DNA from: a virus
Lineage: Duplodnaviria > Caudoviricetes
DNA length: 64,000 nt
Virus record (IMG/VR): IMGVR_UViG_3300005805_000084
Coordinates: 2,120 to 66,119 of that record
Direction: 5' to 3' (one strand)
In this document: one piece after another, positions 1-64,000 of the stretch
How positions within the stretch are numbered: position 1 is the stretch's first letter
Layout of the letters: the number at the start of each line of letters is the position of its first letter
Position numbers and translations under genes: made by a program
The notes under the pieces: model-generated
Database searches by the model: none
The model's input: only the letters and a program-made list of their open reading frames with translations
Told to the model about the DNA's origin: nothing

Positions 1-117
1 GGCGAGTACATCGAGGTGGAGGACAAGAATGGAAGGATCGGCTTCAACTCAGAGGAATGGCCGCATCTTAGAGACGCCATTGAGATGGCACTCAAGCAGA
101 CCATAAATCGGCAATGA
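1..117 (+). CDS. 3' end of a hypothetical protein (partial; ...GEYIEVEDKNGRIGFNSEEWPHLRDAIEMALKQTINRQ*)
   Basis: Open frame from base 1 ending in a TGA that overlaps the next ATG (ATGA at 114-117). Confidence 0.7.
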   Translation, partial: GEYIEVEDKNGRIGFNSEEWPHLRDAIEMALKQTINRQ

Positions 118-428
118 ACGATACACAGCCCCAGTGTAGCGAGCAGCGCAGTGACACCCCCAGAACCGACTCATGGACTTGGGATGGATCCTCGCCGCCA
201 ATGGAAGACTTCGAGAGGTTCGCAAAGAAGCTGGAACGGGAACTGAACACCGCCGGACAGCACATCCAATCCCTAAGGGACCAGCTCCAGAAGTCCCAGA
301 TCACCAACAGGGTCCTGCTCACGCTCTGTGAGGAGGCTCAGACGCTGGTGCTGAAGAGTCCGAACGAGGCCTTGATCCGACGCTGGTTCGCGGACCTCAG
401 AGCGGCCCAGAGGGAGATCAACGCCTAG
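114..428 (+). CDS. Hypothetical phage protein (TPRTD...LERELN type, coiled coil)
   Basis: ATGA-coupled start, phage-like codon usage. Confidence 0.75.
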   Translation: MNDTQPQCSEQRSDTPRTDSWTWDGSSPPMEDFERFAKKLERELNTAGQHIQSLRDQLQKSQITNRVLLTLCEEAQTLVLKSPNEALIRRWFADLRAAQREINA

Positions 429-485
429 CCGGAGCACTACTTTGGATCGACAAGCCAGCCCCAAGAGGCTGACCTGTAGGACACC

Positions 486-827
486 ATGAACGAATCACAT
501 CAGCGCAACTCCCCAAGAACCGCAGACACCGTCTCCAGAATCGCTGGGGAGCTGTTGCCAGGAGAGAAGATCAACCGGCCGGAGGAGCTGGTGGTGCTCT
601 GCAGATCCCTGGAACGCGAACTGGGCGAGCTCAAGGAGGAAGCGGTCAAGCGCCACGAGTTCGAGGAGCTCTCCAAGAGCCTGCAATGGGAACTGGATCA
701 GTCCAGAAACCGCATCAACACCCTGGAGCTCTACATCAAACGCCTCGAGGACAACGAGGACAACCTGCTCAGGGAGCTCTTCTCCCAGAGCGAGAACATC
801 AGGGCCATCCGCAACACCAGACCATGA
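486..827 (+). CDS. Hypothetical coiled-coil protein (SPRT...LERELG)
   Basis: ORF preceded by acacc leader; stop overlaps next ATG. Confidence 0.75.
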   Translation: MNESHQRNSPRTADTVSRIAGELLPGEKINRPEELVVLCRSLERELGELKEEAVKRHEFEELSKSLQWELDQSRNRINTLELYIKRLEDNEDNLLRELFSQSENIRAIRNTRP

Positions 828-1033
828 CGGTCTGCGACCACACCATCACCAGAGTCTTCCTCTTCCAAGGAGCCAGAGGAACGGAATGGTGTCCGGTCTG
901 CGGAGCCATCCGAGTGATCCGTTTCACCAACCCAGAAGCCGGAAGCACCAAGCTGGCTCTGGAATGGGAGATCCCGCAGGTCTCCAACCTCACCTTCTCC
1001 GATGACATCGAGGGAAAGGAGGTGGACACATGA
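824..1033 (+). CDS. Small Cys/His protein (CDH...CPVC), possible Zn-binding
   Basis: ATG at 824 overlaps upstream TGA; the ORF track start at 686 is probably too long. Confidence 0.65.
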   Translation: MTVCDHTITRVFLFQGARGTEWCPVCGAIRVIRFTNPEAGSTKLALEWEIPQVSNLTFSDDIEGKEVDT

Positions 1034-1062
1034 AAAAGAAGAAGAAGGGTTCCAAGAAGTAA
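1030..1062 (+). CDS. 10-aa polylysine mini-ORF MKKKKKGSKK
   Basis: ATGA overlap with upstream stop; ends just before terminator. Confidence 0.35.
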   Translation: MKKKKKGSKK

Positions 1063-1068
1063 GCGCCA

Positions 1069-1102
1069 AGGCCCCTGGGAGACTCCTGGGGGCCTTTTTA
1101 TT
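1069..1102 (+). terminator. Rho-independent terminator between convergent genes
   Basis: 12-bp stem aggcccctggga/tcctgggggcct followed by a T run. Confidence 0.8.
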
Positions 1103-1346
1103 CCCTGACCCTCCTGTACCCCTGCTGCCACACCAAAGAGGCCAGAAACGCCGCACAGGCCTCCACCTTCTCCTCCTCCCATTCCGGCTCCATCAGATGC
1201 AGCAGCTCATGGATCAGGGTATCCAGCCGCTCCTGCTCCCCCTGCCTGGGATCGATCTCCACCACGTTCTCCCCATGCCAGGCCAAGCCATAGGCATTCT
1301 CCCGCCCCAGCTTCTTCTCCACCACCTTGACCTTCTTGGGCAGCAC
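1098..1346 (-). CDS. Small HExxH zinc metallopeptidase-like protein (ImmA/IrrE N-domain-like)
   Basis: EIDPRQGEQERLDTLIHELLHL motif. Confidence 0.65.
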   Translation of the reverse strand: MLPKKVKVVEKKLGRENAYGLAWHGENVVEIDPRQGEQERLDTLIHELLHLMEPEWEEEKVEACAAFLASLVWQQGYRRVRE

Positions 1347-1879
1347 GTGCAGACCCTCCCATTCCGCCCATCCCCTTCAACACTGAGTCACAACCGCCAT
1401 ACACCCCTACCATTCCTACTATTCTACTATTCTGTGTAACAGGACTAAGGCTTGACAGGGGTACCCAGAAACCCCTTATGTATCCCCCAGCTGCTCCTGC
1501 TGAATACGTGAGTGGCCTATGGTTAGCAATGAGTCTGCCCTAGCAGACTCAGGAGGTGCCCCCTAGCCCAATAAGCCGTATCGTGAGCGGTGATAGGTGA
1601 ATCCCCTAACCGTCCACCCGAATCTGGGAATGGTGGTGGTGGAAGGAAGCCCTAGCACACTGTGGAATTCCAAGGGGGTTGAGGGGGTGCCTCGGTGGAA
1701 TATCCAGAGAGTTGAGAAGGGGGGTACCCTATATCCCATACGCTTACCCACCCGAACCCCGCTCTACCCCCCCGCACGCGCATGTACGCGCGCATACGCA
1801 CGCGGATAAGATCGCGCACGCGGACTATCTAAGGGAAACGCCTATGTCACCCTCCGGAACCTTGGGGAGTCCCAGTATC

Positions 1880-2400
1880 CGCCGCCAAGTCGACTGTAGA
1901 GTGTCGGGGGAGAGCCCCGAACGCTGGTCCGGTAAAGGATCGGCTGCTGGGCAACGAGGAGTTTGCCCCGCGTGTTCGTGTTGAGCGGCACGCGTAACCG
2001 AAGCGGTCCGTTGAAACCGTCCAGTGCTGGGGGCGTGCCCCTTGTTCACTCGGCCGAAAGCGAAGCGGATGTCCAGCGGAGTGAAGGTGGAGCCGTACCT
2101 GCGAAGGCTTTTGACGTCGCGTGCTCGTTTGAACCGAGGGCAGTCTGGGGAATTCGCCCCAGCATAGGACCAGCCAAAGGTCATTCGTTCTACCGCACCA
2201 AGGGTTGGCAACCTTGGTCCGGCACTGGTGCTGGAACCTTAATCCAGCGTCACGAAGCAAGTCGTCAGGGACAGGGCCAAGGTCTTCGGATCGGCGTCAC
2301 TGCCAGCCTGTCTAGGTGCTACGCGCCTAGGCTAGTCCCGAGACTTGTGGAGTGGACGGATTCCCCAAGGGCGTTTCCTTGGTGCATCCGCAACACTACA
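1880..2400 (+). ncRNA. Candidate long structured non-coding RNA / early leader
   Basis: No convincing ORF; dense hairpins including C(UUCG)G at 2281-2292 and CCU(GCGA)AGG. Confidence 0.4.
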
Positions 2401-2411
2401 CAAGCATTACC

Positions 2412-2795
2412 ATGAACCTCGAAGTCTCCACCGTCACTGTCGCCAACAAGCCCATTCGTTTCGGATCGAACAAGGCCGGATGCGGCCTCGTTATCGTCAC
2501 CCAGAAGAAGCTTGGCGAGATCACAGGCCTCAAGGGGGCCGCCCTCAAGCGCGCCCACTTTGAGTACCGCCTCGAGGCCGGAAAGGCCTTGAATGCCGGT
2601 CTATCGGCCGGAATGGCATCCGGCGAAATTATCACCAAGAGCGTGGTGCCCACCAAGGGCGGTGGGATTCGTGCGGTCTTCGATCGCGTGGAGTCCCTGA
2701 AGTCTCCCGCAGAGTCGGTGTCCGCCAAGGACAAAGAGATCGCGAGGCTCCAAGCGGAACTCGCCGCACTGCGCGCCACTCAGGCCGCCAAGTGA
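2412..2795 (+). CDS. Hypothetical early protein (MNLEVSTVTV...), C-terminal coiled coil
   Basis: AC-rich leader, strong C/G-ending codon bias. Confidence 0.8.
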   Translation: MNLEVSTVTVANKPIRFGSNKAGCGLVIVTQKKLGEITGLKGAALKRAHFEYRLEAGKALNAGLSAGMASGEIITKSVVPTKGGGIRAVFDRVESLKSPAESVSAKDKEIARLQAELAALRATQAAK

Positions 2796-2822
2796 GCCAA
2801 CAAGAGCCCCGAGTCTCGGGGC

Positions 2823-2883
2823 TTCCTTGTCTCCCCCTATGGCTGGGGGACTGATGAAGGCCCAGCAAGGCCGAAACAAGGAA
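2823..2883 (+). ncRNA. Type III hammerhead ribozyme, predicted cleavage after C2831 (GUC)
   Basis: Stem III ttccttgt/acaaggaa, GUC, stem I tccccc/ggggga, CUGAUGA core, stem II ggcc/ggcc, GAAA; one extra A after the CUGAUGA core. Confidence 0.85.
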
Positions 2884-2891
2884 CACCAGTA

Positions 2892-3296
2892 ATGAATCTC
2901 GGAACACGCAACACGATCAGGTCCAAACTGTCCGCCTGTGCGGCACTCCGCCTCTTGGCGGATGGTGGGTATGGGGACAACAGGTGGCTGGAAACGGCCA
3001 AGGTGCTGGAGACTGAGGCCCACGCCTTGTGGCGCGAGGCTGGCCTCGAGGACTGCCCGACTTGGGAGTTGCTCATCCTGTTGGATGAGCCGCTCTCCAT
3101 TCTCAGGGAGAGACAGCGCGCCTTGAACGTTCTAGTCTCGGACGTAATGGGCCACGCTAGGCCCGAGAAGTACCCAGTGGAATACGTGGAGCGAGAGCTC
3201 TATGGAACGAGCCTAATCGCAACCACCGAAAGGTGGGCGGAGATCAAGGCCCTCGCGGCCGAGGTGCGCGAGCTCGAGGCGGAGCTGGAGGCCTGA
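2892..3296 (+). CDS. Hypothetical early protein
   Basis: 134-aa ORF directly after the ribozyme. Confidence 0.7.
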   Translation: MNLGTRNTIRSKLSACAALRLLADGGYGDNRWLETAKVLETEAHALWREAGLEDCPTWELLILLDEPLSILRERQRALNVLVSDVMGHARPEKYPVEYVERELYGTSLIATTERWAEIKALAAEVRELEAELEA

Positions 3297-3302
3297 TTAC
3301 CA

Positions 3303-3352
3303 CTCCGAAGCCTTCTCCTCAGGGGGAGGCTTCTGGGAGGCGATCATGCCTC
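3303..3352 (+). repeat. Structured intergenic motif copy 1 (CTCCG-11 bp stem-CTGGGAGGCGATCATGCCTC)
   Basis: Flanks identical to copy 2; stem sequence differs but pairing is preserved. Confidence 0.8.
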
Positions 3353-3368
3353 GTTCAACACCACACAC

Positions 3369-3659
3369 ATGAGAACTGCAAACACCACCAAGGCCGTCAG
3401 CGTACCCACCGAGTCCTCCTACGAGGGACACCCCACTCTGGTGCTTCCGAATCCCGACGATCCCACCAAGCCAGGGATCTCCTTCGGAGCGAGGAAGCTC
3501 CGAGCGGTTCTGGCCCACCTCGCCGAGGTGAAGGCCTTCGTCGCCAAGGCTCAGGCCGCGCCCAAGGTCCCCAATGGGGACGTCAATGCGGTGATCGCGT
3601 CCCTGAGGTCCTCCGGCAAGTCCGCCGAGGAGATTCTGGCCACCCTGCTCTCGAAGTGA
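3369..3659 (+). CDS. Hypothetical early protein
   Basis: acacacac leader, typical codon usage. Confidence 0.75.
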   Translation: MRTANTTKAVSVPTESSYEGHPTLVLPNPDDPTKPGISFGARKLRAVLAHLAEVKAFVAKAQAAPKVPNGDVNAVIASLRSSGKSAEEILATLLSK

Positions 3660-3665
3660 TCTTCG

Positions 3666-3716
3666 CTCCGACTCCATCCCTGAAAGGGGGTGGGGTCTGG
3701 GAGGCGATCATGCCTC
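3666..3716 (+). repeat. Structured intergenic motif copy 2 (GAAA-capped stem)
   Basis: See copy 1. Confidence 0.8.
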
Positions 3717-3733
3717 AAACAACACACACCAGT

Positions 3734-4081
3734 ATGAACTACGCAGCACTTCTGTCGGTGCTTATCAGCATCGAATCCAATGGGAATGACCATGCCATCG
3801 GAGATGGCGGAGCGGCCCGTGGGCCATTGCAAATCCACAAGGCCGTGGTCTCCGATGTGAATCGGATCAGCGGGAAGCGGTTCGATTGGGTCCGAATGAC
3901 CAATCGGGCCGAGGCTCGGGAGGTGGCCACCATTTACCTGAAGCACTACGCCACGCCTCAGCGACTTGGGCGTGCCGTTACCCCTCAGGACGCGGCAAGG
4001 ATCTGGAATGGCGGGCCGATGGGCTACAAGTCCAAGGCCACCCTGCCCTATCTGCAGAAGTTCAACGCCAAGCTCAAGTAA
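3734..4081 (+). CDS. Lysozyme-superfamily muramidase (destabilase/i-type or SLT-like)
   Basis: IESNGNDHAIGDGGAARGPLQI and WNGGP motifs; possible alternative start at 3710. Confidence 0.75.
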   Translation: MNYAALLSVLISIESNGNDHAIGDGGAARGPLQIHKAVVSDVNRISGKRFDWVRMTNRAEAREVATIYLKHYATPQRLGRAVTPQDAARIWNGGPMGYKSKATLPYLQKFNAKLK

Positions 4082-4084
4082 CCC

Positions 4085-4267
4085 ATGAACAAGTACCTGT
4101 GTTTCTATCGCGGCAAGACCCTCCAAGTGGAGGCGGAAACCTCCTACGAGGCTTCTAGGAAGGCCGCCAAGATCTTCAAGGCCAAGCGGCCTTGGGATGT
4201 CTCCGTGATCCTTGGCGAGAATGCCAAGGGTTCCGTCACCCACTCACCCCAAAGCATCACACCATGA
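4085..4267 (+). CDS. Hypothetical protein
   Basis: Tightly packed 60-aa ORF. Confidence 0.7.
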   Translation: MNKYLCFYRGKTLQVEAETSYEASRKAAKIFKAKRPWDVSVILGENAKGSVTHSPQSITP

Positions 4268-4341
4268 TCGAAACCATCGGTCGAATCCTTGTCCTGATCG
4301 TCATAGCCGCCGCCTTCTGGTTGGCTTGGGTGATCTTCTGA
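4264..4341 (+). CDS. 25-aa single-TM peptide (MIETIGRILVLIVIAAAFWLAWVIF)
   Basis: ATGA coupling, hydrophobic; below the ORF track cut-off. Confidence 0.55.
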   Translation: MIETIGRILVLIVIAAAFWLAWVIF

Positions 4342-4369
4342 TAGCAACCATAACACAACCACTAGAACT

Positions 4370-4750
4370 ATGCGTAAAGTCACAAGAGGAGTCTGCATCG
4401 CCTTCCTAGAAGGCCTCCCAGCGCGGGTGGATAACACCGACACCGATGGGGTAACCCTTCGGCTGCACCGCAACGCCATCGCCCAGTGGCGTATGGACGG
4501 GCTTTGGATCACCACCGCTGGGTGGGACACCCGAACCACCTTGGAGCGCCTCAACGGCCTGATGCTGCTCTGCCAGTTGAAGAATCCAATCCCCGCCAGC
4601 TCGAGGACTCCATCCATCTGGATGAATCGGGGCAAGCTCATGCTTGGTTCCGAGCCTTGGGATGGCGGCTGGACCCGCATCGAGGTCAATGTGGAACGTA
4701 GCCTGAAGCACCTCGCCCTGATCGCGAGCCAGCAGAAGGAGGCCGCATGA
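4370..4750 (+). CDS. Hypothetical protein
   Basis: ORF in packed operon. Confidence 0.7.
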   Translation: MRKVTRGVCIAFLEGLPARVDNTDTDGVTLRLHRNAIAQWRMDGLWITTAGWDTRTTLERLNGLMLLCQLKNPIPASSRTPSIWMNRGKLMLGSEPWDGGWTRIEVNVERSLKHLALIASQQKEAA

Positions 4751-4917
4751 AGATCACCGGACACTGGTTGCCATTCTCGAAGTGCGAGCTTCTGGAGCTT
4801 CTGGAAGCTGCCCGCCTAGCCCTCAGGGACGACAAGACCGCCGAGGAGCTGGACCTGAGCGACGAATACCTCAAGGAGCTGGCCGAGCGGCTCCACCAAT
4901 ACCTGAGAGAGCCATGA
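4747..4917 (+). CDS. 56-aa hypothetical protein (MKITGHWLPFSK...)
   Basis: ATGA overlaps at both ends; not in ORF track. Confidence 0.6.
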   Translation: MKITGHWLPFSKCELLELLEAARLALRDDKTAEELDLSDEYLKELAERLHQYLREP

Positions 4918-5285
4918 ACAAACCAATACATCGACGAGCCATGAAGAAAATCAAACCACTGTCCAAACGGACACTAGCAGAAGGCAAGAGGATCTATCTG
5001 GACCAACAGCTTGCCACGTGGAAGGCAACAGGCGTCCACCCTTCCGTTCAGCACGCCAAGGAACTGTTCCCAGACTTGGGCGCAATGATCCTTTATGAGA
5101 AGGGGCGGACCCCAAAGCACCGGACAGTTCAAGGTGGCAGGTGTTGGCGTTACACGTTGCTGCCTGACGGGAAATGGGCGTGCTATGAGCAAGCCCACCA
5201 TCGCCAGCCGCGCAATGGAAGGCGTCCAGTGCTTGTTGGATGGAGCAAGGTCACAAATCAACCGCTGTTCCTCTGGAATCTATGA
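4914..5285 (+). CDS. Hypothetical protein, paralog A
   Basis: Aligns by eye over about 95 aa with 5282-5614. Confidence 0.75.
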   Translation: MNKPIHRRAMKKIKPLSKRTLAEGKRIYLDQQLATWKATGVHPSVQHAKELFPDLGAMILYEKGRTPKHRTVQGGRCWRYTLLPDGKWACYEQAHHRQPRNGRRPVLVGWSKVTNQPLFLWNL

Positions 5286-5614
5286 GCCGATGGAACCCAG
5301 CCAAGTTGAAGCAGAAGAACACCGAGCTTGCCCTCTGGAAGCTCGGATGCGAGCACCCCGCCATCGAGCGGGCCAAGGCGTTGTTTCCGGACGTTGCTAC
5401 AATCATGTTGTACGAACGTGGCCGGACACCCAAACGCAGGACCATCGAGTCCGGTCGTCGCTGGCGATACCAGAAACTCACCACTGGAGAGTGGGTAAAG
5501 GTCGAGCAGAAGCACTATCGGCAACCGTTGAACTGCAAGCGTCCGGTCCTGATAGGTTGGCGAGAGGGAGCCAATAAGATCGGCTCGCTTGCCACTTTCA
5601 TCTGGAACTTGTGA
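5282..5614 (+). CDS. Hypothetical protein, paralog B
   Basis: LFPD...LYE.GRTPK.RT..SGR.WRY...RQP.N..RPVL.GW...F.WNL shared with paralog A. Confidence 0.75.
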   Translation: MSRWNPAKLKQKNTELALWKLGCEHPAIERAKALFPDVATIMLYERGRTPKRRTIESGRRWRYQKLTTGEWVKVEQKHYRQPLNCKRPVLIGWREGANKIGSLATFIWNL

Positions 5615-5620
5615 CATACT

Positions 5621-5635
5621 AGGTGTAATACACCT
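5621..5635. promoter_or_regulatory. Palindromic operator GGTGT-N3-ACACC (site 1)
   Basis: aggtgtaatacacct, intergenic. Confidence 0.8.
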
Positions 5636-5643
5636 TCAGTCCC

Positions 5644-5868
5644 ATGACATCCACACTGACATTCAACCTGCCAGACGATGCCGCCGAGCACCATGCGGCG
5701 ATCCACGGCATGGCCTACCGCCTCGCGCTGTCCGAGATCCGTGAGCAGATCCGACAGAAGCTGAAGTACGGGCACCACTTCCAGTCCCCTGAACTGGCAC
5801 TTGAGTGGGCGCACAAGATGGTCATCGACGTCTGCCAAGACGCTCTGAACCCAGACGAGGTTCCCTGA
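5644..5868 (+). CDS. Hypothetical protein
   Basis: 74-aa ORF after operator. Confidence 0.7.
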   Translation: MTSTLTFNLPDDAAEHHAAIHGMAYRLALSEIREQIRQKLKYGHHFQSPELALEWAHKMVIDVCQDALNPDEVP

Positions 5869-5952
5869 ATCACCGGCCGAGGGTGTCCTCGGCTGTTCAT
5901 GCCTGTCTCCGACGAGTGTCGGCGGCAGGTTTGAGCATTCAAACCAAACACT

Positions 5953-5967
5953 AGGTGTAAAACACCC
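5953..5967. promoter_or_regulatory. Palindromic operator (site 2)
   Basis: aggtgtaaaacaccc, 9 nt before the ATPase ATG. Confidence 0.8.
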
Positions 5968-5976
5968 ATCAGTACC

Positions 5977-6966
5977 ATGAAGTCATCAGAAATCATCAAG
6001 CGCATCGCAACCCTCATGCGTCACCGCAAGCCCTTCCTCCTTACGGGGTCTCCTGGGCTGGGCAAGACCGACTGCATCGTCGAGGCCGCCAAGCAGGCTG
6101 GTCTGCGATGCATCATCAGCCATCCTGTCGTGTCCGACCCGACCGACTACAAGGGCATGCCCGCAATCGTCGACGGCAACGCCCACTTCCTTCCCTTCGG
6201 CGACCTCAACCAACTCATCGAGGCGGACAAGCCCACGCTCTTCTTCCTCGACGACATCGGTCAGGCTCCGACATCGGTTCAGGCCGCACTCATGCAGCTG
6301 ATCCTCTGCCGCAAGGTCAACGGCCACGCCATCAGCGAGCACGTCACCTTCGCGGCTGCCACCAACCGCCGATCGGACAAGGCCGGTGTCGGCACGTTCA
6401 TCACGCCACTGCTCGACCGCTTCGACCAGATCTACGAGCTGGAGTTCGACTCCAGCGACTGGGTCGGCTGGGCCTTGCAGAATGGTCAGCCCGAGCCGCT
6501 CATCGGCTTCGCTCGCTGGCGTCCCTCGCTCATCAGCGACTTCAAGCAGCCCAAGGACGACCTGTCCAAGTGCCCCACGCCTCGGTCGGTTGCCAAGCTG
6601 GGCGACCTCATCAACATCGGACTCGACGACTTCGACACCTACAAGTCGGCGTGCGGCGAGGGGTTCGCCACCGAGTTCGCGGCCTTCCGCAAGACCCGCG
6701 ACCACATGCCGGACATCGACGGCGTGCTCAAGGATCCGGACGGCAGCGACCTGCCCACCCGTCCCGATGTCCTCTACGCCACCGCTGCAGCGCTGGCCTT
6801 CCGCGTCACCGCAGGCAACTTCGGCAACGTCCTGAAGTACTCCGAGCGGATGTCCCCTGAGTTTCGGGTGATGCTGGTCCGCGACTGCATCGCCAAGTCC
6901 AAGTCGCTGGAATCCTCTCCGGCCCTCACCAAGTGGCTCATCAACAACCAATCAGTAATCCTGTGA
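5977..6966 (+). CDS. AAA+ ATPase (MoxR/AAA_5-like)
   Basis: Walker A GSPGLGKT, Walker B LFFLDD, AAATN sensor region. Confidence 0.9.
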   Translation: MKSSEIIKRIATLMRHRKPFLLTGSPGLGKTDCIVEAAKQAGLRCIISHPVVSDPTDYKGMPAIVDGNAHFLPFGDLNQLIEADKPTLFFLDDIGQAPTSVQAALMQLILCRKVNGHAISEHVTFAAATNRRSDKAGVGTFITPLLDRFDQIYELEFDSSDWVGWALQNGQPEPLIGFARWRPSLISDFKQPKDDLSKCPTPRSVAKLGDLINIGLDDFDTYKSACGEGFATEFAAFRKTRDHMPDIDGVLKDPDGSDLPTRPDVLYATAAALAFRVTAGNFGNVLKYSERMSPEFRVMLVRDCIAKSKSLESSPALTKWLINNQSVIL

Positions 6967-8192
6967 AGAAGCATCCCATCATCGACAAGGCGTACGTCGC
7001 ACTCGTCTGCGACCATCCCTTCTGGTCCACGCTACTGCTCAACCTCGAGAAGGTTGTCGACACGTCAGCGACTATGTGGACCGATGGCAAGCGACTCGGG
7101 TACAACCCTGAGTTCTGCGAGAAGATCGGCAAGGAACAGACCATCGGCGTGCTCGCTCACGAGGCTGCCCATGTCTTCCTCAAGCACATGCTGCGGCGTG
7201 GCCAGCGCGATCCGTTCCTGTGGAACATCGCCTGTGACCATGTGGTCAACGCACTGGTACTCGACAGCGGACTCAAGCTGCCAGACGGTGCCGTTCCACC
7301 CATTCGTGGCAAGACCGCTGAGGAAGTCTACGATGGCCTGCTCCAGAAGCAGAAGCAACAGCAGCAGCAACCACAAGGCCAAGGCCAAGGCGAAGGCGGA
7401 GGCCAAAGAGTGCCTCGTCAAAGCCAGCAGCAGGGGCAGGAGCAAGGTGATCAGGAAATCCAAGGCGATCCTCCCAAGAGCGATCAGCAAGGCCAAGGCT
7501 GGGGCGAGGTGCGTGATCAGAAGGGTGAGAACGGTGGCGACCTGTCCGATGCCGAGAAGGGTCAGGCTGAGCGCGACATTGACATCATCATCAAGCAGTC
7601 CGACACCGCTGCCAAGCGTGAGGGCAAGCTGCCAGCGGGTATGGACAGGCTCATCGAGCAGGTGCTCGAACCCAAGATCGACTGGCGTGACGTGCTGCAG
7701 CGGTTCATCGGCGAGCGTGCTCGATCCGACTACTCGTGGCAGCGACCCAACCCACGCTACTTCAATCGTGGCATCGTGCTGCCCAGCCTCGACAGCTATG
7801 GCATCGGCAAGGTGGTGCTGGCTGGTGACACGTCCGGTTCCATGACCAGCGTCCTCCCGCGTGTCTTCTCCGAGATCATCTCCGCTCTGGACGTGTACGA
7901 GGAGCAGCACACCCAAGGCATCACCGTCATGTGGTGCGACACCAAGCTGACCGAGCAGGTGGTCAGCGACATCAGCGACCTCAAGCCTGTAGGCGGTGGC
8001 GGGACCGACTTCGCTCCTGTATTCCGAGCGGTCAACGCACGCCACAACGACGCCAAGGCGGTCGTCTACATCACCGACGGCGAGTGCAGTTCGTTCGGTG
8101 AAGAGCCCTCCTGCCCAGTCCTCTGGGTTCTCACCGAGCGGAACAGCTGCTTCAAGCCGCCCTTCGGCGAAGTCCTCGTGATCAACGAGTGA
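6963..8192 (+). CDS. Metallopeptidase + vWA protein (DUF2201-like)
   Basis: HEAAH, WNIACD, Q/G-rich linker, DTSGS MIDAS, GGGTDF, YITDG; GTG start overlapping upstream TGA. Confidence 0.85.
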   Translation: MKKHPIIDKAYVALVCDHPFWSTLLLNLEKVVDTSATMWTDGKRLGYNPEFCEKIGKEQTIGVLAHEAAHVFLKHMLRRGQRDPFLWNIACDHVVNALVLDSGLKLPDGAVPPIRGKTAEEVYDGLLQKQKQQQQQPQGQGQGEGGGQRVPRQSQQQGQEQGDQEIQGDPPKSDQQGQGWGEVRDQKGENGGDLSDAEKGQAERDIDIIIKQSDTAAKREGKLPAGMDRLIEQVLEPKIDWRDVLQRFIGERARSDYSWQRPNPRYFNRGIVLPSLDSYGIGKVVLAGDTSGSMTSVLPRVFSEIISALDVYEEQHTQGITVMWCDTKLTEQVVSDISDLKPVGGGGTDFAPVFRAVNARHNDAKAVVYITDGECSSFGEEPSCPVLWVLTERNSCFKPPFGEVLVINE

Positions 8193-8285
8193 CCACACAC
8201 ACGATCCATCAGTGCGATGCGCTGGTGGGTCGCAGTGTGGCCATGCGCCACTGTTCAACAACAACACCAAACACACACAAGCAAC

Positions 8286-9131
8286 ATGCAACACGAGAAG
8301 TACCTGCTGGTATCGTTCCGCACCTCCAAGTGGTCGGCCCGTAAGTTCGACGCCAAGGCCACCGAGGAGGTCGCTGCCAACCACAACGCGACTGGTGACA
8401 TCGGTCGCTTCAACAAGCTGCTGCTCAACAAGAGCGACATCAACCCCGTCAACGCCGCCTTCGCTGCCGCACGTCGCCAGCACGACGGGCTGACCCTGCC
8501 TTGGGACGATGACGGTGACCGCCTCCTGCCGTCCGCCCGACTCATGGACTACCGCGCCAAGATGCAGCCGCATCTCACCGAGGTGGACCTGCGTGTGGCC
8601 GACCTGCTCAGCCGCTATCAGGATCTCATCGACACCCGCCGCGTGGAACTCAACGGCCTGTTCGATCCCGCCGACTACCCCAGCGAGCAGCAGATCCGCG
8701 AGAAGTTCGCACACAAGATCGAGATCAAGCCGGTGCCTGCCAGCGAGGCGATCCGATTCGGTGATCCCAACATCGAGCGTGACCTGCGTGAGCAGTACGA
8801 GGAGATGCTCAAGGAGCGCGTCGAGGATGCACAGAGGGAGGTGTGGTACCGCCTGATCGAGCCGATCAAGCGCATGGTGGACATCCTCACCCGTGACGGC
8901 CGCGTCTACGAGTCAACCCACAAGGCCATCCTCGACATCGCCCGTCTGGTTCCGCAGTACAACATCAATGGCGATCCCAAGCTGGACAAGGCTGCCAGCG
9001 ACATCTACGCGCTGATGTCCAAGGTCAACGTCGACATCCTCCGCGACAGCGAGGCGATCCGAACCATCACCGCCGAGGCTGCCGGAGACATCCTTGCTAG
9101 GATGGATTCCAAGTATGCCGGAGCGTTCTGA
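8286..9131 (+). CDS. DUF3150-like protein
   Basis: W.ARK.D...FNKLLL, TLPW, LF...DYP pattern; usual neighbour of the AAA/vWA pair. Confidence 0.65.
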   Translation: MQHEKYLLVSFRTSKWSARKFDAKATEEVAANHNATGDIGRFNKLLLNKSDINPVNAAFAAARRQHDGLTLPWDDDGDRLLPSARLMDYRAKMQPHLTEVDLRVADLLSRYQDLIDTRRVELNGLFDPADYPSEQQIREKFAHKIEIKPVPASEAIRFGDPNIERDLREQYEEMLKERVEDAQREVWYRLIEPIKRMVDILTRDGRVYESTHKAILDIARLVPQYNINGDPKLDKAASDIYALMSKVNVDILRDSEAIRTITAEAAGDILARMDSKYAGAF

Positions 9132-9134
9132 ACC

Positions 9135-9236
9135 ATGACACCAGAGCTGAACCACCAACTCACCATCACCATCTACACCATACTGGCGATCATCGCCTGC
9201 ATCATATGGATACTCAACAACCACAGACCAAGATAG
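9135..9236 (+). CDS. 33-aa single-TM peptide
   Basis: ITIYTILAIIACIIWIL hydrophobic helix; not in ORF track. Confidence 0.5.
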   Translation: MTPELNHQLTITIYTILAIIACIIWILNNHRPR

Positions 9237-9934
9237 ACTGGGAGCGATTCCACATCACCAAGATCGCGAGGTTCAATGGCTGCAAGGCCGCCTCTCCATC
9301 TGGCGTGGCCCGCTTCATCAACAAGCGCAGGAACGCAATGGTCCTAGCTCGGATGCTCAATCGTCCATCAGCGCACAAGCTGACGCCGCTTCCAGAGGAA
9401 AGCAGGTTGAGCATGCTAAGCGAATCGGCGCGGCTGATATTTATTTCACGCGACCGACGATACGTCTCACACGCGCTCTTCGACTCACGACTGGAGTCCG
9501 CAGCGAAGAAGGACTACCTGATCCGCAATCCAAGGAAGCGGGTGGTCCATAACGTCGAATGCACGATAGATCGCCACAGACACTTCATTAGCGGAACCAC
9601 CAGAGAGCTGAATGGGAAGTGGGCGAAGGATGTAAACTGGGTCTGCTACCACAGCAGGGTCGACATCTTCAATTCGGGTCGCGCCATCCACATCGAATGC
9701 ACCGGCAGAGGGAAGCCGCCAAAGCGGTTGGTGCTGAAGCGTGCGGGCTTCGTGTTCAAGAAGCCGTACTCAGCGACAGGTGGATACAGGCTCTCGTTCG
9801 TCGAGCTGCACAAGGTCGATGCCCATCCCAAGGACGGCCTGATCGCAAGGCTTCAAGCCGACCACCTGTGGGATGACGACGCCCAGAAGAACATCGACAG
9901 GCTCTGCGCTGATGCGATCGGAGGTGCGGCATGA
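9206..9934 (+). CDS. Hypothetical basic protein
   Basis: 242-aa ORF. Confidence 0.7.
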   Translation: MDTQQPQTKIDWERFHITKIARFNGCKAASPSGVARFINKRRNAMVLARMLNRPSAHKLTPLPEESRLSMLSESARLIFISRDRRYVSHALFDSRLESAAKKDYLIRNPRKRVVHNVECTIDRHRHFISGTTRELNGKWAKDVNWVCYHSRVDIFNSGRAIHIECTGRGKPPKRLVLKRAGFVFKKPYSATGGYRLSFVELHKVDAHPKDGLIARLQADHLWDDDAQKNIDRLCADAIGGAA

Positions 9935-10266
9935 GAACAGCGGACAAGGACGTAGAGGACTACGCATACAACACGGCATGCATTGCGCTCATGCTGGCTG
10001 AGAGACTCGCCAAGGATCGCACCGTTGTGGTTGGCGTTGAATGGATCGGGTATGCCGCACTGGGCATGGCCGATGCCGAACGCATCTCCAGCGAAGGCCT
10101 TGGCCTGCTGAAGCTGGACTACGACAAGGTTCTGGATGAGGTGGTGGAGCTGATCAGGAAGTCAGCGCTTCAGCCAATCTCATCGTGGGACCTGAGAAGG
10201 AAGACCTACGAGATCACCATCAGCGCAGCGTGCAGGAAGAAGATCACAGCCAACACACAACCATGA
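9931..10266 (+). CDS. Hypothetical protein, paralog of 10263-10586
   Basis: EDY......A..LA.R...AALGMADAE shared. Confidence 0.7.
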   Translation: MRTADKDVEDYAYNTACIALMLAERLAKDRTVVVGVEWIGYAALGMADAERISSEGLGLLKLDYDKVLDEVVELIRKSALQPISSWDLRRKTYEITISAACRKKITANTQP

Positions 10267-10586
10267 AGACACACACAGAAGACTACATTCACGACGCGTG
10301 TTTCAACGCAGCGCAGCTTGCGTCACGTGTCGATCAAAGAGCCGGATCGGTACAAGCTTCCGAGGCGATCGCAAGGGCGGCCTTGGGAATGGCAGATGCC
10401 GAGTACACAGACGGATTCAAATGGGGAGAGCGAGCATCATTCGACGACGTTGCTGACAGCGTTGCGGAACAGGTCGCGAACCATTTGAGACAACATGATA
10501 GAACAGAGTCCATCTTTGGCCTAAGGATGAACGCTTACAACACAACCATGGCAGCAGCCGCATTCGGTGTGCTGCACAAGGATTGA
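10263..10586 (+). CDS. Hypothetical protein, paralog of 9931-10266
   Basis: ATG at 10263 overlaps upstream stop. Confidence 0.7.
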   Translation: MKTHTEDYIHDACFNAAQLASRVDQRAGSVQASEAIARAALGMADAEYTDGFKWGERASFDDVADSVAEQVANHLRQHDRTESIFGLRMNAYNTTMAAAAFGVLHKD

Positions 10587-10599
10587 CTTGCAGCACCAA

Positions 10600-10614
10600 T
10601 GGTGTAAAACACCT
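10600..10614. promoter_or_regulatory. Palindromic operator (site 3) over putative -10, with TTGACT -35 upstream
   Basis: ttgact tgcagcaccaatggtg taaaac acct. Confidence 0.8.
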
Positions 10615-10634
10615 CACACACAACCAACAGCACT

Positions 10635-10907
10635 ATGCTATCACCGAAGACACAGCAGGAGGTCAGCGAATGCGTGCGGGAGAAGATGACCAGCAACTTC
10701 GCGGACATGAAGATCCGCATCGAGCCGATGCGCGAGGCGCTCAGGAAGTTCGAGCAGTCGGTCAACGATCGCTCACTGGACGGCATGCATCACAGCTTGG
10801 CCGATCTCTCAAACACATCACTCAACTGCAGGGCTAGGCTCCAGTACATGCGTGGCATCTGGGCCGTCCTCAGAAACGTACGTGACAAGGACCCCATCGA
10901 TGAATGA
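10635..10907 (+). CDS. Hypothetical helical protein
   Basis: 90-aa ORF after operator. Confidence 0.7.
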   Translation: MLSPKTQQEVSECVREKMTSNFADMKIRIEPMREALRKFEQSVNDRSLDGMHHSLADLSNTSLNCRARLQYMRGIWAVLRNVRDKDPIDE

Positions 10908-12174
10908 AGGAGCTTTTCATGCGGCTGTGGGACATCGCGTTGATCTTGCTAGAGATCGCAATCACGCTGCTCACTCTGAGCCTCTTCTCGATCTTCCAGT
11001 GACTCCGATTGCAGGCAGATTCAAACCTGCATCCATCCCGTTTAACTCGGAGCAGCTGGCATCGCTGCTGCCGAAGTACTACGAGATGGACTTCGTCGGT
11101 CTCACCTACAACACCATCGCGTTCAACAAGGAGGCGCTCAACCAGTTCCTCAAGTGGATGCGGAAGGGTGGCTACGAGTCGGTCACAGTCGAGATGCTGC
11201 ATGAGTACATCAAGTTCATGCAGGACCGGCACACCACGATGATGGCAACCAACAGGTGGGGTCGCGTGAAGCGGTTCTTCCTGTGGATGGAGCGGCTTGG
11301 ATACATCGAGCGCAGTCCACATCACGTGGTCAGGAACAGGGTGACTGAGAACATCTCAAGTCACGTGCGACCGATGACTCTGGAGGAATACCTGAAGCTC
11401 AAGCAGGTCTCCGAAGGTCACTGGCTCAACTGGATCTACACGCTGGCTTGGAACAGTGGCATGGCCCTAGTCGACTGCTGCGCGCTGCGCTGGGGAGACA
11501 TCAATATGGACCAGTGCTACATCAGCGTTCGCCGCAAGAAGAGCAAGGCCGCTGCGGTCATTCCATTCTCGCCATCAGACGAGCTTGGGAAGGCGATCGA
11601 GGCTATGGCTCAGGTGAAGCACGATCCGGATGACTTCGTGTGCCCAGAGGCTGGCGGCAGGCTGAGGGATGACACCAGAACCGGCCTGATCAGGAGGCTG
11701 TCACTGAACATGTTCCGCAAGGCGGGCCTGTCCAAGGGCGTGTCGATCCACTCGATGCGCCGCTCCTTCATCACGATGTTGGCCAACTCCAACATGAACA
11801 CAGTGATGGCATCGAAGATCAGCGGACACACCAGCCCGAAGATACTGGCTAGGTATGTGTTCCCAGACCCGAACGTCCTGAGAAAGGGCGTTGCTGAGGC
11901 CAAGGAGAAGTTCGGAATGGACAACTTCGCATACGTGGAGCCGTCCAATGTCCGAGTGAAGGGAAGATCCATAGCTTGGAAGCCCAACAGCCACTACATT
12001 GTGAAGAGCGGCAAGGGGCTGAAGCTTCCTGATGGAACACCCATCACATTTGTTTTCACCTCCGCAGTAGCGGAAGGTAGAAAGGCGGTCGTCACACCCT
12101 GTGACATCGAGATGAACCCTGTGGGAAACCTGCAGATCATCGCCGACATCACAGACGTGAGGCCGTTCGTTTAG
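10900..12174 (+). CDS. XerC/D-like tyrosine recombinase, first catalytic Arg absent, extra C-terminal domain
   Basis: SAM-like core-binding region, NSGMALVDCCALRW, IHSMRR, SGHTSPKILARY; start uncertain. Confidence 0.8.
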   Translation: MNEGAFHAAVGHRVDLARDRNHAAHSEPLLDLPVTPIAGRFKPASIPFNSEQLASLLPKYYEMDFVGLTYNTIAFNKEALNQFLKWMRKGGYESVTVEMLHEYIKFMQDRHTTMMATNRWGRVKRFFLWMERLGYIERSPHHVVRNRVTENISSHVRPMTLEEYLKLKQVSEGHWLNWIYTLAWNSGMALVDCCALRWGDINMDQCYISVRRKKSKAAAVIPFSPSDELGKAIEAMAQVKHDPDDFVCPEAGGRLRDDTRTGLIRRLSLNMFRKAGLSKGVSIHSMRRSFITMLANSNMNTVMASKISGHTSPKILARYVFPDPNVLRKGVAEAKEKFGMDNFAYVEPSNVRVKGRSIAWKPNSHYIVKSGKGLKLPDGTPITFVFTSAVAEGRKAVVTPCDIEMNPVGNLQIIADITDVRPFV

Positions 12175-12209
12175 AACCAAGAACCAATAACCAAAACCAA
12201 GAACTAACA

Positions 12210-12629
12210 ATGGCATCGTTCAATCAAGTCACACTGGTCGGAAACATGGTTCGTGATCCCGAGATTCGTTCACTCCAGAACGGAACCCAGATCGCGAAGT
12301 TCACGATCGGTGTCACGCGCAAGTGGCAGACCGAGAACGGAGAGAAGAAGGAGGAGGCGACGTTCATCGACATCGATACCTTCGGTAAGGTGGCCTCTGT
12401 CGTTGAGAAGTTCCTCCGCAAGGGTGATCCGGTCCTCGTGGAGGGCCGCCTCAAGATGGAGCAGTGGGAGAAGGATGGGCAGAAGCGCAGCAAGCTCATC
12501 GTTGTTGCCAACAGCCTGCAGCTGCTAGGCAAACCCGTGGACACTGGCGCTCGCCAGCCCATCCAAGGCAGCAGCCCAGCCGCAGCTCCGGCCCCGCAGC
12601 CGGTGGCTCAGGATGATGTTCCGTTCTGA
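12210..12629 (+). CDS. ssb: Single-stranded DNA-binding protein
   Basis: FNQVTLVGNMVRDPEIR, KGDPVLVEGRL, DDVPF tail. Confidence 0.97.
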   Translation: MASFNQVTLVGNMVRDPEIRSLQNGTQIAKFTIGVTRKWQTENGEKKEEATFIDIDTFGKVASVVEKFLRKGDPVLVEGRLKMEQWEKDGQKRSKLIVVANSLQLLGKPVDTGARQPIQGSSPAAAPAPQPVAQDDVPF

Positions 12630-12652
12630 ACGGAATTGACACGCACCATGCT

Positions 12653-12667
12653 CGGTGTTAAACACCT
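12653..12667. promoter_or_regulatory. Palindromic operator (site 4) with TTGACA -35 upstream
   Basis: ttgaca cgcaccatgctcggtgt taaaca cct. Confidence 0.8.
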
Positions 12668-12766
12668 CACGACCAATCGGGAGATTGGGAAGTGAACGCA
12701 GTGGTGAGTCTCGTCCGACCGTTTCGGATGGGTGACAGTCGGGAATAGACCGACACCTCTTTCCTC

Positions 12767-13162
12767 TTGAAGGACTTCATCGGAGAAACGCTCGCGGCAT
12801 TCCCACCGAATCTGATCCGAGTTCTGGCACGAACCGGAAGGGGAGCCGCAGCGAGGAACATGACCCACGACGAGGTGGCTCAGCGTTCCGGCCTCAAGAG
12901 ATCCAAGATCCGCAAGTTGTCCGCGCTTCAGTCATGGGACACGGTCGCCATAGCTGATGCGGACGCCTTCCTGAAGGGCTGCAACGTGACGCTCAGATCC
13001 CTATGGAAGCAGCGGGCATTCCTAAGGCGTAGCCTCGACCCAAGGGTGACATCAACCCCGCTGGCCTACGCCGTGCGCGGGAAGCGGGTCCCAAGGCCGC
13101 CATCTGCAGAGGCTTTGGTGCGCGCAGCTTTGAGCCGCTCCTCCCGCCGCGTGTCAGCCTGA
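12767..13162 (+). CDS. XRE-like HTH protein
   Basis: MTHDEVAQRSGLKRSKIRKL; start uncertain (TTG). Confidence 0.55.
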   Translation: MKDFIGETLAAFPPNLIRVLARTGRGAAARNMTHDEVAQRSGLKRSKIRKLSALQSWDTVAIADADAFLKGCNVTLRSLWKQRAFLRRSLDPRVTSTPLAYAVRGKRVPRPPSAEALVRAALSRSSRRVSA

Positions 13163-16100
13163 GCTTCATCGGCCTGAGCTTGCGCAGCTTGGTACGGATC
13201 GTTCGGATCGCCTTGGGCTTGCGGGTGAGAGCCCTGATCCGACGCATGGCGGTCATTCCACCGCCTCCATCCCGCTCCGCCTTAGGCTTGATGCCGTCGA
13301 CCAGCTTCTGAATCGCAACGTCACCGCGATCAAAGACAGCCCGCTGCTCTGGGCTCATGCGCGAGCGCAGTCCAATCTTCTCGTCCGAAGACAGCATGCG
13401 ACCGAACGCCTTCTGCTCTGGGAACTGGGACTTCAGCGACGCCTTTACCGCAGACCAAGGATCGGCCACGCCGGTGGCAGCCTTCACTTCCGCAGCCTTG
13501 TTCAGCAGCTGCTGAGCACCAGCATTGTCGCCTGCCGCACTGGCAGCGACCGCACGCCGTATCAGAGAGCTGAACTGGGTCGGCTCCATTCCGGCACCGC
13601 CGCCACTGGTCTTGAGTTCTAGGCTTCCCGCATTCCTAGAGGCAACGCGAACCGCATCTGAAACCGCATCGCGAGCAGCAACAGAAGGGATCCGATTGAG
13701 CGCTGGGCTGAGCACCGGAAGCGTTCCACGCACAGCAGATAGCACCGCTCCAGCGTAGTCTCCAGTGGCGGTTGCGTACTTGAGTGATCTCGAAAGCGTC
13801 GAGATTGCACCAAGCTGCGGGCTGAGCTTTGTCAGGTCAGTGAGGTCGGCTCGGTTCTTCTGAGCACCAACCAGACCTGCAGCAATCTCTCCCCAGTAGG
13901 GGACCATTCCGGCAATCGCAACAGCACCAAGCTTGGATATGTTCTTTGATGACGGATCTGAGATGACGTCCCTGAATGTGGTCTGCGAATACGGCCTTCC
14001 AGTAATGATGCCATAGGCAACACCCTTCGCCTCGTTCGCTGGGATTCCAGCCAGCATCAACAGCAGGAGCAGCGCAACGAGTGCTGCGAGTTGAATTGCA
14101 CCAGCAATGACCTTGTCCTTGCGATCTGTGCTGATTGAGGAAATGCCCTCAAGGGTTCCAAGCCAGTTCCCCATCCAGCCAGGGAATCCGATGAGGAACC
14201 GTATCGCCCTTCCGAATCCGCCACGTGTCTTGATGATGTCGGCTCGAGCGGAATCAATGGGAAGGTTGGAAGCTGCCAGACCACGCATCAACACATCTGC
14301 TTCGGCATTCTGATCAGCGATAAGCGGAACCGAGTAGATGTCCTGACCGGATTTGCGGGCCGCTTCGACACGCTTGTGGTAGTCAGCCATCAGGAACTCA
14401 ATGCTTCCAGCAGGAACCAGCATGTCCTTCAGCATGATCAGCTGCTCAGGCGTCCAGCCAGCGTTCTCAAAAGCTTCCTGAGGAGTGATGACATTGTCTG
14501 GGTTGGCCCAGTTGTCCCAGCCAGGGTTGCCTGACTTGGAACGAATCTGCATCAGGCGCTCACCGGCCATGAACATCACAGCCAGATGCTTCTGCAGTGT
14601 CCTCGTGATCTCGGTGTTGGCGAGCTCGTCAGCCTTGGGCTGCATGCTCATCATAAACTCCCGCAGAGAGGCTACCGCTCGATTGGAGAACATCTTGTCG
14701 ATCGCCCTAGACGAGGCGGATTCGACATCTCCAGGCTGACGAACCACGTTGCCGTAGGTTCCCATCTCGGAGATCAGCTTGGCGCTTTCAAATGGGCTGA
14801 CGGTTTCAGGTTCCCATCCACCAAGCTTGGCAATCTGAGCAACACGAGCGTATTCGTCGGAGACCCTGATGAACCTCTCAGCAAAGACACCGAATGCCCT
14901 TCGGTTCTTGCGCATGATTGCAGACAGGGTCGGGTTGGTCGCGATCGCCCTCTCGACAAGACGCAGCACAGGCTTTGTACCAGCAGTCAGGAGCGCGCTC
15001 GCCATCGCCCTAGGATAAGACTTGAAAGACAGGCCTCGAGTCATCGACCTAGCCACAACATCTCCACCAGCTACGCCGAACAGATAGTTCGTGATCGGAA
15101 CCATCGGCGTGGTGAGCAGGAGGATCTTCTGGGCAAGACCGACTTGGCCTAGAAGGCCGCTGTCGTCGTGGACATTGATGCCCTGAACCCGCTGCGTGAA
15201 AGTGTCGCGAAGGGTTTGGACTAGGCTCAGCAGCGTCTCTGCCTTGGATCGATCGATGTAGAACTTGCCGCTCTTGATGTCTGCCTTGAGCGAATCCGGA
15301 TCGGTCCTCATCCGCTCGCCCATGTTGACGATGTACTGCTTCAGAGCGGACTCAACGTCCATCATCTGACGAGCGATCTGAATCAGGGAAGGAATCTGTG
15401 CGGCAACCAGAAGTCCGTTGATCTCTGCGTCAGTGGACAGCGTGTACGAATAGAACACCCCAGGTGCCACCATCTTGCCACGAGGCTTGGTGAACTGGTT
15501 CAGCCCATCCACAACGCTGACGATTGCGGTTTGGGATTTATCGTTTCCACCGCTGATGGAACCGTTCGAGCTCTCTTCGACGTATTTGCGAGCTTCCTGC
15601 TGGCTGACGAGCTTCTCTTGGTCGATCGCGATCGAGAACTTGCGGACCTCATCGAGCAAGCTGCGCTTGATATCGGACTCTATGTCGGACATCGACGCAG
15701 CTGCAGGACTCATGTCGGCGATCTGACTGACAAGCTCGTCGGTCGTGGTCGGTAGCGAAGATGGGTTCTTTCGCCACCGTATCGCCAGCTGCTCGTAGAT
15801 CTTAGCGTAGTTACTGGTGTTCTCGAAGTCGCTATTGGTCTCAGCAACGTACCGCCTCAGGACCTTGTTGAACGCAGTTGGATCATCGAAGATGGCCTCG
15901 ATAGCCTTCAGCTGAGCGTCCTCATCCTTGATGCTGTTGACCGCGTCTAGGACCTTCTGAACGTAGAAGCTCGGCGATCCGGCGTAGATCTCCTTAAGTA
16001 ATCTGCGAGGGGTTGTGGCAGCTCCTGCGGCAAACGCTCTCCGGAGTCGATTGCCTTCCCTGATGAGCGTCGGGAAGTACTTGACGACTCCGCCAACAAA

Positions 16101-19100
16101 ATCACCGCTTGTGACCGCGTACACCTGATCCGAGAAGCGTGCCATCAATTCGATGGCAGCAAGGTCCTCCTTGGTCACGACATGCCCGAACGGAGTGGCT
16201 TCCCCAACCTTGATCGCTGGATCTCTGTCGTTCTGACGGGAGTTGAGCAGCTCATTGGCAACCTCTTCGCGCCAGACCATTGGATCCATCCCAGGATGAG
16301 ACTGGATAGCACGATACTGAGCGATCTTGAGAGCCTGAGCTCCAAAGAACTTATTGGCTTTGACTGCGGACAGCTTCTTCTCGAGCGAGTCTTGGATGGC
16401 GTTGAGCAGAGACAACCTCTTGCCCATAGGCCCAGGAATCATTCGAGCCAGAGCCATCCGATTCACCAGAGCTTTGACTCCAGGGAATCTCCTACCAAAG
16501 ACGAATGGGTTCAGCCATCCAGCGGTAAGCGCAGGAGACGCAGTCTGGGCACCGTAGTTCCGCAGCCTCTCGCTGAGCTGCTGAAGAGACTCAAGCTCCA
16601 CTGGATCAACAGCAACAGTCCCTGAGGCCAGCTGCTGAAGGCGTGCCTGCACTGCGGACACAAGCTTGTAGAAGTCTATGCCAGCCTTTGTGTCGGCAGC
16701 GACATCGAGCTGAGGATTGAAGAAGTATTCCTGACCATCAACAACCCAGCGCTCGCCACGTCCACGTGGATCAACTGTTCCAAGGATCTCTGGGTTGGAG
16801 TAGCCAAGGTTCTTGGTAGCGGTCGCGTACGAATCCTTGAACTCGGGAGATGCAACGACGCTCTCGAGCAGAGCGATCTGCTCAAGCGTAGCTGCGAACT
16901 CGTTGTCGATCCGTTCGATCTCAAGGTTCAAGGCCTTGAGGCGCTCCAACTCAGCCTCCTTTGTGGACCTCTCCCTATAGTATCGCTTTGCGAAATCCTC
17001 TATCGACACCTTCTTGGACTTCGCAGCAGGAGAAGTGGATGCCAGCGCGAAGTAGTCCTCGAAGGCTTTCCTGTCTGCCGCAGCGAGATCGAGATTCGCC
17101 TTGTAGTCCTTGATCGCCCCAAGCGAAGAGGCGAGACCACGATAGGACTCAAGAACTGAACGCTTACCAGAAGCCGGAGGAGTCAGAAGCTTTGCGATCG
17201 TCTCTGGAAGGACCTTGCCGACGAGCACGTTGTTATCGACGACGTACTTGATAATCGCGTCGTTGTTGCCAGCAGCCTTGGATGCAGCGATGACCGAATC
17301 AGGAACCGCATCGGAGATGATGTCTATCGCCTTTGAGACGTCCGCATTCTGCTTCTTGATGTAGAGGGCCGCGTTGGTTGCGTTGACCTTGGCCTGCTCC
17401 AGAGCCGCATCGACTCCAGCGAATGTCCGCAGCTCGTCTCGAATGTACTTGGAGTAGTCCTTAAGCAGTGAGCGCTGTGCGTTGTCAGCAACCTGAGCCG
17501 CAGACTTCGCCGCAACCGCTTCGGCAAGCATTGAGATAGTGCGAGGCGATGTCATCTGCTCTCGCAGTGCCTCGAGCTTGGCATTTTTCTTGGCGAGAAT
17601 GTCTAGGATGTTCTTGTTCTGATTCCACACCGCATAGCTGAAGATACCCTTGTTCGGATCGTTTGGATTGATCGACGACAGCGGAATGGATGTCGTTGAG
17701 ATTTCGTTCAGTGACTTCAGCCAGCGCATCCCACGCTCAGCATCTTTAGAGAGACCAGCAAGCTGTGCTCCGAGCCCTGCGGGAAGGATCCCGCGCTGCA
17801 CCGATGCCGACTGCTCAATGGTTGTGACCTGCGACTGCTCAAGTCCTGGCCTGCGAGTTTCGGATTCGACCTGAGCTCGCGTCTTGAAAGGAGTCTTCGA
17901 GTATCTGATGTCCGCTGACTGTAGATTGAACCGCTGGCTCAGAGGGATGACGTTGCCGGAGTCGTCATAGGTAACTGGATCAGCCAGCTTGGCCTGTCTG
18001 GATGCTTTAATGAGAATCTCAGGAGCCCCATACGAAAATCCTCCAGCACCATCGGCAATTACAGCATCTGCATTCGACCTGCTTGCCAACTCGTCAAACG
18101 CTTCACCCTGTTCAACAGAACCATAGTCTTCGGAGAGCTCCTGAGAAACATCACGAAGAGCCCTTTGAACATCAGCGGTTCTAGCGTCGAGGAGGTTTTC
18201 TGCCTTCAGGTAGAACCTGCGAGGCGTTCCGTACCTCCTCGCGTAACCGATGTCTGGAGTGAAATAGAAACCCCTGCCCAAATTGCCGCCGTCATATTCG
18301 TCGTATTCAAGTTCCTCTCCCCTGCTTTCAGCCTGCTCGGCGAGTGATAAGAATCTGTTAAACGCAGTCTTTGAGGCGTGATAACCAGACAATGCATACC
18401 CAGCAAGGCGGGCAGCCTCATCTACGAGGCGCTGCGCGGCACCGATGTCTCCAGCTCTAACAGCAGCCAAATACTCCGCATCAAGCGACTGTATTGACTG
18501 AGTTGCCGACATTGCGGAAAGCGTCTCGACCACCTCGATCCCATTGACGGTGTATGTCGTCGACGGGCGGGACACACGCGCATGAACCTTGGCCACCGCT
18601 TTGGCAGCGATGTACTCAGCGGCGAGTCGAGTCAGCCGAACACCCTTGCTGTTGGCCCACGCAAGCACGCGACCGGTGATGCGCTGGAACCAGTTGCGTC
18701 CCCTCCAAGCCTTGGCCAGAAGCTCGACCTTGCGGGCGTCCTCTTCGCGAGAGACTGCGGCAGGATCGTACTCAAGTCGTGCAACCTCAGCAGCGATCTC
18801 CGCAGCCTCATCTGGCGTGACCTGTGAGATCTCAGCGGCAAGCTCTCCATTCGCGTTCGCGGCTTCGGACTCCTCGTGAAGCAGGACCCTGTCGATGTCC
18901 GCTGCGGAGGAGACCTTTGCGGAGTTGATCTCGATCCTAACGATTCGACCGTCCGCTTTGCTGATGAAGATGCGGCCATCGAAGTTCGCGTTGGGGTCGT
19001 TCACCACACGAACCAATCCGCCAGCTTGAATGCCGAACCGAGAGAGAAGACGATCCTCAACAGCAGCAACAGTCAGTCCGGTTGCTGGGCCGACATTGCG

Positions 19101-22100
19101 GCTGAGGAACTCAAACGGCTCCTCTGAATTGCTTTCATACTGATCTGCGATGTAGCCAAGGCCATCAGTACCAGTCTTAGAGTAGACGTCCCACGCCTTT
19201 TCAAACCCTTCATTGAAGAGCTGCTGCCTTATGTCTGGATTTAATGAGGCCCGCCCAAGAGCCAGCCTGATGTCTTTTTCCTCAACCTCAGAAAGCGCCC
19301 TGTCGAACACCTGCCTGAAGACGACCTTGTTCACAGGCCTTCCTAAGTTGTTGCGCTCGGCAGCTGCGGCGTAGTTGGTCAGCTTCTCAGAAAGGCTGCT
19401 ATTGAGATTGAATGCATCGCCCCTTCCTCCAATAGAAGCACCAACATCAATGCCACCAACTGTGGAAGGAACTCCAGTTTCAGACATCGGGCTTCTCTCG
19501 AAAGCGCCAACACCAATGCCACCGAGTGCCTCCGTCTCTCCTCCATCGTCGGCCTGCCTAGTCGGAGCGGCAGTCTTTGAAAGCGGATCAGTGGCTGCCC
19601 ATCCGATGTAGTCCAGTATCAGTTGGCTTTGTGCCTTTTTGACAAGCAAGTTTGCGCTCTGTTCTGGATTCTGAAGTCGCCTTACAATCGATTGAAGGAC
19701 CCTCTTGGTCCACATCTTGGAGATCTTCGTGTCGTCTATTAGTAGACCTGGATAGTTCCTGCTGAGAGTTATCGCGATCTGCTTCGGCCCTTCCAAGATT
19801 TGGAATGAAGCGCTTAGGAAAATCCTTTCCTCTCTTGTGAGGTCGTTCTCAAAAGCCTGCCGCTCCGCCTTTTCCTCTTCGGACTCAGAACCAGTTCTGG
19901 TCCTGTTTAAGAGGCTCATGTATCGCTGATACTTGGGAGAGCTCTCGAATGCCTGCAGCGATGCCAGAGCTCCTTCTTGAGCTGGGGTAAGCTTGTCCGA
20001 GGTTTCGCTCTCCTGCTCCTCAGCAACAGGAGCTTCGGTCTTCGTGAATGGGTTCTTGCCCTTCTTGAGCACCACCGTCTCGCCTCGCTTCTTGCCATCG
20101 GCATTGACGCGTTCAACCCGAACTCCGCCGTCAGGAAGCGAAGTAAATGTGAGGCGATCTCCCAGCGAGATGCCATTTGCCTCAGCGTTAGTGACTTTGG
20201 TTTTGCGCTCTGCGGACTTCTTGGTTTCGGACTCAGCACCAACCACCTGAAGCTGAATGGTGACGCTGCCATCTTGGTTGATGCTGGCAGGTCCAGCGAT
20301 CTTGGTTTTACCAAGAGGCTTTCCTTCCTTGAGCGGGCCGAACACCGAAGATTTCAGCTGAACAAAGTCGCCATCCTGAATGGTGGATTCGTCTGCGTAG
20401 ACAATGGTTGTCTGCGCCACAGGAGCAGGAGCTGCTGGAGCTGGGGCTGCGGCGGGAGTCTTCGGTGCGGGTGGCGCGAAAACGGTTCTCGAGACATAAG
20501 CCTCTGGGGCAGCCGCAGCGCCCTGCATATTGATGTTCAACGAGGTAAGAAGCTCGTTGAATGCGTCCGAGGTATCTTCCCTTGATCCAGCCTCCTTCTG
20601 CACGCTGAGCACCTCGTCGTGTTCAGCTTTGGTGATATAGCCCAGCTGAAGAGCCTTCTTCGTTAGACTCTTTAGACGAGCCGGAGACTCAAGGTTGTTT
20701 GCCGCATCGTCTACTTGGTCGATGAAGCTGATGCGAGCGATGTCTTCGGGCTTCTCGGCAGCGATCTTGGAAGGAGCTGGAGCTGCGGATGGCTCAGGTG
20801 TCGAAACTGGCGGCTGCGGCGCGGCTCTCCGCATGTTGATTTCAAGAGAAGACTGGAGCTCGCTAAAAGCGTCTCCTGCGTCTTCCTTGGTCCCCATGTC
20901 TTTCTGGACCCTGAGAATCTCGTCGTGGTCCGCTTTGGTAATGTAGCCAAGGTTGAGCGCCTTCTTCGTGAGTGCTCTGAGCCTTGACGGGGACTCGAGA
21001 TTAGTGACCGCATCGTCTACATCCTCCGAGAATGCAATGCGCTTGGCGTCTGGCTGCGGAGCTGGTTGTACGGCTGGTGCTGCTGGCTGGACTACACCTT
21101 CCGCCCTTCCTGTGACATCTGCTGGAACTTGTCCTTCCCGTACTTCCGCCTGCCGATCCACGCGGCCAGCGCCTTGGGCTCCTTGACCCCCTTCTTGGAC
21201 AGCTGGTTGACGAGCTTCTGGAACTTGGACTGTGGCTTCATTGATCTGTTGGAGTTGGCGTTGTTCTTGTGCGCGAAGATCTCGGAGGCGCTGGGCGACC
21301 TCTGGGCTCATTCCTAGGGTCGGCCTAGGCTCTGGAGCTATCGGCCTCGTGGCGGCCCCGTAGCGGCTCGCCTGAGCGGCTTCCAGTCTGCCTAGAGGAA
21401 CGCTGGCCTGCTCAGCTTGGAGCTGGGCCATAATGCGCGCTTCATCTTCGGCCATCCGGACTCTGGCTGCAGCCTCTTCCTCCTCAAGCTGGGCCATAAT
21501 GCGTGCCTCCTCCTGAGGGTTGGCAACGATACGTCCAGCAGCTTCTGCTCTGCGGGCTTCGGCTTCCGCCCTATTGCGTTCAGCGACCATTCGCCGCACC
21601 GCAGCGCGACGCTCCTCCTCCTGCTGGCTCAGGAGGACTCCAGTGCCAAAGCCTTCAGGCGGGTACTGGCCAATGGCTCGCTCTTCAGGGGCAACCTCGG
21701 CCGGTTGTGGAACCTCTCTGGTGAGCCCCTCTTGCTCAAGGCGTCGGCGTTCAGCGTTACTGAGGCGAGTTCCGGAAGGGCCAGGAATACGCTGACGATT
21801 CAGCTGCCCAAGCAGGATCGCCTCGTCGATTGGGCTGGTGATGCCTTCGGTGGAAATGACATCGCCAATTCCAGACGTGGTGACAGGACGCTCGGAGACT
21901 GGGGTTCCGACCCCAGCATATGTCTGACCGATTCCACCAGCAGGAGTAACCCCCTGAACTGGCTGCATCTGCTGTGACTCAGGAACGAGCAGGTTGGATC
22001 GATCAACAGACCTAGCACCAAGACGACCAAAGTAATCCTGAAGCTCCTGCTCAAGACGAGCCTCTCGGCGAGCATCTGCAAGTCTTCCGACACCAGACTG

Positions 22101-23240
22101 TGTACCGCCTATTGCGCCGCCAATGAAACTACCAGTGAGTCCAGCCTCAATGACCCTAGTGGCCGCCTCTTGTGCGGTTGGAAGACCACCTCCACCAGCT
22201 CCGACAGAGAGCATCGAAACACCCTCCTGCCCAGCTTCTGTGAGGCCTTCCGAAAGAACGCCCTTTCCAACATCTCTAGCAAATCCACTGACACCGCGTT
22301 GCGCATATTGCTGAGCGAGCTCCTGAGCAATGTCACGCGCTTCACGTTGCACAGCACCAGCGGCCCCAAGCACAGGTGGTACAGCTTCTCTGGCTGCACC
22401 TAGCGCTATGCGACGAGCTGTACTAGCTGGGACAGCGCCGAATGTCTCTAGCGCACCAGCAAGAAGACCTCCGCCGATACCTGCCGCACGCTGAAGAGGC
22501 CCTGTTTGTCCTGTAGCATCAACAATTTCTCCGTAGATAGCACCGCCCTCTTGAGGTGCAGTGGTGATAATGGGAGCAGCAGCTCCCGTCAGCGTCTTGC
22601 CAGCTCCAAGAAGTCGGAGAGCTCCTGCGGTCGGGGCAGTGGCGAGGATCTGAGGAATCTGCTGAATTACCTGCGCTCCAAGAAACCCAGGAATATCACC
22701 TGCGGTCTCGATTTCTGAAATCGACTTCGGAGCCGTGGTTGGAATGTCAGCGAGCCCAGACACCTCACTTCCGGCTTCGCGAAGGCGGTTCGACAAACCT
22801 CCAGGGATCGCGGATGCGGCCAGTCCAGCCAAGCCACCAACAACTCCTGGCCCAAACACAGACCCAAGCCTAGCCAACTCAGCGGGACTTTCAGGAGTCA
22901 GCGCGGAAGCGAACTGCAGCGTGCCTCCGGCCATTCGAGCGATCCCAGAACCAAGCTGGCGACCAAACTCAGTTCTCCCAAGGAATGGAATTTCCTTATC
23001 CGACTCGTATGCCTCCAGCGTCTCAAGTCTGTTCTGTGCGGCACGCCCCTCTTCCTTGAGCTGGGCCATCTGGTCCTGAAGACCAGCCCTCTTATTGAGG
23101 TAAGTGATGATGTCAGCATCGCTGGCACCATCAGCCCTTGCTAGTGCAGCATTGAAGCCATAGGTCTTCCCAAGGTGGTCAGCGATCTCCGCATCGCTGA
23201 ATCCATCCTCCCTAGCCAGAGCCCAGTTGAATTGAGGCAT
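12993..23240 (-). CDS. Giant internal virion/ejection polyvalent protein (3415 aa) with ADP-ribosyltransferase and degenerate zincin-like domains
   Basis: Last gene of the ejection block; GYHAS...GRGFYFT...YARRYG...PEIL at about 17900-18500; LLHEE at about 18870. Confidence 0.8.
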   Translation of the reverse strand: MPQFNWALAREDGFSDAEIADHLGKTYGFNAALARADGASDADIITYLNKRAGLQDQMAQLKEEGRAAQNRLETLEAYESDKEIPFLGRTEFGRQLGSGIARMAGGTLQFASALTPESPAELARLGSVFGPGVVGGLAGLAASAIPGGLSNRLREAGSEVSGLADIPTTAPKSISEIETAGDIPGFLGAQVIQQIPQILATAPTAGALRLLGAGKTLTGAAAPIITTAPQEGGAIYGEIVDATGQTGPLQRAAGIGGGLLAGALETFGAVPASTARRIALGAAREAVPPVLGAAGAVQREARDIAQELAQQYAQRGVSGFARDVGKGVLSEGLTEAGQEGVSMLSVGAGGGGLPTAQEAATRVIEAGLTGSFIGGAIGGTQSGVGRLADARREARLEQELQDYFGRLGARSVDRSNLLVPESQQMQPVQGVTPAGGIGQTYAGVGTPVSERPVTTSGIGDVISTEGITSPIDEAILLGQLNRQRIPGPSGTRLSNAERRRLEQEGLTREVPQPAEVAPEERAIGQYPPEGFGTGVLLSQQEEERRAAVRRMVAERNRAEAEARRAEAAGRIVANPQEEARIMAQLEEEEAAARVRMAEDEARIMAQLQAEQASVPLGRLEAAQASRYGAATRPIAPEPRPTLGMSPEVAQRLRDLRAQEQRQLQQINEATVQVPEARQPAVQEGGQGAQGAGRVDRQAEVREGQVPADVTGRAEGVVQPAAPAVQPAPQPDAKRIAFSEDVDDAVTNLESPSRLRALTKKALNLGYITKADHDEILRVQKDMGTKEDAGDAFSELQSSLEINMRRAAPQPPVSTPEPSAAPAPSKIAAEKPEDIARISFIDQVDDAANNLESPARLKSLTKKALQLGYITKAEHDEVLSVQKEAGSREDTSDAFNELLTSLNINMQGAAAAPEAYVSRTVFAPPAPKTPAAAPAPAAPAPVAQTTIVYADESTIQDGDFVQLKSSVFGPLKEGKPLGKTKIAGPASINQDGSVTIQLQVVGAESETKKSAERKTKVTNAEANGISLGDRLTFTSLPDGGVRVERVNADGKKRGETVVLKKGKNPFTKTEAPVAEEQESETSDKLTPAQEGALASLQAFESSPKYQRYMSLLNRTRTGSESEEEKAERQAFENDLTREERIFLSASFQILEGPKQIAITLSRNYPGLLIDDTKISKMWTKRVLQSIVRRLQNPEQSANLLVKKAQSQLILDYIGWAATDPLSKTAAPTRQADDGGETEALGGIGVGAFERSPMSETGVPSTVGGIDVGASIGGRGDAFNLNSSLSEKLTNYAAAAERNNLGRPVNKVVFRQVFDRALSEVEEKDIRLALGRASLNPDIRQQLFNEGFEKAWDVYSKTGTDGLGYIADQYESNSEEPFEFLSRNVGPATGLTVAAVEDRLLSRFGIQAGGLVRVVNDPNANFDGRIFISKADGRIVRIEINSAKVSSAADIDRVLLHEESEAANANGELAAEISQVTPDEAAEIAAEVARLEYDPAAVSREEDARKVELLAKAWRGRNWFQRITGRVLAWANSKGVRLTRLAAEYIAAKAVAKVHARVSRPSTTYTVNGIEVVETLSAMSATQSIQSLDAEYLAAVRAGDIGAAQRLVDEAARLAGYALSGYHASKTAFNRFLSLAEQAESRGEELEYDEYDGGNLGRGFYFTPDIGYARRYGTPRRFYLKAENLLDARTADVQRALRDVSQELSEDYGSVEQGEAFDELASRSNADAVIADGAGGFSYGAPEILIKASRQAKLADPVTYDDSGNVIPLSQRFNLQSADIRYSKTPFKTRAQVESETRRPGLEQSQVTTIEQSASVQRGILPAGLGAQLAGLSKDAERGMRWLKSLNEISTTSIPLSSINPNDPNKGIFSYAVWNQNKNILDILAKKNAKLEALREQMTSPRTISMLAEAVAAKSAAQVADNAQRSLLKDYSKYIRDELRTFAGVDAALEQAKVNATNAALYIKKQNADVSKAIDIISDAVPDSVIAASKAAGNNDAIIKYVVDNNVLVGKVLPETIAKLLTPPASGKRSVLESYRGLASSLGAIKDYKANLDLAAADRKAFEDYFALASTSPAAKSKKVSIEDFAKRYYRERSTKEAELERLKALNLEIERIDNEFAATLEQIALLESVVASPEFKDSYATATKNLGYSNPEILGTVDPRGRGERWVVDGQEYFFNPQLDVAADTKAGIDFYKLVSAVQARLQQLASGTVAVDPVELESLQQLSERLRNYGAQTASPALTAGWLNPFVFGRRFPGVKALVNRMALARMIPGPMGKRLSLLNAIQDSLEKKLSAVKANKFFGAQALKIAQYRAIQSHPGMDPMVWREEVANELLNSRQNDRDPAIKVGEATPFGHVVTKEDLAAIELMARFSDQVYAVTSGDFVGGVVKYFPTLIREGNRLRRAFAAGAATTPRRLLKEIYAGSPSFYVQKVLDAVNSIKDEDAQLKAIEAIFDDPTAFNKVLRRYVAETNSDFENTSNYAKIYEQLAIRWRKNPSSLPTTTDELVSQIADMSPAAASMSDIESDIKRSLLDEVRKFSIAIDQEKLVSQQEARKYVEESSNGSISGGNDKSQTAIVSVVDGLNQFTKPRGKMVAPGVFYSYTLSTDAEINGLLVAAQIPSLIQIARQMMDVESALKQYIVNMGERMRTDPDSLKADIKSGKFYIDRSKAETLLSLVQTLRDTFTQRVQGINVHDDSGLLGQVGLAQKILLLTTPMVPITNYLFGVAGGDVVARSMTRGLSFKSYPRAMASALLTAGTKPVLRLVERAIATNPTLSAIMRKNRRAFGVFAERFIRVSDEYARVAQIAKLGGWEPETVSPFESAKLISEMGTYGNVVRQPGDVESASSRAIDKMFSNRAVASLREFMMSMQPKADELANTEITRTLQKHLAVMFMAGERLMQIRSKSGNPGWDNWANPDNVITPQEAFENAGWTPEQLIMLKDMLVPAGSIEFLMADYHKRVEAARKSGQDIYSVPLIADQNAEADVLMRGLAASNLPIDSARADIIKTRGGFGRAIRFLIGFPGWMGNWLGTLEGISSISTDRKDKVIAGAIQLAALVALLLLLMLAGIPANEAKGVAYGIITGRPYSQTTFRDVISDPSSKNISKLGAVAIAGMVPYWGEIAAGLVGAQKNRADLTDLTKLSPQLGAISTLSRSLKYATATGDYAGAVLSAVRGTLPVLSPALNRIPSVAARDAVSDAVRVASRNAGSLELKTSGGGAGMEPTQFSSLIRRAVAASAAGDNAGAQQLLNKAAEVKAATGVADPWSAVKASLKSQFPEQKAFGRMLSSDEKIGLRSRMSPEQRAVFDRGDVAIQKLVDGIKPKAERDGGGGMTAMRRIRALTRKPKAIRTIRTKLRKLRPMKLRLTRGGRSGSKLRAPKPLQMAALGPASRARRRPAGLMSPLGRGYALGMPAASIGI

Positions 23241-23261
23241 GTTAGTGTCGGCTTGCTGGCG

Positions 23262-24425
23262 CTATCGGGCCGGTTGCGTAGTGATATATCTTGGAGATCC
23301 GAGATTGATGTTTGACATGTTTGTTCCACGATCCTGCTTTACATCGTATCGCAATGCTGGAGCAAACGAGCTGCGTCCACCGCGCAGCGCCCCAACCGTT
23401 TCCTCAGCGTACACGCGTGCGGCCTGAGCTGGATTTAGTTTATTCTCCTTCATCAACGCCTGAACCCTGTTCTTCCTGTCGGAATCATAAAGGAAGTCAA
23501 CTCCGCTATAGTCCTCTAGGGCCTTGGCAGCCTCCTCTGCTACAGCTTGATTGTATGCTGATTGATCCTCGAGCTGTGCATTCGCACGCAACAAATCAAG
23601 CTCTGTCGGCTTGATGCCCATCATTGAGGAAGCTGCATTGGGGTTCGAGCTGTAAAGCCTAAGCAGCTCCCTTTGATAAGCATATGGCTCCAATCCAAGT
23701 TTTTCCTGAACGCCTAGCTGGCGGCCTCCAAGATCGTAGTTCATTCTGGCAACATCAGCGGCAATCTGGTTCCTTGCGGCCACGTCTGCAGCCTGAGTTC
23801 CAGCCTGAAGACGGCTGACGTTTATCAATCCACGTCGGTATTCGTTTGATCCACCGATGTCCGAGGCCTGATTGCTTATCAAGCCCTCTCGGTATCGGTT
23901 CGATCCGCCGATGTCTAAGGCCTGATTCTCTAAGCCTTTGCGTCCGAGTTCGTATTGAACTCCGATTTGCTGCCTCTGAACATCCGGCATTGCGCCGTAA
24001 TACTGTCCGATTCCTTCATAGTACTTTCCCCTGTTACGGATATCCTCCAGTTGGTTGGCGATAGTCCCCTTGTTGAGCTCGCTCTGAATATCTAGCTGGC
24101 GTCCCCCAAGACCAAGCTGGCCACGTCCAAGCTCTCGACGAATATCTTGGTCACCCATCCCAAGTTCGCGCTGAACATCGATCTGCCTTCCGCCAAGACC
24201 GATCTGGCCACGACGATACTCGTTCATGCCCATCACGTCCTGACCGCGAATGCCGAGCTCGCCCTGACGATAGCGATCCAACGCCTCGCCCTCAGATCGG
24301 CGAATGTTGGTGTTCGCAACCGCGTTCAGATAGCTGCGGTAGGCGTTCTGCTCTGCGGCGTCAGCGGCCTGCTGGGCCACGCGATTCGCCATCAGAGAGT
24401 CGAGAGTAGATCCGTAGGTTGCCAT
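23262..24425 (-). CDS. Putative DNA ejection/pilot protein with Gly/Gln/Arg repeats
   Basis: Position between tail genes and the giant protein; low-complexity helical repeats. Confidence 0.65.
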   Translation of the reverse strand: MATYGSTLDSLMANRVAQQAADAAEQNAYRSYLNAVANTNIRRSEGEALDRYRQGELGIRGQDVMGMNEYRRGQIGLGGRQIDVQRELGMGDQDIRRELGRGQLGLGGRQLDIQSELNKGTIANQLEDIRNRGKYYEGIGQYYGAMPDVQRQQIGVQYELGRKGLENQALDIGGSNRYREGLISNQASDIGGSNEYRRGLINVSRLQAGTQAADVAARNQIAADVARMNYDLGGRQLGVQEKLGLEPYAYQRELLRLYSSNPNAASSMMGIKPTELDLLRANAQLEDQSAYNQAVAEEAAKALEDYSGVDFLYDSDRKNRVQALMKENKLNPAQAARVYAEETVGALRGGRSSFAPALRYDVKQDRGTNMSNINLGSPRYITTQPAR

Positions 24426-24446
24426 AAATGTTGGGTGCTATTTGTG

Positions 24447-25415
24447 TCAGCGGCGGGCGAGGTAATAGGGGATCTGGGGCTGAGGCTGATACTGCATCAG
24501 CGAGTCCATCCATTGCGGATAGGCTTGCTGCTGATATCCAAATCCCTGATTCGGCATACCATAGAACATCGGGTTTTGTTGCTGCATTCTTGGTCCTCCA
24601 AGCAATCCGCCAAGCATGCCTCCGCTGCTTCCCCCAATGAGCCCGCCACTGTAAAGCGATAGTCCTGTGTCGACTGCCGAGTTCAGGCTTTGATCGATTG
24701 CTCCAGCAGCCGCAGCCCACTTGTTCCGCTGCTCCTTGAAGCCAGCAAGGTTGGATTTGTTGACGTCACTGAGGCCGCTGAGCTGGCCAATCTCACTAGA
24801 TCTGGACTGCTGCAGCGCCTGCAGCGGGTTAAGCTCCATCTGGGCGAGATTCGTCGGGATCTGATTGCGGTAATCCATCAGGCCCATCTGCTGTGATACG
24901 TTTGCTCCGCGTTCAGCAGCAGCACCAGACGCAGCGGGGTTCAGACCAGCGAAGATCTGGCTGGCGATCGGAGCGCCAAAGGCACCCAGATAGCTAGACC
25001 GCTGCTTATCCATGTAGCTGCTGGAAGGACGACCAGCGTAGCCAAGGCGAGAAGCGGCTGCCTTGTCGGCGCGAGACATTCCTCCGCCCATCTGACCAAG
25101 GAGCTGGTTGAGCGCAGCAAGGTCGCCTTCTCGGGTGCGCTCGCGATCGGACATGTAGCTGGACTGGCGAAGGCCGCTGAGCATTCCCCCAACCTCACCC
25201 TCGGTCTGGGCTCCAAGACGCCGAGCCTGATTGATGGCCTCGCGATTCGCCTTCTCGTAATTGCTGAGGGACTGGCCAGCCTGCGTTCGGTAGTCGGTCA
25301 TGCCGCCGATCGCGGTATTGATCTGACCCTGTAGCTCGGGGCTGTTGTACATCCGCTCCATTTTCGGAGGGCTGAAGGCGTCAATAAGGCCGCCAAGGTT
25401 GAATATTCCTGCCAT
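24447..25415 (-). CDS. Putative DNA ejection/pilot protein
   Basis: Gly/Ala/Gln-rich with hydrophobic Gly-rich C-terminal segment; synteny. Confidence 0.65.
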   Translation of the reverse strand: MAGIFNLGGLIDAFSPPKMERMYNSPELQGQINTAIGGMTDYRTQAGQSLSNYEKANREAINQARRLGAQTEGEVGGMLSGLRQSSYMSDRERTREGDLAALNQLLGQMGGGMSRADKAAASRLGYAGRPSSSYMDKQRSSYLGAFGAPIASQIFAGLNPAASGAAAERGANVSQQMGLMDYRNQIPTNLAQMELNPLQALQQSRSSEIGQLSGLSDVNKSNLAGFKEQRNKWAAAAGAIDQSLNSAVDTGLSLYSGGLIGGSSGGMLGGLLGGPRMQQQNPMFYGMPNQGFGYQQQAYPQWMDSLMQYQPQPQIPYYLARR

Positions 25416-25461
25416 AAGCGTGTTGTTTTACCTAGAGTTGATGGTTCTTCAGTGCCAAGTG

Positions 25462-27297
25462 CTAGAAATAGTCGCCATGCGAGGTTCTCATCCCGATGGT
25501 CATCTCGTTGAGCGACACCGCCCCTCCTATGACCGGCCCCTTGTTGGCATCAGCCACCATGATTCGGAACCCGATCTGAGAGCCTGTCCTGAAGAACGGG
25601 AACGTGGCCATCCGATTGGGCCGCTTATTGGCAGCTATCAACGCCGCCTCAGCTTCGGTCGATAGTCGGTCGATAGGACGAGGCGTGCTGCCCTGCCAGA
25701 TGAGCTGCCTCGGCTGGGCTCCATAGCCGACATCGGCGTGCAGCTTTGCCGCCTTGGAGTCCGCCACGTCAGGCGCATCGTACTCAACCGCAATACGACT
25801 GACCGTCTTGTTGTTCGGGCCGCCCATATCCTGAGAGTCTGTCTGAAGGATGGTTACGTATCCTCGGTCCTCGTAGGCCACGTAGTATGGGCTGTCCGTG
25901 GTGCGACAAGTGGTAGTGGTTGGGTGATCAATCGAAGTCCACGTGTCAGCAGCAAACGATCGGTACTGCTCATCACGGATGCACAGCTCCCTGCCGTAGA
26001 AGTCTGGGTCGTATTCCTTCAGGCACTTGTCCTGAGACGAGGCCATGATGAACTTGTAACCGTTCGCACATGGCGTGCAGTCTGGCTCAATGGATGGATC
26101 GCTGTTTGCCAGAGCACAGAGCGAGTTTGCCGACGGATCAGCCTCGTAGTTCTCGGGGCTGTTCTTGATGTACTGAAGGCTGGTATTCAGCACGAAGTTG
26201 GCTGGGAATGGATTGCCCTCTCGATCGCCAAGCCTTCCTCCAGTCGACGGGTTGCAGACGCCAAGATCGGCCAGCCAGCGCCTCACGCTCACCTGATAAG
26301 CCGGAAGGTGAGAACAGAAGGCAGTGAATCCTGAGTCAACGATGCAGGCCTTCTGCGTGTCCAGCTGAAGGATGAGGGTTCGCTGCGGCACCAGCTCGTC
26401 ATCAGCGCACCAAGACATCCACACCTGACGGTCCTCTTCGTTGTAGCCGCCAACGACGTTGTAGCAGGCGCTGCGGTTGACCTTGCCGTAGGCACCAAAC
26501 GTGGTGTTCGGAATGCTGCCGAGGTACTCGGCTCGCACTCCTTCGTAGATCGCGCCAGAGGCCTTGAAGAGCCAGTCAATGCGCTGAGGGCTGCGGTCCA
26601 GTTCGCCAAGAGCGTAAAGGGTGTCTTCACCAGCGTAGATGTGGATTGACCCAAGGTTGACCAGAGAGTTCTGGAACCTCAGGGCTGATGGGCCTCGGTA
26701 GACCTCCCTGAAGTTGAAGACCTCCTCGCCGCCAACGAGGTTCACATCGTAGATCGCCTTGTCGGTGTAGACGCGGAACTGCCCACCGAGCGGCTCCATT
26801 GCCAGCACACGCTCATCAGCGCCCAAGTCGATGTAGCCAGCCAGAGAATCCGGAAGCGGAGTGAAGCTCAGCGGGTCGTTGAAGTCGGACCAGTAGATCC
26901 GATTCACGTTCATGCTGCCCTCGGTGACCGTGTTTCCAAGGAACATGAAGCCGCGCCATGCTCCGACCACCTGAGCCAATGTGATGTCGAGCGCAATGAG
27001 ATCGTCTATCGGTGCCGCAGAGTTCGTTGAGGTGCCGTCTCCTATGCCCTCATGGCTCCACCAAATCGGAGAGTCCACACCGTTTGTGAAGACTGCGATG
27101 CCACCGATCTGGGCGAACTTCCATCGGGTTTCCGGAACGCCAGCCTCCGGCCGAACCCCGCCAGCGTTGTCGTAGAGGATTCTCCAGTTTCCATCCAGTC
27201 CACTGTTGGCGAACAGGCGGGATCTGGTTCCGGCAAGGAGCCGAGTGTCCCCGCTGTCCCCGCGCATGTTCCCAAGGAATGTGATGTACTCGCTCAT
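25462..27297 (-). CDS. Tail tubular B / DNA-stabilisation (P22 gp10-like) protein
   Basis: RIYWSDFNDPLSF beta-propeller-like motifs; synteny upstream of ejection genes. Confidence 0.6.
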   Translation of the reverse strand: MSEYITFLGNMRGDSGDTRLLAGTRSRLFANSGLDGNWRILYDNAGGVRPEAGVPETRWKFAQIGGIAVFTNGVDSPIWWSHEGIGDGTSTNSAAPIDDLIALDITLAQVVGAWRGFMFLGNTVTEGSMNVNRIYWSDFNDPLSFTPLPDSLAGYIDLGADERVLAMEPLGGQFRVYTDKAIYDVNLVGGEEVFNFREVYRGPSALRFQNSLVNLGSIHIYAGEDTLYALGELDRSPQRIDWLFKASGAIYEGVRAEYLGSIPNTTFGAYGKVNRSACYNVVGGYNEEDRQVWMSWCADDELVPQRTLILQLDTQKACIVDSGFTAFCSHLPAYQVSVRRWLADLGVCNPSTGGRLGDREGNPFPANFVLNTSLQYIKNSPENYEADPSANSLCALANSDPSIEPDCTPCANGYKFIMASSQDKCLKEYDPDFYGRELCIRDEQYRSFAADTWTSIDHPTTTTCRTTDSPYYVAYEDRGYVTILQTDSQDMGGPNNKTVSRIAVEYDAPDVADSKAAKLHADVGYGAQPRQLIWQGSTPRPIDRLSTEAEAALIAANKRPNRMATFPFFRTGSQIGFRIMVADANKGPVIGGAVSLNEMTIGMRTSHGDYF

Positions 27298-27300
27298 GGA

Positions 27301-28617
27301 TCAGGAACCAGTGGCAGTTACCGTTGGTGCGACCACGCTTATTGTTGGAGAGACCATTGTCGGGAAGCTGGTCGCCTCCACCTCTGGCGCAGTGATGGCG
27401 ATTGCGCTGAACACGGTGATCGCAACCGATACCTCAGAGCTTGCCACCACCACTGGGTTCACCACGTAGACCGTGGGCGACGTCAGTGATACCGACGCAA
27501 CATCTGGGAAGTCTGGGAGCTGATCATGCAGATCCTCATTCATCGCAGTGCAGATCACGATCGAGTCGATGATCGCACCACCAACTGCAATGGCCTCGAT
27601 CTTCAGCTCGTGGCCGTGAACCGTGCATCGGAGAGCTCCAAACCGTGGAGGGTTGTCCACCACAGAGCCGGTCGTGCTCTGGTTGAAGTTGTAGAGGTTT
27701 GCGCCACCAATGCCCGCGACAATGTATGGCAGCGGCGTGGTTGAGGACGGCTTGTCCAACCACCTCTGGTAATTGTGGGCGTGACCATTGATGACCACGT
27801 CAGCGCCCCAGCCATAGAAGTCCCAGTTCAGGTTGATGAACGAGTAGCCAGAGGTGCTGGAGAATGGCGGGTGATGGAATACCACCACCTTGACCCGAGC
27901 CTTGCTGGCGGCGAGCTGAGCCCTGAGCCAGTTCGCTTGGACGCTGACGCTGTTATTGCCATCCGGCTCGAACACGGTCCCGTTCGTTCTGTAGCCAGAG
28001 CTGACAATGAAGAACCCAACATCTCCACGCTGGAACGTGTAGTAGTTCTTGGTGTTGTTCTGAAACAGGTGAGGGAACTTGCTCCTAAACCACTTTGGTC
28101 CACCTATCGCGGTGCCATCAAAGTCGACGTCGTGATTGCCTATCGTCGGGTAGAACGAGTTGCTGGTCAGGTAGTCTCCATAGTACCCAACCACCACGTT
28201 GTTGAAGACCTGATTCGCCGACTCAAGGCTGTTGAGATAGTCCGCCGTGTAGGTGGTCGTGTCAGAGAATACGATGGTTGAGTCAGCAGTTATCGCTGGG
28301 CTGACACCGTAGACGTTGTCTCCGGCAGTAACGATGAACTCCGGATTCCAGCTCTTTACCAGATTGGAGACAGCCAGCTCATTCGCATTTCCAACGCCAT
28401 AGTCGGAGATGACCGCGAAGGTCATGTCGGTCATTGGCTCGCTAAGCGCAAGACGACGCCATCCACCAAGACGGCGGAGCTGACCTCGAGAGTCTCCGAT
28501 CGCATTGACGATCAGTCGGAACGCTCCCTCTTGAGTTCTTCCAGATGGAGACCTCAGATCAAGCTGGCCAGCGCTGAGCGCAATGGAAACGTCCTTTACT
28601 GGAGGAAGTCGCTTCAT
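27301..28617 (-). CDS. Structural-module protein containing a calcineurin-like/purple-acid metallophosphoesterase domain and an S/T/V/P-rich tail
   Basis: SDYG, GDNVY, GNHD, VFHH, GHAH motifs. Confidence 0.85.
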   Translation of the reverse strand: MKRLPPVKDVSIALSAGQLDLRSPSGRTQEGAFRLIVNAIGDSRGQLRRLGGWRRLALSEPMTDMTFAVISDYGVGNANELAVSNLVKSWNPEFIVTAGDNVYGVSPAITADSTIVFSDTTTYTADYLNSLESANQVFNNVVVGYYGDYLTSNSFYPTIGNHDVDFDGTAIGGPKWFRSKFPHLFQNNTKNYYTFQRGDVGFFIVSSGYRTNGTVFEPDGNNSVSVQANWLRAQLAASKARVKVVVFHHPPFSSTSGYSFINLNWDFYGWGADVVINGHAHNYQRWLDKPSSTTPLPYIVAGIGGANLYNFNQSTTGSVVDNPPRFGALRCTVHGHELKIEAIAVGGAIIDSIVICTAMNEDLHDQLPDFPDVASVSLTSPTVYVVNPVVVASSEVSVAITVFSAIAITAPEVEATSFPTMVSPTISVVAPTVTATGS

Positions 28618-29333
28618 GCCTCGCGGGTGGTTCTCATCATGTACCAGATAGCCACAGCGGGCTGGACGATGCTTACGGGAGAGACCGTTCCAGAGTCCGT
28701 TGAGTCGACCGCGATCGCGTTGGTGGTTCCGATGAATCCAGTGTTTCTGGCTCCGCTGCTACCAGCCGACACAGACCTCAAGACTGACTGCCCCCAGGAC
28801 TGGTTGTTTGGATCGGTCCAGCGCCTCTGGATGAAGGTCAGATCATCATCCCCGTCGTAGTTCGGGGTCCATGTGTCGCCGACGCCATGGTAGTGATCCT
28901 TGGTGGGGATGTTGCTCTGGCCTATGGTGATCGTCTCAGCGCCGAATACGGACCCATCAACCGAACGATTCGTTAGACCAGCCCCAGCGCCACCTCCAAC
29001 AATAACTCTGCCACGAAGATCAGGGGTGCCGCTTGTTCCGTCACAAAGCACCCAGAAAGGCGTTCCGCTTGTGTCCCCTGCATCCCTTCCGAGCATCTCG
29101 ATGGTGCTCTTCACCGTGGCCTCTGGAGCCTTGAGGTAGTAGGCCAAAATGGTCCCAGGGGGAGGCAGGAACATCGCCTTGAAATCGGTCGTGGCATTCC
29201 CATTGGAGGTGAATGCCCAGTCGAACCACAGCTTCATCTTGCTGCTGAGGCCGAGAAGGTTGGTCAGCCTGTCGCAGATCGATTGATTCTGTCCCGCAAT
29301 GACGAATGAAGAGCCTGTTACCGGCGAACTCAT
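28614..29333 (-). CDS. Tail collar-domain protein
   Basis: PPGTILAY...WVLCDG...TPDLRGRVIVG. Confidence 0.8.
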   Translation of the reverse strand: MSSPVTGSSFVIAGQNQSICDRLTNLLGLSSKMKLWFDWAFTSNGNATTDFKAMFLPPPGTILAYYLKAPEATVKSTIEMLGRDAGDTSGTPFWVLCDGTSGTPDLRGRVIVGGGAGAGLTNRSVDGSVFGAETITIGQSNIPTKDHYHGVGDTWTPNYDGDDDLTFIQRRWTDPNNQSWGQSVLRSVSAGSSGARNTGFIGTTNAIAVDSTDSGTVSPVSIVQPAVAIWYMMRTTREA

Positions 29334-29381
29334 TCCACGGTCCTACGACGGCCTACACCAAGCCGCAAGACGGAGTCGCCT

Positions 29382-31082
29382 TTACTGAAGCCGGTGCAAC
29401 CCGTTGGCCCAATAGACCCTGCAGTTCCTTGCAGCCGCCGCCACGTTCACACCGCCAGCATGAACCCTCAATGTCTGGCCAGTTGCCGGAATGTTTGTCG
29501 TGTGAGTGGCCACGAGAGTGGCGTTGATGTAGAACTTCACCTCGGACGGGGTGTAAACGATGCCAAATGTCTTGGCCGATGTTCCAACCGCCACCCCAGT
29601 GTCCGTGACAGTGCTGGAAGATCCTGTTCCAGCGCAGGTTACGGCCTTCCAGTTGGTATCTGGGGCTTCCGACGAGTACCGGAAGATGGCTAGATGCTGG
29701 TTTGGCGTGTCAGAGCTGAGATTCCCAAGCGTGGTGCTGGCAAGACCTACCCAGAACCGCATTGAAGTGGTGTCTGTGGAGATCTTGGCGTTGATGTAGT
29801 GCCTCACCTCATGGTCCGAGATGAAGATCGCCCCTGAAGACCACCCAAACGTGCTGCCAATGCTCGCCGCGCTCACCCAGTTGCGCCCAAGAAGCTCGGT
29901 GGCCGAACCTCCGACGTTCGAGGCCGTGCCATTGTCGCTGGCACCATAGCCAAGCGACGTTTGCTGGGCTGAGGCCGTGTTCGGAACGTAGATGCAACGG
30001 CTCCAAGTCAGGAAATCGGTCTCCGTGGCCGCATTCGGATCAAATCCGGTGATGTCGCTTGGGACCAAAGGCCTCTGCTCAGTGTTCCCAGACGAGTTAC
30101 CGATGAAGACGGTCTTGTTGGATAGCGCTGGGACGTCGTTTGTTCGGCCAGGACCCAGAACCAGGACCTCTCCGTTGCTGGCCACCTTTGTCACCCTGCC
30201 GATGTTCTGGATCAGGTTGGGGTAGGATGGCTTGGTGAGGGTGAAACCGCCTCCTGCGGCCACGTAGACGGTCTGGCCAAGGGTTGCAGTGGAGGTGTTG
30301 ACTCCAGTGACGGTGCCTATGACATGGATGTAGCCATTTGCTCCGTCCGAGATCTGGTCCTGAGCCACACCAATCGCTGGCATCTTGGCCGAGTTGGCGG
30401 CATCAGCTGGGGCAACGTCGATGTGGGTTCCGGTGCGCGATACGATGTAGACTGGCGTGCCCTTGGCGATGGTGCTTCCAGAGGTGTTCTTGACGAACTC
30501 CCACACCGCAGCCGAATGCAGCGAGTAATAGCCCTCAATCACCCCTCCGGTAATGTTGACGTCGTCGGAGTTCTGGTAGGCCATCGTCCCAAGATCAGTG
30601 ATCTGGGAGCCTGTGTGGGTGTGGCCGACATTGGACTTCCCATCCAAGGCCGACTGGGTTGCCGAGCTGATCGGCTTTGCGAGGTCGGAGGTGTTGTCGA
30701 CGTTGCCTAGGCCAACATCGGCCTTGGTGCAGTGGCACTCGCCGTCATCTGTTGACGTTCCGGAATCCGCCTGCAGCTGAGCCAGGGACGCCTGCAGCGC
30801 CGAGACGCTTGCGAGGACACTGTCGATCTGGGACTGGAGACCTGTCGGGTCAAAGGTGTCTGGAGTCGGGAGCGGTATCGGAAACTGAGCCTGAAAGCTG
30901 GACCTCCACCGCTCAACGTCCTGCCTGAATTGACGCGCCGTCTCCTCCGTGATTCGGCTCGGGAGTATTGGGAACTCCGGAACCAGCACATCGGCTGTGC
31001 CGAGACCTGTGTTCGCGCCGGTACCCTTTCCGGCTGTTCCGGAAAGCCTTCCAATCAGGACGCTCTTGTCGTTTGAGGCCAT
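29382..31082 (-). CDS. Tail fibre/spike-like virion protein
   Basis: TKADVGLGNVDNTSD.AKP repeat, GHTH, cement-like KNTSGSTIAKGTPVY domain. Confidence 0.65.
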   Translation of the reverse strand: MASNDKSVLIGRLSGTAGKGTGANTGLGTADVLVPEFPILPSRITEETARQFRQDVERWRSSFQAQFPIPLPTPDTFDPTGLQSQIDSVLASVSALQASLAQLQADSGTSTDDGECHCTKADVGLGNVDNTSDLAKPISSATQSALDGKSNVGHTHTGSQITDLGTMAYQNSDDVNITGGVIEGYYSLHSAAVWEFVKNTSGSTIAKGTPVYIVSRTGTHIDVAPADAANSAKMPAIGVAQDQISDGANGYIHVIGTVTGVNTSTATLGQTVYVAAGGGFTLTKPSYPNLIQNIGRVTKVASNGEVLVLGPGRTNDVPALSNKTVFIGNSSGNTEQRPLVPSDITGFDPNAATETDFLTWSRCIYVPNTASAQQTSLGYGASDNGTASNVGGSATELLGRNWVSAASIGSTFGWSSGAIFISDHEVRHYINAKISTDTTSMRFWVGLASTTLGNLSSDTPNQHLAIFRYSSEAPDTNWKAVTCAGTGSSSTVTDTGVAVGTSAKTFGIVYTPSEVKFYINATLVATHTTNIPATGQTLRVHAGGVNVAAAARNCRVYWANGLHRLQ

Positions 31083-31173
31083 GCTTCAAAGGCTCCCCAG
31101 AAAGCGAAGCCATTGCTCGGTCCATACCACCATGTTGAATTCCGATGCGATGAGGAGTCGTGTAATGTTCCAA

Positions 31174-32145
31174 TCAGCACCTTCCTAGCTGAGCCTGAAT
31201 TACAGATCTCAAGCGGCTCTGGAATGCTTGCTTCGTGAACATCGCCGAAGCAGCAAGCGAAAGATTTCCCTTCTCAAGAAGACGCGACCAGTTCGAGAAC
31301 GCATCCCTCATCGACTCGATAACAGAATCGTTGGCCGCTACGGCCCCGAACCCAACCCCGTAGTAAGGGTGGTCTTCCGGAGCCCTAGTCATTCCGTACT
31401 CAAGATGCCACGATGTCATCCTTGTGGTAAAATCAGCAGGCCCTCCGTATGGAATGACTATTGACGGCCTTCCTGTCGCCATAAGCTCGCACGCTGGAAA
31501 GTTCCAGCCCTCCAACCCAGAAAGGAAAACGCCGCAGTGATGTTGTGAAAGCATCAGCTCATATTCCGCCTTGGACAGATCTGACGTAACCACAGAGATC
31601 CTTTCATCTGCCGGATCAAATCGGCTGCAGTCAGGTGATCTCTTAAGGGTCAGGCGAACATCCGTGACGCCTTGGAATGCCCTCTTGAAGCAGCTCACAA
31701 GCTGATCCATTCCCTTCCTCTTTGGAACTCCGTTTTCCTTTCCAACACAAATGAACTTGAACGGACCCGATGTCGGCATCGGCCTAAAGACGGAATCACC
31801 CCAAAGCGGAATGACGTGAATGGGGTTCTTATAGCCAGCGTCACGAAACACGTCCACGTTGTGCCTGCTTGGGACGATCAAAGACATCCCGTGCATGAAT
31901 CCGTAGCATGATTTTGGGAGCGAGCTGGCCTCCCACATCGTGAATCGGATTTTCTCGAACGCCGTTGATCCAGGGATATCCAGAACAATGTCAGGGCGCA
32001 TATGGAGCCCAACCCTGTTGAGTTCCATTGCCTCAAGGAACGCAGAGCACATCCTCCCGTATCCGGTGGCCGTGTTATTTGTGGAGCAGTAAAACGAAAG
32101 CGGCTTCTGTGATTCCCTTAATGGAGGCCTTACGTTAACGGTCAC
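31174..32145 (-). CDS. Glycosyltransferase (GT-B, GT4-like)
   Basis: FICVG...RKGMDQLV, LEGWNFPACELMATGRP; GTG start overlapping upstream TGA. Confidence 0.85.
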   Translation of the reverse strand: MTVNVRPPLRESQKPLSFYCSTNNTATGYGRMCSAFLEAMELNRVGLHMRPDIVLDIPGSTAFEKIRFTMWEASSLPKSCYGFMHGMSLIVPSRHNVDVFRDAGYKNPIHVIPLWGDSVFRPMPTSGPFKFICVGKENGVPKRKGMDQLVSCFKRAFQGVTDVRLTLKRSPDCSRFDPADERISVVTSDLSKAEYELMLSQHHCGVFLSGLEGWNFPACELMATGRPSIVIPYGGPADFTTRMTSWHLEYGMTRAPEDHPYYGVGFGAVAANDSVIESMRDAFSNWSRLLEKGNLSLAASAMFTKQAFQSRLRSVIQAQLGRC

Positions 32146-32960
32146 CACGCGTCTGGCGGCATGACCCTTGGAGTCCTTACGAAGGTTTGTTTCTTGCGGC
32201 ATTCGTAGATGAGCTGGGAAACCGCCTGATTGTAGAGCGCCGAAGACGTCTGAAAGCTCGAGATGTCCTTCGTCTCCCTGCGGTTCACTTCAGCGTCCAA
32301 ATAGTATTCCACGGCGCTGGCCACGTCACGTTCCATCGACTCGTTCGGAGCCGTTCCAACAACCATCGTGGTCGGCATCGTGGTCGTGTCGTCCCATGTC
32401 CTTCGGATTCCGGTCCACTCAACCACGATCTGCTCCGTGCTCTCGATCGAAGGAAACACGTAGATCTGGCCGCGATGCATCGACCAATAGGCCTCGCTGG
32501 CGTCAGTGCGGTACCCCTTGTCGTTGCTGGCAGAAGACGCTGGATACGTCACATTCCCGCACGTGAATCCGTATGGAACGGGGCGCATTCCGTAGGCGTT
32601 CTCAGGAAGCCCGCACTTGTACTGCCGGAGCAGCGCATTCATGCGATCGAAGTCGATGTATTTGTACTCCACCTCCTGACACGCATTCGGCTCGTACGTG
32701 TTCGGAGAAACGCCAACGCCGCTCGTGTAGAGCCGCTCTATTGATCCGTCAACGCCATCGAAAACGCTGGCCCCGCAATGAAACGACGTAGCCGCAGAAC
32801 ACACGTACTCAGCGTGGTCGGTCCTAAGGCACGGCACCTTGACCTGCAGGTCGATCAGGGCGTCCCTGACCGCCATCTTGTGCGGAAGGACCAGATTCTC
32901 GGCCTCGCCCTCAGGAAAGACCACCGCAGCGATGTTGTTGTAGTAGGTGGCGAAGTTCAT
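32142..32960 (-). CDS. Putative head-tail adaptor / tail tubular A-like protein
   Basis: Size and synteny downstream of capsid; IYVFPS motif. Confidence 0.5.
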   Translation of the reverse strand: MNFATYYNNIAAVVFPEGEAENLVLPHKMAVRDALIDLQVKVPCLRTDHAEYVCSAATSFHCGASVFDGVDGSIERLYTSGVGVSPNTYEPNACQEVEYKYIDFDRMNALLRQYKCGLPENAYGMRPVPYGFTCGNVTYPASSASNDKGYRTDASEAYWSMHRGQIYVFPSIESTEQIVVEWTGIRRTWDDTTTMPTTMVVGTAPNESMERDVASAVEYYLDAEVNRRETKDISSFQTSSALYNQAVSQLIYECRKKQTFVRTPRVMPPDAW

Positions 32961-32961
32961 C

Positions 32962-33210
32962 TCATTCCTTTGGCAAGGCGTACCAACCCTCTGGAAGGAC
33001 CACCCTGTTCTTTGACCGAATCATCGAGCCGCTCTGATCCATGACCCAAACACGGGCTTTAACAGGCTCTGCAAGGCGTACAGGCTCACCGCTTGGAACC
33101 AGAACCACCCTCGTCGCGCAGCCGCTTGTCATGGCGAGCAATGCGATCCCTGAGACTAGCTTTGAGAGCAGGCTGTGGTTTGGCGTCTTCACTCTTGATG
33201 TCCCTCTCAA
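32962..33210 (-). CDS. Putative lipoprotein (o-spanin-like); start uncertain
   Basis: Hydrophobic stretch then SGC lipobox; overlaps 33086-33277. Confidence 0.5.
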   Translation of the reverse strand: MRGTSRVKTPNHSLLSKLVSGIALLAMTSGCATRVVLVPSGEPVRLAEPVKARVWVMDQSGSMIRSKNRVVLPEGWYALPKE

Positions 33211-33277
33211 TCAGCTCCTGAACCTTGTCTATGGCCACCGAAGCGACCGCCTTGGTGATGCTTTGTATCGGATCCAT
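33086..33277 (-). CDS. Small protein, possible i-spanin-like partner
   Basis: Overlapped arrangement with the lipoprotein ORF. Confidence 0.45.
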   Translation of the reverse strand: MDPIQSITKAVASVAIDKVQELIERDIKSEDAKPQPALKASLRDRIARHDKRLRDEGGSGSKR

Positions 33278-33560
33278 TTCGAGACTTGATGAGTTCTTTG
33301 TGGAAGATAACACCCCAGCAGAAGATGCCAGCCAGGCCGCAGTTCGTCGCAGCCTCAGACCAGTCAGCCTCCTTGCTGGTGAGGCAGCTATGCAGAGCTC
33401 CAGCCGCCACGGCAATCAGGGGAATCCTTAGCGCGATGGAGCCGATCATTGGCCACCGCCTGACAATCGATTCCTCCCTGTACAGCAGGATCCAGAATCC
33501 CGTGATTGCAGAAGCCAGAATGCCGCACGCCATCACATTGATCGCCGTGGCAGTCGTCAT
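33207..33560 (-). CDS. Multi-TM membrane protein (holin-like)
   Basis: Three hydrophobic helices, basic C-terminus. Confidence 0.55.
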   Translation of the reverse strand: MTTATAINVMACGILASAITGFWILLYREESIVRRWPMIGSIALRIPLIAVAAGALHSCLTSKEADWSEAATNCGLAGIFCWGVIFHKELIKSRNGSDTKHHQGGRFGGHRQGSGAD

Positions 33561-33562
33561 GG

Positions 33563-33850
33563 TCAGTCCTCGTCCTGATCAACCCCAAGCTTCTTGAGGA
33601 TGTACCTGACGCCATGCAGGCCCAGGAACCCCATCAGGAAGGCGCATCCATACTGGGTGCTCTGCCCTAGCTTGAGGAACTCCACCGCTATGGGTGTGAG
33701 GTAGTTTGCCGAAAGGGTGCCAGCGAGGATCGAAGCAATGGTCGCTGGCCAGTTGGTGTGGGCGTTCTTGCCGACATTGACAAGTGAGCCAGCAAAGCCA
33801 GCCACGACGATCCCAATGTTGATTCCGATGTCGCGGAGGAACTCTTTCAT
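33563..33850 (-). CDS. Putative holin
   Basis: 2-3 TM helices; GCAFLMGFLGL. Confidence 0.6.
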   Translation of the reverse strand: MKEFLRDIGINIGIVVAGFAGSLVNVGKNAHTNWPATIASILAGTLSANYLTPIAVEFLKLGQSTQYGCAFLMGFLGLHGVRYILKKLGVDQDED

Positions 33851-33852
33851 GG

Positions 33853-34032
33853 TCAGGCCTGAGGTTCAGGAGCCTTGCGCTTGTTGGCAACACCCCAGCC
33901 AGCGGCCACGAGGGTGATGATCGCGCCGACGATCTCAGGAAGCTGGTCAGCGGAGACAATGCCCTTGGCGACCAAGTAGCCACCAGCGGCGCTGAGGATG
34001 TGACGAATGAGGGATTTGGTGATTTCGTTCAT
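33853..34032 (-). CDS. Small two-TM protein (Pam3-gp28-like putative holin)
   Basis: LIRHILSAAGGYLVAKG...IVGAIITLVAAGW. Confidence 0.65.
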   Translation of the reverse strand: MNEITKSLIRHILSAAGGYLVAKGIVSADQLPEIVGAIITLVAAGWGVANKRKAPEPQA

Positions 34033-34108
34033 AGTAGTTCGACCCATTGATGGGCTCTTGTTCAGTCTCCGTCTGGGCGTTGGAAGTCCAAGGTAAAGTC
34101 GCGGAAGG

Positions 34109-34513
34109 TCACTTCTTGAGGCGGCCGGTGGACGGTCTGGAAGACTCCGGTGCCGAAGCAGGCCTCGGCTTCACGTCAACGACGGCCTCCGCAGCAGGAG
34201 CGGCGGGGGGCTTGATTGAGGCTTTGACTGGGTCCTGTGGAAGTACTGCCAGCGGTTCCACCCCTTGCCTCAAACGCTGCCGCTGCGGCGAGGGCAAGAC
34301 GGTCTTTTTTTTTTGCAGCTCAGCGTACTGCTCCTCTGTCAGCTCGGACACCCCACCCTTACGCTTCTGAATCCGTTCCACGAGCGCGTCGATGATGGTC
34401 TGGTTGTCCGTGGCAATGATCCCGTCATCGCCCCCAACGTGCTGGAACATGATCGGCGAACCCGCTGACGTGAAGGCGGGATTGGAAATCATGGCCTTAT
34501 GAAAGTAGCGCAT
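34109..34513 (-). CDS. Hypothetical virion-module protein
   Basis: Directly downstream of capsid gene. Confidence 0.7.
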   Translation of the reverse strand: MRYFHKAMISNPAFTSAGSPIMFQHVGGDDGIIATDNQTIIDALVERIQKRKGGVSELTEEQYAELQKKKTVLPSPQRQRLRQGVEPLAVLPQDPVKASIKPPAAPAAEAVVDVKPRPASAPESSRPSTGRLKK

Positions 34514-34563
34514 CTTTGGTGAGCTTTTTCTCAGGCGATCGTCATCGCAACCCAAAATCATTG

Positions 34564-34601
34564 AACAAAGTGGGCTGGCCAGATCCCTCCAGCCAGCCCA
34601 C
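34564..34601 (-). terminator. Terminator-like hairpin after the capsid gene
   Basis: gtgggctggc/gccagcccac stem then TTTGTT on the - strand. Confidence 0.7.
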
Positions 34602-34626
34602 CGAGTGCATCACAGTCTACGCCTGC

Positions 34627-36399
34627 TTAGACGTAGGTATCGGACGAGGTCCACTCGCCAGTCGTAACGGGCGCGGCAGCCTCGAAGTTTTCGAGAACGA
34701 ACGAGGTCGTCTCGGTCTCAACGACGGCCGTGTAGGTCACGCTGTTGAGCTTGGTGCTGCGGGTCGGAACCTTCATCACGCAGCGATAGGTGTCGTCCAC
34801 AGCGGCCAGCGCCTTGAGGTCGCCGGTCTTGTTGACCACCGAGTTCGCATCGATGATGCCCTGATAGATGCTGGTCCAGTCCAGCGCCCACAGCGAACGG
34901 CCGACGTTGGTCGTGCCAGAAGCAGCCTTCTGAGCGGCGACGTAGTCGTCGAAGAACCGATGCGTGACGATGCGGATCTCGACCTGGGGGTAATCCAGCT
35001 CGAAGCGGTAGAAGCGGAAGCCGAACGGCCCCTGCTCGCCACCCTGATTGAGCTGGTAGGTCATGCGGAACACATCAGCGCCGAACTTCGCTTTGTAGTA
35101 GTTCACCATGCCGATGACGATCTGGTTGGCGAAGTAGCTGTCGGTGAACAGCTCGATGATGTCGCTCTTCACGCCCGTGGCCTCGCGCTCGCGCTGGAGG
35201 TTGTAGAGCGTGTTGAACAGGATCTGGAGGTTGAGCTTCTCGCCCTGCAGGTCGGCAACCCGACCGCACTCAGCAAGCTGCTCGTACACGCCAGTGGCAT
35301 TCGCACGACGACCAATGCAACGACCTTCAGCAGGGATGTTGACAGCAGCCACAGTGGGGCTCGTGATCTGAGGCAGGCTGTTGTAGCCAGCGAGCGTCTG
35401 ATCAGTGCTGTACGGCTTGTTGAAGAAGAAGTTGTTAGCGTGACGCCGTTGGAAGTCCTCGATGATCTGGCGGTTGATCTCAACCTGCTCGACATCGCCG
35501 AACTGCTTGAAGTACGGGTTGCTGTCGCGAAGAGCAGCGAGGTACTTCTGGGTCAGCTCATCCTCGCAGATCGAGTACCGAGTGGTCTCAATCCAGAAGG
35601 GAACGAGCTGGTTGGTGTTGAGCGCAGGAATCTCACTGCAGAACGACTCGTAGTCGGAGACGTTCGGAGTTCCGCGAACAGCGAGACCGAGAACCGCACC
35701 AGCCGCGAGGTTGGCGGGAATCTTGGCCTTGTTCTGGATCGAAGCGGTGGCGCTGGACCGGAAGAACGAAGCCTCGTTGCGGGACGTACAGGTCACCTGA
35801 ACGTAGCTTCCATTGCCATCGGAACCAGTGGCTGCATCAGAACCAGTCACGAACGCCAGCTTGTAGGCGGTGTCCGTGGTGGTGCCGTCGTCAGCAGAGG
35901 CTCCACCGGAGACGAACACGCGCATTCCGGAGGGGAACCAGCGGGTGTCCACAGGGATGTTACCCTGAGAGTAGAACCTAAGGGCGAAGGTCGCACCGTC
36001 AGTCTGGGTCGGGGTGGCACCAGTGGCGTTCACGACGCGAACGGTCCAGTACTCGGTGTTCGCGGGGCGCTTACGGCCCATCTTGATGAACGGCTGGATC
36101 TCCCAGACGCCACCAGCCACCTGAGAGACGCTCAGCCTTTTGCCGCCGAGCACCTTCTTGTTGGCCTGAAGCAGGTCGTACATGCCGTTGGACCGGACGC
36201 CGACGGCCTTGCCGACGAAGTCAGCAGAGACGAGGTTGCCCAGGATCTTGTAGGTCGAGTCCGAGCTGCCGTAGATGGTGCTCAGGTCGCCCGACTGAAG
36301 AGGAATCGCGCTGCACGCAGTGATAGCGCCGCACGTTTCCACGTTGGTTCCGGCCGCCGGAAGGCAGCGGGAAAAGATGTTTGCAGATGTTCCAGCCAT
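34627..36399 (-). CDS. Probable major capsid protein (590 aa)
   Basis: Follows scaffold, followed by terminator, strongest C-ending codon bias in the block. Confidence 0.7.
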   Translation of the reverse strand: MAGTSANIFSRCLPAAGTNVETCGAITACSAIPLQSGDLSTIYGSSDSTYKILGNLVSADFVGKAVGVRSNGMYDLLQANKKVLGGKRLSVSQVAGGVWEIQPFIKMGRKRPANTEYWTVRVVNATGATPTQTDGATFALRFYSQGNIPVDTRWFPSGMRVFVSGGASADDGTTTDTAYKLAFVTGSDAATGSDGNGSYVQVTCTSRNEASFFRSSATASIQNKAKIPANLAAGAVLGLAVRGTPNVSDYESFCSEIPALNTNQLVPFWIETTRYSICEDELTQKYLAALRDSNPYFKQFGDVEQVEINRQIIEDFQRRHANNFFFNKPYSTDQTLAGYNSLPQITSPTVAAVNIPAEGRCIGRRANATGVYEQLAECGRVADLQGEKLNLQILFNTLYNLQREREATGVKSDIIELFTDSYFANQIVIGMVNYYKAKFGADVFRMTYQLNQGGEQGPFGFRFYRFELDYPQVEIRIVTHRFFDDYVAAQKAASGTTNVGRSLWALDWTSIYQGIIDANSVVNKTGDLKALAAVDDTYRCVMKVPTRSTKLNSVTYTAVVETETTSFVLENFEAAAPVTTGEWTSSDTYV

Positions 36400-36552
36400 A
36401 TTAGTGTTTTACCTTTCGCGCTCTTTTTACCGAGCAGTGAACCACCTGTATATGGACGCAGGCTCTTTGTTGGCTCAGCACCCAAGTGCGAAAAAGCCAG
36501 CAGATGTAAAACACCCGCTGGCCCGCATTGAAATGCTTGATGAGTTGCCGTT

Positions 36553-38052
36553 TTACAACCCGACGTCTCTCCAGAAACCAGCAGGAATGCCGTTGATTGA
36601 CTGCTCGGACTCCTGTTTTACAGGGGTTGCAGCCTGAGTGGAGCGCACCGACGGAGCGGTGGGCGCTGCGGCTGGCTTAGGGGAAGGCTTTTGCGAGGCA
36701 TTTCCTTCCGATCGAACGTAACCCCGCTGTTTTGCGTAGGTTTCGAGGCGATTTTCGAGGCTTTCCTTGATCTTTCCGGCCTCATACTGGGCCGCCTTGA
36801 TGATCAGCTGAGGCACCAAGGCCTCGTCCTGCACGGTGTAATACCGAGCCCGCTGGGAAGCAGGCATGTTGCGGTAATCCTTCAACGACGAGAACCGACG
36901 GCCGTCCTCGGTGACCGGTCGTTCGTCACGAGGCACAGAAGACAGCACGCTGTCGACATGGAGCGCTGCCGAGGCCAGAGCCTTCACCTCCTGAGAGTCC
37001 GAGGAGTAGGCCGACTGGTTGTTCAGAACCCTCACCGCGAGGTCCAGTGCAGGCGTACTCCACCGCTCCACAGCCATCACAGCCTCGGTGGCAATGGGAT
37101 CTGCCTTCACAGCCTCAACCGCCTTGGATGGATCTGTATTGGCAACCTCAACCAGATCGGGCCGCACGGCCTCTAGGAGGCTCATGGAGGCCATCCGATC
37201 AACCTGCTGGCGGATTGGTGCCAACTCGGCCTCTCGGCGGCTCCTGCGCACTTCCTCGATGTCCTGACCGTACTTCTTGGCGAATCGATCTTCAGCCTCA
37301 CGGATGGCGGCTTCCTTGATCAGGCTTCGATCCGCCTCCTTGATATGATCCTCGTCCACCTCGACCGCATTGGTGTCGACGAACTCGGCGTGCTCTTCGT
37401 CAGCCCAGTCGAACTCTTGGCCAGGGTTCTTCCGTCGCCAGTTACGCTCGTACTCGACCTCCTTCTGGGTGGAGTCCAAGAACTCCTTCACCAGATCGCG
37501 GCCCTTGTAGTCCTTGGCGTGAAGGCGCTGAACCTCACGAAGCCGCTCAACATCCTCCTTGAGGGCCTCTGGAACGTCGAGCTCCTCCTTCTGAGGTTCG
37601 GCCTGCTGAAGGGATCGGATGCGCTCCTCACGAGCCTCCTCAAGACGCCGCATGGTCTCCGCAGCAGCTTCAGCTGCAGCCTTGCTGGCCATCTCCGCCA
37701 CCTTCTCTGCGGTCATGGTCTTGCGCTTGGGCTTGGGAGCCTCTTCCTCTGCGGGTTCAGGCTCCGGCTCTTCCTTGGCCTGCTCTTCGATGTTGGCCTT
37801 GAGCTTGGCTGGAGCCTTGCGCTTAGGCTTCTCCTCCCTTGGAGCCTCTTCCTTGGCGGGCTCATCTTTGGGAGCCTCCTCCTTGGCCGCTTCGGAGTTG
37901 GACTTGGATTCAGCGAGCAGCTGATCGAGAACGATCATGCTGGCCTCGCGAGCCGTGGCCTCCATCTCGGCGTCGGTGCTCTGATTCTGTGGCTCCGCCT
38001 GATCCTGAGATGGCGGGGCCTGATCAACCTGCTGGTCAGTGTTTTTAGTCAT
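36553..38052 (-). CDS. Probable capsid scaffolding protein
   Basis: Acidic, coiled-coil, between portal and capsid. Confidence 0.65.
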   Translation of the reverse strand: MTKNTDQQVDQAPPSQDQAEPQNQSTDAEMEATAREASMIVLDQLLAESKSNSEAAKEEAPKDEPAKEEAPREEKPKRKAPAKLKANIEEQAKEEPEPEPAEEEAPKPKRKTMTAEKVAEMASKAAAEAAAETMRRLEEAREERIRSLQQAEPQKEELDVPEALKEDVERLREVQRLHAKDYKGRDLVKEFLDSTQKEVEYERNWRRKNPGQEFDWADEEHAEFVDTNAVEVDEDHIKEADRSLIKEAAIREAEDRFAKKYGQDIEEVRRSRREAELAPIRQQVDRMASMSLLEAVRPDLVEVANTDPSKAVEAVKADPIATEAVMAVERWSTPALDLAVRVLNNQSAYSSDSQEVKALASAALHVDSVLSSVPRDERPVTEDGRRFSSLKDYRNMPASQRARYYTVQDEALVPQLIIKAAQYEAGKIKESLENRLETYAKQRGYVRSEGNASQKPSPKPAAAPTAPSVRSTQAATPVKQESEQSINGIPAGFWRDVGL

Positions 38053-38357
38053 TTGTCTGTGATATGCACTTCTGCGCTTCTGAACGTCCATTCCGCAGAT
38101 GCGATCTCGGACAACACGTTCAGGAAGGTCTGATAGCGGGAGGCGCGTGAGATCGCCTTCTCCGATGCGGCATCGAGTCCAGCCTGAGCGCGCAGGGCGT
38201 CAGGATTTCGGGTGATGACGTTTGCGAAATCGCCCTGAAGGACGGCCACCTCAGCCAAGAGGCATTGGCGCACCAGCAGGCATTCCGGCGACAGGAGCCA
38301 TCTCTGCAGCTGGAGCTGCTGGTCCTGTGGCAATGGGCGGGACTGGACTTCCAACAT
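38049..38357 (-). CDS. Hypothetical protein between portal and scaffold
   Basis: Overlaps portal 3' end; stop coupled to scaffold ATG. Confidence 0.65.
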   Translation of the reverse strand: MLEVQSRPLPQDQQLQLQRWLLSPECLLVRQCLLAEVAVLQGDFANVITRNPDALRAQAGLDAASEKAISRASRYQTFLNVLSEIASAEWTFRSAEVHITDK

Positions 38358-40701
38358 ACGGTTGTTGCTGCGCTGCCTGTATCAGCTGGAACAGCTTCAC
38401 AACCGCCTGACTCTGCTCGTCCTGACGAGCCGACAACTGGGCAATGGCCTGCGCCGTTTGCTGGGTAGTTGCCTGCATCGGTTCGACGATGTTCTGCCGG
38501 AGTCCTTGGGCCAGCTCTGTGAGCTTGCCGTCGACGATCTGGGAAGCCATCTGCGCCAGCTGCTGCTGGACGCCCTGAAGCATGGCTGCCTGCTGTTGCT
38601 GAGCCTCCTCGGGAGAAGGAGCTTGCTGCTGCTGCGCCTGAACGCGTAGGCGGAAATCCTTGGGTGCGCCGCTGTAGACGAGGATCTGGTTGAACAGGCT
38701 GATGAGCTGTTCTAGGCCAGCCGCCTGAGCGAGCACTGGGTTGGAGAAGATCGACTGGAAGGTCTGGATCATCGTTGCGGCCAGCTTGGCGTCCACAACG
38801 CGATCAGCACCTTCTCGATCCGATGAGAATGCGTCGATGTCCAGCATCGCCTTGCTTCCCTTGACGCCAACCTTTGCGTCCGAGGCTTCGACCTCGTCCA
38901 CCTTGAATCCCATCTTGGTGAGCGCAGCCTTCTTCACCTCATCCATGTCAGCCACCTCGGCGATGATCTCGTCATCGGAGTAGGACATCATGGCATCGTA
39001 GAGGAGCTTCTTGCGAGCCCTGACAGCGGAGTCGATGAAGGAGCCTGTTAGCTGGAGCCGGTTACTGGTGTTCGCGGCGATGATTTGTACTTCTTGCGCA
39101 GTCTGTTCGTGAGTCGCCGGAACGCCAACCTCCTGTGCGGAGTAGCCCAGAACTCGCTCCATCATCGACAGAAGCTGATTCACAGCCCCAGCCACCTCGA
39201 GGGAGCTGCCTTGCGGAAGCTGGACAGGCGTGAACGCGTCGCGCTCAGACTGCTGCTGCCAGCTCAGCTCCTTCTTGGAGTAGGGGATGAAAGTGACGCC
39301 TCGGTACTTCTTCTCTCCGAGGTTATTGATGATCTCGACGTACTTCTGATCCACCACGTCGGCGTTCCAGAACACGATACGCTCGAGGTTCTGCTTCACC
39401 GTCAGGATGTAATGGGTGAGCAGGTTGGAGAGATGGTCTTGGAAGGGCAGCAGCTCCAGCGACAGGGAGGTCGGGCGAGCGGTTCCAAGGTCCGCGTCGT
39501 ACATGTAGGCCACCAGCGGGTTGTAGCCCAGTACAGCAGCATGGCTGACAGTATGGCTGCCCGTATGGACGAAGCGCATCCAGACAGGCTCGTCGTAGTC
39601 GAAGAGGTTCCACTCGGACGGAACCAGCTTCTGGAAGTAGCTGACAACGGTCACACCCTCATCGAGGTGGTGCATGTTGTACCGATAGGCCTCATTGGTC
39701 CGCTCGGTATCGCCAACCCCAGTGCCTGAGCCGGAGTGGCTGTTGACCGTCGGGAAGCGCAACATGCATGGGTTGAGCTCTCGGTAGTAGTTGTACTTCG
39801 AGAGAACCCAGGAGCCGTACTTGAACTGGATGTTCTCGGTGTTCCAGAAGTCCTTGTTGTTCTTGACGTCCTTGTAGCGGAGGACGTTCCAGAAACCAGC
39901 GTACTCGACGCCAGTGTCGGTGTTGGCCGTGCTGAGCCGGTAGTTGAGGTCGTAGAAGGTTCGTGACGGGTGCGGGATCTCGAATCGGACGCCCTCCTTG
40001 ACCACCTTCTTCTGCTCCTTGCCGTCCTTCAGGAACAGCTGCTTCTCGCGGTAGAAGTCCTCGGATGGGAAGTTGATGCAGGTGCCGTACTTGAGCATCT
40101 GCAAGATGGACTGCCGCTCGTCTTCGCGGTAGCCCATGTCCTGAACCATGCGCTGGATGCGGCTGGTGATGATCTCGCAGCGAACCCGATTCTCCAGCGT
40201 CTGGGACACCGGCTCGTACTTGTAGAGCGGATAGATGTCCCGATCGTTGAACAGCTTGGCCCACCGCATCTTGGTGTAGGCCTGAACCAGCGGAACGAAG
40301 ATGTTGAAGAAGGTGGGCATGTCCAACTTCATCAACTTCTTGCCGGTATTGTCACAGACGGCCTGTCCGCTCTTGTCGCAGAGCGGGGACATCATGTTGC
40401 TCAGCCGAGAGGTGATTCCCCAGCTGGTCATGGCCTCCATCACCTTCTCACCACTGACACCGTTGGCCAGCAGGCCCTCGACGAGGGTGTAGGTGATCTG
40501 CCTCTGCGACACATCGTACGCCTGATCAATGGCGTAGATGGTGCGGGCGTCGTTCAGGTTCCTCTGGATGCCCTCGTCAATGCGCGTGGCGTTGAGGTCG
40601 ACAAGCTCCTTGATCTTGTCGTCCATCACGTCGGCAGTGAACTTCGCCTTGAGCTTCTCAGGCGTAGCACCGCGCTTTGCGAGCAGTTCCAGATCGACCA
40701 T
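38251..40701 (-). CDS. Probable portal protein (816 aa, Gln/Pro/Ala-rich C-terminal barrel-like tail)
   Basis: Size, EQTAQEVQ motif, position before scaffold/capsid. Confidence 0.75.
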   Translation of the reverse strand: MVDLELLAKRGATPEKLKAKFTADVMDDKIKELVDLNATRIDEGIQRNLNDARTIYAIDQAYDVSQRQITYTLVEGLLANGVSGEKVMEAMTSWGITSRLSNMMSPLCDKSGQAVCDNTGKKLMKLDMPTFFNIFVPLVQAYTKMRWAKLFNDRDIYPLYKYEPVSQTLENRVRCEIITSRIQRMVQDMGYREDERQSILQMLKYGTCINFPSEDFYREKQLFLKDGKEQKKVVKEGVRFEIPHPSRTFYDLNYRLSTANTDTGVEYAGFWNVLRYKDVKNNKDFWNTENIQFKYGSWVLSKYNYYRELNPCMLRFPTVNSHSGSGTGVGDTERTNEAYRYNMHHLDEGVTVVSYFQKLVPSEWNLFDYDEPVWMRFVHTGSHTVSHAAVLGYNPLVAYMYDADLGTARPTSLSLELLPFQDHLSNLLTHYILTVKQNLERIVFWNADVVDQKYVEIINNLGEKKYRGVTFIPYSKKELSWQQQSERDAFTPVQLPQGSSLEVAGAVNQLLSMMERVLGYSAQEVGVPATHEQTAQEVQIIAANTSNRLQLTGSFIDSAVRARKKLLYDAMMSYSDDEIIAEVADMDEVKKAALTKMGFKVDEVEASDAKVGVKGSKAMLDIDAFSSDREGADRVVDAKLAATMIQTFQSIFSNPVLAQAAGLEQLISLFNQILVYSGAPKDFRLRVQAQQQQAPSPEEAQQQQAAMLQGVQQQLAQMASQIVDGKLTELAQGLRQNIVEPMQATTQQTAQAIAQLSARQDEQSQAVVKLFQLIQAAQQQPYVGSPVPPIATGPAAPAAEMAPVAGMPAGAPMPLG

Positions 40702-40713
40702 GGTGTGAACGAG

Positions 40714-41010
40714 TTACTTGGACTTCCCCTTGGGTCCGCCCATCATAATCAGGATCCCAAGACCCTTGCCATGCTTCTTACGCATGGGGGCCTCTTCCTC
40801 CTGATCGTACTCGTCCATCTCTTCACCCTCATCCTCGGACTCCATCTCGCTGGGCATGCCGTCCTCCTCGATGGATTCGACCGCCGCAACGATCTGAGAA
40901 TCGTCCTTCGATGTCACCTTGAGGGTGGCTCGAACCTCGACCATGTCACCCACCTCGAGGGAGTCCATGGACTCATCAAGGCCATCACGCTGCAGTTTGA
41001 TTTCGTTCAT
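40714..41010 (-). CDS. Small acidic hypothetical protein
   Basis: First gene of leftward late operon. Confidence 0.65.
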   Translation of the reverse strand: MNEIKLQRDGLDESMDSLEVGDMVEVRATLKVTSKDDSQIVAAVESIEEDGMPSEMESEDEGEEMDEYDQEEEAPMRKKHGKGLGILIMMGGPKGKSK

Positions 41011-41025
41011 TTGGTGCAACTTTGA

Positions 41026-42549
41026 ATGGAGTCATCCCCGCCTTTTACACCATTGTCCACGCAAAGTCGTAGCTCCTGCATGCAAGACTCCAGCGGGCGG
41101 TGGTTGCCGAATCTGTTCCCAAAGGGGTTCGAGGTCTTCAACAACTACAGCCGATACTTGATGGTCGACGGTCCACGTAAGGCGGGCAAATCGCTCGCCA
41201 TTGCCAATCGTGCCGCCAGACACCTGTTCGAGAACAACAACGCCATCGTGGGGATCATCACCAAGACCCTCAAGAATGGTAAGGTTGGCGTATGGAGTGA
41301 CGTCACCAGAACGGTCCTGCCCGAATGGATCGAGGCTGGCTTTGGGATGAAGTGGGTGAAGGAGCCCACCATGGACGTCGCCACCAAGATGTCCTTTGCT
41401 CGGGTCAGGAACGCCTTTGGAGGAACATCGGAGATCCAACTGCACTCGCTTGAGAACGTCGGTGAGGCGGAGCAGAAGTTCAAGGGAACGCGGTTCTCTA
41501 TGGTCTGGATATCGGAGGCGGACCAGTTCGAGGAGCGGATCGTGTTCGACTCCCTTTCAGACCAGTTGCGCGTGGTTGGAATCCCGTACGAGAACCATCA
41601 GCTGATCGTCGACCTAAACCCTCCAGAGCTTGGCGTGAACCATTGGCTGGCTGGGGTGTGGTTCCCCAAGATGGCCGATGGTGAGAACAGGGACGACTCC
41701 TATGGACGCATCCAGTTCACGATCGACGACAACATCTTCCTAGACCCACGCGAGAAGAAGGACCTCATCTCCAAGTACAGCTACGACAAGCAGTTGTTTG
41801 CCCGCTATGTCAGGGGCGAATGGGTTGCAGATGTATCAGACACATATTTCTCAGATGTCTTCGTGGAATCCACCCATGTGGTCGGCAATGCGACCTCCGC
41901 CACCGAGGACGAATGGGATGTGATTGTTCCGAACAGGAACTGCATCGAGCTGTACACAGGCTGGGACCTTGGTGACGTCAACCATGCCTGCTGCATCGCC
42001 TGCAAGCGCGAGGACGAGAACGGAAACAGCGTCTTCGACATCTTGGACGAGGTCGTTGTCATCGATCGGAAGCTCAGCATCGCCGACTTCACCTATGCCG
42101 TCATCGAGCGGATGGAGAAGTGGGAGGAGTTCATCAAGCGCGAGTACGGACACGAGCGGATCATGTGGCGACACTGGTCCGACAACAGCGCGTGGCGCTA
42201 CAGGGCGGCCTCCGATGTCTACGACGAGCTGGTGGTCAGGCAGGTGAGCCAAGGCAAGATCGTCCTCAACGCGGTCACCAAGGGCTCAGGATCGGTGAAA
42301 CAGCGCATCAGTCTGATGAAGAAGCTGCTCTTCGGTAGGCGGATCTACTTCTCCGCACAGCTGTCAAACACCATCAAGATGGTCAAGGAGCTGAAGCCAG
42401 GACCGAACAAGGCCGAGCCGATTCGCGATGGTGACAAGAACAAGCACATCTTCGATGCGGTCACCTACATGCTGATCTCGGAGACACCTATGGACATCGA
42501 GCGCAGGTTTACGCCAACGGTGAAGCCGACCGTGGTGTTCACGCAGTGA
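41026..42549 (+). CDS. terL: Terminase large subunit
   Basis: Walker A GPRKAGKS, Walker B VWISE, nuclease GWDLG and HIFDAVTY; true start may be 41080. Confidence 0.85.
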   Translation: MESSPPFTPLSTQSRSSCMQDSSGRWLPNLFPKGFEVFNNYSRYLMVDGPRKAGKSLAIANRAARHLFENNNAIVGIITKTLKNGKVGVWSDVTRTVLPEWIEAGFGMKWVKEPTMDVATKMSFARVRNAFGGTSEIQLHSLENVGEAEQKFKGTRFSMVWISEADQFEERIVFDSLSDQLRVVGIPYENHQLIVDLNPPELGVNHWLAGVWFPKMADGENRDDSYGRIQFTIDDNIFLDPREKKDLISKYSYDKQLFARYVRGEWVADVSDTYFSDVFVESTHVVGNATSATEDEWDVIVPNRNCIELYTGWDLGDVNHACCIACKREDENGNSVFDILDEVVVIDRKLSIADFTYAVIERMEKWEEFIKREYGHERIMWRHWSDNSAWRYRAASDVYDELVVRQVSQGKIVLNAVTKGSGSVKQRISLMKKLLFGRRIYFSAQLSNTIKMVKELKPGPNKAEPIRDGDKNKHIFDAVTYMLISETPMDIERRFTPTVKPTVVFTQ

Positions 42550-43769
42550 CGATGAAGCTGACATACTGCGACGACAAAGACGTCGAGCTTTGGGTGTTGT
42601 CTGGAGCTGGATGGGCGATGCCGATGCGGTTGCGCCACTGCGTGATGGACGGGAAGGCGATGGCCCACGTGATTCCAGCGGTTCCGCTGGGCTACGCGCA
42701 GTACGGAGTCGTGGAGCCAAAGCTGAAGTTCCACGGCGCGATCCAGCTCAGGAGCGGGTGGGTGCTAGAGCTCGAACAGTTCACCTCAATCTGCACCAAG
42801 GCCGATGGGGTAACTCCGGAGTTCTACTACAAGTGGAATGGCGAGTTCACGGACAAGCCGAGTGCTCCAGAGGAGGAGACGATCGATTGGTCCAAGAAGA
42901 GGAAGCTCGATGTTCAGAACGAGTTCATAGACCTCGTTGCGGAACGATCCGGCCTAGACAGGTCGACCCTCACGATGTGCTGGATGGCGATCACCCAGTG
43001 CATGGCAGACTGGCTCCTGTCCGGACGGATGATCGACTTTGGGGTCTTCAAGCTTCAGGCATTCCCGTATCGCAAGAACTGGAAGGAGGTCCTGTTGGCG
43101 AGGTACCCGCAGCTCAAGAAGCTGTGCTTCGTGAAGGATCGGAAGCGCATCATGTCGCTGGCCTTCACGGCTGCCTCTCGGATGATCCGAAGCTCCGAGC
43201 TCACCGAGTACAGAACACGCATGAACAGGGCGCTCTTTGGGTGGAGCGTTGAGGTGATCCACGATTCCAGCTGGGAAAACGCCGTGATCGATGCAGAACA
43301 TGAATGTGCCGCATCGCTTGGCCCATTGGCCTACCTGAAGCGCTGGGCAACCAAGATCAGCCAACTTGAAGAACAGATCTACGAAGTCATCCGTGAGTAC
43401 GCTGCGAAAGAGAATACATCGTGCTGTCGCCTATACTGGCGTCGCAACCAAGGCGGCGCTCGCTTTGTTCAGGGCGCTCCAACCCTCATCAGCTATCGAG
43501 CGTCTCTGGACAGCGATGAGGCTGGCTACCAGAGCGTTGATGATTTCCTCGGAGTCGAAGACACCAGCGCGTATCTGGAGGCAGCGGCTGCGCGTATGCT
43601 GGCGATGTCCGATGCGGAGCCCAATGTGGACCTGCGGCTATCTGGGGGAGACGATGGTGGGTCCGGAGGGGAAACCCCAGACAGTGGGGTGCTGGTGCTA
43701 CCTGCCTCTGGCGGCCAAGCTTCCGGAGAAGATGTGCTGGCTGGACGCGATGGGAATCAGGGAGGGTAA
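42546..43769 (+). CDS. Hypothetical multidomain protein with an HU/IHF-like segment
   Basis: EFIDLVAERSGLDRSTL...LSGRMIDFGVFKL. Confidence 0.55.
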   Translation: MTMKLTYCDDKDVELWVLSGAGWAMPMRLRHCVMDGKAMAHVIPAVPLGYAQYGVVEPKLKFHGAIQLRSGWVLELEQFTSICTKADGVTPEFYYKWNGEFTDKPSAPEEETIDWSKKRKLDVQNEFIDLVAERSGLDRSTLTMCWMAITQCMADWLLSGRMIDFGVFKLQAFPYRKNWKEVLLARYPQLKKLCFVKDRKRIMSLAFTAASRMIRSSELTEYRTRMNRALFGWSVEVIHDSSWENAVIDAEHECAASLGPLAYLKRWATKISQLEEQIYEVIREYAAKENTSCCRLYWRRNQGGARFVQGAPTLISYRASLDSDEAGYQSVDDFLGVEDTSAYLEAAAARMLAMSDAEPNVDLRLSGGDDGGSGGETPDSGVLVLPASGGQASGEDVLAGRDGNQGG

Positions 43770-43775
43770 TTGGCC

Positions 43776-44297
43776 ATGAACGTACCGATCCCGATCGAAC
43801 AAAACATCAACACTTCTTCGGAAGTGCCTATGACTCGTAACAAGCCGACCATCTCTCTGGCGGCTGCCGAGAAGGCTGCCAAGGAGGCTGGATTCGGCAT
43901 AATTGACGCGAAGCAGCTCAAGCAAGCTGGTGTCTTCGGCGAATTCGTGGCGCAGGTTGGAGCCATCCAGATAGGACGATCCCGCCTTGCCATGAACATC
44001 GCTCGGGCAGACAGGGCAATGGACTTCTGCGAGAGGGCTGCCGAGTCCTCCACCGATCCAGAGGTGATGATGGGCCTGATGAAGATCAACGCCGACCTCA
44101 TCGGGAAGAGCAACAACGCCGCAGAGCTGCTCATCAAGAGCGCCCAGACCGCAGCGGAGACCGCCAAGACCGAGGCCATGGTGCTTCCTGGGTTCGCACC
44201 AAGGGCTGCGGTTGGACTCACTCAGGTGAATGTCAACGTCAACGGGCCTGTCAGTGAGGCCGAAATCAAGGAGGTATCAAATGATCAAGGGAGTTAA
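43776..44297 (+). CDS. Hypothetical protein (possible terminase small subunit)
   Basis: Helical, near terL; function by position only. Confidence 0.45.
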   Translation: MNVPIPIEQNINTSSEVPMTRNKPTISLAAAEKAAKEAGFGIIDAKQLKQAGVFGEFVAQVGAIQIGRSRLAMNIARADRAMDFCERAAESSTDPEVMMGLMKINADLIGKSNNAAELLIKSAQTAAETAKTEAMVLPGFAPRAAVGLTQVNVNVNGPVSEAEIKEVSNDQGS

Positions 44298-44592
44298 ACG
44301 CCTGCCTAGCGGCGGGATCATGTACCGAGGGGAGAAGTTCCCTGGCTTCAACAAGCCCAAGCAGGCCCCTGCTGGCTCAAAGGCCAAGATGCGGGTGCTG
44401 GCCAAGAAGGGCGACAAGGTGAAGGTCGTGAACTTTGGGCTGCGCGGCTACAGCGACTTCACCAAGCACAAGAACCCCAAACGCAGGGCCAACTACCTCG
44501 CTCGGAGCGGTGGAATCCGGAACAAGCAGGGGCAGCTGACCAAGAATGACAAGTTCTCGGCGAACTTTTGGGCCAGAACTAGACTGTGGTAA
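44281..44592 (+). CDS. Small basic protein of a family seen in aquatic phages and large eukaryotic DNA viruses
   Basis: NFG..GYSDFTKHKNPKRRANYLAR...KFSANFWAR..LW. Confidence 0.7.
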   Translation: MIKGVKRLPSGGIMYRGEKFPGFNKPKQAPAGSKAKMRVLAKKGDKVKVVNFGLRGYSDFTKHKNPKRRANYLARSGGIRNKQGQLTKNDKFSANFWARTRLW

Positions 44593-44599
44593 TCACTGT

Positions 44600-45250
44600 C
44601 ACTACAGTAGGTTACGCTGACTAGTAACTTTCCTCTGTACACCGATCAATCCACTCCTAATCTGTCGGGCGTTCGGCGTGGATGTAAGGTCTATGCTGGG
44701 ACGCCATAATGCTCCAGAGGAGTCCGCCTAGGCAACGGCCCTCACTGCTCCGCCAGAGCAGCCTTACAAGGAGCGCCCCCTTTCAAGGATGGCCCCAGTT
44801 CTCCAGCAGGACTGGGGCTTTCCATTTCCCCCAACAAGGCGCACAGCAGAACTGGCTGCCGTTCATGCACAGGGTCTAACGAACTGGGACGGTGCGGCAG
44901 AAAGCGGTCAGGCGAGTGTGCTAGGACCGACAGGGTGGTGGCGAGAGACTAGAGCCCTGCAGCACAGGTGAGCGTCCCCTGCTCAGACAGTCTGGTCCTG
45001 TTGAACGTCGGAAGGTTGACTCCGACCAACCCCTACGTGGCTCCCTTCATCCGACAAGGAAACGGTCGGTGCCAAGAGAACGAGGTGAATACGCCAGCCA
45101 TCTCCTAGGAGGTGGCTTGCCCTTCGTTCTCCGCTTACCCTCTAGGAAACGAGTTAGGTACCACAAGGAGATGAGGAACAGTGGGGATATACAAGGGGAT
45201 CCCAGACGACTCCTAATGGAATGGGGATGGACTCTGGGTTCATGGTTCCC
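44600..45250 (+). ncRNA. Candidate structured non-coding region (one or more ncRNAs)
   Basis: About 650 nt without a credible ORF; many stems. Confidence 0.35.
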
Positions 45251-45252
45251 TC

Positions 45253-45657
45253 ATGGCGATCACCGCTAGGAAAACCAAGCCCGAGCTTTGGAGTCGGATT
45301 GTTCGTGAGGTCACCGCTTCCTCGAAGGGCGGTCGTGCTGGGCAGTGGAGCGCTCGCAAGGCTCAGCTGGCGGTGGCTCGGTACAAGAAGGCTGGCGGTG
45401 GTTACAGCGGTGCCAAGAGCCCATCCAACAGTCTGGCCAAGTGGACCCGTGAGGACTGGGGCACCAAGAGCGGCAAGAACTCGGTGGTTGGCAAGGGTGC
45501 TACTGGAGAGCGGTATCTGCCCAGAAAGGCCAGAGAGGCCTTGTCCTCCTCGGAGTACGCCGCAACCAGTGCGGTGAAAAGGGAGGGTATTCGACGCGGC
45601 ACCCAGTTCGTGTCCCAGCCCAAGCGCATCGCTCAGAAGACCTCTCGGTATCGGTGA
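45253..45657 (+). CDS. Small basic protein (DUF5872-like)
   Basis: TKPELW.RIV.EV...SKGG..GQWSARKAQL....YKKAGGGY. Confidence 0.7.
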   Translation: MAITARKTKPELWSRIVREVTASSKGGRAGQWSARKAQLAVARYKKAGGGYSGAKSPSNSLAKWTREDWGTKSGKNSVVGKGATGERYLPRKAREALSSSEYAATSAVKREGIRRGTQFVSQPKRIAQKTSRYR

Positions 45658-45709
45658 GGGCCTGCGACTCCTCATCGACATGTTGGAAACCTCGGTCTAA
45701 AGGACGCTC

Positions 45710-46147
45710 ATGGCTGCTACGGTTACTCTTTACAACAACGCCCTGAGGGAAATGGCTCAGGGAACCATTCGCTTTGATGGCTCCACCGCGATGAAGCTGT
45801 TGCTGGTGGCTAATTCATCCACCTACACCGCCCTCAAGTCGCATACGGTCAAGACCGACTTCACCGGCAACGGCGGAGTGGAGGCGTCCGGAACCCTCTA
45901 CACGGCTGGCGGAAACGCGGTCACATTCTCCTCTGGCAGCGTCACCATCGACAGCGGAACCAACGCCATCAACATCGCGATCCCTGCGACCAGCTGGCCA
46001 AACTCGACGATACCATCGGTCAAGGCGGCGATCCTTCTGACGAGCTTGGACAAGCTGGTGGCCTATGCGGACTTCGGCACCACGGTGTCTTCCAGCAATT
46101 CAACCTTCACGGTGACGTTCTCCACTCCGATCAAGCTGCAGAACTGA
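45710..46147 (+). CDS. Virion structural protein (beta-rich)
   Basis: T/S/G/A-rich, heads the fibre cluster. Confidence 0.6.
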   Translation: MAATVTLYNNALREMAQGTIRFDGSTAMKLLLVANSSTYTALKSHTVKTDFTGNGGVEASGTLYTAGGNAVTFSSGSVTIDSGTNAINIAIPATSWPNSTIPSVKAAILLTSLDKLVAYADFGTTVSSSNSTFTVTFSTPIKLQN

Positions 46148-46156
46148 TCCAACCGC

Positions 46157-46624
46157 ATGCCGCTGGAACTGGTCAATGTAGGGCTGGCCCCGAATGACGG
46201 CACTGGTGATCCGCTGAGAACAGCGTTCATCAAGGTCAACGGGAACTTCAGCGAGATCTACAACGCCATCAATCCCACAAGCAGTGGGAATGTCCTGATC
46301 GCGGGCAACCTCGAGGTCGACGGGTTTGTCACGTTCAACCTGCTGAATGCGGGGCAGGTTATCTTCACGGACGCGAACAAGAACCTGCACACCAAGACGC
46401 CTGTAGATGCACGTACGGCGCTTCAGACCACCACCTACACGCACACGCAGGGCGTTGCCGCAAACCCTTGGGTGATCAATCACAACCTCAATGCGTTTCC
46501 GACCGTTTGGGTGATCGATCCTCTGGGTCGCGCCGGATGGACCGAGGTTGAGTATGTCGATGCCAATACTGTCCGAGCGCACTTCCCAGGAGCACAGACC
46601 GGAACCGCCTATTTGAACTTCTAA
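46157..46624 (+). CDS. Tail fibre-associated protein
   Basis: NDGTGDPLRTAF.K.N.NF N-terminal fibre/baseplate motif; W.INHNL C-terminal domain. Confidence 0.7.
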   Translation: MPLELVNVGLAPNDGTGDPLRTAFIKVNGNFSEIYNAINPTSSGNVLIAGNLEVDGFVTFNLLNAGQVIFTDANKNLHTKTPVDARTALQTTTYTHTQGVAANPWVINHNLNAFPTVWVIDPLGRAGWTEVEYVDANTVRAHFPGAQTGTAYLNF

Positions 46625-46636
46625 AGAGACCCCACC

Positions 46637-49600
46637 ATGCCAGTCCCATTTCTCAACAGCGTCAACCTCAACAAGAACGAGGTTCAGAACTTCAAGGTCT
46701 TCAACATCGGGAATGATCCGACCCCGACGCTGACCGCCAACGATGGAGGATACTTCTGGTTCGATAGCACCACTACGCCAACGCCTGTTCTTCGCCTGAA
46801 GTATTGGACCGGCACCGAAGCTCGCACGTTGCTCGACAGTGCCTCGACCACCATCGTCGCTGCGGATCTCTCTGGTGGTGCTGCTGGTAGCCTTCCGTAT
46901 CAGGTCGGCGCTGGAAACACAGACTTCCTTGGCATTGGCGCTGCGAATCAGGTTCTGACGGTTAAAACCGATCTATCCGGTCCTCAATGGACTAGTCAGA
47001 GCAACCTATCTGTCGGCACTGCGACGTGGTTGGCCGGTGGCGCTCAGGGTGACATTCCGGTGCAGTCTTCGGCTGGTCAGACTGGCTTTCTAAACATCGG
47101 CGCTGCCGGTCGCATCCTGACCTCGGACGGCAGCACCCCTGTCTGGTCCGCCACGATTCCTTCCAGCTCTGTCTCTGGCCTAGCCGCCTCGGCTACGACT
47201 GACACGACCAACGCTGCCAACATCACCAGCGGCCTGCTTCCTCTGGCTCGGTTGGAGTTGGCTGACGGCAGCTTCTACGTCGGCAATGGCTCGAATGTCC
47301 CAACGGCGACCGCCAAGAACCTCATACCCATTAGCGGATTTGGTGCGGCCACTGCGGCTGTCGCGATGGGAAACCAGAAGATCACTGGCCTCGCGGATCC
47401 TGTGGATGCCACCGACGCTGCCAATCGCAAGTACGTTGATGAGGTGGCGCAGGGGCTGGACGTCAAGGCGAGCTGTCTTGTTGCAACGATTGCCAACATT
47501 GACCTAAGCGCACCTGGTTCATCCATAGACGGCATTTCTTTGGCCCCTTCTAATCGTGTTCTGGTCAAGGATCAGACTGATAAGAAACAGAACGGCATCT
47601 ACGTCTGGAATGGCGCTGCGGTCGCAATGACCCGCTCGCTGGATGCGGACACCGTGGCCAAGCTGGTTGGCGCATTCACCTTCGTCGAGCAGGGCACCAA
47701 CGCAGATTCCGGATGGGTCTGTCAGGTTGACAGCGGAACCATTGGGTCGGTTGACATTGAGTGGACCAAGTTCAGCCAAGCTGGCTCCTACACCGCAGGC
47801 AACGGCATGGTGCTGTCGGGTGGGGTGTTCCACTTCGCCAAGTCGACCGCCTACACAGAGGGTCAGATTCCGTTCTGCTCAAACACCCCAACCGCGAACA
47901 GGATCGGCTTCTCCTCGAACCTTAGCTGGGACAACTCCAACAACCGCCTAGGCATTGGGACGGCGACGCCTCGGGTTTCATTGGATGTCGCATCTGGAGA
48001 AATTTACAGCAGCGGCCAGATCACTTGGGGCGGCAGTAGCCCAACGGCAAATCAAGGATTCCTGTCCTATACTGGCGGAAATGCCGCAATAGGATCTGCC
48101 GGAGCAACTGCGCTGCTGCTTTACACCAACTCATCCGAACGCCTCCGCATCGCCTCCGACGGCGTATGCACATGGAGCAACGTTGGTGGGGTGGCTGGCA
48201 CCGCAATGACCCTGAATGCGACGGGGTTGGGGGTGGGGGCTACGCCGTCCGCTGCGATCCATTCGGCAAAAGCTGCTGCCGCGAATCCCACTGGAGGCTC
48301 TGCCGCTGGTGCTGGCCTCTACGTCTCCAATGTCAATCCACTCTACGGAATGATGTTTGGTGTGAATGGAGGTGGCGTCGGATGGATTCAGCAGCAACGG
48401 AGTGACACCAACACCCAATACGATCTCTCGCTTCAGCCTCTCGGCGGCAACGTCGGCATCGGGACCGCGACGCCGCTCTACACATTAGACGTCGCTGGAG
48501 ACACGCGGATTGGCGGCACCGGCCTTGCTTATGGACGGCTGACGGTGAACAAATCGACTAGTGGTTCGACACTGAACCTCAGTCTCGCTGGGACATCTGG
48601 CTACACGGAGCTGATGTTCACGAACTACAACGACAACACCGGAGCTTCTGGTTGGACATCCTTCATTCGTAGCAACACCAACGCGGCATCCAACTACGCC
48701 TCGGATCTGGTGTTCGGTACATCGAGCCCAACTTTAGGCGCTCCGGTCCCGAGGATGACGCTGGATCACAACGGAAACCTTGGGTTGGGAGTGACGCCTA
48801 GTGCTTGGGGATCTTCATACAAGGCTATCCAAATTGGTCAAGTTGGGTCGATTAACTATAAAAACTTCACCATTGCGATTGGAGGAAACTACTACAACGA
48901 CGGAACGAATGATGTCACTCTGATCAACGGTTATCGCTCAAAATACGAGCAGAACCTAAGCAATGGCACACACATTTGGTACCAAGCTGGCATTGGCACT
49001 GGCAACGTAAGCTGGAACCAGTCAATGACCCTCGACGCCTCGGGGAATCTGGGCATCGGGACGGCGTCGCCATCAAATAGAGTTGAAATTCGAGGCGCAG
49101 GTCAAGCAACGGCTTCTGTTGCGGATTCCGGAGATGGATCGGCACTGATGCTGTCGGATACCGGATTTGGTTCAAACGCTGGCGGCCTGCTGCTCTTCGG
49201 ATATAACGTCCAGAACGGATACAAAGCTCAAGTCGGCATTAAATTGGTCGGTATTGATGGATTTAATAACGGACGTGGAGACATGGTGTTTGTCACCAGA
49301 ACCTCCACTTCTGCGACGACTTTGACCGAAAAGATGCGGCTGGACTCCTCCGGCAACCTTGGCATCGGGACGGCGTCGCCGAATACGAATCTCACAATAG
49401 GAAATGATGGAAATGGAAGCGCCACAGTAAAACTTGGATTCTCGACCGCATATGCCGAACGAGGTTCTGTAAGTATGGCAGGGAATACCGGCGAGTTGAG
49501 GCTGACGGCAGGTTTTAGCGGATACGGTGGTTTTACTACTTTTTACACGAACGGCTCGTTGGCAGCCACGCTCTCGTCTGACGGCAACCTTGGGTTGGGC

Positions 49601-51256
49601 GTCACTCCCGCTTCAACTGTCCGCTTGGATGTCGCGCAAACTTCTCGGATCTCTTTCTTCGTCAATGGCGCGGACACGGAGATGCGGTCGACGAATCTCG
49701 CTGGATCCGCATTCGCCAAGGGCACGTTCAACGCAACCAGCTTTGACTGGGGGCTTTCCAATTCGTTTGGGAAGATGGTCCTCGACGCATCGGGGAGGCT
49801 GCTTGTAGGGACCACCAACACATATGATTTCAACGGGCAGGCGAACTTGGTTGTCGCTGGCACCGCAAACAATTCGACGATTACGTTAGCGTCCACAGGA
49901 ATCGGATACATTGCATTCGCGGATGGCACGAGTGGCACGAGTCGATATGCCGGACGCATCGACTACAATCACTCGACAGACTCCATGGTGTTCCACACGG
50001 CAGCAGTGGACCGCCTCACGCTAAACGCCTCCGGCAACCTTGGCTTGGCCGCCACTCCCAGTGCGTGGATTTCCGCATATAGAGCGATTGAAATTGGGAC
50101 TACCACGGGTTTGTACGGGCGCGCAGACAGCACGATGGAGCTTTCCCTTGCGCTGAACTGCTATCGAGACAACAGCGGTGCATGGGTTTATCGGAACAAC
50201 GGAACGGCTGCGCTTTATAACCAAAATGTAGGGTATCATTATTGGTACAGCGCAACCGCCGGAACGGCTACAAACAACATCACTTTCGGCGACCCAAAGA
50301 TGACCCTCGACGCCTCGGGGAATCTGCTTGTTGGCGTCACCAGTGCAACAGGATCTGGAAAGATTCAGACGGCCAGCTCAATACGCATCAGTGATTCTGG
50401 ATCTGAAACCAATGCATTGCTAATTTCAAGTAGTGCAACTGCATCGACGATCGAGACTAGATATGGGACTCCAATCATTTTTGGCACCAATGCTGCCGAG
50501 CGTGCCCGTCTCACTTCATCTGGGGTCCTTCTTTTCTCCACCAACGGCACCGCCTCCGCACCAACCATAGCCAACTCGGACAATCCCGACACCGGCCTCT
50601 ACTGGCCCACTGATGCAGACACCCTCGCGCTGGCGGTGGGCGGGAGTGATGCGGTGTATATTGATGCGAATAGGAACGTTGGATTCGGATGCACTCCATC
50701 GGCTCCGATTACAGTAAAATCTCGCAGCTCGGACAACCTTAGCATTCGGATCCTCCAATCGAGTGGTGGCGCTGGGAATATCCAGTGGACCGACGATCCT
50801 GTAAGTGTTCAGTGGGGTGCGATTTCTGTCACAAGCTCGGTCTTTAGCCTCATTTCAAACAGTGTTCTGACGTTTTCCACAAACGCCACCGAACGCCTCC
50901 GAATCAAGTCCACCGGCCAGATCAACTTTGCCAGCATTGCTCCTGACCCCACTGGTGCGGCTGGCGATCTGTACTACTCCACCGGCAATGTGCTCAAGAT
51001 GCACAACGGCACCGCGTGGCAGCAGTTGAGCCGGAAGTACACTGTGGCGCTGAACGATGGAAGCGTGACTGTGGCGGGCAATGCCTATACGATCACTCAC
51101 AACATGGGCAGCCAAGACATCACTGTCAGTGTCCGGCGTACCACTGATAACGCCGTAGTGTTGACTGATGTGTCGATGCCCAATAACACGACTGCAATCA
51201 TCACATTCGCTGCGGCCATCACCGCGTCGCAGTACGTTGTCACCGTCATCGGCTAA
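46637..51256 (+). CDS. Long tail fibre (1539 aa), modular repeats
   Basis: ITGLADP..ATDAAN..YVD head, about 10 (E)RL/MTL...GNLG(I/L)G(T/V)..P repeats. Confidence 0.85.
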   Translation: MPVPFLNSVNLNKNEVQNFKVFNIGNDPTPTLTANDGGYFWFDSTTTPTPVLRLKYWTGTEARTLLDSASTTIVAADLSGGAAGSLPYQVGAGNTDFLGIGAANQVLTVKTDLSGPQWTSQSNLSVGTATWLAGGAQGDIPVQSSAGQTGFLNIGAAGRILTSDGSTPVWSATIPSSSVSGLAASATTDTTNAANITSGLLPLARLELADGSFYVGNGSNVPTATAKNLIPISGFGAATAAVAMGNQKITGLADPVDATDAANRKYVDEVAQGLDVKASCLVATIANIDLSAPGSSIDGISLAPSNRVLVKDQTDKKQNGIYVWNGAAVAMTRSLDADTVAKLVGAFTFVEQGTNADSGWVCQVDSGTIGSVDIEWTKFSQAGSYTAGNGMVLSGGVFHFAKSTAYTEGQIPFCSNTPTANRIGFSSNLSWDNSNNRLGIGTATPRVSLDVASGEIYSSGQITWGGSSPTANQGFLSYTGGNAAIGSAGATALLLYTNSSERLRIASDGVCTWSNVGGVAGTAMTLNATGLGVGATPSAAIHSAKAAAANPTGGSAAGAGLYVSNVNPLYGMMFGVNGGGVGWIQQQRSDTNTQYDLSLQPLGGNVGIGTATPLYTLDVAGDTRIGGTGLAYGRLTVNKSTSGSTLNLSLAGTSGYTELMFTNYNDNTGASGWTSFIRSNTNAASNYASDLVFGTSSPTLGAPVPRMTLDHNGNLGLGVTPSAWGSSYKAIQIGQVGSINYKNFTIAIGGNYYNDGTNDVTLINGYRSKYEQNLSNGTHIWYQAGIGTGNVSWNQSMTLDASGNLGIGTASPSNRVEIRGAGQATASVADSGDGSALMLSDTGFGSNAGGLLLFGYNVQNGYKAQVGIKLVGIDGFNNGRGDMVFVTRTSTSATTLTEKMRLDSSGNLGIGTASPNTNLTIGNDGNGSATVKLGFSTAYAERGSVSMAGNTGELRLTAGFSGYGGFTTFYTNGSLAATLSSDGNLGLGVTPASTVRLDVAQTSRISFFVNGADTEMRSTNLAGSAFAKGTFNATSFDWGLSNSFGKMVLDASGRLLVGTTNTYDFNGQANLVVAGTANNSTITLASTGIGYIAFADGTSGTSRYAGRIDYNHSTDSMVFHTAAVDRLTLNASGNLGLAATPSAWISAYRAIEIGTTTGLYGRADSTMELSLALNCYRDNSGAWVYRNNGTAALYNQNVGYHYWYSATAGTATNNITFGDPKMTLDASGNLLVGVTSATGSGKIQTASSIRISDSGSETNALLISSSATASTIETRYGTPIIFGTNAAERARLTSSGVLLFSTNGTASAPTIANSDNPDTGLYWPTDADTLALAVGGSDAVYIDANRNVGFGCTPSAPITVKSRSSDNLSIRILQSSGGAGNIQWTDDPVSVQWGAISVTSSVFSLISNSVLTFSTNATERLRIKSTGQINFASIAPDPTGAAGDLYYSTGNVLKMHNGTAWQQLSRKYTVALNDGSVTVAGNAYTITHNMGSQDITVSVRRTTDNAVVLTDVSMPNNTTAIITFAAAITASQYVVTVIG

Positions 51257-51261
51257 GTCTC

Positions 51262-51897
51262 ATGGATCTTCTTAACAACCTCAAACTGGCCAATCCCACA
51301 GCCTACACCACGGCCTCAAACGCCACCAAGGTGTTGGTGCTGGATGCCTCGACCAATGTCATCAAGACGCGGTCCACGGCAGATGTGGTGACGGATGGTG
51401 GTGGTGGATCTGGATCAACGGCTAGAACGTTTCAAACGACCATTATCCCAGCACTTGGCGGAGCCAGCGTGGATACGATTGACTGTGATGATGCGAACAA
51501 CGGTTATGGTTGGCCAGACGTAGGCGACGACTTGGCCGACAGCAAAAAGAAGGCTTACAAGTTCGCGGTTCCATTCAATCCAACCAATTACAGGTTTACA
51601 GCTCTATGTGTTTCTGATGCTGATCAGGGTTTGGGTGCAACCGCTGGTGAATTCGGAATCAAGTTTCAATGGTCTACAGACGACACAACATGGTCAACGA
51701 ACGGAACTGATCACGACATTGCGACTCTTAACTTTAGAGGAAAGGTGTTGGGCGATTTTGCATCTGTGAGCGGAAGCCTTTCGATCTCCGGAAGTCCAAC
51801 CTTGGTCTATATACGCTGCATTCGGGTAAACACGTTGAACAATGACAACGATGCGTCCATCCGAGCAAGAGCATTCATCGCCAACTTCTGGAACTAA
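51262..51897 (+). CDS. Fibre-associated hypothetical protein
   Basis: Follows fibre; beta-rich. Confidence 0.6.
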   Translation: MDLLNNLKLANPTAYTTASNATKVLVLDASTNVIKTRSTADVVTDGGGGSGSTARTFQTTIIPALGGASVDTIDCDDANNGYGWPDVGDDLADSKKKAYKFAVPFNPTNYRFTALCVSDADQGLGATAGEFGIKFQWSTDDTTWSTNGTDHDIATLNFRGKVLGDFASVSGSLSISGSPTLVYIRCIRVNTLNNDNDASIRARAFIANFWN

Positions 51898-51936
51898 CCT
51901 TGCCCGCGCTCACTCTCTAGCTACCATCGCGCTCCT

Positions 51937-52104
51937 ATGACGATCGAAATCACCAAGGAACAAGCTCAAGTCCTCATCAACCTCATCGACGTGGCCGTCA
52001 AAGCAGGCGGCATCCAAGCAGCTCGCGCTGGCGTCTTCTTCACCGATCTCGTCTCTGCGGCTGCCGCCAAGGAGGAGTCACTCAACAAGGAACCTAAGGA
52101 ATAG
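51937..52104 (+). CDS. 55-aa hypothetical protein (MTIEITKEQAQVL...)
   Basis: Clean ORF with typical codons; not in ORF track. Confidence 0.65.
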   Translation: MTIEITKEQAQVLINLIDVAVKAGGIQAARAGVFFTDLVSAAAAKEESLNKEPKE

Positions 52105-52106
52105 TC

Positions 52107-52436
52107 ATGAATTGGATCATCGAACAGATGTGGGTGAAGCCCTCTGAAGGGCCGCTCACCAACGTCGTCGTCACGGCTGCCTGGCGCTGTAATGGCGAGC
52201 AGGTCAGCGGCGGCAAGACCTACACCGGCACTTGCTACGGAACCGCCTCATTCGAGGCTCCGGATCCGAGCGCCTTCGTGCCGTACCCGAATCTGACGCA
52301 GGCCGAGGTATTGGGCTGGGTGTGGGCTGCTGGCATCGACAAGACCGCCACTGAGGCGTCTGTGCAGAGCCAGATCAACAACCAGATCAATCCTCCGATT
52401 ATCGTTCCGCCGTTGCCTTGGGCCGCAGCGGCCTAA
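52107..52436 (+). CDS. Fibre-associated small protein (possible assembly chaperone)
   Basis: NW.I..M......NVV....WRC...FVPY..LT...VLGWVW...LPW. Confidence 0.6.
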   Translation: MNWIIEQMWVKPSEGPLTNVVVTAAWRCNGEQVSGGKTYTGTCYGTASFEAPDPSAFVPYPNLTQAEVLGWVWAAGIDKTATEASVQSQINNQINPPIIVPPLPWAAAA

Positions 52437-52442
52437 CCTAAC

Positions 52443-52748
52443 ATGGATTCAAGTGCCGATGCCGTGCATCAAACGATGCGCGAAAGGGGAACCGTCTACG
52501 GAGAACCCCATCACTCGCACAAGAACATTGGTCTGGAGTGGACTGGAATCCTCCAGCAGTTCTACGGCATCGAGCTCCCTTCTCCAATCCCAGCCCACGT
52601 CGTGGAGCTGATGATGGCGAGCTTCAAGATCCACAGGGCGGTGAGGGTCTTCCACAAGGACAACTACATCGACTGCCGCGCCTACCTTGAGTTCGCAGAG
52701 CACGGCCACGAGCACCCGAACGAGCCTTTCGTTCGACACAAGTTGTAG
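52443..52748 (+). CDS. DUF6378-like protein
   Basis: RERG..YG.P...H..IG..W...L...V.LMM...KI.R. Confidence 0.65.
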   Translation: MDSSADAVHQTMRERGTVYGEPHHSHKNIGLEWTGILQQFYGIELPSPIPAHVVELMMASFKIHRAVRVFHKDNYIDCRAYLEFAEHGHEHPNEPFVRHKL

Positions 52749-52809
52749 GCCCCCGCTTACAACTTCCTCTCCCTAGAGCTGCAAGCCGTTGGGCATCAAA
52801 TGCCTGATC

Positions 52810-52859
52810 GCGGTTTTGTAAACCGTCGGTCGTCGGTTCGAGTCCGACAACTGGCTCCA
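52810..52859 (+). mobile_element. attP core: 3' half of tRNA-Thr(UGU)
   Basis: Anticodon arm GCGGT-TTTGTAA-ACCGT, T arm gtcggTTCGAGTccgac, 3' CCA; no matching 5' acceptor strand upstream; 166 nt before integrase. Confidence 0.85.
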
Positions 52860-52946
52860 GCCTCAATCACAAGGAAAGCCCCTCTATCCTTGTGGATTCT
52901 TGATGCCTCCGATGGTGCAGCTTGGTGCAGCTTGGTGCATCTATCG

Positions 52947-52974
52947 TTGACATTTGTGAGCGATCTCTTACAAC
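52947..52974 (+). promoter_or_regulatory. Putative integrase promoter overlapped by CTTACAAC repeats
   Basis: TTGACA-16 nt-TACAAC. Confidence 0.5.
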
Positions 52975-53025
52975 AGACTTACAACGAGTCGACGGTTTTC
53001 CGAACCGCTGTCGACCAACGAAGCT

Positions 53026-54156
53026 GTGAAGGTCACGCTCAGGCGCATCAAAGACGGTGGCAACCCTGTCTGGCAGGTGCGGTATTGGCAGGGCGGACGG
53101 TACGTTCGGAAGCAGTTCAGGGATCGCGGGGCCGCTGAGAGCCACCGAGGGCTGCTGGAGCAGGAGTCCGATAGCGTCAGGCGTGAGGAGCTGCCCCCTT
53201 CCGAGAAGCTGTCCCTTCTGTCCGCTCACAGGAGGGCCATTGCTGGCGGCTACAGCCTCGCACAGGCGTGCGACGTGTATGAGCGCACCGTGGGTAGCAG
53301 CCTGAAGAGAATCGGGCTTGGTGAGGCGATCTGTGAGTTCCTAGCAGCCAAGGCATCGAAGGGGCTGCGACCCAGATCGCTTGGAGATTTGGAAGTGAGA
53401 CTCAACAGGTTCAAGGTGAAGGTCGGAGAGGCCGTTCAGGTCTCGTCCATACCGACGTCTAGGATTGAATCCTTCATGGAGCGTGGCTGGGAGGCTCAGA
53501 CTCGGATCAACTGGCTTGTCGTTCTCGGGAACTTCTTCCGGTGGTGCGTCCGAAGGAGGTACGCCCTTGCGAATCCGGTGTCTGAAATCGAACGCCCTCT
53601 TCTCGAGCCAGAGCAGCCAAGGCCGCTGACCGTGGAACAATGCTCCAAGATTCTTTTGGATACCTGTTCGATGAAGCCGCAGTTGATCCCGTATGTATCC
53701 ATAAGCCTGTTCGCTGGCCTGAGGAATAGCGAGCTGTCGCGGCTGACGTGGAACGACGTTGACCTCAATCAGGGGGTGATCCGCGTTGAGGCTGGCAAGG
53801 CCAAGACCAGATCCAGACGCGTCGTCACGATCCAGACCAACCTCAAGGAGTGGCTCGCGATGGGCGGCAGGCTGCCCGCAAGGGTGACCAAGGCCGAGTG
53901 GATCAGGATCAGGCCCGAGGGCTACAAGGTGGACCAGATGCGCAGGACCTTCTGCACCTACCATCTTGCGGCGTTTGGATCTGCGGCAAAGACCGCACTC
54001 GAGGCCGGTCACAGGGAAGCGGTGCTGTTCCGGCACTACAGGGGAATTACCGACGAGGCCTACGCGCTAAGATTCTGGGATCTTTCACCCAAGAAGGTAC
54101 TAGGCCTGCTTCGTGGCGATGCATCAGAGAACTCCCATGAAGCACCACACCAGTAG
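53026..54156 (+). CDS. int: Phage integrase (tyrosine recombinase with arm-binding N-domain)
   Basis: FAGLRNSEL, DQMRR, AGH...FRHY; adjacent to tRNA-derived attP. Confidence 0.9.
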   Translation: MKVTLRRIKDGGNPVWQVRYWQGGRYVRKQFRDRGAAESHRGLLEQESDSVRREELPPSEKLSLLSAHRRAIAGGYSLAQACDVYERTVGSSLKRIGLGEAICEFLAAKASKGLRPRSLGDLEVRLNRFKVKVGEAVQVSSIPTSRIESFMERGWEAQTRINWLVVLGNFFRWCVRRRYALANPVSEIERPLLEPEQPRPLTVEQCSKILLDTCSMKPQLIPYVSISLFAGLRNSELSRLTWNDVDLNQGVIRVEAGKAKTRSRRVVTIQTNLKEWLAMGGRLPARVTKAEWIRIRPEGYKVDQMRRTFCTYHLAAFGSAAKTALEAGHREAVLFRHYRGITDEAYALRFWDLSPKKVLGLLRGDASENSHEAPHQ

Positions 54157-54166
54157 CAACCTAGAC

Positions 54167-54181
54167 AGGTGTTGTACACCA
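54167..54181. promoter_or_regulatory. Palindromic operator (site 5)
   Basis: aggtgttgtacacca. Confidence 0.75.
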
Positions 54182-54194
54182 ACCCACTCACCAC

Positions 54195-54374
54195 ATGCCC
54201 AACCAAAGAGATCCAGACAAGCGGCTGCTCGCCACTTGGCTGAACAAGGAAGAGCTCAAGCGCTACAAGCAGCTGGCCAAGGAGGCTGGTATTTCGCTGA
54301 GTGACTATGTCAAAAACGCCCTCGAGAAGTTCGACACGACGCCACCGCGTCCAGCTCGCGCTAAGCGTCGCTGA
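54195..54374 (+). CDS. Ribbon-helix-helix regulator 1 (59 aa)
   Basis: KRLLATWLNKEELKRYKQLAKEAGISLSDYVKNAL; not in ORF track. Confidence 0.7.
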   Translation: MPNQRDPDKRLLATWLNKEELKRYKQLAKEAGISLSDYVKNALEKFDTTPPRPARAKRR

Positions 54375-54477
54375 CTGCAAGAAGGTTCGCGCCAGGGCCA
54401 AGCGCCTAGGCCTTTCCACGTCCGCCTACATTCGACTCGCGCTGCACGTGTGCAGCAACCGCAAACACGGTTCTTGA
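54307..54477 (+). CDS. Ribbon-helix-helix regulator 2 (56 aa), overlapping RHH1 in another frame
   Basis: RHRVQLALSVADCKKVRARAKRLGLSTSAYIRLAL; not in ORF track. Confidence 0.6.
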   Translation: MSKTPSRSSTRRHRVQLALSVADCKKVRARAKRLGLSTSAYIRLALHVCSNRKHGS

Positions 54478-54481
54478 CGTC

Positions 54482-54496
54482 AGGTGTAAAACACCT
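54482..54496. promoter_or_regulatory. Palindromic operator (site 6) abutting the Xis-like ATG
   Basis: aggtgtaaaacacct immediately followed by ATG. Confidence 0.8.
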
Positions 54497-54736
54497 ATGC
54501 TGCTCACCTATTCCGAGGCCGCGAAGGCGCTGAGGGTGTCCGTGCGGACGATCAAGTCTTGGGCCAGAGCCCGATGCTTCCCTGTCGTCCGGTTGTCACA
54601 GCGAACCGTCAGAATCAGGCAGCGCGACCTCGATCGCTTCGTTGAGAAGCGTTGTAGATACACACATGTCCACTCCCACGTTCACAAAGGCCACTCGGAA
54701 GAAAGTCTTCCTGAAGCTGGCGGTCACCGGCCCTAG
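54497..54736 (+). CDS. Excisionase-like HTH protein
   Basis: LLTYSEAAKALRVSVRTIKSW...RIRQRDLDRF. Confidence 0.8.
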   Translation: MLLTYSEAAKALRVSVRTIKSWARARCFPVVRLSQRTVRIRQRDLDRFVEKRCRYTHVHSHVHKGHSEESLPEAGGHRP

Positions 54737-55541
54737 CGGCTCTGGCAAAACCTACTCCGCACTCCGCCTCGCTCGAGGCTTGGTCGGCCCCACCGGCAAG
54801 GTCGCACTCATCGACACCGAGAACGGCTCCGCCTCCCTGTACGCCGACAAGTTCGAGTTCGACACGCTCGATCTCGCGCCGCCATTCGATCACCAGAAGT
54901 TCGTCGAGGGCATCAGCGCGGCAGTTCAGGCTGGTTACCAGTGCATCATCATCGACAGCGCGTCCCATTTCTGGGAGGGCATCCTCGAGTACAAGAGCCA
55001 GCTCGACTCGCGTCCTGGCTCCAACAGCTACACCAACTGGCGTGTGGCTGGTGACAAGTTCTCCGACATCATCAAGGCGGTCCTGCAGTCTCCGGTCCAC
55101 ATCATCTGCTGCATGCGCTCCAAGATGGACTACGTGCAGGACGTCGACGAGAAGGGCAAGAAGTCGGTCAAGAAGGTCGGCCTCGCTCCGATCATGCGCG
55201 ACGGCATCGAGTACGAGTTCACCACCGTCTTCGATGTGGCTCTGGACCATCGTGTCTCCGTGTCGAAAGACCGCTCCGGCCTCTTCGTCGACAAGATCTT
55301 CCAAGTCACAGAGCAGACTGGTGAGCTGCTCGAGCAATGGCGCAACAGCGGTGCTGAGTCCAAGTGGAAGCAGGACCTCGAGGCGGCCATGGAGAAGGCG
55401 AGCTGCGAGGCGGCGGCCAATGCGTTCCTCAAGCGCATCAACTGGATCGGAGAGGCTCAGACCTATCGCGATGTCGGCGAGGACAAGGCGACCAAGATCC
55501 TCAGCAACTTCGAGGGATTCCTGACCAAGATCAACGCATGA
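54666..55541 (+). CDS. AAA-family recombination ATPase (AAA_24/Sak4-like)
   Basis: GPSGSGKT, IIIDS; upstream of exonuclease. Confidence 0.8.
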   Translation: MSTPTFTKATRKKVFLKLAVTGPSGSGKTYSALRLARGLVGPTGKVALIDTENGSASLYADKFEFDTLDLAPPFDHQKFVEGISAAVQAGYQCIIIDSASHFWEGILEYKSQLDSRPGSNSYTNWRVAGDKFSDIIKAVLQSPVHIICCMRSKMDYVQDVDEKGKKSVKKVGLAPIMRDGIEYEFTTVFDVALDHRVSVSKDRSGLFVDKIFQVTEQTGELLEQWRNSGAESKWKQDLEAAMEKASCEAAANAFLKRINWIGEAQTYRDVGEDKATKILSNFEGFLTKINA

Positions 55542-56437
55542 TCGCCTCCGGAATCCATCTCGGTCTGGATGAGATCGAGTACAGGAATGATCCAGCGATC
55601 AGCGTATCGGACCTCAAGCCGATGCTGATCTCGCCGCGCCACTTCTGGGAAAAGAAGTTCGGCAAGCGCAAGAGGACCCCTCCGACTCCAGCCCAGATGC
55701 TGGGCACCTTGGTCCACATGGCTCTGCTTGAGCCGGACAAGTTCACCAAGCGCGTGCAGACGCTGCCTGATGACGCGCCCAAGAGGCCCACCAAGGCTCA
55801 GCAGGAGGCCGCCAAGCCATCGCAGTCGACGCTGGAGGCCATCCAGTACTGGAAGCTCTGGGAGGAGAAGAATCCGAATGCGCAGATCATCGATCAGGAG
55901 ATGATGGATCAGGTCTGCGGCATGAGGGACTCGGTGATGTCCAACAAGGGCGCGGCCGAGTACTTCTCGAACTGCGAGACCGAGGTGTCCGTGTTCAACA
56001 CGGTGCGCCTTCGCAACACAGTCGTGAGGGTGAAGGGACGCATTGATTGCGTTCCAAACGTCGCCAAGATCGTCGACCTCAAGACGGTCGGGTCTGGCGG
56101 GGCTCGCCGCGATGAGTTCTCAAAGTCGATGTGGGATTGGCGCTACGACCTGCAGGCCGCCTACTACCTCGACCTCCACAACCACCTCTTTGATGAGTGG
56201 GACCTCGACAAGAAGAAGAACGACTTCGTCTTTGTTGCCGTTGAAAAGGAGGCACCATACGCCGTATGCCTCCATCGAGTCTCAGCGCGAGTCCTCGAAC
56301 GGGGACGCCGAGACTACTTAGCTCTCCTCGATCGGGTAGCCGAATGCCAGACGCTCAACGAATGGCCAGGGTACTCCGATGAAGAGGCAGAGATAGACCT
56401 GCCACAATGGGCCGAAAAGAAAAACACAAGTCCCTGA
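55538..56437 (+). CDS. RecE/ExoVIII-like PD-(D/E)xK exonuclease (DUF3799-like)
   Basis: ISVSDLK, GTLVH..LLEP, KGRID, IVDLKT, YDLQAAYY. Confidence 0.85.
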   Translation: MIASGIHLGLDEIEYRNDPAISVSDLKPMLISPRHFWEKKFGKRKRTPPTPAQMLGTLVHMALLEPDKFTKRVQTLPDDAPKRPTKAQQEAAKPSQSTLEAIQYWKLWEEKNPNAQIIDQEMMDQVCGMRDSVMSNKGAAEYFSNCETEVSVFNTVRLRNTVVRVKGRIDCVPNVAKIVDLKTVGSGGARRDEFSKSMWDWRYDLQAAYYLDLHNHLFDEWDLDKKKNDFVFVAVEKEAPYAVCLHRVSARVLERGRRDYLALLDRVAECQTLNEWPGYSDEEAEIDLPQWAEKKNTSP

Positions 56438-56658
56438 CCAAGACCTGCATCAGGTGTGATCGAACCCTGCCGCTGGATGAGTTCTGGTCTAAGCGGCCCA
56501 CGTGCGCTGACTGCGCTAGGGAATTGTGGTACGCACCTAAGGTAAAAGTAGACATCACCAAGAGCCCCAACTGGCCCATGATGGAACGCATGATCCGGCT
56601 GGGGCTCATCTCTTACCCCGAAGACGCATTTCCAGATGACGAGAATAGCAGCGATTGA
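56407..56658 (+). CDS. Small zinc-finger protein
   Basis: CIRC...CADC. Confidence 0.55.
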   Translation: MGRKEKHKSLTKTCIRCDRTLPLDEFWSKRPTCADCARELWYAPKVKVDITKSPNWPMMERMIRLGLISYPEDAFPDDENSSD

Positions 56659-57094
56659 CCCAGGCAAGAGCGGCGGCATTGCATGGAACGATCAAGACAA
56701 TGTCGTTCAGACCGCCAACATGCCGGACACGCCAACGGACATGCTCAGCCTCCTGCTGTCCCTGCGGGCTGGTGGAGTGACCACGCTGGCCATCGAGCAG
56801 CTTCCACGGTTCGTTGGAAAGAACATCCCGTCCTCCACCACCAGCGTTCTCTTTGAGAACTACGGAATCTGTATCGGTATCGCCCTCGCTCTCGGATTCC
56901 GGCTGGAACGTGTCGATCCGCACACGTGGCAGAAGGGTCTTGGAATCGGAACGGCAAGGAACTGCGGCAGTAAGCCCGAGTGGAAGCGCAAGCTGAAGGG
57001 AAAGGCTCAAGAGCTGTTTCCCCATCTGGAGGTTACACTGGCAACTGCGGATGCCCTGCTCATCTATGACTGGGCGGTGAAGAACAAGTCATAG
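56636..57094 (+). CDS. RuvC-like Holliday junction resolvase
   Basis: IAAIDPG, IEQ, ADALLI. Confidence 0.8.
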   Translation: MTRIAAIDPGKSGGIAWNDQDNVVQTANMPDTPTDMLSLLLSLRAGGVTTLAIEQLPRFVGKNIPSSTTSVLFENYGICIGIALALGFRLERVDPHTWQKGLGIGTARNCGSKPEWKRKLKGKAQELFPHLEVTLATADALLIYDWAVKNKS

Positions 57095-57195
57095 CATCAG
57101 GCGATTCCCGCTTGCGCGGCTTTCGCATCCCATCACATTGAGCGCGTCCTCACCAAGGAGGACAAAGGGCGTAGCACCCCTGCAACACCAGTGAA

Positions 57196-57305
57196 CACAA
57201 CAGAGCCCCCAATCCAGCTAGTAGAGGATGGTTTTCCGATCACAGCCACAGTGATCGCGTGTACCTGTGCTACCCTCTGCTGGTTGGATTGGGGATTTTG
57301 TTGTG
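57196..57305 (+). other. 32-bp intergenic RNA stem enclosing an inner hairpin
   Basis: 31 of 32 positions pair, five as G-U. Confidence 0.75.
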
Positions 57306-57309
57306 ATCC

Positions 57310-57537
57310 ATGAAGCTAGAAATTCTAAACCAAGATCATATCGAGGTATATGCATCTCCAGTTGGATACTGCTGCATCAGACAGCGCGATGAAGCTGCGC
57401 AGATAGAGCAGATAGTTCTTATCTCGCCAGCCGTCGTAGATCAACTTTGCAGCTTTCTTCAAACCGTGAGGGAAGAGGCAATCAGGAACCGCGCCAAGCA
57501 CATTGAATGGTGCCTCAAGCAAAGGAGCGCGGAATGA
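57310..57537 (+). CDS. Hypothetical protein
   Basis: 75-aa ORF coupled to initiator. Confidence 0.6.
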   Translation: MKLEILNQDHIEVYASPVGYCCIRQRDEAAQIEQIVLISPAVVDQLCSFLQTVREEAIRNRAKHIEWCLKQRSAE

Positions 57538-58379
57538 GCTCAAAGAATAAAAGGAAAGCCCCTGCGTTTCAGCTTTACGCTGATGACTTCCTTGCCGGAA
57601 CTGCAGACATGACGGCTGAAGAGGTCGGAGGTTTTATCCGATTGCTCTGCCATCAATGGGCTAAGGGTGGGCTACCTGATAGCGAAGAGCGTACCGGAAT
57701 GATGGCGGGCCTAATGGGGTCGCCATCGCTTCGCTATGTGCTCTCTAAGTTCGACAAGGACCCATCCGATGGCCTGCTGAAGAACAAGCGTCTTGAGTCT
57801 GTCCGCTCCGAAAAAGACGCCTACCTCAGGGGCCAGAGCGAAAGCGGCCTGAAAGGGGCACTTGCGAGATGGAATTCATGCCGAGCCCATGGCGACCCCA
57901 ATGGCGAACGTGTGGCGAACGGTGTGGCGACACCTATGGCGAACGGATCGCGAAACGATGGCTCTCCATCTCCTTCTCCATCTCCTATAAAAGAAGAAGA
58001 GGCTTTTGAGGCAAAGCTCGAAAAGCAGGCTCGCGAGCAAGAGGCCTACACTGTTCTCGAGGTCCTCAATGAGGTTTCAGGAAGGAAATATCGAGCTACC
58101 GATGGAAACCTATCCATAATCAAGGCTCGACTATCGGAGCCAGGAGTCGATGTCGCAGAGGCGATAAAGATGGTTAGGAGGCAGGCAAAGATTTGGATGC
58201 CTGATCCAAAGATGTCCGAATACGTGAGGCCTGAAACGCTATTTGGGAAATCAAAGTTCGACGGTTACTTCGCTAATCGAGATCTGCCAATTCAAAAACC
58301 ACACCCTCAGCCGCAGCTTGCGTTCCAGCCTGAAAAACCAAAGCGCCCCCCAGGTGAGGAATGGAAGGACGCCCTATGA
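57534..58379 (+). CDS. Replication initiator (YdaU/DUF1376-like N-terminus, phage rep C-terminal domain)
   Basis: PAFQLYADDFL..T..M..EE.G..IRLL; RPETLFGKSKFDGY. Confidence 0.8.
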   Translation: MSSKNKRKAPAFQLYADDFLAGTADMTAEEVGGFIRLLCHQWAKGGLPDSEERTGMMAGLMGSPSLRYVLSKFDKDPSDGLLKNKRLESVRSEKDAYLRGQSESGLKGALARWNSCRAHGDPNGERVANGVATPMANGSRNDGSPSPSPSPIKEEEAFEAKLEKQAREQEAYTVLEVLNEVSGRKYRATDGNLSIIKARLSEPGVDVAEAIKMVRRQAKIWMPDPKMSEYVRPETLFGKSKFDGYFANRDLPIQKPHPQPQLAFQPEKPKRPPGEEWKDAL

Positions 58380-59692
58380 GCGATGAGAACAGCCCGCTCT
58401 ACGCAGAGTCCGATGAGCTGGGCGTCCTAGGTGCCTGCCTGATCGGAGGCATGGACTCCACCGCCGAAGCCATGCCGCTCTACAGGGCCGGAGCCATCTT
58501 CAGTGCCGAATTACAGGAGATCTTTCAGGTAATAGCCGCTCTGGAGTCAGAAGGGGTGCCGCCAGACATGCTCGCCGTGGCGCGGAAATGGCCCGCCATT
58601 CATTCCAAGAAGCCGATCCCTAGCCTGACCCTCAACCGAGCCATAGAGGCCTGTCCTAGCGCCGCCAACCTCGAGTTCCATGCCGTCGGGGTCAGGGAGG
58701 CCTTCCGCAGGAGGCGGATCCGAGAGATCGGCATCAAGCTTTCGGCCGATTCCACCAATCCGGTGAAGCCGGTGGAGGAGGCGATCTCTGAGATGGAGGC
58801 TGGGCTGATCAGCTGTGACCAGTCCCAGAGCAACCTCAAGTCCTCCAAGGCGGTCATGTTGGAGCTCATCGACGACCTTCAGGAGCGTTCCAAGCGCAAT
58901 GGGGATATCTCAGGGATATCCACAGGTTATCGGAAGCTGGACCGGATGACCGACGGGCTGCAGCCAGGGGAGATGTTCCTCGTGGCGGCTAGGCCTTCCA
59001 TCGGAAAGACCGCGCTGGCCACCTCCATGGTCTGCTCGATGTGCATCGGGGCCAAGGTGCCGACGCTCTTTGTGACCTGCGAGATGTCCGAGCCAGCCAT
59101 AGCGCGGCGCATCATGGCTTCGGTAGCCTCGGTCTCCATGGGATCGCTCAAGCGGGGCAACCTGACCCCGCCCGAGTACCAAAGGGTCTTCGCGGCGAAC
59201 ACCAAGATCGCCAATGCACCACTCCACTACTGCAATGCCGTGTCAGGAATGACCTCGGCTCAGGTGGGGGCTGAGATCCGCAGGGCAGTCCGGAAGCATG
59301 GCGTGAAGGTTGTGTTCGTCGACTACCTGCAGAAGGTGCTGCCGACCAAGCGACACGAGAAGCGCACCTACGAGGTGGCCGAGGTCTCCTCCAAGCTCAA
59401 GGCGATCGCGGACTCCTGCAAGGTGTCGGTGGTGGCTCTGGCCCAGCTCAACCGCGAATCAGAGAAGGAGAAGGGGAGGGTGCCGCGCCTATCGGATCTG
59501 GCGGACTCTGGACAGATCGAGCGTGATGCCGATACGGTCTGTCTTCTGACACGAAACAGAGAGGAATCTCGTGGCGAGGCTCAGCTGCTCGTCGCCAAGC
59601 AAAGAGACGGCGAATGCGGATCTGTTGGGCTCTGGTATGAGGGGCCATTCTGCCGCTTCGACGACAATCCAGAACTCAAGGAAGTACCATGA
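58376..59692 (+). CDS. dnaB: Replicative DNA helicase
   Basis: AARPSIGKT, EMS, VFVDYLQ, LAQLNR, DLADSGQIERDAD. Confidence 0.95.
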   Translation: MSDENSPLYAESDELGVLGACLIGGMDSTAEAMPLYRAGAIFSAELQEIFQVIAALESEGVPPDMLAVARKWPAIHSKKPIPSLTLNRAIEACPSAANLEFHAVGVREAFRRRRIREIGIKLSADSTNPVKPVEEAISEMEAGLISCDQSQSNLKSSKAVMLELIDDLQERSKRNGDISGISTGYRKLDRMTDGLQPGEMFLVAARPSIGKTALATSMVCSMCIGAKVPTLFVTCEMSEPAIARRIMASVASVSMGSLKRGNLTPPEYQRVFAANTKIANAPLHYCNAVSGMTSAQVGAEIRRAVRKHGVKVVFVDYLQKVLPTKRHEKRTYEVAEVSSKLKAIADSCKVSVVALAQLNRESEKEKGRVPRLSDLADSGQIERDADTVCLLTRNREESRGEAQLLVAKQRDGECGSVGLWYEGPFCRFDDNPELKEVP

Positions 59693-60438
59693 AGAGACTG
59701 CTTAGTTACCAGACACGAGTGTTTAACTGGCAACGCGATGTTGCTGGCCAACCAGTGACCACAATCCGAACCCAGCGTGACCCAGCCTTCTACGACAAGC
59801 AGCTGGGCTACGTGTACAGTGAGTGGTTCGACGAGTACCTTCCGCACTCCATAGACTACTCGAAGGCGCTCGCCGAGAACGCGCAGGCCCTCCTGCTACG
59901 AACTGCGGTCAGTGCCGATTCGCTCATCGAGTCGTCCAAGCGCATCGAGGGCATGAGGATCGACCTTGCCGACGACGTGGGCGATGTGGCCTTCACGCTG
60001 CTGGGTCTTCTGAATGCGGCGGCCCTTACCGTGAGCAACACGCATGGAGGATTGCCCACATTCACGAGCCTCGCATCGGAAGAGCTCGCGGTCTCAACGG
60101 ATCTCTCTGAGCTCTCCAAGGGGGCTTCATTCGACACCGCTGGACGCGTGGAAAGCTCACTCCTCAGCCTGATGAGGATCTCCGACCTGATCGGGTTCTC
60201 GTTCTACGAAGCGCTGGAGGCGGTGTGCGATTCCAACGACACCAAGCTCTGGACCGAGGAGGAGGTCTCCCACAACATGGACAAGGCATCCGAGAACGGC
60301 TGGGTGATCACGCGTCTTCATGGACGCACCGGACGCTGCTTCAGGGTCAATGCCGTGAACATGAAGCTCATCAAGAGCCCGTCCTTCACGCCTCCTGATC
60401 TGAAGCGTGCAGTTTTCGGATACACGATGTTGACGTAA
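59689..60438 (+). CDS. MazG/PRA-PH-like nucleotide pyrophosphohydrolase
   Basis: EWFDEY...DLADDVGDV...V.DSN.TK. Confidence 0.6.
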   Translation: MKRLLSYQTRVFNWQRDVAGQPVTTIRTQRDPAFYDKQLGYVYSEWFDEYLPHSIDYSKALAENAQALLLRTAVSADSLIESSKRIEGMRIDLADDVGDVAFTLLGLLNAAALTVSNTHGGLPTFTSLASEELAVSTDLSELSKGASFDTAGRVESSLLSLMRISDLIGFSFYEALEAVCDSNDTKLWTEEEVSHNMDKASENGWVITRLHGRTGRCFRVNAVNMKLIKSPSFTPPDLKRAVFGYTMLT

Positions 60439-60444
60439 TCCAAC

Positions 60445-60459
60445 AGGTGTTTTACACCT
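60445..60459. promoter_or_regulatory. Palindromic operator (site 7), TTGACG upstream
   Basis: aggtgttttacacct. Confidence 0.8.
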
Positions 60460-60468
60460 CAATCACAC

Positions 60469-60675
60469 ATGAGCGAAATCGTATCGAAGGAAGAGCTCAA
60501 TGAAGCTCTGCATGGAGACAAGAAGGTGGAGTCGTGTCCGGTTCACGGAGATGAGCCTCCCGCAATCAACGTGGGTGGACTTCTGATGGCTAAGCATGAC
60601 CTTGATGGCCGCTGGTGCATCTGCTGCCTGTTGGAGTTCGCAAAGAAACACGGATGCCACCGCCTCACAGCATGA
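60469..60675 (+). CDS. Small Cys/His protein
   Basis: CPVH...WCICC. Confidence 0.6.
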   Translation: MSEIVSKEELNEALHGDKKVESCPVHGDEPPAINVGGLLMAKHDLDGRWCICCLLEFAKKHGCHRLTA

Positions 60676-60866
60676 AGAAATACAGAAACAAGTCCAAGCA
60701 CAGCACAGTCGTCACATTCGTCTGCAACGCGGAGCATCGCGTCGCCGAGATGAAGTCTCGGGTCGTTATCTACGAGAGGAACGGCCGGTACTACTCGCGC
60801 AACTCGGTGGAGTTCTATGCCAAGTTCGAGCCGATCGGCGACGATTCGTCGGGACATGACGGTTGA
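60672..60866 (+). CDS. DUF1653-like small protein
   Basis: KYRNK...A....V.IY....Y.R...EF..KF. Confidence 0.55.
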   Translation: MKKYRNKSKHSTVVTFVCNAEHRVAEMKSRVVIYERNGRYYSRNSVEFYAKFEPIGDDSSGHDG

Positions 60867-60877
60867 TTTTGGATGCT

Positions 60878-60892
60878 AGGTGTTTAACACCT
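60878..60892. promoter_or_regulatory. Palindromic operator (site 8)
   Basis: aggtgtttaacacct, 5 nt before the RHH3 ATG. Confidence 0.8.
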
Positions 60893-60897
60893 TGGGC

Positions 60898-61140
60898 ATG
60901 TCGAACGCCAGAGCAGAAGGAAGGACACTGTTAGCACTATGGGTATCACAGCAGCAGATGAGACTGATAGACAGGCAGGCAACCTCTCAGGGCCTCAATC
61001 GAAGCCAATGGGTTCGATTGATGTTGCTCGGAGAAGGTCCTCAAAACACCTTGCCTACATCACGGTCGGCAAAGACCAAGTCAGGGTATGGTTCAAGGAT
61101 GGGGCGCTCTGCTTCAGGCCGAAGCACAAGCGCAAGATAG
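60898..61140 (+). CDS. Ribbon-helix-helix regulator 3
   Basis: RTLLALWVSQQQMRLIDRQATSQGLNRSQWVRLML. Confidence 0.65.
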   Translation: MSNARAEGRTLLALWVSQQQMRLIDRQATSQGLNRSQWVRLMLLGEGPQNTLPTSRSAKTKSGYGSRMGRSASGRSTSAR

Positions 61141-61214
61141 AGAAGCTCAGCCTTGGGGCGGCTTACGACGTGGCCTGCGGACAACTACAATTCTTCTATG
61201 GGAAAGATCATTGA
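61008..61214 (+). CDS. Hypothetical protein overlapping RHH3 tail; start uncertain
   Basis: YITVGKDQVRVWFKDGALCFRPK looks globular. Confidence 0.45.
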   Translation: MGSIDVARRRSSKHLAYITVGKDQVRVWFKDGALCFRPKHKRKIEKLSLGAAYDVACGQLQFFYGKDH

Positions 61215-61446
61215 ATCGATGACAAGGGTCCCGCTGAGTGGCGGGCGGGTGGTACGTGTCTGGCGCGAGGAGACCAAGCTCAAGCCGGAGTACGAGAACA
61301 ACGACGTGGTGCTGTCCATCATCGCCAACAGCCAGATGGATCAGGACAAGCTCGCGGAGCACATCTGCAAGCTGGAGCGGATCAACGCGGTTGAGGTCAT
61401 CGACGCCAAGGGCAACGGCGTGGTGTACTACCCCAGCTGGCCATGA
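61198..61446 (+). CDS. Hypothetical protein
   Basis: Typical codons, coupled stop/start. Confidence 0.7.
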   Translation: MGKIIESMTRVPLSGGRVVRVWREETKLKPEYENNDVVLSIIANSQMDQDKLAEHICKLERINAVEVIDAKGNGVVYYPSWP

Positions 61447-61673
61447 GCGAACCCCTCCAGTGGGAGGACGTCCTCTCAAAGGGAAACGAGGCTGGTGTCC
61501 CAACCTTCACCACGATCCTGTCTGCGCTCGTTCTGGAGAACGGCGGGTCCATGTCGGTCTCCGTGATGAGCCTCAGGGAGCTCGTGAAGGGCTCCTCCTC
61601 GTTGAGGCTTGTGGCTGAGGTGGACTCCGGACAGCTGGTGGTCTCGCTGATGCAGGACGGATCGGACAACTGA
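61443..61673 (+). CDS. Hypothetical protein
   Basis: Coupled ORF. Confidence 0.65.
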   Translation: MSEPLQWEDVLSKGNEAGVPTFTTILSALVLENGGSMSVSVMSLRELVKGSSSLRLVAEVDSGQLVVSLMQDGSDN

Positions 61674-62215
61674 TGGGCTTCAGCGCAACCACAGAGAGCG
61701 GCAAGGCGTACATCAAGCATGGGTGGGACGCCTGCGCTGCCGTGGAGCGTCACATCATCGAGGGAAAGATCTCCGTCAACATCTTCGGATTTCCGGACGA
61801 GGAACCCAGTCGGATGGACGCCATCATGGTGGATAGGGCCACCAAGAGGATCTTCGGAACCCTAGAGATCAAGTCCCGCAATCTGACCGAGGAAGCCTTC
61901 TCGAAGCGTTACAACATGGAGCTCTTGGTCAGCTTCGACAAACTGCAGAACTCGTACTGGGTCGTGAACCGATTCAGGGTGCCCCACTGGCTGATGATCT
62001 ACTGCATCCCGAGCGGGGTCGCCTTCCTGAAGAAGGTGTTCACGCTGGGGAACGGCAGGGACTTCAGGCCTCTGGTCGAGTCCAACTTCAGGACCAAGAC
62101 CGAGATGTCACTGGTCACGCACAACAGCAGCGAACACAGGGAGGAGGCGCTCTCCTACGTCGACATGCGCGGCGCGGAGCGTGTCCACGTGAAAAGAAAC
62201 GAACTTCCGTTTTGA
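61673..62215 (+). CDS. PD-(D/E)xK nuclease-like protein
   Basis: RMDAIM...LEIKSRN. Confidence 0.6.
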   Translation: MGFSATTESGKAYIKHGWDACAAVERHIIEGKISVNIFGFPDEEPSRMDAIMVDRATKRIFGTLEIKSRNLTEEAFSKRYNMELLVSFDKLQNSYWVVNRFRVPHWLMIYCIPSGVAFLKKVFTLGNGRDFRPLVESNFRTKTEMSLVTHNSSEHREEALSYVDMRGAERVHVKRNELPF

Positions 62216-62225
62216 CTTTGTCACT

Positions 62226-62240
62226 GGGTGTAATACACCT
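62226..62240. promoter_or_regulatory. Palindromic operator (site 9), TTGACT upstream
   Basis: gggtgtaatacacct. Confidence 0.8.
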
Positions 62241-62250
62241 AACACCTCAC

Positions 62251-62577
62251 ATGCTTCCATCCATACTCAAAGGCATCATCAAGGATCTCAAGAGCGGCAT
62301 GACCATCAGCCAAGTCGTGCGTTCCAGACGCTGCACCACCAAGGAGATCATCGATGTCGCCGACAAGCATCTCGGCATCAAGATCAAGTCACCCTACGAG
62401 GGCCGAAAGAAGGGCGGCTGGCCGGTCAAGATCACCGACAAGCAGGTGACCTCCATGAGGAAGGACAAGGCTGGCGGCATGAGCTACAAGGAGATCGCTT
62501 TCAAGTACAAGTGCAGCGTGTCGCACGCGAACATGATCATCGGTGGTCGTCGCCGAAAGGACGTGGCCAATGCTTGA
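62251..62577 (+). CDS. Double-HTH DNA-binding protein
   Basis: GMTISQVVR...; GMSYKEIAFKYKCSVSHANMII. Confidence 0.65.
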   Translation: MLPSILKGIIKDLKSGMTISQVVRSRRCTTKEIIDVADKHLGIKIKSPYEGRKKGGWPVKITDKQVTSMRKDKAGGMSYKEIAFKYKCSVSHANMIIGGRRRKDVANA

Positions 62578-62842
62578 GTCAGACTACAAGGCGATCGTCA
62601 CCAAGGTGGTTGAGTCGCTTGGCGAGCACTTCGACACGGTCCATGTCTTTGCAACGGTCCATGATCCAAGCTCGGACGGTGGAACGGTCAACGTGAGCGC
62701 TGGCATCGGCAACTGGCTGACTCGGTACGGTCAGGTGAAGGACTTCGTCATCAGGACCGAGGAGCATTCCAAATGCGACGTGTGGTTTGAGCGCAACGGA
62801 GACGGCAACAACGAAGAGGACGACAATGAAGATGGAGACTGA
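62570..62842 (+). CDS. Hypothetical protein
   Basis: Packed ORF. Confidence 0.7.
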   Translation: MLESDYKAIVTKVVESLGEHFDTVHVFATVHDPSSDGGTVNVSAGIGNWLTRYGQVKDFVIRTEEHSKCDVWFERNGDGNNEEDDNEDGD

Positions 62843-63245
62843 CACTGGAGAAGGCGGACAGTTCCGCTTCAAGATCAACTCTCGCACCGTCATGGAGCTC
62901 ACCGAGGAGGGCATCTTCTACAAGGGTGAGCAGGTGGCGGATGAGCACCTGTCCAAGGCGCTCAAGGAGCTCGTTCAGGAGATGCAGCAGACCAAGACCG
63001 CAGACGATGTCCTGTTCGCGCTGAAGGGCGGAGACGCAAAGGTGCGGCATCTGGAGCGTGTCGTCAGGGATCTCGAGGTCCAGAACAGCAGGCAGGCGCT
63101 TGAGCTGGCAGCAAAGAACATTGAGATCAAGGAGCTGAAGTCCACCGGCAAGCCATCCGTGACTGTGAGTTCGACGTCCGGAACCACGGCGTGGCATCAG
63201 CCGATCGACGCGCTCAGGAACATCGCATTCGGGAGCACTACATGA
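62826..63245 (+). CDS. Hypothetical coiled-coil protein
   Basis: Packed ORF. Confidence 0.7.
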   Translation: MKMETDTGEGGQFRFKINSRTVMELTEEGIFYKGEQVADEHLSKALKELVQEMQQTKTADDVLFALKGGDAKVRHLERVVRDLEVQNSRQALELAAKNIEIKELKSTGKPSVTVSSTSGTTAWHQPIDALRNIAFGSTT

Positions 63246-63433
63246 AATCGAAGGTAATCAGAACGGCCGGAGACCGCCGCTTGGACGGCTTCTACTTCGT
63301 CAACTACGAGAAGACCAAGTACGGGCTTCAGGAGAAGTGGGCCTCTCCAGAGCGCTGGAAGAAGATCAAGGAGTACAGCAAGGCGTACCACAAGAACAGG
63401 CGTCGCAAGAACAGAAAGACACCACCGGCATGA
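63242..63433 (+). CDS. Small basic hypothetical protein
   Basis: ATGA coupling at both ends. Confidence 0.65.
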   Translation: MKSKVIRTAGDRRLDGFYFVNYEKTKYGLQEKWASPERWKKIKEYSKAYHKNRRRKNRKTPPA

Positions 63434-63933
63434 TCTCTTGGATATGGGCAATGCTGTGGTTCACCTTCGTGGTGAACCCAAGAGGGGCGACGCTGGTTGA
63501 GGGCGACTTCTATCAGCTCAAGGTGAAGGCCAACCGACCCAGCACCTACCAGTGGTACAAGGACGGCAGGCCGATCCCAGGAGCCACCAATGGAATCCTC
63601 ACGATCCACCACATGCTGGAGGGCGATGCTGGTGTCTACGTGGCCACGGCAACGCATGATGGCACTACCATAGAGACGCGCTCCGAGGTAATCGCCTACA
63701 GGCCCCTGATCCGCATCCGCATCGACGGAAACATGGTCACGCTGACGCCGCAGAGGTCCGGCTCCAAGATCCACTACACGACTGATGGATCCGAGCCCAC
63801 CACGAACAGCACGCTGTACTCTGGTCCATTCAAGGTGCAAAGCTGGGCCGAGCTCAGAGCGTGCATCGGAAACATTGAAATGGACTCGGTGATCGTAAGA
63901 GCAAGGAAGGGATCTGAATCATGGACCCGCTGA
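63430..63933 (+). CDS. Signal/TM-anchored Ig-like (I-set) + Fn3-associated/CHB_HEX_C-like protein
   Basis: Hydrophobic N-terminus; YQWYKDG..IPGAT...LTI....GD.G.Y; IHYTTDGSEPT..S.LY.GP. Confidence 0.8.
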   Translation: MISWIWAMLWFTFVVNPRGATLVEGDFYQLKVKANRPSTYQWYKDGRPIPGATNGILTIHHMLEGDAGVYVATATHDGTTIETRSEVIAYRPLIRIRIDGNMVTLTPQRSGSKIHYTTDGSEPTTNSTLYSGPFKVQSWAELRACIGNIEMDSVIVRARKGSESWTR

Positions 63934-64000
63934 AGCGCATCGGAATCTCAAGGGAGCAGGTCGCTGCTCTCACTGGGGCAAAGCTGGAGAAGCCAGTGGA
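63921..64000 (+). CDS. Partial hypothetical protein (runs off window)
   Basis: ATG at 63921, open to end. Confidence 0.55.
   Translation, partial: MDPLKRIGISREQVAALTGAKLEKPV

Follow-up and report, generated by a model that had tools for sequence, protein, structure and literature searches.

The segment 2823-2883 of an uncultured lake-water phage had been annotated as a type III hammerhead ribozyme lying between two genes. It raises two questions, namely whether it is a real ribozyme, and what self-cleavage might accomplish at that place in a phage transcript. The source is an IMG/VR phage genome of 66,119 bp; the stretch analysed here (64,000 nt, hereafter the window) starts at base 2120 of that record, and positions refer to the window unless a relative is named. 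As to the first question, the segment is a genuine type III hammerhead, kept under selection and very probably active. The hammerhead is a known kind of element, of which this lake phage provides a new example. The second question requires a closer look at what surrounds the motif, both here and in related phages.

The hammerhead motif and its match to known models

On the plus strand the segment reads UUCCUUGUC, UCCCCC-UAUGGCU-GGGGGA, CUGAUGA-A, GGCC-CAGCAA-GGCC and GAA-ACAAGGAA (Table 1), so that every hammerhead element is present, in order and base for base as initially annotated. Stem III, of 8 bp, is open, while stems I and II are capped by loops, which is the type III topology. The cleavage triplet GUC occupies 2829-2831, and A2876 (A15.1) pairs with U2830 (U16.1), a pair that is invariant in the 12 copies described below. 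The other pairs adjacent to the core are U2832-A2850 (N1.1-N2.1) and G2859-C2872 (G10.1-C11.1). The single extra A that had been noticed after the core is borne out by the sequence. The minimum-free-energy fold of 2795-2895 consists exactly of this three-way junction and of the hairpin preceding it (-40.5 kcal/mol, z -2.27).

The placement of the element was also read correctly. It is intergenic and in the sense orientation within a block of genes on the same strand, 8 nt separating the end of stem III from the next ATG, at 2892; the stop codon TGA of the upstream gene is at 2793-2795. The identical start of the downstream gene is called in a relative (L009). A strong hairpin had been reported next to the ribozyme, and it is indeed there, but with bounds 2805-2823 rather than 2804-2824.

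Table 1. Features of the hammerhead locus, its neighbourhood, and the corresponding sites in relatives.
Feature	Position	Strand	Basis or remark
Large structured RNA candidate, ~430 nt, at least 17 helices	1965..2390	+	directly 5' of 127-aa gene
127-aa gene, conserved, function not recognised	2412..2795	+	ribozyme slot at its 3' end
GC-rich hairpin, 8 bp, loop GUC	2805..2823	+	abuts stem III 5' strand; sequence and fold
Stem III 5' strand UUCCUUGU	2823-2830	+	sequence, fold, Rfam match, alignment of relatives
C17	2831	+	predicted cleavage between C2831 and U2832
Stem I UCCCCC/GGGGGA, 6 bp	2832-2837/2845-2850	+	heptaloop UAUGGCU
Core C3-A9 CUGAUGA	2851-2857	+	sequence
Extra A between A9 and G10.1	2858	+	sequence
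Stem II GGCC/GGCC, 4 bp	2859-2862/2869-2872	+	hexaloop CAGCAA
G12 A13 A14 (GAA)	2873-2875	+	sequence
Stem III 3' strand ACAAGGAA	2876-2883	+	sequence
Downstream gene, 134 aa, function not recognised	2892..3296	+	gene at this position varies between relatives
Integrase	10852-12174	+	last gene of the same-strand block containing the hammerhead
Type I hammerheads at orthologous slot	L002:3402-3461, L016:2401-2460, L030:1236-1292, L033:1205-1261
Type-P5 twisters/same-nucleotide motifs	L026:1248-1309, 1798-1848; L028:1246-1306, 1919-1969; L030:1462-1523; L002:4110-4162

The Infernal search against Rfam that had been proposed as a check gave an end-to-end match to RF00008 (Hammerhead_3), with 34.2 bits and E 4.6e-6 on 201 nt; the match stands, but its score is below the gathering threshold of the family (48.5), which is an operational cut-off and corresponds to no structural feature. 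The shortfall is explained by the insert after A9 and by differences in the loops. It should be noted that the filters of Infernal drop the hammerhead match in scans of 64 kb and 14.5 kb; Rfam scans on a large scale thus miss this hammerhead, and a blank result at that scale is weak evidence. In smaller scans of 1-2800 and 3200-6100, no other Rfam families were found. A relaxed type III descriptor (minimum stem lengths of 4, 3 and 5 bp, CUGANGA and GAAA as the core, and U-H at the cleavage site) gave one match in the 66,119-bp genome as against none in 100 dinucleotide shuffles, and about zero such matches are expected by chance.

Relatives, covariation and the ribozyme slot

Relatives of the locus were retrieved in two ways. 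The upstream 127-aa protein has 19 homologues, whose contigs were fetched, a retrieval that is independent of the ribozyme; in addition, viral and metagenome collections were scanned with a pattern in which nothing but stem III and the core was fixed. Five copies served to build a covariance model, with which 12 distinct type III hammerheads were aligned; in this alignment 98.6% of the cells are paired, compared with 42-58% in slid controls. All six pairs of stem I vary on both sides, with 100% of the cells paired, and so do three of the four pairs of stem II, the exception being the invariant G10.1-C11.1; taken together, nine of the ten pairs of the two stems carry changes on both sides. The core, whose conservation at homologous loci the initial annotation had made decisive, is fixed in the 12 copies save for N7, which may be U, C or A. 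After A9, the relatives have an extra A, an extra U or no additional nucleotide. The covariation in relatives shows that the hammerhead is under selection.

The loops, too, retain constant ends. Loop 1 begins with an invariant U and ends with U in at least 90% of the copies, and the 3' nucleotide of loop 2 is A in at least 90%; these ends are consistent with the loop-loop motif described for natural type III hammerheads (PMC2632901), and a tertiary contact between the two loops is putative here. No variation is seen in the inner six pairs of stem III (CCUUGU/ACAAGG), the copies retrieved through the protein included, an invariance that could alternatively reflect a recent spread of the cassette. 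One further candidate (L007) was dismissed as a chance match within a coding region. Among the GTDB genomes, the relaxed hammerhead pattern produced 20 matches, approximately the number expected by chance, and real copies only in L043, a contig of 3.5 kb from the bin of an Acidobacteriota MAG.

The flanks of the ribozyme are as constant in their arrangement as they are variable in sequence. Although the flanking genes differ, each of the 12 type III copies has a GC-rich hairpin, with a sequence that differs and covaries between copies and an end that coincides exactly with the start of stem III, and an ATG at a distance of 5-10 nt beyond that stem. Because the hairpin abuts stem III and the ATG follows so closely, stem III buries the ribosome-binding region of the next gene. 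The 3' strand of the stem contains AAGGAA (2878-2883), or AAGGAG in other copies, which resembles a Shine-Dalgarno sequence and is located here at -14 to -9 of the ATG. Gene leaders in this phage are, however, mostly A/C-rich, of the AACAC type, and have no Shine-Dalgarno sequence (e.g. those of the genes at 2412, 4370, 5977, 8217, 25415 (-) and 36399 (-)), which suggests a host relying little on Shine-Dalgarno pairing. The assignment of AAGGAA as a Shine-Dalgarno sequence is therefore uncertain, and we claim no more than that positions -16 to -9 of the start region lie within stem III. According to folding predictions, the probability that ACAAGGA is unpaired is at most 0.13 in the uncut RNA, as against 0.25-0.98 in the free 3' product. 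The tail cut off by the ribozyme would be held by a predicted -9 to -10 kcal/mol approximately, a helix weak enough to dissociate.

The site directly after the homologous 127-aa gene, to which we refer as the slot, has different occupants in different relatives. L002, L016-18, L030 and L033/34 have a type I hammerhead there; in these variants an AUG is located 1-2 nt past the predicted cut and opens an ORF of 54-83 aa, so that the mRNA left after cleavage would have a 5'-OH end and almost no leader. The slot of L026-28 contains a type-P5 twister-like motif, and in L026 and L028 two twister-type motifs bracket a block of two genes; as for the identification of the twister copies, Rfam scoring was applied to the L002 copy only (59.7 bits), and the others were judged by their conserved nucleotides. 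Finally, L031 (1142-1210) and L032 carry a broken hammerhead, which retains the hairpin, the 5' strand of stem III and stem I and diverges in sequence after CUGAC, as if a recombination junction lay inside the ribozyme. These replacements at the orthologous site imply that cleavage itself is the conserved feature; the position is fixed, and the classes of ribozyme are interchangeable.

In several relatives a second ribozyme is located 0.2-0.9 kb further on, and two ribozymes each are present in L002, L020, L026, L028, L030, L033 and L043. The complete genomes examined, the present one (G000) and G003, contain one type III copy each; in the present genome, neither type I or II hammerheads nor a twister were found. 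The cassette of hairpin, hammerhead and ATG also occurs after genes other than the 127-aa gene (in L019, L024, L043, the first copy of L020 and the second copy of L033). This finding, together with the diversity of the downstream genes, indicates that the cassette marks a mosaic junction.

The upstream module and the phage genome

A candidate for a large structured RNA lies immediately before the 127-aa gene. The approximately 440 nt preceding the gene are 72-78% conserved, with mismatches that show no 3-periodicity, and RNAalifold predicted 115 pairs for the region, with 97% of the cells paired and 48 pairs changed on both sides (3-13 in slid controls). Long stretches of invariant sequence are left unpaired. 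The changes from G-U to A-U or G-C point to an RNA of the plus strand. Its 5' end is not fixed, and further covarying hairpins are present upstream, perhaps as far as ~1900. When 491 nt containing the structured RNA were scanned alone, no Rfam match was obtained at E up to 10. A model of the 3' domain (R2) finds it before the gene in each relative whose sequence extends far enough; four of these relatives (93-104 bits) were outside the building set of the model. Because the structured RNA precedes the gene in the relatives, the slot can be seen as closing a conserved unit composed of a large RNA and a small protein.

The 127-aa gene is truly coding, as the bias of its mismatches to the third codon position demonstrates. 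Searches of its product against Pfam and PHROG gave no match, and no relative was found in GTDB genomes. An AF2 model of the protein (pLDDT 83) had no significant fold match, the best Foldseek E being 0.19; nor were the best VIA Z (4.7) and the ESM Atlas TM (<0.45) significant. The product of the downstream gene (P0002) had no relatives in the viral contigs searched.

As for the genome as a whole, it carries terminase and tail genes and an integrase, and no close relative of the phage was found in the INPHARED collection, either by DNA or by protein. The hammerhead had been assigned to the first early operon, and this part of the initial annotation is not established. The terminal repeat of the record is only 99 nt long, so the start of the record may be arbitrary; moreover, the block ends with the integrase gene.

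Some further observations on the genome can be recorded here. A strong terminator-like hairpin, with 13 pairs followed by UUUAUU, is located at 1068-1096 (+) within a nominal ORF (1002-1439), and between it and the structured RNA approximately 870 nt contain no convincing gene. The hairpin AGGUGU-aau-ACACCU at 5621 and a similar motif near 5950 are repeats of related sequence. A weak tRNA-like match at 52795-52848 (+) covers model positions 10-63, with 26.1 bits compared to a gathering score of 29 in Rfam. An ORF of 3415 aa (12993-23240 on the minus strand), devoid of Pfam or PHROG matches, adjoins the structural genes. This giant ORF, along with a hairpin with a 3-nt loop, suggested an N4-like phage with hairpin promoters for a virion RNA polymerase; such a reading was dropped in view of the missing PHROG and Pfam matches of the ORF, the presence of an integrase, and a predicted +1 nucleotide that is U or C.

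Possible role of the cleavage and comparison with known systems

Our preferred reading, in which we have good confidence, is that 2823-2883 is a functional type III hammerhead that separates the conserved upstream unit from variable genes and probably opens the ribosome-binding region downstream. It would be transcribed within a plus-strand multi-gene RNA of this integrase-bearing freshwater phage, and would cleave itself between C2831 and U2832. Cleavage of a hammerhead after C17 produces a 2',3'-cyclic phosphate and a 5'-OH end. The 5' product would comprise the structured RNA and the 127-aa gene and end in the GC hairpin followed by UUCCUUGUC with the cyclic phosphate, while the 3' product would start with the 5'-OH and two compact hairpins, i.e. 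stems I and II. The 9-nt tail of the 5' product would then melt off the 8-bp helix, and the A-rich ACAAGGAACACCAGUA before the next AUG would become single-stranded. The fate of the conserved upstream unit would in this way be uncoupled from that of the variable downstream genes, whose ribosome-binding region would probably be opened by the cleavage, and the new 3' end of the upstream product would be shielded by the hairpin. These are the effects on RNA stability and translation that we infer for the cleavage. The hairpin at 2805-2823 is likely to be either such a protector of the 3' end of the upstream product or a weak terminator. The idea that the polycistronic mRNA is cut into separate units, advanced in the initial annotation, corresponds to the hypothesis usually put forward for phage hammerheads (PMC3088659, PMC6765202), and the anatomy of the locus fits it.

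It is possible, if considerably less probable, that the ribozyme serves chiefly to make the 3' end of the RNA and 127-aa protein module, liberating a defined RNA or RNP from the longer transcript, any downstream effect being secondary. The single type III copy of G000 and G003, which form no punctuated array, would be well accounted for in this way, and so would the order of structured RNA, gene and slot, kept in all relatives with enough sequence, the interchangeable ribozyme classes at a fixed position, and the hairpin found before the cut in each copy of type III. However, the same cassette stands after other genes in the five relatives listed above, and the fixed spacing to the next ATG argues for a role concerning the downstream gene; in addition, the 127-aa protein has no recognisable fold, and its binding to the RNA is putative. 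With similar reserve, we propose tentatively that the hammerhead, and the type I hammerhead or twister in its place in relatives, could act as a dedicated 3'-processor of an undescribed module of an RNA of ~430 nt or more and the 127-aa protein, freeing the RNA or RNP and switching on the next gene by exposing its start region.

That the GC hairpin and UUCCUUGU form an intrinsic terminator, the hammerhead being a fail-safe insulator acting on read-through RNA, appears unlikely to us. In 12 of the 12 copies, a GC-rich stem does precede an 8-nt tail that contains 5 U, but the U tract is broken by CC, and a simple terminator scan calls the hairpin at 1068-1096 and not that of the hammerhead. Furthermore, no such hairpin stands directly before the type I hammerheads and twisters that occupy the slot in relatives, and neither the conservation of a ribozyme nor the close spacing of the start codon would make sense behind a terminator. 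More doubtful still is conditional cleavage, in which the ribozyme would be no constitutive cutter, but rather a switch responding to terminating ribosomes, a protein or ions. Folding could be slowed down by the extra nucleotide after A9, and by competition between the outer A-U pair of the hairpin and stem III for U2823; for slow phage variants, the suggestion has been made that cleavage is regulated (PMC3088659). On the other side, the core is otherwise consensus, the loops for the tertiary contact are intact, there is no ligand-like extra domain, and the stop codon 28 nt upstream leaves the ribozyme beyond the footprint of a terminating ribosome. Lastly, that the motif arose by chance or is the inactive relic of a decayed ribozyme, for which the Rfam score under the gathering threshold and the truncated remnant known in L031 and L032 might speak, is highly improbable in the face of no descriptor match in 100 shuffles and of the compensatory changes in nine of ten pairs of stems I and II around an intact core in 12 copies, which already contradict a relic.

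What self-cleaving ribozymes accomplish in phages and bacteria has yet to be settled (PMC6765202). The present locus represents a clean natural experiment, because within a small group of lake phages one and the same slot accommodates hammerheads of type III or type I, a twister or a dead remnant. Wherever the ribozyme is of type III, the helix joining the two cleavage products coincides with the region before the next start codon, an overlap that allows sharp and cheap tests of the effect of cleavage on downstream translation and on the stability of the upstream RNA. The noteworthy parts are the single fixed slot, the start region that stem III encloses and, most of all, the large and undescribed RNA. 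The initial annotation mentions neither the enclosed start region nor the other ribozyme classes of the slot nor the RNA before the upstream gene. This neighbouring RNA, which is covarying and matches no family, may be a more valuable lead than the hammerhead.

The present ribozyme resembles the type III hammerheads of RF00008 and of CChMVd (+) in its core (CUGANGA...GAAA), in the cut after GUC, and in having stems I and II closed and stem III open. As in viroid type III forms, stem I has 6 bp and a heptaloop starting and ending in U, and stem II has 4 bp and a loop ending in A (PMC2632901). An extra nucleotide between A9 and G10.1 is likewise present in CChMVd (+), where this A10 lowers the cleavage rate only moderately (PMC1636495). 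Unlike viroid hammerheads, the ribozyme lies within the mRNA of a dsDNA phage, with no circular replicating RNA; the invariant stem III overlapping a translation start region and the score below the Rfam gathering threshold also set it apart from the viroid type III forms. The type-P5 twister (RF02684), which often occurs near hammerheads, takes the orthologous slot in L026 and L028 and the second slot in L002 and L030. It has a different fold from the hammerhead and is absent from the present genome.

Synthetic hammerhead switches, which are engineered constructs, hide a Shine-Dalgarno sequence. A natural parallel is the ribozyme-dependent translation initiation of RNA viruses (PMC13725137), in which the site of self-cleavage is likewise situated just 5' of an ORF whose start region is paired within the closing helix of the ribozyme; those systems are eukaryotic and cap-independent, whereas in the present phage such control of translation is putative. 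Among phage ribozymes, HHphage of the haloviruses HF1 and HF2 is part of an early polycistronic transcript, a 5' end of which was mapped within 3 nt of the cleavage site (PMC3088659). The distance of 13 nt between HHphage and the start codon in HF2 is comparable to the 5-10 nt between hammerhead and ATG found here, but HHphage has insertions in its core and needs high salt, in contrast to the near-consensus core of our copies.

There is also a likeness to the hammerheads clustered in prophage operons near integrases, where they flank non-constant genes (Perreault et al. 2011, PMC3088659). Like these, the ribozyme of the lake phage is sense-strand and intergenic, among small genes whose function is not recognised, and in a block containing an integrase; in its relatives, paired ribozymes flank one or two genes, and the genes so flanked vary. 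The several ribozymes flanking genes by which a punctuated operon is recognised are not found in the present genome, which has one hammerhead and no twister. Unlike the arrays described by Perreault and colleagues, the complete genomes have a single type III copy, which is located at a fixed slot and is tied to a module composed of an RNA and a gene.

Follow-up and report, generated by a model that had tools for sequence, protein, structure and literature searches.

The early mRNA of phage T7 carries a set of RNase III signals (R0.3, R0.5, R1, R1.1 and R1.3) in which two stems of approximately 10 bp each, an upper and a lower one, flank a small internal loop. Repeated stem-loop modules at the boundaries of small early genes are furthermore present as PeSL cassettes in T4-type phages and as start-associated sequences in the Cluster K mycobacteriophages. 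Hammerhead, twister and other self-cleaving RNAs are also placed by phages between small genes; why this is so is an open question, and a role of these ribozymes in the processing of polycistronic transcripts is proposed but undemonstrated (PMC6765202). The ribozymes pistol, hatchet and twister-sister were themselves discovered by searching near known ribozymes (PMC4604425). Here we describe an element of uncultivated phages that belongs to a known kind, i.e., an intercistronic structured RNA of phage operons with alternative pairing of three segments, and that appears to be new in combining a stop codon embedded in a helix with two folds supported by covariation. The best explanation of the data is that each copy is a cis-acting element of an early polycistronic mRNA and a member of a large, uncatalogued family.

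Similar to the T7 signals, the motif forms repeated intercistronic hairpins in an early polycistronic mRNA, the stems of which vary while the architecture is kept; unlike them, it carries a stop codon in its lower stem, can adopt a second fold containing an additional hairpin (P3) and has a conserved apex with a GNRA loop and a U-G pair. As is the case for hammerhead and twister ribozymes (RF00008, RF00163, RF02684), it is placed between a stop codon and a point approximately 20–45 nt 5′ of the next ATG, in the same or in syntenic operons, but it matches no ribozyme model at E-values up to 10, lacks a conserved catalytic core and is, in its ground state, just a long, simple hairpin. RAGATH motifs such as RAGATH-5 (RF02685), found near twister- and hammerhead-associated genes, are likewise structured RNAs recurring between small phage genes; in contrast to these, the motif has an embedded stop codon and two exclusive folds, is matched by no RAGATH model of Rfam and mostly occurs in carriers that have no ribozyme nearby. 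With attenuators and translational-coupling hairpins it shares the competition of three segments (1:2 versus 2:3), in which a ribosome in the upstream frame would decide, although the motif has no terminator U tract and the next start is unmasked in both folds. Like the PeSL and Cluster K modules, it is associated with shuffling of gene cassettes, as seen from a hybrid copy in locus L038; however, those modules are promoters or ribosome-binding sites that act at the level of DNA or of Shine-Dalgarno pairing, whereas the motif is defined by RNA pairing and a stop codon.

The sequence analysed, hereafter the window, is a stretch of 64,000 nt representing bases 2120–66119 of a phage record (IMGVR_UViG_3300005805_000084) that is complete at 66,119 bp and has direct terminal repeats; coordinates refer to the window unless a locus is named. 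In its first 12 kb the genes lie on the + strand. Genes of this phage are preceded by C/A-rich leaders, and Shine-Dalgarno-like words stand 5′ of 18 of the 67 likely genes, the background being 17%. The region of interest comprises a 127-aa gene (2412–2795), a spacer with a hammerhead-like element, a 134-aa gene (2892–3296), copy 1 of the motif, a 96-aa gene (3369–3659), copy 2 of the motif and a lysozyme-like gene (most likely 3734–4081), all on the + strand. Compared with window 2400–3740, the relative L038/L008 has neither the 127-aa, the 134-aa nor the 96-aa gene and contains one hybrid motif copy.

Several further features of the genome were recorded. The sequence CTAGGTGT-NNN-ACACC, which forms a small hairpin, occurs three times on the + strand, at 5619, 5951 and 60876, each time approximately 10–14 nt 5′ of an ATG, and it may serve as a promoter of the phage, as an operator or as a leader element of another kind. 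An ORF of 3415 aa on the − strand (12993–23240) has no PHROG match; its size recalls that of the virion RNA polymerases of N4-like phages, to which no similarity was found. An integrase-like gene (10852–12174, +; PHROG 1, E 2e-32) is present in this genome with direct terminal repeats, and an ORF of 1539 aa (46637–51256) contains several diverged direct repeats of 28–51 nt at 47941–50917 (+), and it probably encodes a repetitive tail-fibre-like protein.

The motif occurs in two copies in the window, both on the + strand, at 3294–3352 and 3657–3716. The original prediction had described a duplicated arrangement of CTCCG, a stem and 20 conserved nucleotides, and this layout was recovered as exact repeats: CTCCG stands just 5′ of each stem (3303–3307 and 3666–3670), and the 20-mer CTGGGAGGCGATCATGCCTC is found exactly twice in the window and in the whole genome, on the + strand at 3333–3352 and 3697–3716, no such repeat being expected from 100 shuffles; extra copies with up to three mismatches were found neither in the window nor in the whole genome. 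The element had been taken to begin at 3303 and 3666, and the embedded stop codon had been missed; the true start of the element lies 9 nt further upstream, at the stop codons 3294–3296 and 3657–3659. In copy 1, the 5′ arm (3294–3306) consists of the UGA stop codon of the 2892–3296 gene and the following 10 nt and is, as covariation of the lower stem indicates, the 5′ strand of that stem in the fold designated A. It is followed by the upper stem P1 (3307–3333; 12 bp including the closing G-C pair, with the loop UCA at 3319–3321) and by a central segment (3334–3346; U, GGGAGGC, GAUCA), which pairs with the 5′ arm in fold A or, via 3337–3341, with a 3′ arm in fold B. The resulting hairpin P3 of fold B (3337–3352) is made of GAGGC at 3337–3341, the loop GAUCAU and GCCUC at 3348–3352, and an unstructured C/A-rich leader runs from 3353 to 3371, including the ATG (3369) of the 96-aa gene. 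Copy 2 is built accordingly, with a 5′ arm (3657–3669) comprising the UGA stop codon of the 96-aa gene plus 10 nt, P1 of 12 bp (3670–3697) with a GAAA tetraloop at 3682–3685, the central segment common to both folds (3698–3710), P3 (3701–3716) and a C/A-rich leader with the likely true ATG (3734) of the lysozyme-like gene, which extends to 4081 (3717–3736). The GAAA loop that had been proposed is thus correct for copy 2, but not for copy 1.

The P1 stems of both copies contain 11 bp plus the closing G-C pair and include two and three G-U pairs, respectively, in agreement with the proposal that such pairs favour the + strand. Indeed, the + strand RNA folds considerably better than shuffled sequences (z of −4.1 for copy 1 and −3.45 for copy 2), and the − strand does not (z of −1.1 and −1.0). 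The signal is significant on the + strand alone, and therefore the feature acts at the RNA level; the motif is a real folded RNA element between phage genes. This bears on the possibility that it is mainly a DNA-level feature, such as a recombination boundary repeat for gene cassettes or a promoter. Such a role would fit the contig L038/L008, which lacks the 96-aa gene and whose only copy of the motif is a hybrid, its 5′ part coming from one allele and its leader from the other; this is what recombination between two copies would yield, and it looks as if gene cassettes were shuffled in this way. The compensatory changes described below, the z-scores confined to the + strand, the strict strand bias and the conserved G-U pairs, which would be C-A mismatches on the opposite strand, all point to RNA and render a DNA-level role hardly credible, and recombination looks like a by-product. 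A hairpin promoter of the N4 type was also considered and rejected, as the 3415-aa ORF has no PHROG match and, on the template strand, each stem would have C-A mismatches in place of its two to three G-U pairs.

Exact-pattern scans of viral and metagenome collections detected the motif in no more than four or five contigs of very close phages. In these, UGAUY stands 5′ of each copy, AAG can take the place of the internal ATG, and GAGGC/GCCUC can be replaced by GAGAC/GUCUC or by GAGGC/GUCUC. The stem had been suggested to be fully covarying; this was too strong, since in seven close copies 5 of its 12 pairs are invariant and 6 show double changes. The search for covarying homologues that had been suggested was successful: a first covariance model built from seven copies revealed diverged copies in phages with a lysozyme that is 43–47% identical, a second covariance model revealed more, and a pattern derived from those led to 68 further viral loci. 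Altogether there are 143 covariance-model matches, of which 99 are distinct, in 75 phage loci. Each locus contains one to three copies, always on one strand, which is the strand of the genes, and spaced by 357–1203 nt, i.e., one gene apart. Genuine copies are also present on two contigs assigned by binning to bacterial genomes, one to an Actinomycetes MAG and one to a Caulobacter MAG; together with one weak match to a cyanophage-family Pfam entry nearby, these are mutually conflicting and unreliable hints at the host. In one metatranscriptome run (X1), in which 5% of the sampled words were present, two short contigs of a relative were obtained, which lie inside coding regions; the motif was covered by none.

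No Rfam family matches the motif at the gathering threshold in the window, in 10 loci or in a further 137 kb. Even at E-values of up to 10, no family of Rfam 15, the ribozyme and RAGATH models included, matches it in the three regions searched (window 2700–3800, L008:2200–3100 and L015:380–1650), in agreement with the earlier failure to fit it to a known ribozyme consensus; the same search did detect Hammerhead_3 in L008 with 45.4 bits. The family, with 99 distinct copies so far, is thus absent from Rfam 15, and a limited literature search found no description of it.

Comparison of the copies shows that fold A is an irregular hairpin of approximately 55 nt, in which a small internal loop separates the lower stem (about 10 bp) from P1 (10–13 bp). 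In the lower stem, RAUCA is the partner of bases 1–5, which comprise the stop codon and two further bases; beyond a frequent mismatch, another five bases pair with the G-rich segment, and the internal loop above is 2×2 or 1×1 and variable. In fold B, P1 is retained and the G-rich segment takes a partner further 3′, forming P3 as a hairpin of 4–5 bp. Because the search model contained no pairing for the lower stem, the alignment is free of bias towards it. Among the 99 distinct copies, the lower-stem pair 10:59 is G-C in 77, A-U in 15 and C-G in 7 and is unpaired in none; pair 11:58 is C-G in 69, U-A in 16, U-G in 7 and A-U in 2, pair 9:60 is C-G in 76 and G-C in 15, and pair 8:61 is C-G in 96. 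Compensatory exchanges are equally found in P3, where 59:87 is C-G (71), U-A (15) or G-C (7), 60:86 is G-C (74), C-G (14) or A-U (7) and 62:84 is realised by six types of pair. Columns that take part in both folds covary in three ways: columns 10/59/87 are G/C/G (71 copies), A/U/A (15) or C/G/C (7), and columns 9/60/86 are C/G/C (73) or G/C/G (14). If the partner columns are slid by 1–3 positions, the covariation signal is lost in every test. On this comparative evidence, the central segment covaries with both of its partners, and two mutually exclusive folds are each kept by compensatory change. The suggestion of two exclusive pairings of the conserved 3′ part was therefore well founded, both pairings being real and both covarying.

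Free folding favours fold A over fold B in 97 of the 99 copies, the difference being 6.9 kcal/mol on average and 2.6 and 3.1 kcal/mol for the two copies of the window; nearly equal energies of the two folds, which had been considered as well, were due to a sub-optimal register. As fold A is more stable, fold B is expected only if the 5′ arm is occupied or removed. We also considered an H-type pseudoknot that would combine the stop-codon helix with P3. In most copies a single nucleotide would have to cross the 5-bp stem, and the middle part of the lower stem uses some of the same bases as P3, and for these reasons the folds are treated as alternatives.

The position of the stop codon is strict, with 97 of the 99 distinct copies opening on one (94 UGA, 3 UAA). 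In 94 of these copies the stop codon closes an upstream ORF of at least 40 codons, the chance of being in frame being approximately one third, and the 20-residue C-terminal stretches of the upstream proteins comprise 75 distinct sequences. Two of the three copies starting with UAA have AAUUA instead of AAUCA opposite the stop codon; AAUUA is, however, also frequent beside UGA, where it forms a G-U pair, so that this exchange lends weak support to a pairing of the stop codon. Going by the established ribosome footprint, a terminating ribosome would occupy roughly the 13 nt of the 5′ arm and halt just before P1. Termination at the embedded codon would accordingly be expected to flip fold A to fold B, and the strict embedding suggests that ribosome traffic also controls the fold.

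Therefore, the main rival to the processing model favoured below is a switch actuated by translation termination without any cleavage, in which the terminating ribosome would convert the long hairpin to P1 plus P3. Its output could be initiation, re-initiation or insulation of the next gene, or a spacer that is nuclease-resistant whatever the ribosome traffic. In favour of this explanation are the exact placement of the stop codon where the lower stem begins (97 of 99 copies), with its compensating changes, the distance of approximately 13 nt from stop codon to P1, which would correspond to the coverage by the terminating ribosome, the selection of both folds and the tight spacing of P3 to the next start: an ATG opening a frame of at least 40 codons follows P3 after 9–37 nt (median 20, mostly 16–22). 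An output mechanism is not visible, however, in the accessibility of that start. The modelled cost of opening the region from −15 to +12 of the next start is 2.6 kcal/mol in the free RNA, 2.85 kcal/mol with the 5′ arm blocked and 2.56 kcal/mol with both arms blocked, with no consistent direction. In this model the start is equally accessible in both folds, which argues that the element does not gate translation by masking the next start. We thus regard a switch without cleavage as unlikely, ahead of the protein-binding site discussed further below.

Other forms of control at the gene junction appear improbable. A U run after P1 or P3 is present in no copy, P1 being followed by YUGGGAG or YRGCGG and P3 by the C/A-rich leader, and an intrinsic (Rho-independent) terminator is improbable as neither hairpin has a U run 3′ of it. 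There is likewise no expression platform of the riboswitch type, i.e., neither a terminator nor masking of a ribosome-binding site. A readthrough or frameshift signal is contradicted by second in-frame stop codons in most copies, which in copy 2, L009 and L038 lie inside or just after the element, and a conserved slippery heptamer is absent. At copy 1, the frame past the stop codon is open and continues in frame to the next ATG: the UGA that ends the 134-aa gene and the ATG that opens the 96-aa gene share a reading frame, the intervening 75 nt (within 3294–3371) being free of stop codons. The same link exists in relatives with a stem shorter by 3 nt and is absent from the other copies; it is probably a coincidence. 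The original prediction had moreover pointed to a buried GGGAGG-N5-ATG. As a Shine-Dalgarno start this is not borne out, since AAG replaces ATG in the L028 copy 1, L038 and L099 alleles, distant copies have GCGGG instead of GGGAG and no ATG, the ATG of window copy 1 opens 7 codons only, and Shine-Dalgarno use in this phage is little. The GGAGG-C-GAUC of the window is nearly complementary to the 3′ tail of 16S rRNA; mimicry of this tail is nevertheless rejected, as the sequence is conserved neither in the A-allele nor in distant copies. Likewise, the idea of a decoy, according to which P3 keeps the freed G-rich strand off the next start, gains no support from the opening-cost model.

The neighbourhood of the motif raises the question of self-cleavage. 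The spacer before the 134-aa gene contains a type III hammerhead-like element (2825–2881, +), which has an extra A between CUGAUGA and stem II and is unreported by Rfam even at E-values of up to 10. Its hammerhead-like core is kept in relatives, with compensatory changes in stem I, and L008 has a canonical hammerhead (Hammerhead_3, 45.4 bits versus a family threshold of 48.5). An alternative hairpin that would gate the neighbouring hammerhead was rejected, being neither conserved nor the minimum-energy fold in a longer context. The loci L006 and L007 represent more distant phages that have a lysozyme homologue and one upstream gene in common with the window, and both contain Twister-P5 ribozymes (L006:2700–2756, 64.8 bits; L007:2905–2957, 59.7 bits). 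The one in L007 lies 44 nt 5′ of the lysozyme homologue, which is the slot of motif copy 2 in the window, and together with the hammerhead in the preceding spacer this bears out the view of the motif as a positional analogue of a ribozyme. Cores resembling type I hammerheads were also seen in L006 (at approximately 1630) and L007 (1924–1974), directly after stop codons, and score weakly in Rfam (19.9 bits). This hammerhead and twister neighbourhood is present in the lineage of the window and in L006 and L007, but in 137 kb of distant motif carriers no known ribozyme was found, which limits the slot argument to the window's own lineage.

The motif could accordingly be a self-cleaving ribozyme of a new class, for which fold B might be the only active form. 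It stands where L007 has its twister and adjoins the hammerhead spacer, its size of 55–65 nt is suitable, no known family matches it, and the discovery of pistol, hatchet and twister-sister by the same kind of neighbourhood search counts for this reading. On the other hand, the known small ribozymes retain sets of unpaired nucleotides that do not vary; pistol, for instance, has 10 highly conserved nucleotides (PMC4604425). The near-invariant positions of the 99 distinct copies of the motif belong to the stop codon or to helices of one of the two folds, so that almost every conserved position is paired in one of the folds and there is no invariant unpaired core; the internal loop is just 2×2 and variable. 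Moreover, the ground state is a plain long hairpin that is approximately 7 kcal/mol more stable, and the distant carriers have no ribozymes nearby. The earlier suggestion of a possible ribozyme is therefore, above all for want of a conserved unpaired core, most improbable. A related possibility is a ribosome-actuated device, in which termination at the embedded UGA would flip the RNA to P1 plus P3 and thereby create the active self-cleaving or catalytic form. We give this proposal very little credence as well; if it were true, the message would be cut only after the upstream gene had been translated.

The apex of P1 suggests a different partner. P1 varies little in length (mostly 10 bp). In approximately 90% of copies it ends in a GNRA tetraloop on a closing G-C or C-G pair, and in 93 of 99 it keeps a U-G wobble two pairs below the closing pair; this combination suggests recognition by a protein. 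The element might thus be the binding site of a phage or host RNA-binding protein at the top of P1, acting in antitermination in a nut-like manner or as a regulator of translation or stability. The conservation of the apex in sequence as well as in pairing (GNRA, closing G-C, U-G in 93 of 99) speaks for such a site, and the boxB hairpin of phage lambda also presents a GNRA-like loop. Nonetheless, there is no boxA-like element, the copies stand at successive gene junctions rather than once after a promoter, the loop of window copy 1 is UCA, and both the second fold and the embedded stop codon would be left unexplained, which makes a protein-binding site decidedly unlikely.

We tentatively favour the processing model, in which the element would be a signal for processing and stability of the mRNA, by analogy to the RNase III sites of T7. 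The motif has the layout of such sites, namely, between the cistrons of a polycistronic phage mRNA, two stems of approximately 10 bp each with an internal loop between them. From the structure and its relation to the genes, both of which were observed, we infer every functional step as follows. A double-strand-specific nuclease of the host or the phage would cut the long hairpin in or near the internal loop. A ribosome terminating at the embedded UGA would melt the lower stem, but not the upper one, and flip the RNA to fold B. After the cut, the stable P1 would form the 3′ end of the upstream message and P3 would cap the start of the downstream one, which would explain selection on both folds, and the mRNA segment of each gene would thereby obtain its own stability. 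A protein nuclease would thus perform here what hammerhead and twister ribozymes do in neighbouring or equivalent spacers.

The processing model would account for a large family with all of its members on the gene strand, in one to three copies per locus that are one gene apart, for the covariation of the lower stem, of P3 and of the three-way columns together with the greater stability of fold A in 97 of 99 copies, and for the beginning of 97 of 99 copies at a stop codon, 94 of which close an ORF of at least 40 codons. It is likewise in line with the near-constant length of P1 with its U-G pair and GNRA apex, with the equal accessibility of the next start in both folds and with the equivalence of slots to the Twister-P5 ribozyme of L007 and to the hammerhead in the preceding spacer of the window and its relatives. 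However, this slot equivalence applies to the lineage of the window, the distant carriers being free of ribozymes in 137 kb, and an RNase III site needs no stop codon exactly at the first base of its helix. The strict embedding of the stop codon hints at a function linked to translation, which the processing model explains loosely.

The findings describe a widespread and well-supported RNA family that occupies the same slot as self-cleaving RNAs, and its embedded stop codon and two folds make it easy to test. It provides a defined system in which to ask whether intercistronic phage elements cut, stabilise or insulate the message and whether translation termination controls this step. Even if the element should turn out to be no more than a common nuclease site, adding this family, which Rfam lacks, would improve the annotation of phages.

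Follow-up and report, generated by a model that had tools for sequence, protein, structure and literature searches.

The C1 repressor of phage P1 acts at more than a dozen dispersed, asymmetric operators of 17 bp, autoregulates and is assisted by the accessory factors Coi, Lxc and Bof, and the c repressor of the Streptomyces phage phiC31 acts on conserved inverted repeats (CIRs) of 17 bp at early promoters that are non-σ70-like. The ribbon-helix-helix (RHH) repressors Arc and Mnt (P22 immI) and CopG (pMV158) use one or two operators each, and CopG binds a 13-bp symmetric element. XRE proteins such as C proteins recognize palindromes whose 3-bp centre is A/T, and pairs of an XRE protein and an M78 metalloprotease are represented by ImmR/ImmA of ICEBs1 and DdrO/IrrE of Deinococcus. 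In mycobacteriophage L5 and cluster A, the gp71 repressor has about 30 dispersed 13-bp stoperators (PMC9283540, PMC6550527), and phage D29 has lost part of its immunity/integration region with the sites kept (PMC5712189).

The palindrome analyzed here comes from an uncultured freshwater lake phage with a genome of 66,119 bp. The window, i.e. the whole stretch of DNA to which coordinates refer unless stated otherwise, covers 64 kb of this genome, the remaining 2.1 kb lying outside it. Dispersed-operator phage control circuits are of a familiar kind, and the ten-site palindrome is most likely a new instance of one.

Sites, spacers and promoter context

A motif scan of the window revealed nine perfect copies of GGTGT-N3-ACACC, starting at 5622, 5954, 10601, 12654, 54168, 54483, 60446, 60879 and 62227, against a chance expectation of 0.01; nine or more were reached in none of 100 shuffles. 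The nine sites listed in the initial annotation were thus recovered, each true start lying one nucleotide after the coordinate given there. The complete count, for which that annotation had proposed a motif scan, is ten exact copies in the 66-kb genome, the tenth lying at genome positions 906-918, outside the window, within a conserved small ORF. The description of all copies as intergenic therefore holds for the nine window sites (nine of ten overall) and fails for the tenth. The palindromes of sites 1-9 stand 9, 10, 21, 100, 14, 1, 10, 6 and 11 nt, respectively, before the start codon of the next + strand gene, and the late/structural block at 13-53 kb contained no perfect site in the window scan. 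Only the one-mismatch copy at 36503 belongs to a true terminator, of which it forms the inner stem. Intrinsic terminators were rejected as an identity for the sites themselves, no T-run following any of the nine. Structured RNAs abound in this genome, and phage contigs often carry other palindromes in multiple copies.

The AT-rich spacers noted initially were substantiated at all ten sites, where A/T occupies 29 of 30 spacer positions (P = 3e-10). The spacer is not strand-consistent, since AAA and TTT both occur. The dyad extends into the flanks, with A before the palindrome at six of the ten sites and T after it at seven.

A -35-like hexamer, TTGAC(N) or TTGATT, was found upstream of sites 3, 4, 6, 7, 8 and 9, all on the + strand, and five of the ten sites have a TTGAC in the 25 nt that precede them (0.19 expected, P < 5e-5). 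Site 3 (10583-10613) comprises TTGACT at 10583-10588, 12 nt and the palindrome at 10601-10613, followed by an ATG at 10635; a second tyrosine recombinase gene lies downstream. Site 4 (12636-12666), with TTGACA at 12636-12641, again 12 nt and the palindrome at 12654-12666, heads a conserved leader of ~100 nt that precedes an XRE-like gene. At site 7 (60430-60458), TTGACG at 60430-60435 is separated by 10 nt from the palindrome at 60446-60458, which is followed by the ATG at 60469 of a Cys-rich 68-aa ORF. The same 10 nt separate TTGATT (60863-60868) from the palindrome (60879-60891) at site 8 (60863-60891), which ends 6 nt before the ATG of an RHH gene at 60898 and so places the dyad over the promoter region of that gene. 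Site 9 (62212-62239) has TTGACT at 62212-62217, 9 nt and the palindrome at 62227-62239, ahead of the ATG at 62251 of a two-HTH protein. At site 6 (54474-54501), TTGACG at 54474-54479 lies only 3 nt before the palindrome (54483-54495), which is followed directly by TATGCT at 54496-54501; here the palindrome fills the -35/-10 spacer, and TTGACG-16-TATGCT is the only canonical σ70-type pair in the 64-kb window.

The four hexamers recognized in the initial annotation are therefore joined by two more (TTGACT at 62212 and TTGACG at 54474). The spacing of 16-17 nt to a TA-rich hexamer proposed there applies only loosely, given that the distance from box to palindrome ranges from 3 to 12 nt. None of the -10 candidates inside the palindromes (TACACC, TAACAC, TAAAAC and TAAACA) has the conserved final T, which leaves these promoters putative. 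The variable distance from box to palindrome is consistent with an operator laid over promoters, not with a fixed promoter element.

No recognizable -35 was present at the intragenic tenth site or at sites 1, 2 and 5, which are annotated without a strand, so that a claim of many promoters is supported for six sites only. Site 1 (GGTGTAATACACC, 5622-5634) lies 7 nt past the stop of the ORF at 5240-5614 and 9 nt before the ATG at 5644. Site 2 (GGTGTAAAACACC, 5954-5966) lies 10 nt before the ATG at 5977 of a MoxR-type AAA / VWA operon and is the only site with a strong upstream hairpin (-27.8 kcal/mol). Site 5 (GGTGTTGTACACC, 54168-54180) lies 11 nt past the int stop and 14 nt before the RHH gene at 54195.

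Conservation in relatives and the integration module

Nine related contigs of 80-100% identity were compared. At orthologous positions the arms are identical throughout, spacers vary (TTA/ATA, TTA/TTT and AAT/ATT) and the flanks drift. The spacer of site 8, for example, is TTA in this phage and ATA in relatives of the G002 type, and the site 1 orthologue in G002 has the spacer ATT and an ATG just 4 nt away. The TTGAC box is likewise conserved as an island; at site 7, box and palindrome form conserved islands amid variable flanks, and at site 6 the relatives read TTGAC[GT]-ctg-palindrome-TAGTGT. Invariance of the arms during drift of an A/T-only spacer fits a dyad-symmetric protein on duplex DNA, not a hairpin. 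A more distant relative with an altered operator was not found.

A module of int, two RHH genes and an xis-like gene occupies 52742-54660. Its overlapping RHH genes (54195-54374 and 54307-54477, + strand, together 54195-54477) are bracketed by sites 5 and 6 and yielded NikA-like and RHH_1 matches. The int module is missing from the G001 genome and from the G003 and G005 contigs, which retain every other site; G001, a complete genome without int, either of the module RHH genes or the xis-like gene, keeps nine sites. Site 5 was found only in genomes with the int module, and gene order in the relatives is otherwise collinear. The regulon is therefore independent of the integration module, and two of the three RHH candidates, together with the xis-like HTH protein, are unlikely as the general binder, given that their genes are missing from G001, G003 and G005 while the sites persist. 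That the module can be present or absent without a change in the regulon further implies that it was plugged into a pre-existing circuit, carrying the same operator. Such sharing usefully illustrates how modules of mosaic phages remain compatible with one another.

Candidate regulators and competing readings

From the symmetry, conservation and placement of the sites we infer that the palindromes are probably duplex-DNA operators of one two-fold-symmetric phage protein for coordinate repression of early genes. The regulator would read the arms a-GGTGT and ACACC-t and would need only an A/T-rich, easily deformed 3-bp centre between them. Because six operators begin 3-12 nt downstream of a -35-like box, the regulator, once bound, would mask the spacer, the -10 region or the start of transcription and could thereby keep host RNA polymerase off. 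At sites 1, 2, 5 and the tenth site, it may block read-through as a roadblock or act on unrecognized promoters. The predicted outcome is that the + strand early, recombination and replication units are repressed together, and the regulator-like genes directly behind sites 4, 8 and 9 imply autoregulation. The initial annotation had proposed that lysogeny is kept by one repressor at many promoters. One regulator acting at dispersed early promoters is indeed the best reading, but promoters are visible at six sites only and the regulon exists without the integration module; a Cro-like shut-off of early genes in the lytic cycle fits as well as prophage silencing.

Two phage proteins stand out as putative binders, and either is put forward tentatively. 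One is the 131-aa XRE/CI-like HTH protein encoded at 12767-13162 (+ strand) behind site 4, which is conserved in the relatives. It matches Pfam HTH_31 at an E value of 0.004, below the cut-off; its nearest ESM clusters are HTH_31, HTH_3 and CI-repressor; and an AlphaFold2 model (pLDDT of 59 overall and 70-85 in the core) gave XRE proteins (C.Esp1396I, DdrO and SinR) as top folds at weak E values of 0.1-1. Three positions of its recognition helix differ between this phage and the G002 type, in which the operator is identical. The other, an equally plausible candidate, is the 80-aa RHH protein encoded at 60898-61140 (+ strand) behind site 8, with a NikA-like Pfam match at E = 0.0011; NikA-like matches of the three RHH paralogues range from that value to 1e-5, all below the cut-off. 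Substitutions in its gene fall mostly at the third codon position (26 vs 10 and 8), residues 1-18 of the protein are invariant between this phage and the G002 type, and its strand resembles that of the RHH protein encoded at 54195. The monomer model showed two confident helices and no strand, and its weak fold matches were all to RHH proteins (including 1ea4 and 1myl). No homologue of this protein was found in a large protein database. Another phage protein is a less likely binder. The 108-aa protein encoded at 62251-62577 (+ strand) behind site 9 could be such a binder or a late activator: it has two HTH-like segments, weak PHROG/Pfam matches to HTH_7 and a late activator, and the ESM neighbours HTH_23, HTH_28 and Mor-like. 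A host factor as binder is doubtful to a similar degree.

The view in the initial annotation that no divergent CI/Cro HTH pair is evident overlooked a divergent control region in which a - strand HExxH ORF (1098-1346) faces a conserved promoter at 1452. This 82-aa ORF carries the motif HELLH and is 93% identical in the G002 type; its match to Pfam Peptidase_M78 (E = 0.0016) falls short of the cut-off. To judge from its sequence, it is possibly a metalloprotease of the ImmA/IrrE type acting as an anti-repressor, with the XRE-like protein as its putative partner; the gene of the latter lies ~11.5 kb away and is not adjacent.

The palindromes might instead be positive-control elements, at which a phage or virion-delivered activator offsets a poor -10 and turns promoters on. 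The missing final T of the -10 candidates and the lack of any canonical promoter in the window besides that at site 6 point in this direction, as does the arrangement in a group of ~180-kb phages that contain 20-36 copies of this 13-bp core, A/T flanks included: there the palindrome stands at a fixed 10 nt upstream of the -35 (about -52), which is typical activator/UP-element geometry. In this phage, by contrast, it takes the opposite position, over or after the -10 region at a variable 3-12 nt, a placement at which known activators are ineffective; at site 6 it takes up the spacer of a good promoter, and four sites have no -35 whatsoever, making activation unlikely. The same recurrence, in phages with no detectable protein in common with this one, leaves room for a conserved host DNA-binding protein that reads the palindrome and is exploited by several unrelated phages at early promoters. 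Yet GC content (58% here vs 35-40%) and ribosome-binding sites (a Shine-Dalgarno sequence in 15 of 66 genes here vs strong AAGGAGG) indicate that the hosts of the two groups are probably far apart, the position relative to the -35 is opposite, and the palindrome was not found in 20 Mb of five bacterial genomes from candidate host phyla, including a MAG carrying a related phage contig. Since other multi-copy palindromes are common in phage contigs, one common 5-bp arm can be coincidence. We consider a host reader improbable and the recurrence most likely independent use by coincidence. A broader reading, in which the dyad a-GGTGT-WWW-ACACC-t marks early promoters in unrelated phages from different bacterial phyla and is recognized by one conserved factor (host-encoded, or a small DNA-binding module that sequence searches would miss for its shortness), appears just as improbable, and the recurrence is a lead for follow-up.

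A nucleic-acid hairpin, whether an N4-type DNA hairpin promoter served by an RNA polymerase in the 3415-aa virion protein or an RNA stem-loop for processing or stability, is very unlikely. N4 early promoters have a 5-bp stem and a 3-nt loop, a geometry that the palindrome matches, and both a 3415-aa virion protein and many structured RNAs are encoded. However, the 3415-aa protein has neither a Pfam/PHROG match nor a DxDGD motif, and tblastn with its ORF gave no match in cultured phages. The stem sequence is invariant between sites with zero covariation, the loops are unconserved on either strand (template-strand centres T, T, T, T, C, T, A, A, T and A, so that the central purine of N4 is not kept), -35 boxes 9-12 nt upstream would make transcripts begin past the palindrome, and no T-run follows it. 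Hardly more credible is a role as PeSL- or integron-like joints at which mobile gene cassettes are recombined or shuffled, for which one could cite the int, RHH and xis-like module as an indel with its right end at a site, the second tyrosine recombinase gene after site 3, and the ~180-kb phages, in which a site flanks every small early gene and cassette-like repeats are present. The 13-15 bp common to the copies are too short for homologous exchange, a 3-bp centre is unsuited to tyrosine or serine recombinase cores, and no site marks the left end of the indel (52742), the relatives being otherwise collinear. PeSL-type cassettes of T4-type phages, with ~50-100 bp repeated, were rejected, the copies here having only 13-15 bp and the TTGAC box in common.

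Comparison with described circuits

Read as operators of a single phage repressor, the ten sites provide a regulon map, built on one operator, for an uncultured freshwater phage lineage without cultured relatives, and two concrete repressor candidates make its control logic testable without the host. As with the stoperators of L5, one short site is present in many genomic copies in narrow gaps between genes. A subset overlaps an early promoter, and the remainder separate adjacent genes, a position from which they halt read-through in L5; as in D29, relatives without the integration module keep the sites. The L5 stoperators differ in being asymmetric, orientation-dependent and read by a monomer, whereas the element here has perfect dyad symmetry around an A/T centre, and its ten sites all lie in the early half. 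No gp71 or C1 homologue was detected in Pfam/PHROG scans of the small early proteins. The arrangement resembles that of P1 C1 in that a single repressor would act at many scattered promoters, with its own gene autoregulated, as proposed here, and no single divergent CI/Cro switch; the P1 operators, by contrast, are asymmetric and 17 bp long, and Coi, Lxc and Bof take part. With phiC31 the phage shares identical inverted repeats at many early promoters in one transcription direction, but the phiC31 CIRs measure 17 bp, the early promoters they accompany are non-σ70-like and the repressor belongs to another family.

The two candidate binders invite comparison with smaller systems. Like ImmR/ImmA and DdrO/IrrE, the phage encodes a putative XRE-type protein of ~130 aa and a possible HExxH protease and has a palindrome on scattered promoters, as in the DdrO regulon, although the protease falls short of the Pfam cut-off and the genes are 11.5 kb apart. 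The RHH candidate differs from Arc, Mnt and CopG in the number of sites (ten vs one or two) and in an assignment drawn from sub-threshold matches. It resembles them in that a small, putative RHH gene lies right behind its presumed operator, a dyad in the 13-17-bp class overlaps the promoter, and the strands of paralogous RHH proteins are similar.

Distribution and conservation of the palindromic sites

A pattern scan for the palindrome GGTGT-N3-ACACC, in which the GGTGT and ACACC arms flank a 3-bp spacer, revealed nine perfect sites in the window, where 0.01 would be expected by chance. These start at 5622, 5954, 10601, 12654, 54168, 54483, 60446, 60879, and 62227 (sites 1–9, respectively). 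The initial annotation had counted the same nine sites and described all of them as intergenic, both of which proved correct, but its coordinates were each one base low. Extending the scan to the 66,119-bp IMG/VR virus record, which carries direct terminal repeats and of which the window covers bases 2120–66119, leaving 2.1 kb outside, raised the count to ten. The tenth perfect site (genome positions 906–918) lies within this 2.1 kb and is intragenic, being located in a small conserved ORF (translated ..LAVFNTSA..). A + strand start codon follows each window site by 1–21 nt, or by 100 nt at site 4.

Over the ten sites, 29 of the 30 spacer bases are A or T (P = 3e-10), and the spacers show no strand consistency, as both AAA and TTT are found. 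The dyad continues into the flanks, with A at 6 and T at 7 of the ten sites. Inspection of the ORF table placed five of the six one-mismatch copies within predicted coding sequence, those at 4426, 42360, and 61422 in predicted ORFs and those at 49285 and 49987 within the coordinates of ORF 46637–51256. Only the copy at 36503 has an apparent intergenic position; this copy is the inner stem of a genuine terminator, and in a relative it is not preserved. Full-text literature searches for the motif gave no phage-relevant match.

The motif was also present at orthologous places in nine related IMG/VR contigs (DnaB 86–100% identical), including nine sites in the complete relative G001 (63,356 bp) and eight on 35 kb of G002, which is about 80% identical. 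The ten arm bases were unchanged across the related genomes compared, spacers varied (TTA/ATA at site 8, TTA/TTT at site 10, AAT/ATT at site 1), and the DNA between and after the elements drifted. As an observation, the site pattern is solid. A dyad-symmetric protein reading duplex DNA via direct arm contacts would produce it, and such a protein is favored because the arms are invariant and the center is variable yet compositionally constrained. Searches of viral, metagenome, and genome contigs with DnaB, TerL, RHH, XRE, and HTH queries returned close relatives with identical arms and distant phages without the motif, such as L014 (46% DnaB identity), and no distant relative with an altered operator. 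Two distant phages with DnaB 27–28% identical have dyads of their own: GTGTCCG-N3-CGGACAC in L024 (3–4 copies) and CGTGTC-N7-GACACG in L018 (3 copies).

The + strand block between 54 kb and 13 kb, across the genome ends, contains early, recombination, and replication genes. Encoded on this strand are the integrase (53026–54156), a pair of RHH genes that overlap one another, an HTH_17 xis-like gene, an AAA_24 ATPase, an exonuclease VIII-like protein, DnaB helicase, SSB, a MoxR-type AAA and VWA pair, and a second tyrosine recombinase. Structural genes occupy 13–53 kb and include a 3415-aa ORF without a family match. Neither megablast nor tblastn identified a cultured phage matching this genome. 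A contig assigned to the bin of an Armatimonadetes MAG encodes a TerL at 77% identity.

Putative promoters around the palindromic sites

Sites 3, 4, 6, 7, 8, and 9 are preceded, at distances of 12, 12, 3, 10, 10, and 9 nt, respectively, by a TTGAC(N) or TTGATT hexamer. TTGAC occurs within 25 nt upstream of 5 of the 10 sites, where 0.19 would be expected (P < 5e-5), and forms a conserved island in alignments of relatives. If a spacer of 16–18 nt is assumed, the −10 hexamer falls in the right half of the palindrome; the candidates TAAAAC, TAAACA, TACACC, and TAACAC retain TA but have no T at the last position. The sole canonical pair in the window, TTGACG-16-TATGCT, is at site 6, where its spacer is occupied exactly by the palindrome; relatives have TTGAC[GT]-ctg-palindrome-TAGTGT at this position. 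Because its distance to the −35 hexamer varies, the palindrome is better described as an operator laid over promoters than as a promoter element, and we regard this operator mechanism as reasonably probable.

No −35 hexamer was found at sites 1, 2, 5, and 10. Site 1 starts 7 nt past a stop codon, site 5 starts 11 nt past the int stop codon, and site 2 comes after the only strong hairpin. The stoperators of mycobacteriophage L5 act as roadblocks (PMC9283540), and by analogy these four sites could do the same.

Other explanations for the palindromes were considered at the level of structure. A 5-bp stem with a 3-nt loop, together with a giant virion protein, is reminiscent of N4-type hairpin promoters read by a virion RNA polymerase, but this was rejected because neither a polymerase signature in the 3415-aa ORF nor loop conservation was detected. 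A terminator role was likewise rejected, as T-runs are missing. That the palindromes function as RNA hairpins is unlikely, given that transcripts from the inferred promoters would begin past the palindrome; selection for pairing is also disfavored because the stems would then differ from site to site.

A conserved σ70-like promoter without the palindrome is present at 1407–1486 (TTGACA at 1452–1457, 18–19 nt, TTATGTAT), where it heads a structured non-coding RNA and an early operon. Three tandem 8–9-bp repeats (CTACCATTc, CTACTATT, CTACTATT) precede the promoter; they are unique in the window and could represent a second operator type. Throughout the window leaders are short and A/C-rich, and most genes have no Shine-Dalgarno sequence, with such a motif preceding only 15 of the 66 predicted genes. 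Should the predicted promoters be genuine, several operator-preceded genes would have leaders of 0–5 nt.

The integration module and candidate binding proteins

The module at 52742–54660 comprises a tRNA-like segment, int, site 5, two RHH genes, site 6, and the xis-like gene. It is absent from the related contigs G001, G003, and G005, which have in its place ∼80 bp with a single site before the AAA_24 gene, and this junction is identical in both lineages. Identity between the window phage and G001 is 94–96%, and that of either to G003 is 80–89%. Since the window phage is thus nearer to G001 than either is to G003, a single gain in its lineage would be the simplest history, the module apparently having either brought the same operator with it or landed on one. 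A loss from the relatives like that in phage D29, where an immunity module went and the sites stayed (PMC5712189), retains a small probability. Given that relatives without the module have the sites, it is improbable that either module RHH protein or the xis-like protein binds the sites generally. The proposal in the initial annotation, that lysogeny is maintained by one repressor acting at dispersed promoters, is weakened by the same observation: the circuit is not tied to the module integrase, and its link to lysogeny is putative. Next to int, a segment at 52781–52859 resembles the 3′ half of a tRNA and is a possible attP core; ARAGORN detected no whole tRNA there, and the best match among tRNAs of the phylum of the Armatimonadetes MAG, the one phylum compared, was 92%.

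Three regulator-like genes are common to all relatives, each with its own site upstream. One (12767–13162, + strand) encodes an XRE/CI-like protein of 131 aa that matches Pfam HTH_31 below threshold (E = 0.004), has XRE and CI-repressor clusters as ESM neighbors, and gives an AlphaFold2 core with pLDDT 70–85. Its top fold matches, all weak, are C.Esp1396I, XRE regulators, DdrO, and SinR, and one homologue at 70% identity (P0003) was found. The dyad geometry suits this protein, since dyads bound by C proteins have an A/T center of 3 bp. Counting against it, three positions of the recognition helix differ between the window phage and the G002 type, with the operator unchanged. An 82-aa ORF at 1098–1346 on the − strand has an HELLH motif and a sub-threshold match to Pfam Peptidase_M78 (ImmA/IrrE); it would form an ImmR/ImmA-like or DdrO/IrrE-like pair with the XRE-like protein, though the two are 11.5 kb apart. 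This lone − strand ORF of the early half adjoins a strong + strand terminator (1068–1096) and faces a conserved promoter.

The XRE-like gene is separated from site 4 by a leader (12667–12766) that contains a hairpin at ∼12673–12688 with compensatory changes between relatives (CCAATC-GGGA-GATTGG versus GTCGTC-GGGA-GACGAC). It is followed by a ∼64-nt block (∼12700–12763) that is 100% identical in genomes ∼80% identical elsewhere. Neither this leader nor the rest of the window had an Rfam match at the gathering threshold. The 3415-aa ORF converges on the XRE-like gene, and the ∼170 nt over which their 3′ ends overlap (12993–13162) are unusually conserved.

The second candidate (60898–61140, + strand) is a predicted RHH protein of 80 aa, with its ATG 6 nt past site 8. 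Purifying selection acts on its frame (26 changes at third positions versus 10 and 8); residues 1–18, the arm and strand, are invariant, and 12 of the 62 later residues change. Pfam NikA-like matches were sub-threshold, fold matches were weak and all to RHH proteins, and no homologue was found in a set of 5.8 billion proteins. CopG, for comparison, binds a 13-bp symmetric element. The strand RTLLALWV resembles KRLLATWL of a module RHH protein, which would explain the place of the module genes between two sites. The RHH gene has a low-complexity tail, and a second conserved frame (..YITVGKDQVRVWFKDG..) overlaps it at 61040–61214, where the DNA is near invariant between relatives. The third candidate (62251–62577, + strand), a two-HTH protein, bears a closer resemblance to a Mor-type or late activator. 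The XRE-like and RHH proteins are equally likely candidates for the binder; the searches yielded no relative with a changed operator by which to separate them.

Recurrence of the core motif and comparison with known circuits

An exact-word scan of IMG/VR identified contig IMGVR_UViG_3300031998_000411 (35 kb, GC 40%), where 21 kb contain 29 perfect sites. Scanning with the extended dyad TTAGGTGT-N3-ACACCTAA yielded ∼15 contigs, among them complete genomes of 182,655 (G311) and 181,407 bp. These ∼180-kb phages are uncultured, with a GC content of 35–40%, strong Shine-Dalgarno sequences, and 20–36 copies of the core, which is embedded in a 19–21-bp dyad, TTTAGGTGTT(A/T)AACACCTAAA. All copies are inside a ∼20-kb early region across the genome ends. 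Each small early gene has, in order, a terminator, tTTAGGTGTT(A/T)AACACCTAAa, 10 nt, the near-consensus promoter TTGACA-17-TATAAT, and a strong AAGGAGG ribosome-binding site. With this fixed 10-nt gap to the −35 hexamer the dyad is centered near −52, on the other side of the −35 from its place in the window.

Searches by tblastn, six-frame blastp, HMM, and XRE and RHH queries revealed no protein common to the window phage and the ∼180-kb phages, only noise, with a lone weak HTH match (E = 0.003); PF21983 occurs at three places in the window phage genome and at none in the larger phages. An independent regulon that shares the 5–6-bp arm and 3-bp gap by chance is plausible, because other multi-copy dyads are common in phage contigs (that of L024, for example) and IMG/VR is very large. 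It is less likely that a common host factor reads the core in both groups, as they differ in GC content and ribosome-binding-site usage and no copy of the motif occurs in the 20 Mb of five bacterial genomes sampled from the candidate host phylum. Directly past an operator copy, both the window phage (5977–8192) and the unrelated 40%-GC phage (L168, 17187–19852) encode a MoxR-type AAA ATPase and, after it, a metallopeptidase-like/VWA protein; the two pairs have no detectable sequence similarity.

In function, the circuit resembles the dispersed-operator immunity of mycobacteriophage L5 and of phage P1, and the CIRs of phiC31. It differs from these systems in that Pfam and PHROG scans of the small early proteins of the window phage detected no homologue of their repressors and in that it uses a perfect dyad. 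The circuit is nonetheless of an already familiar dispersed-operator type.
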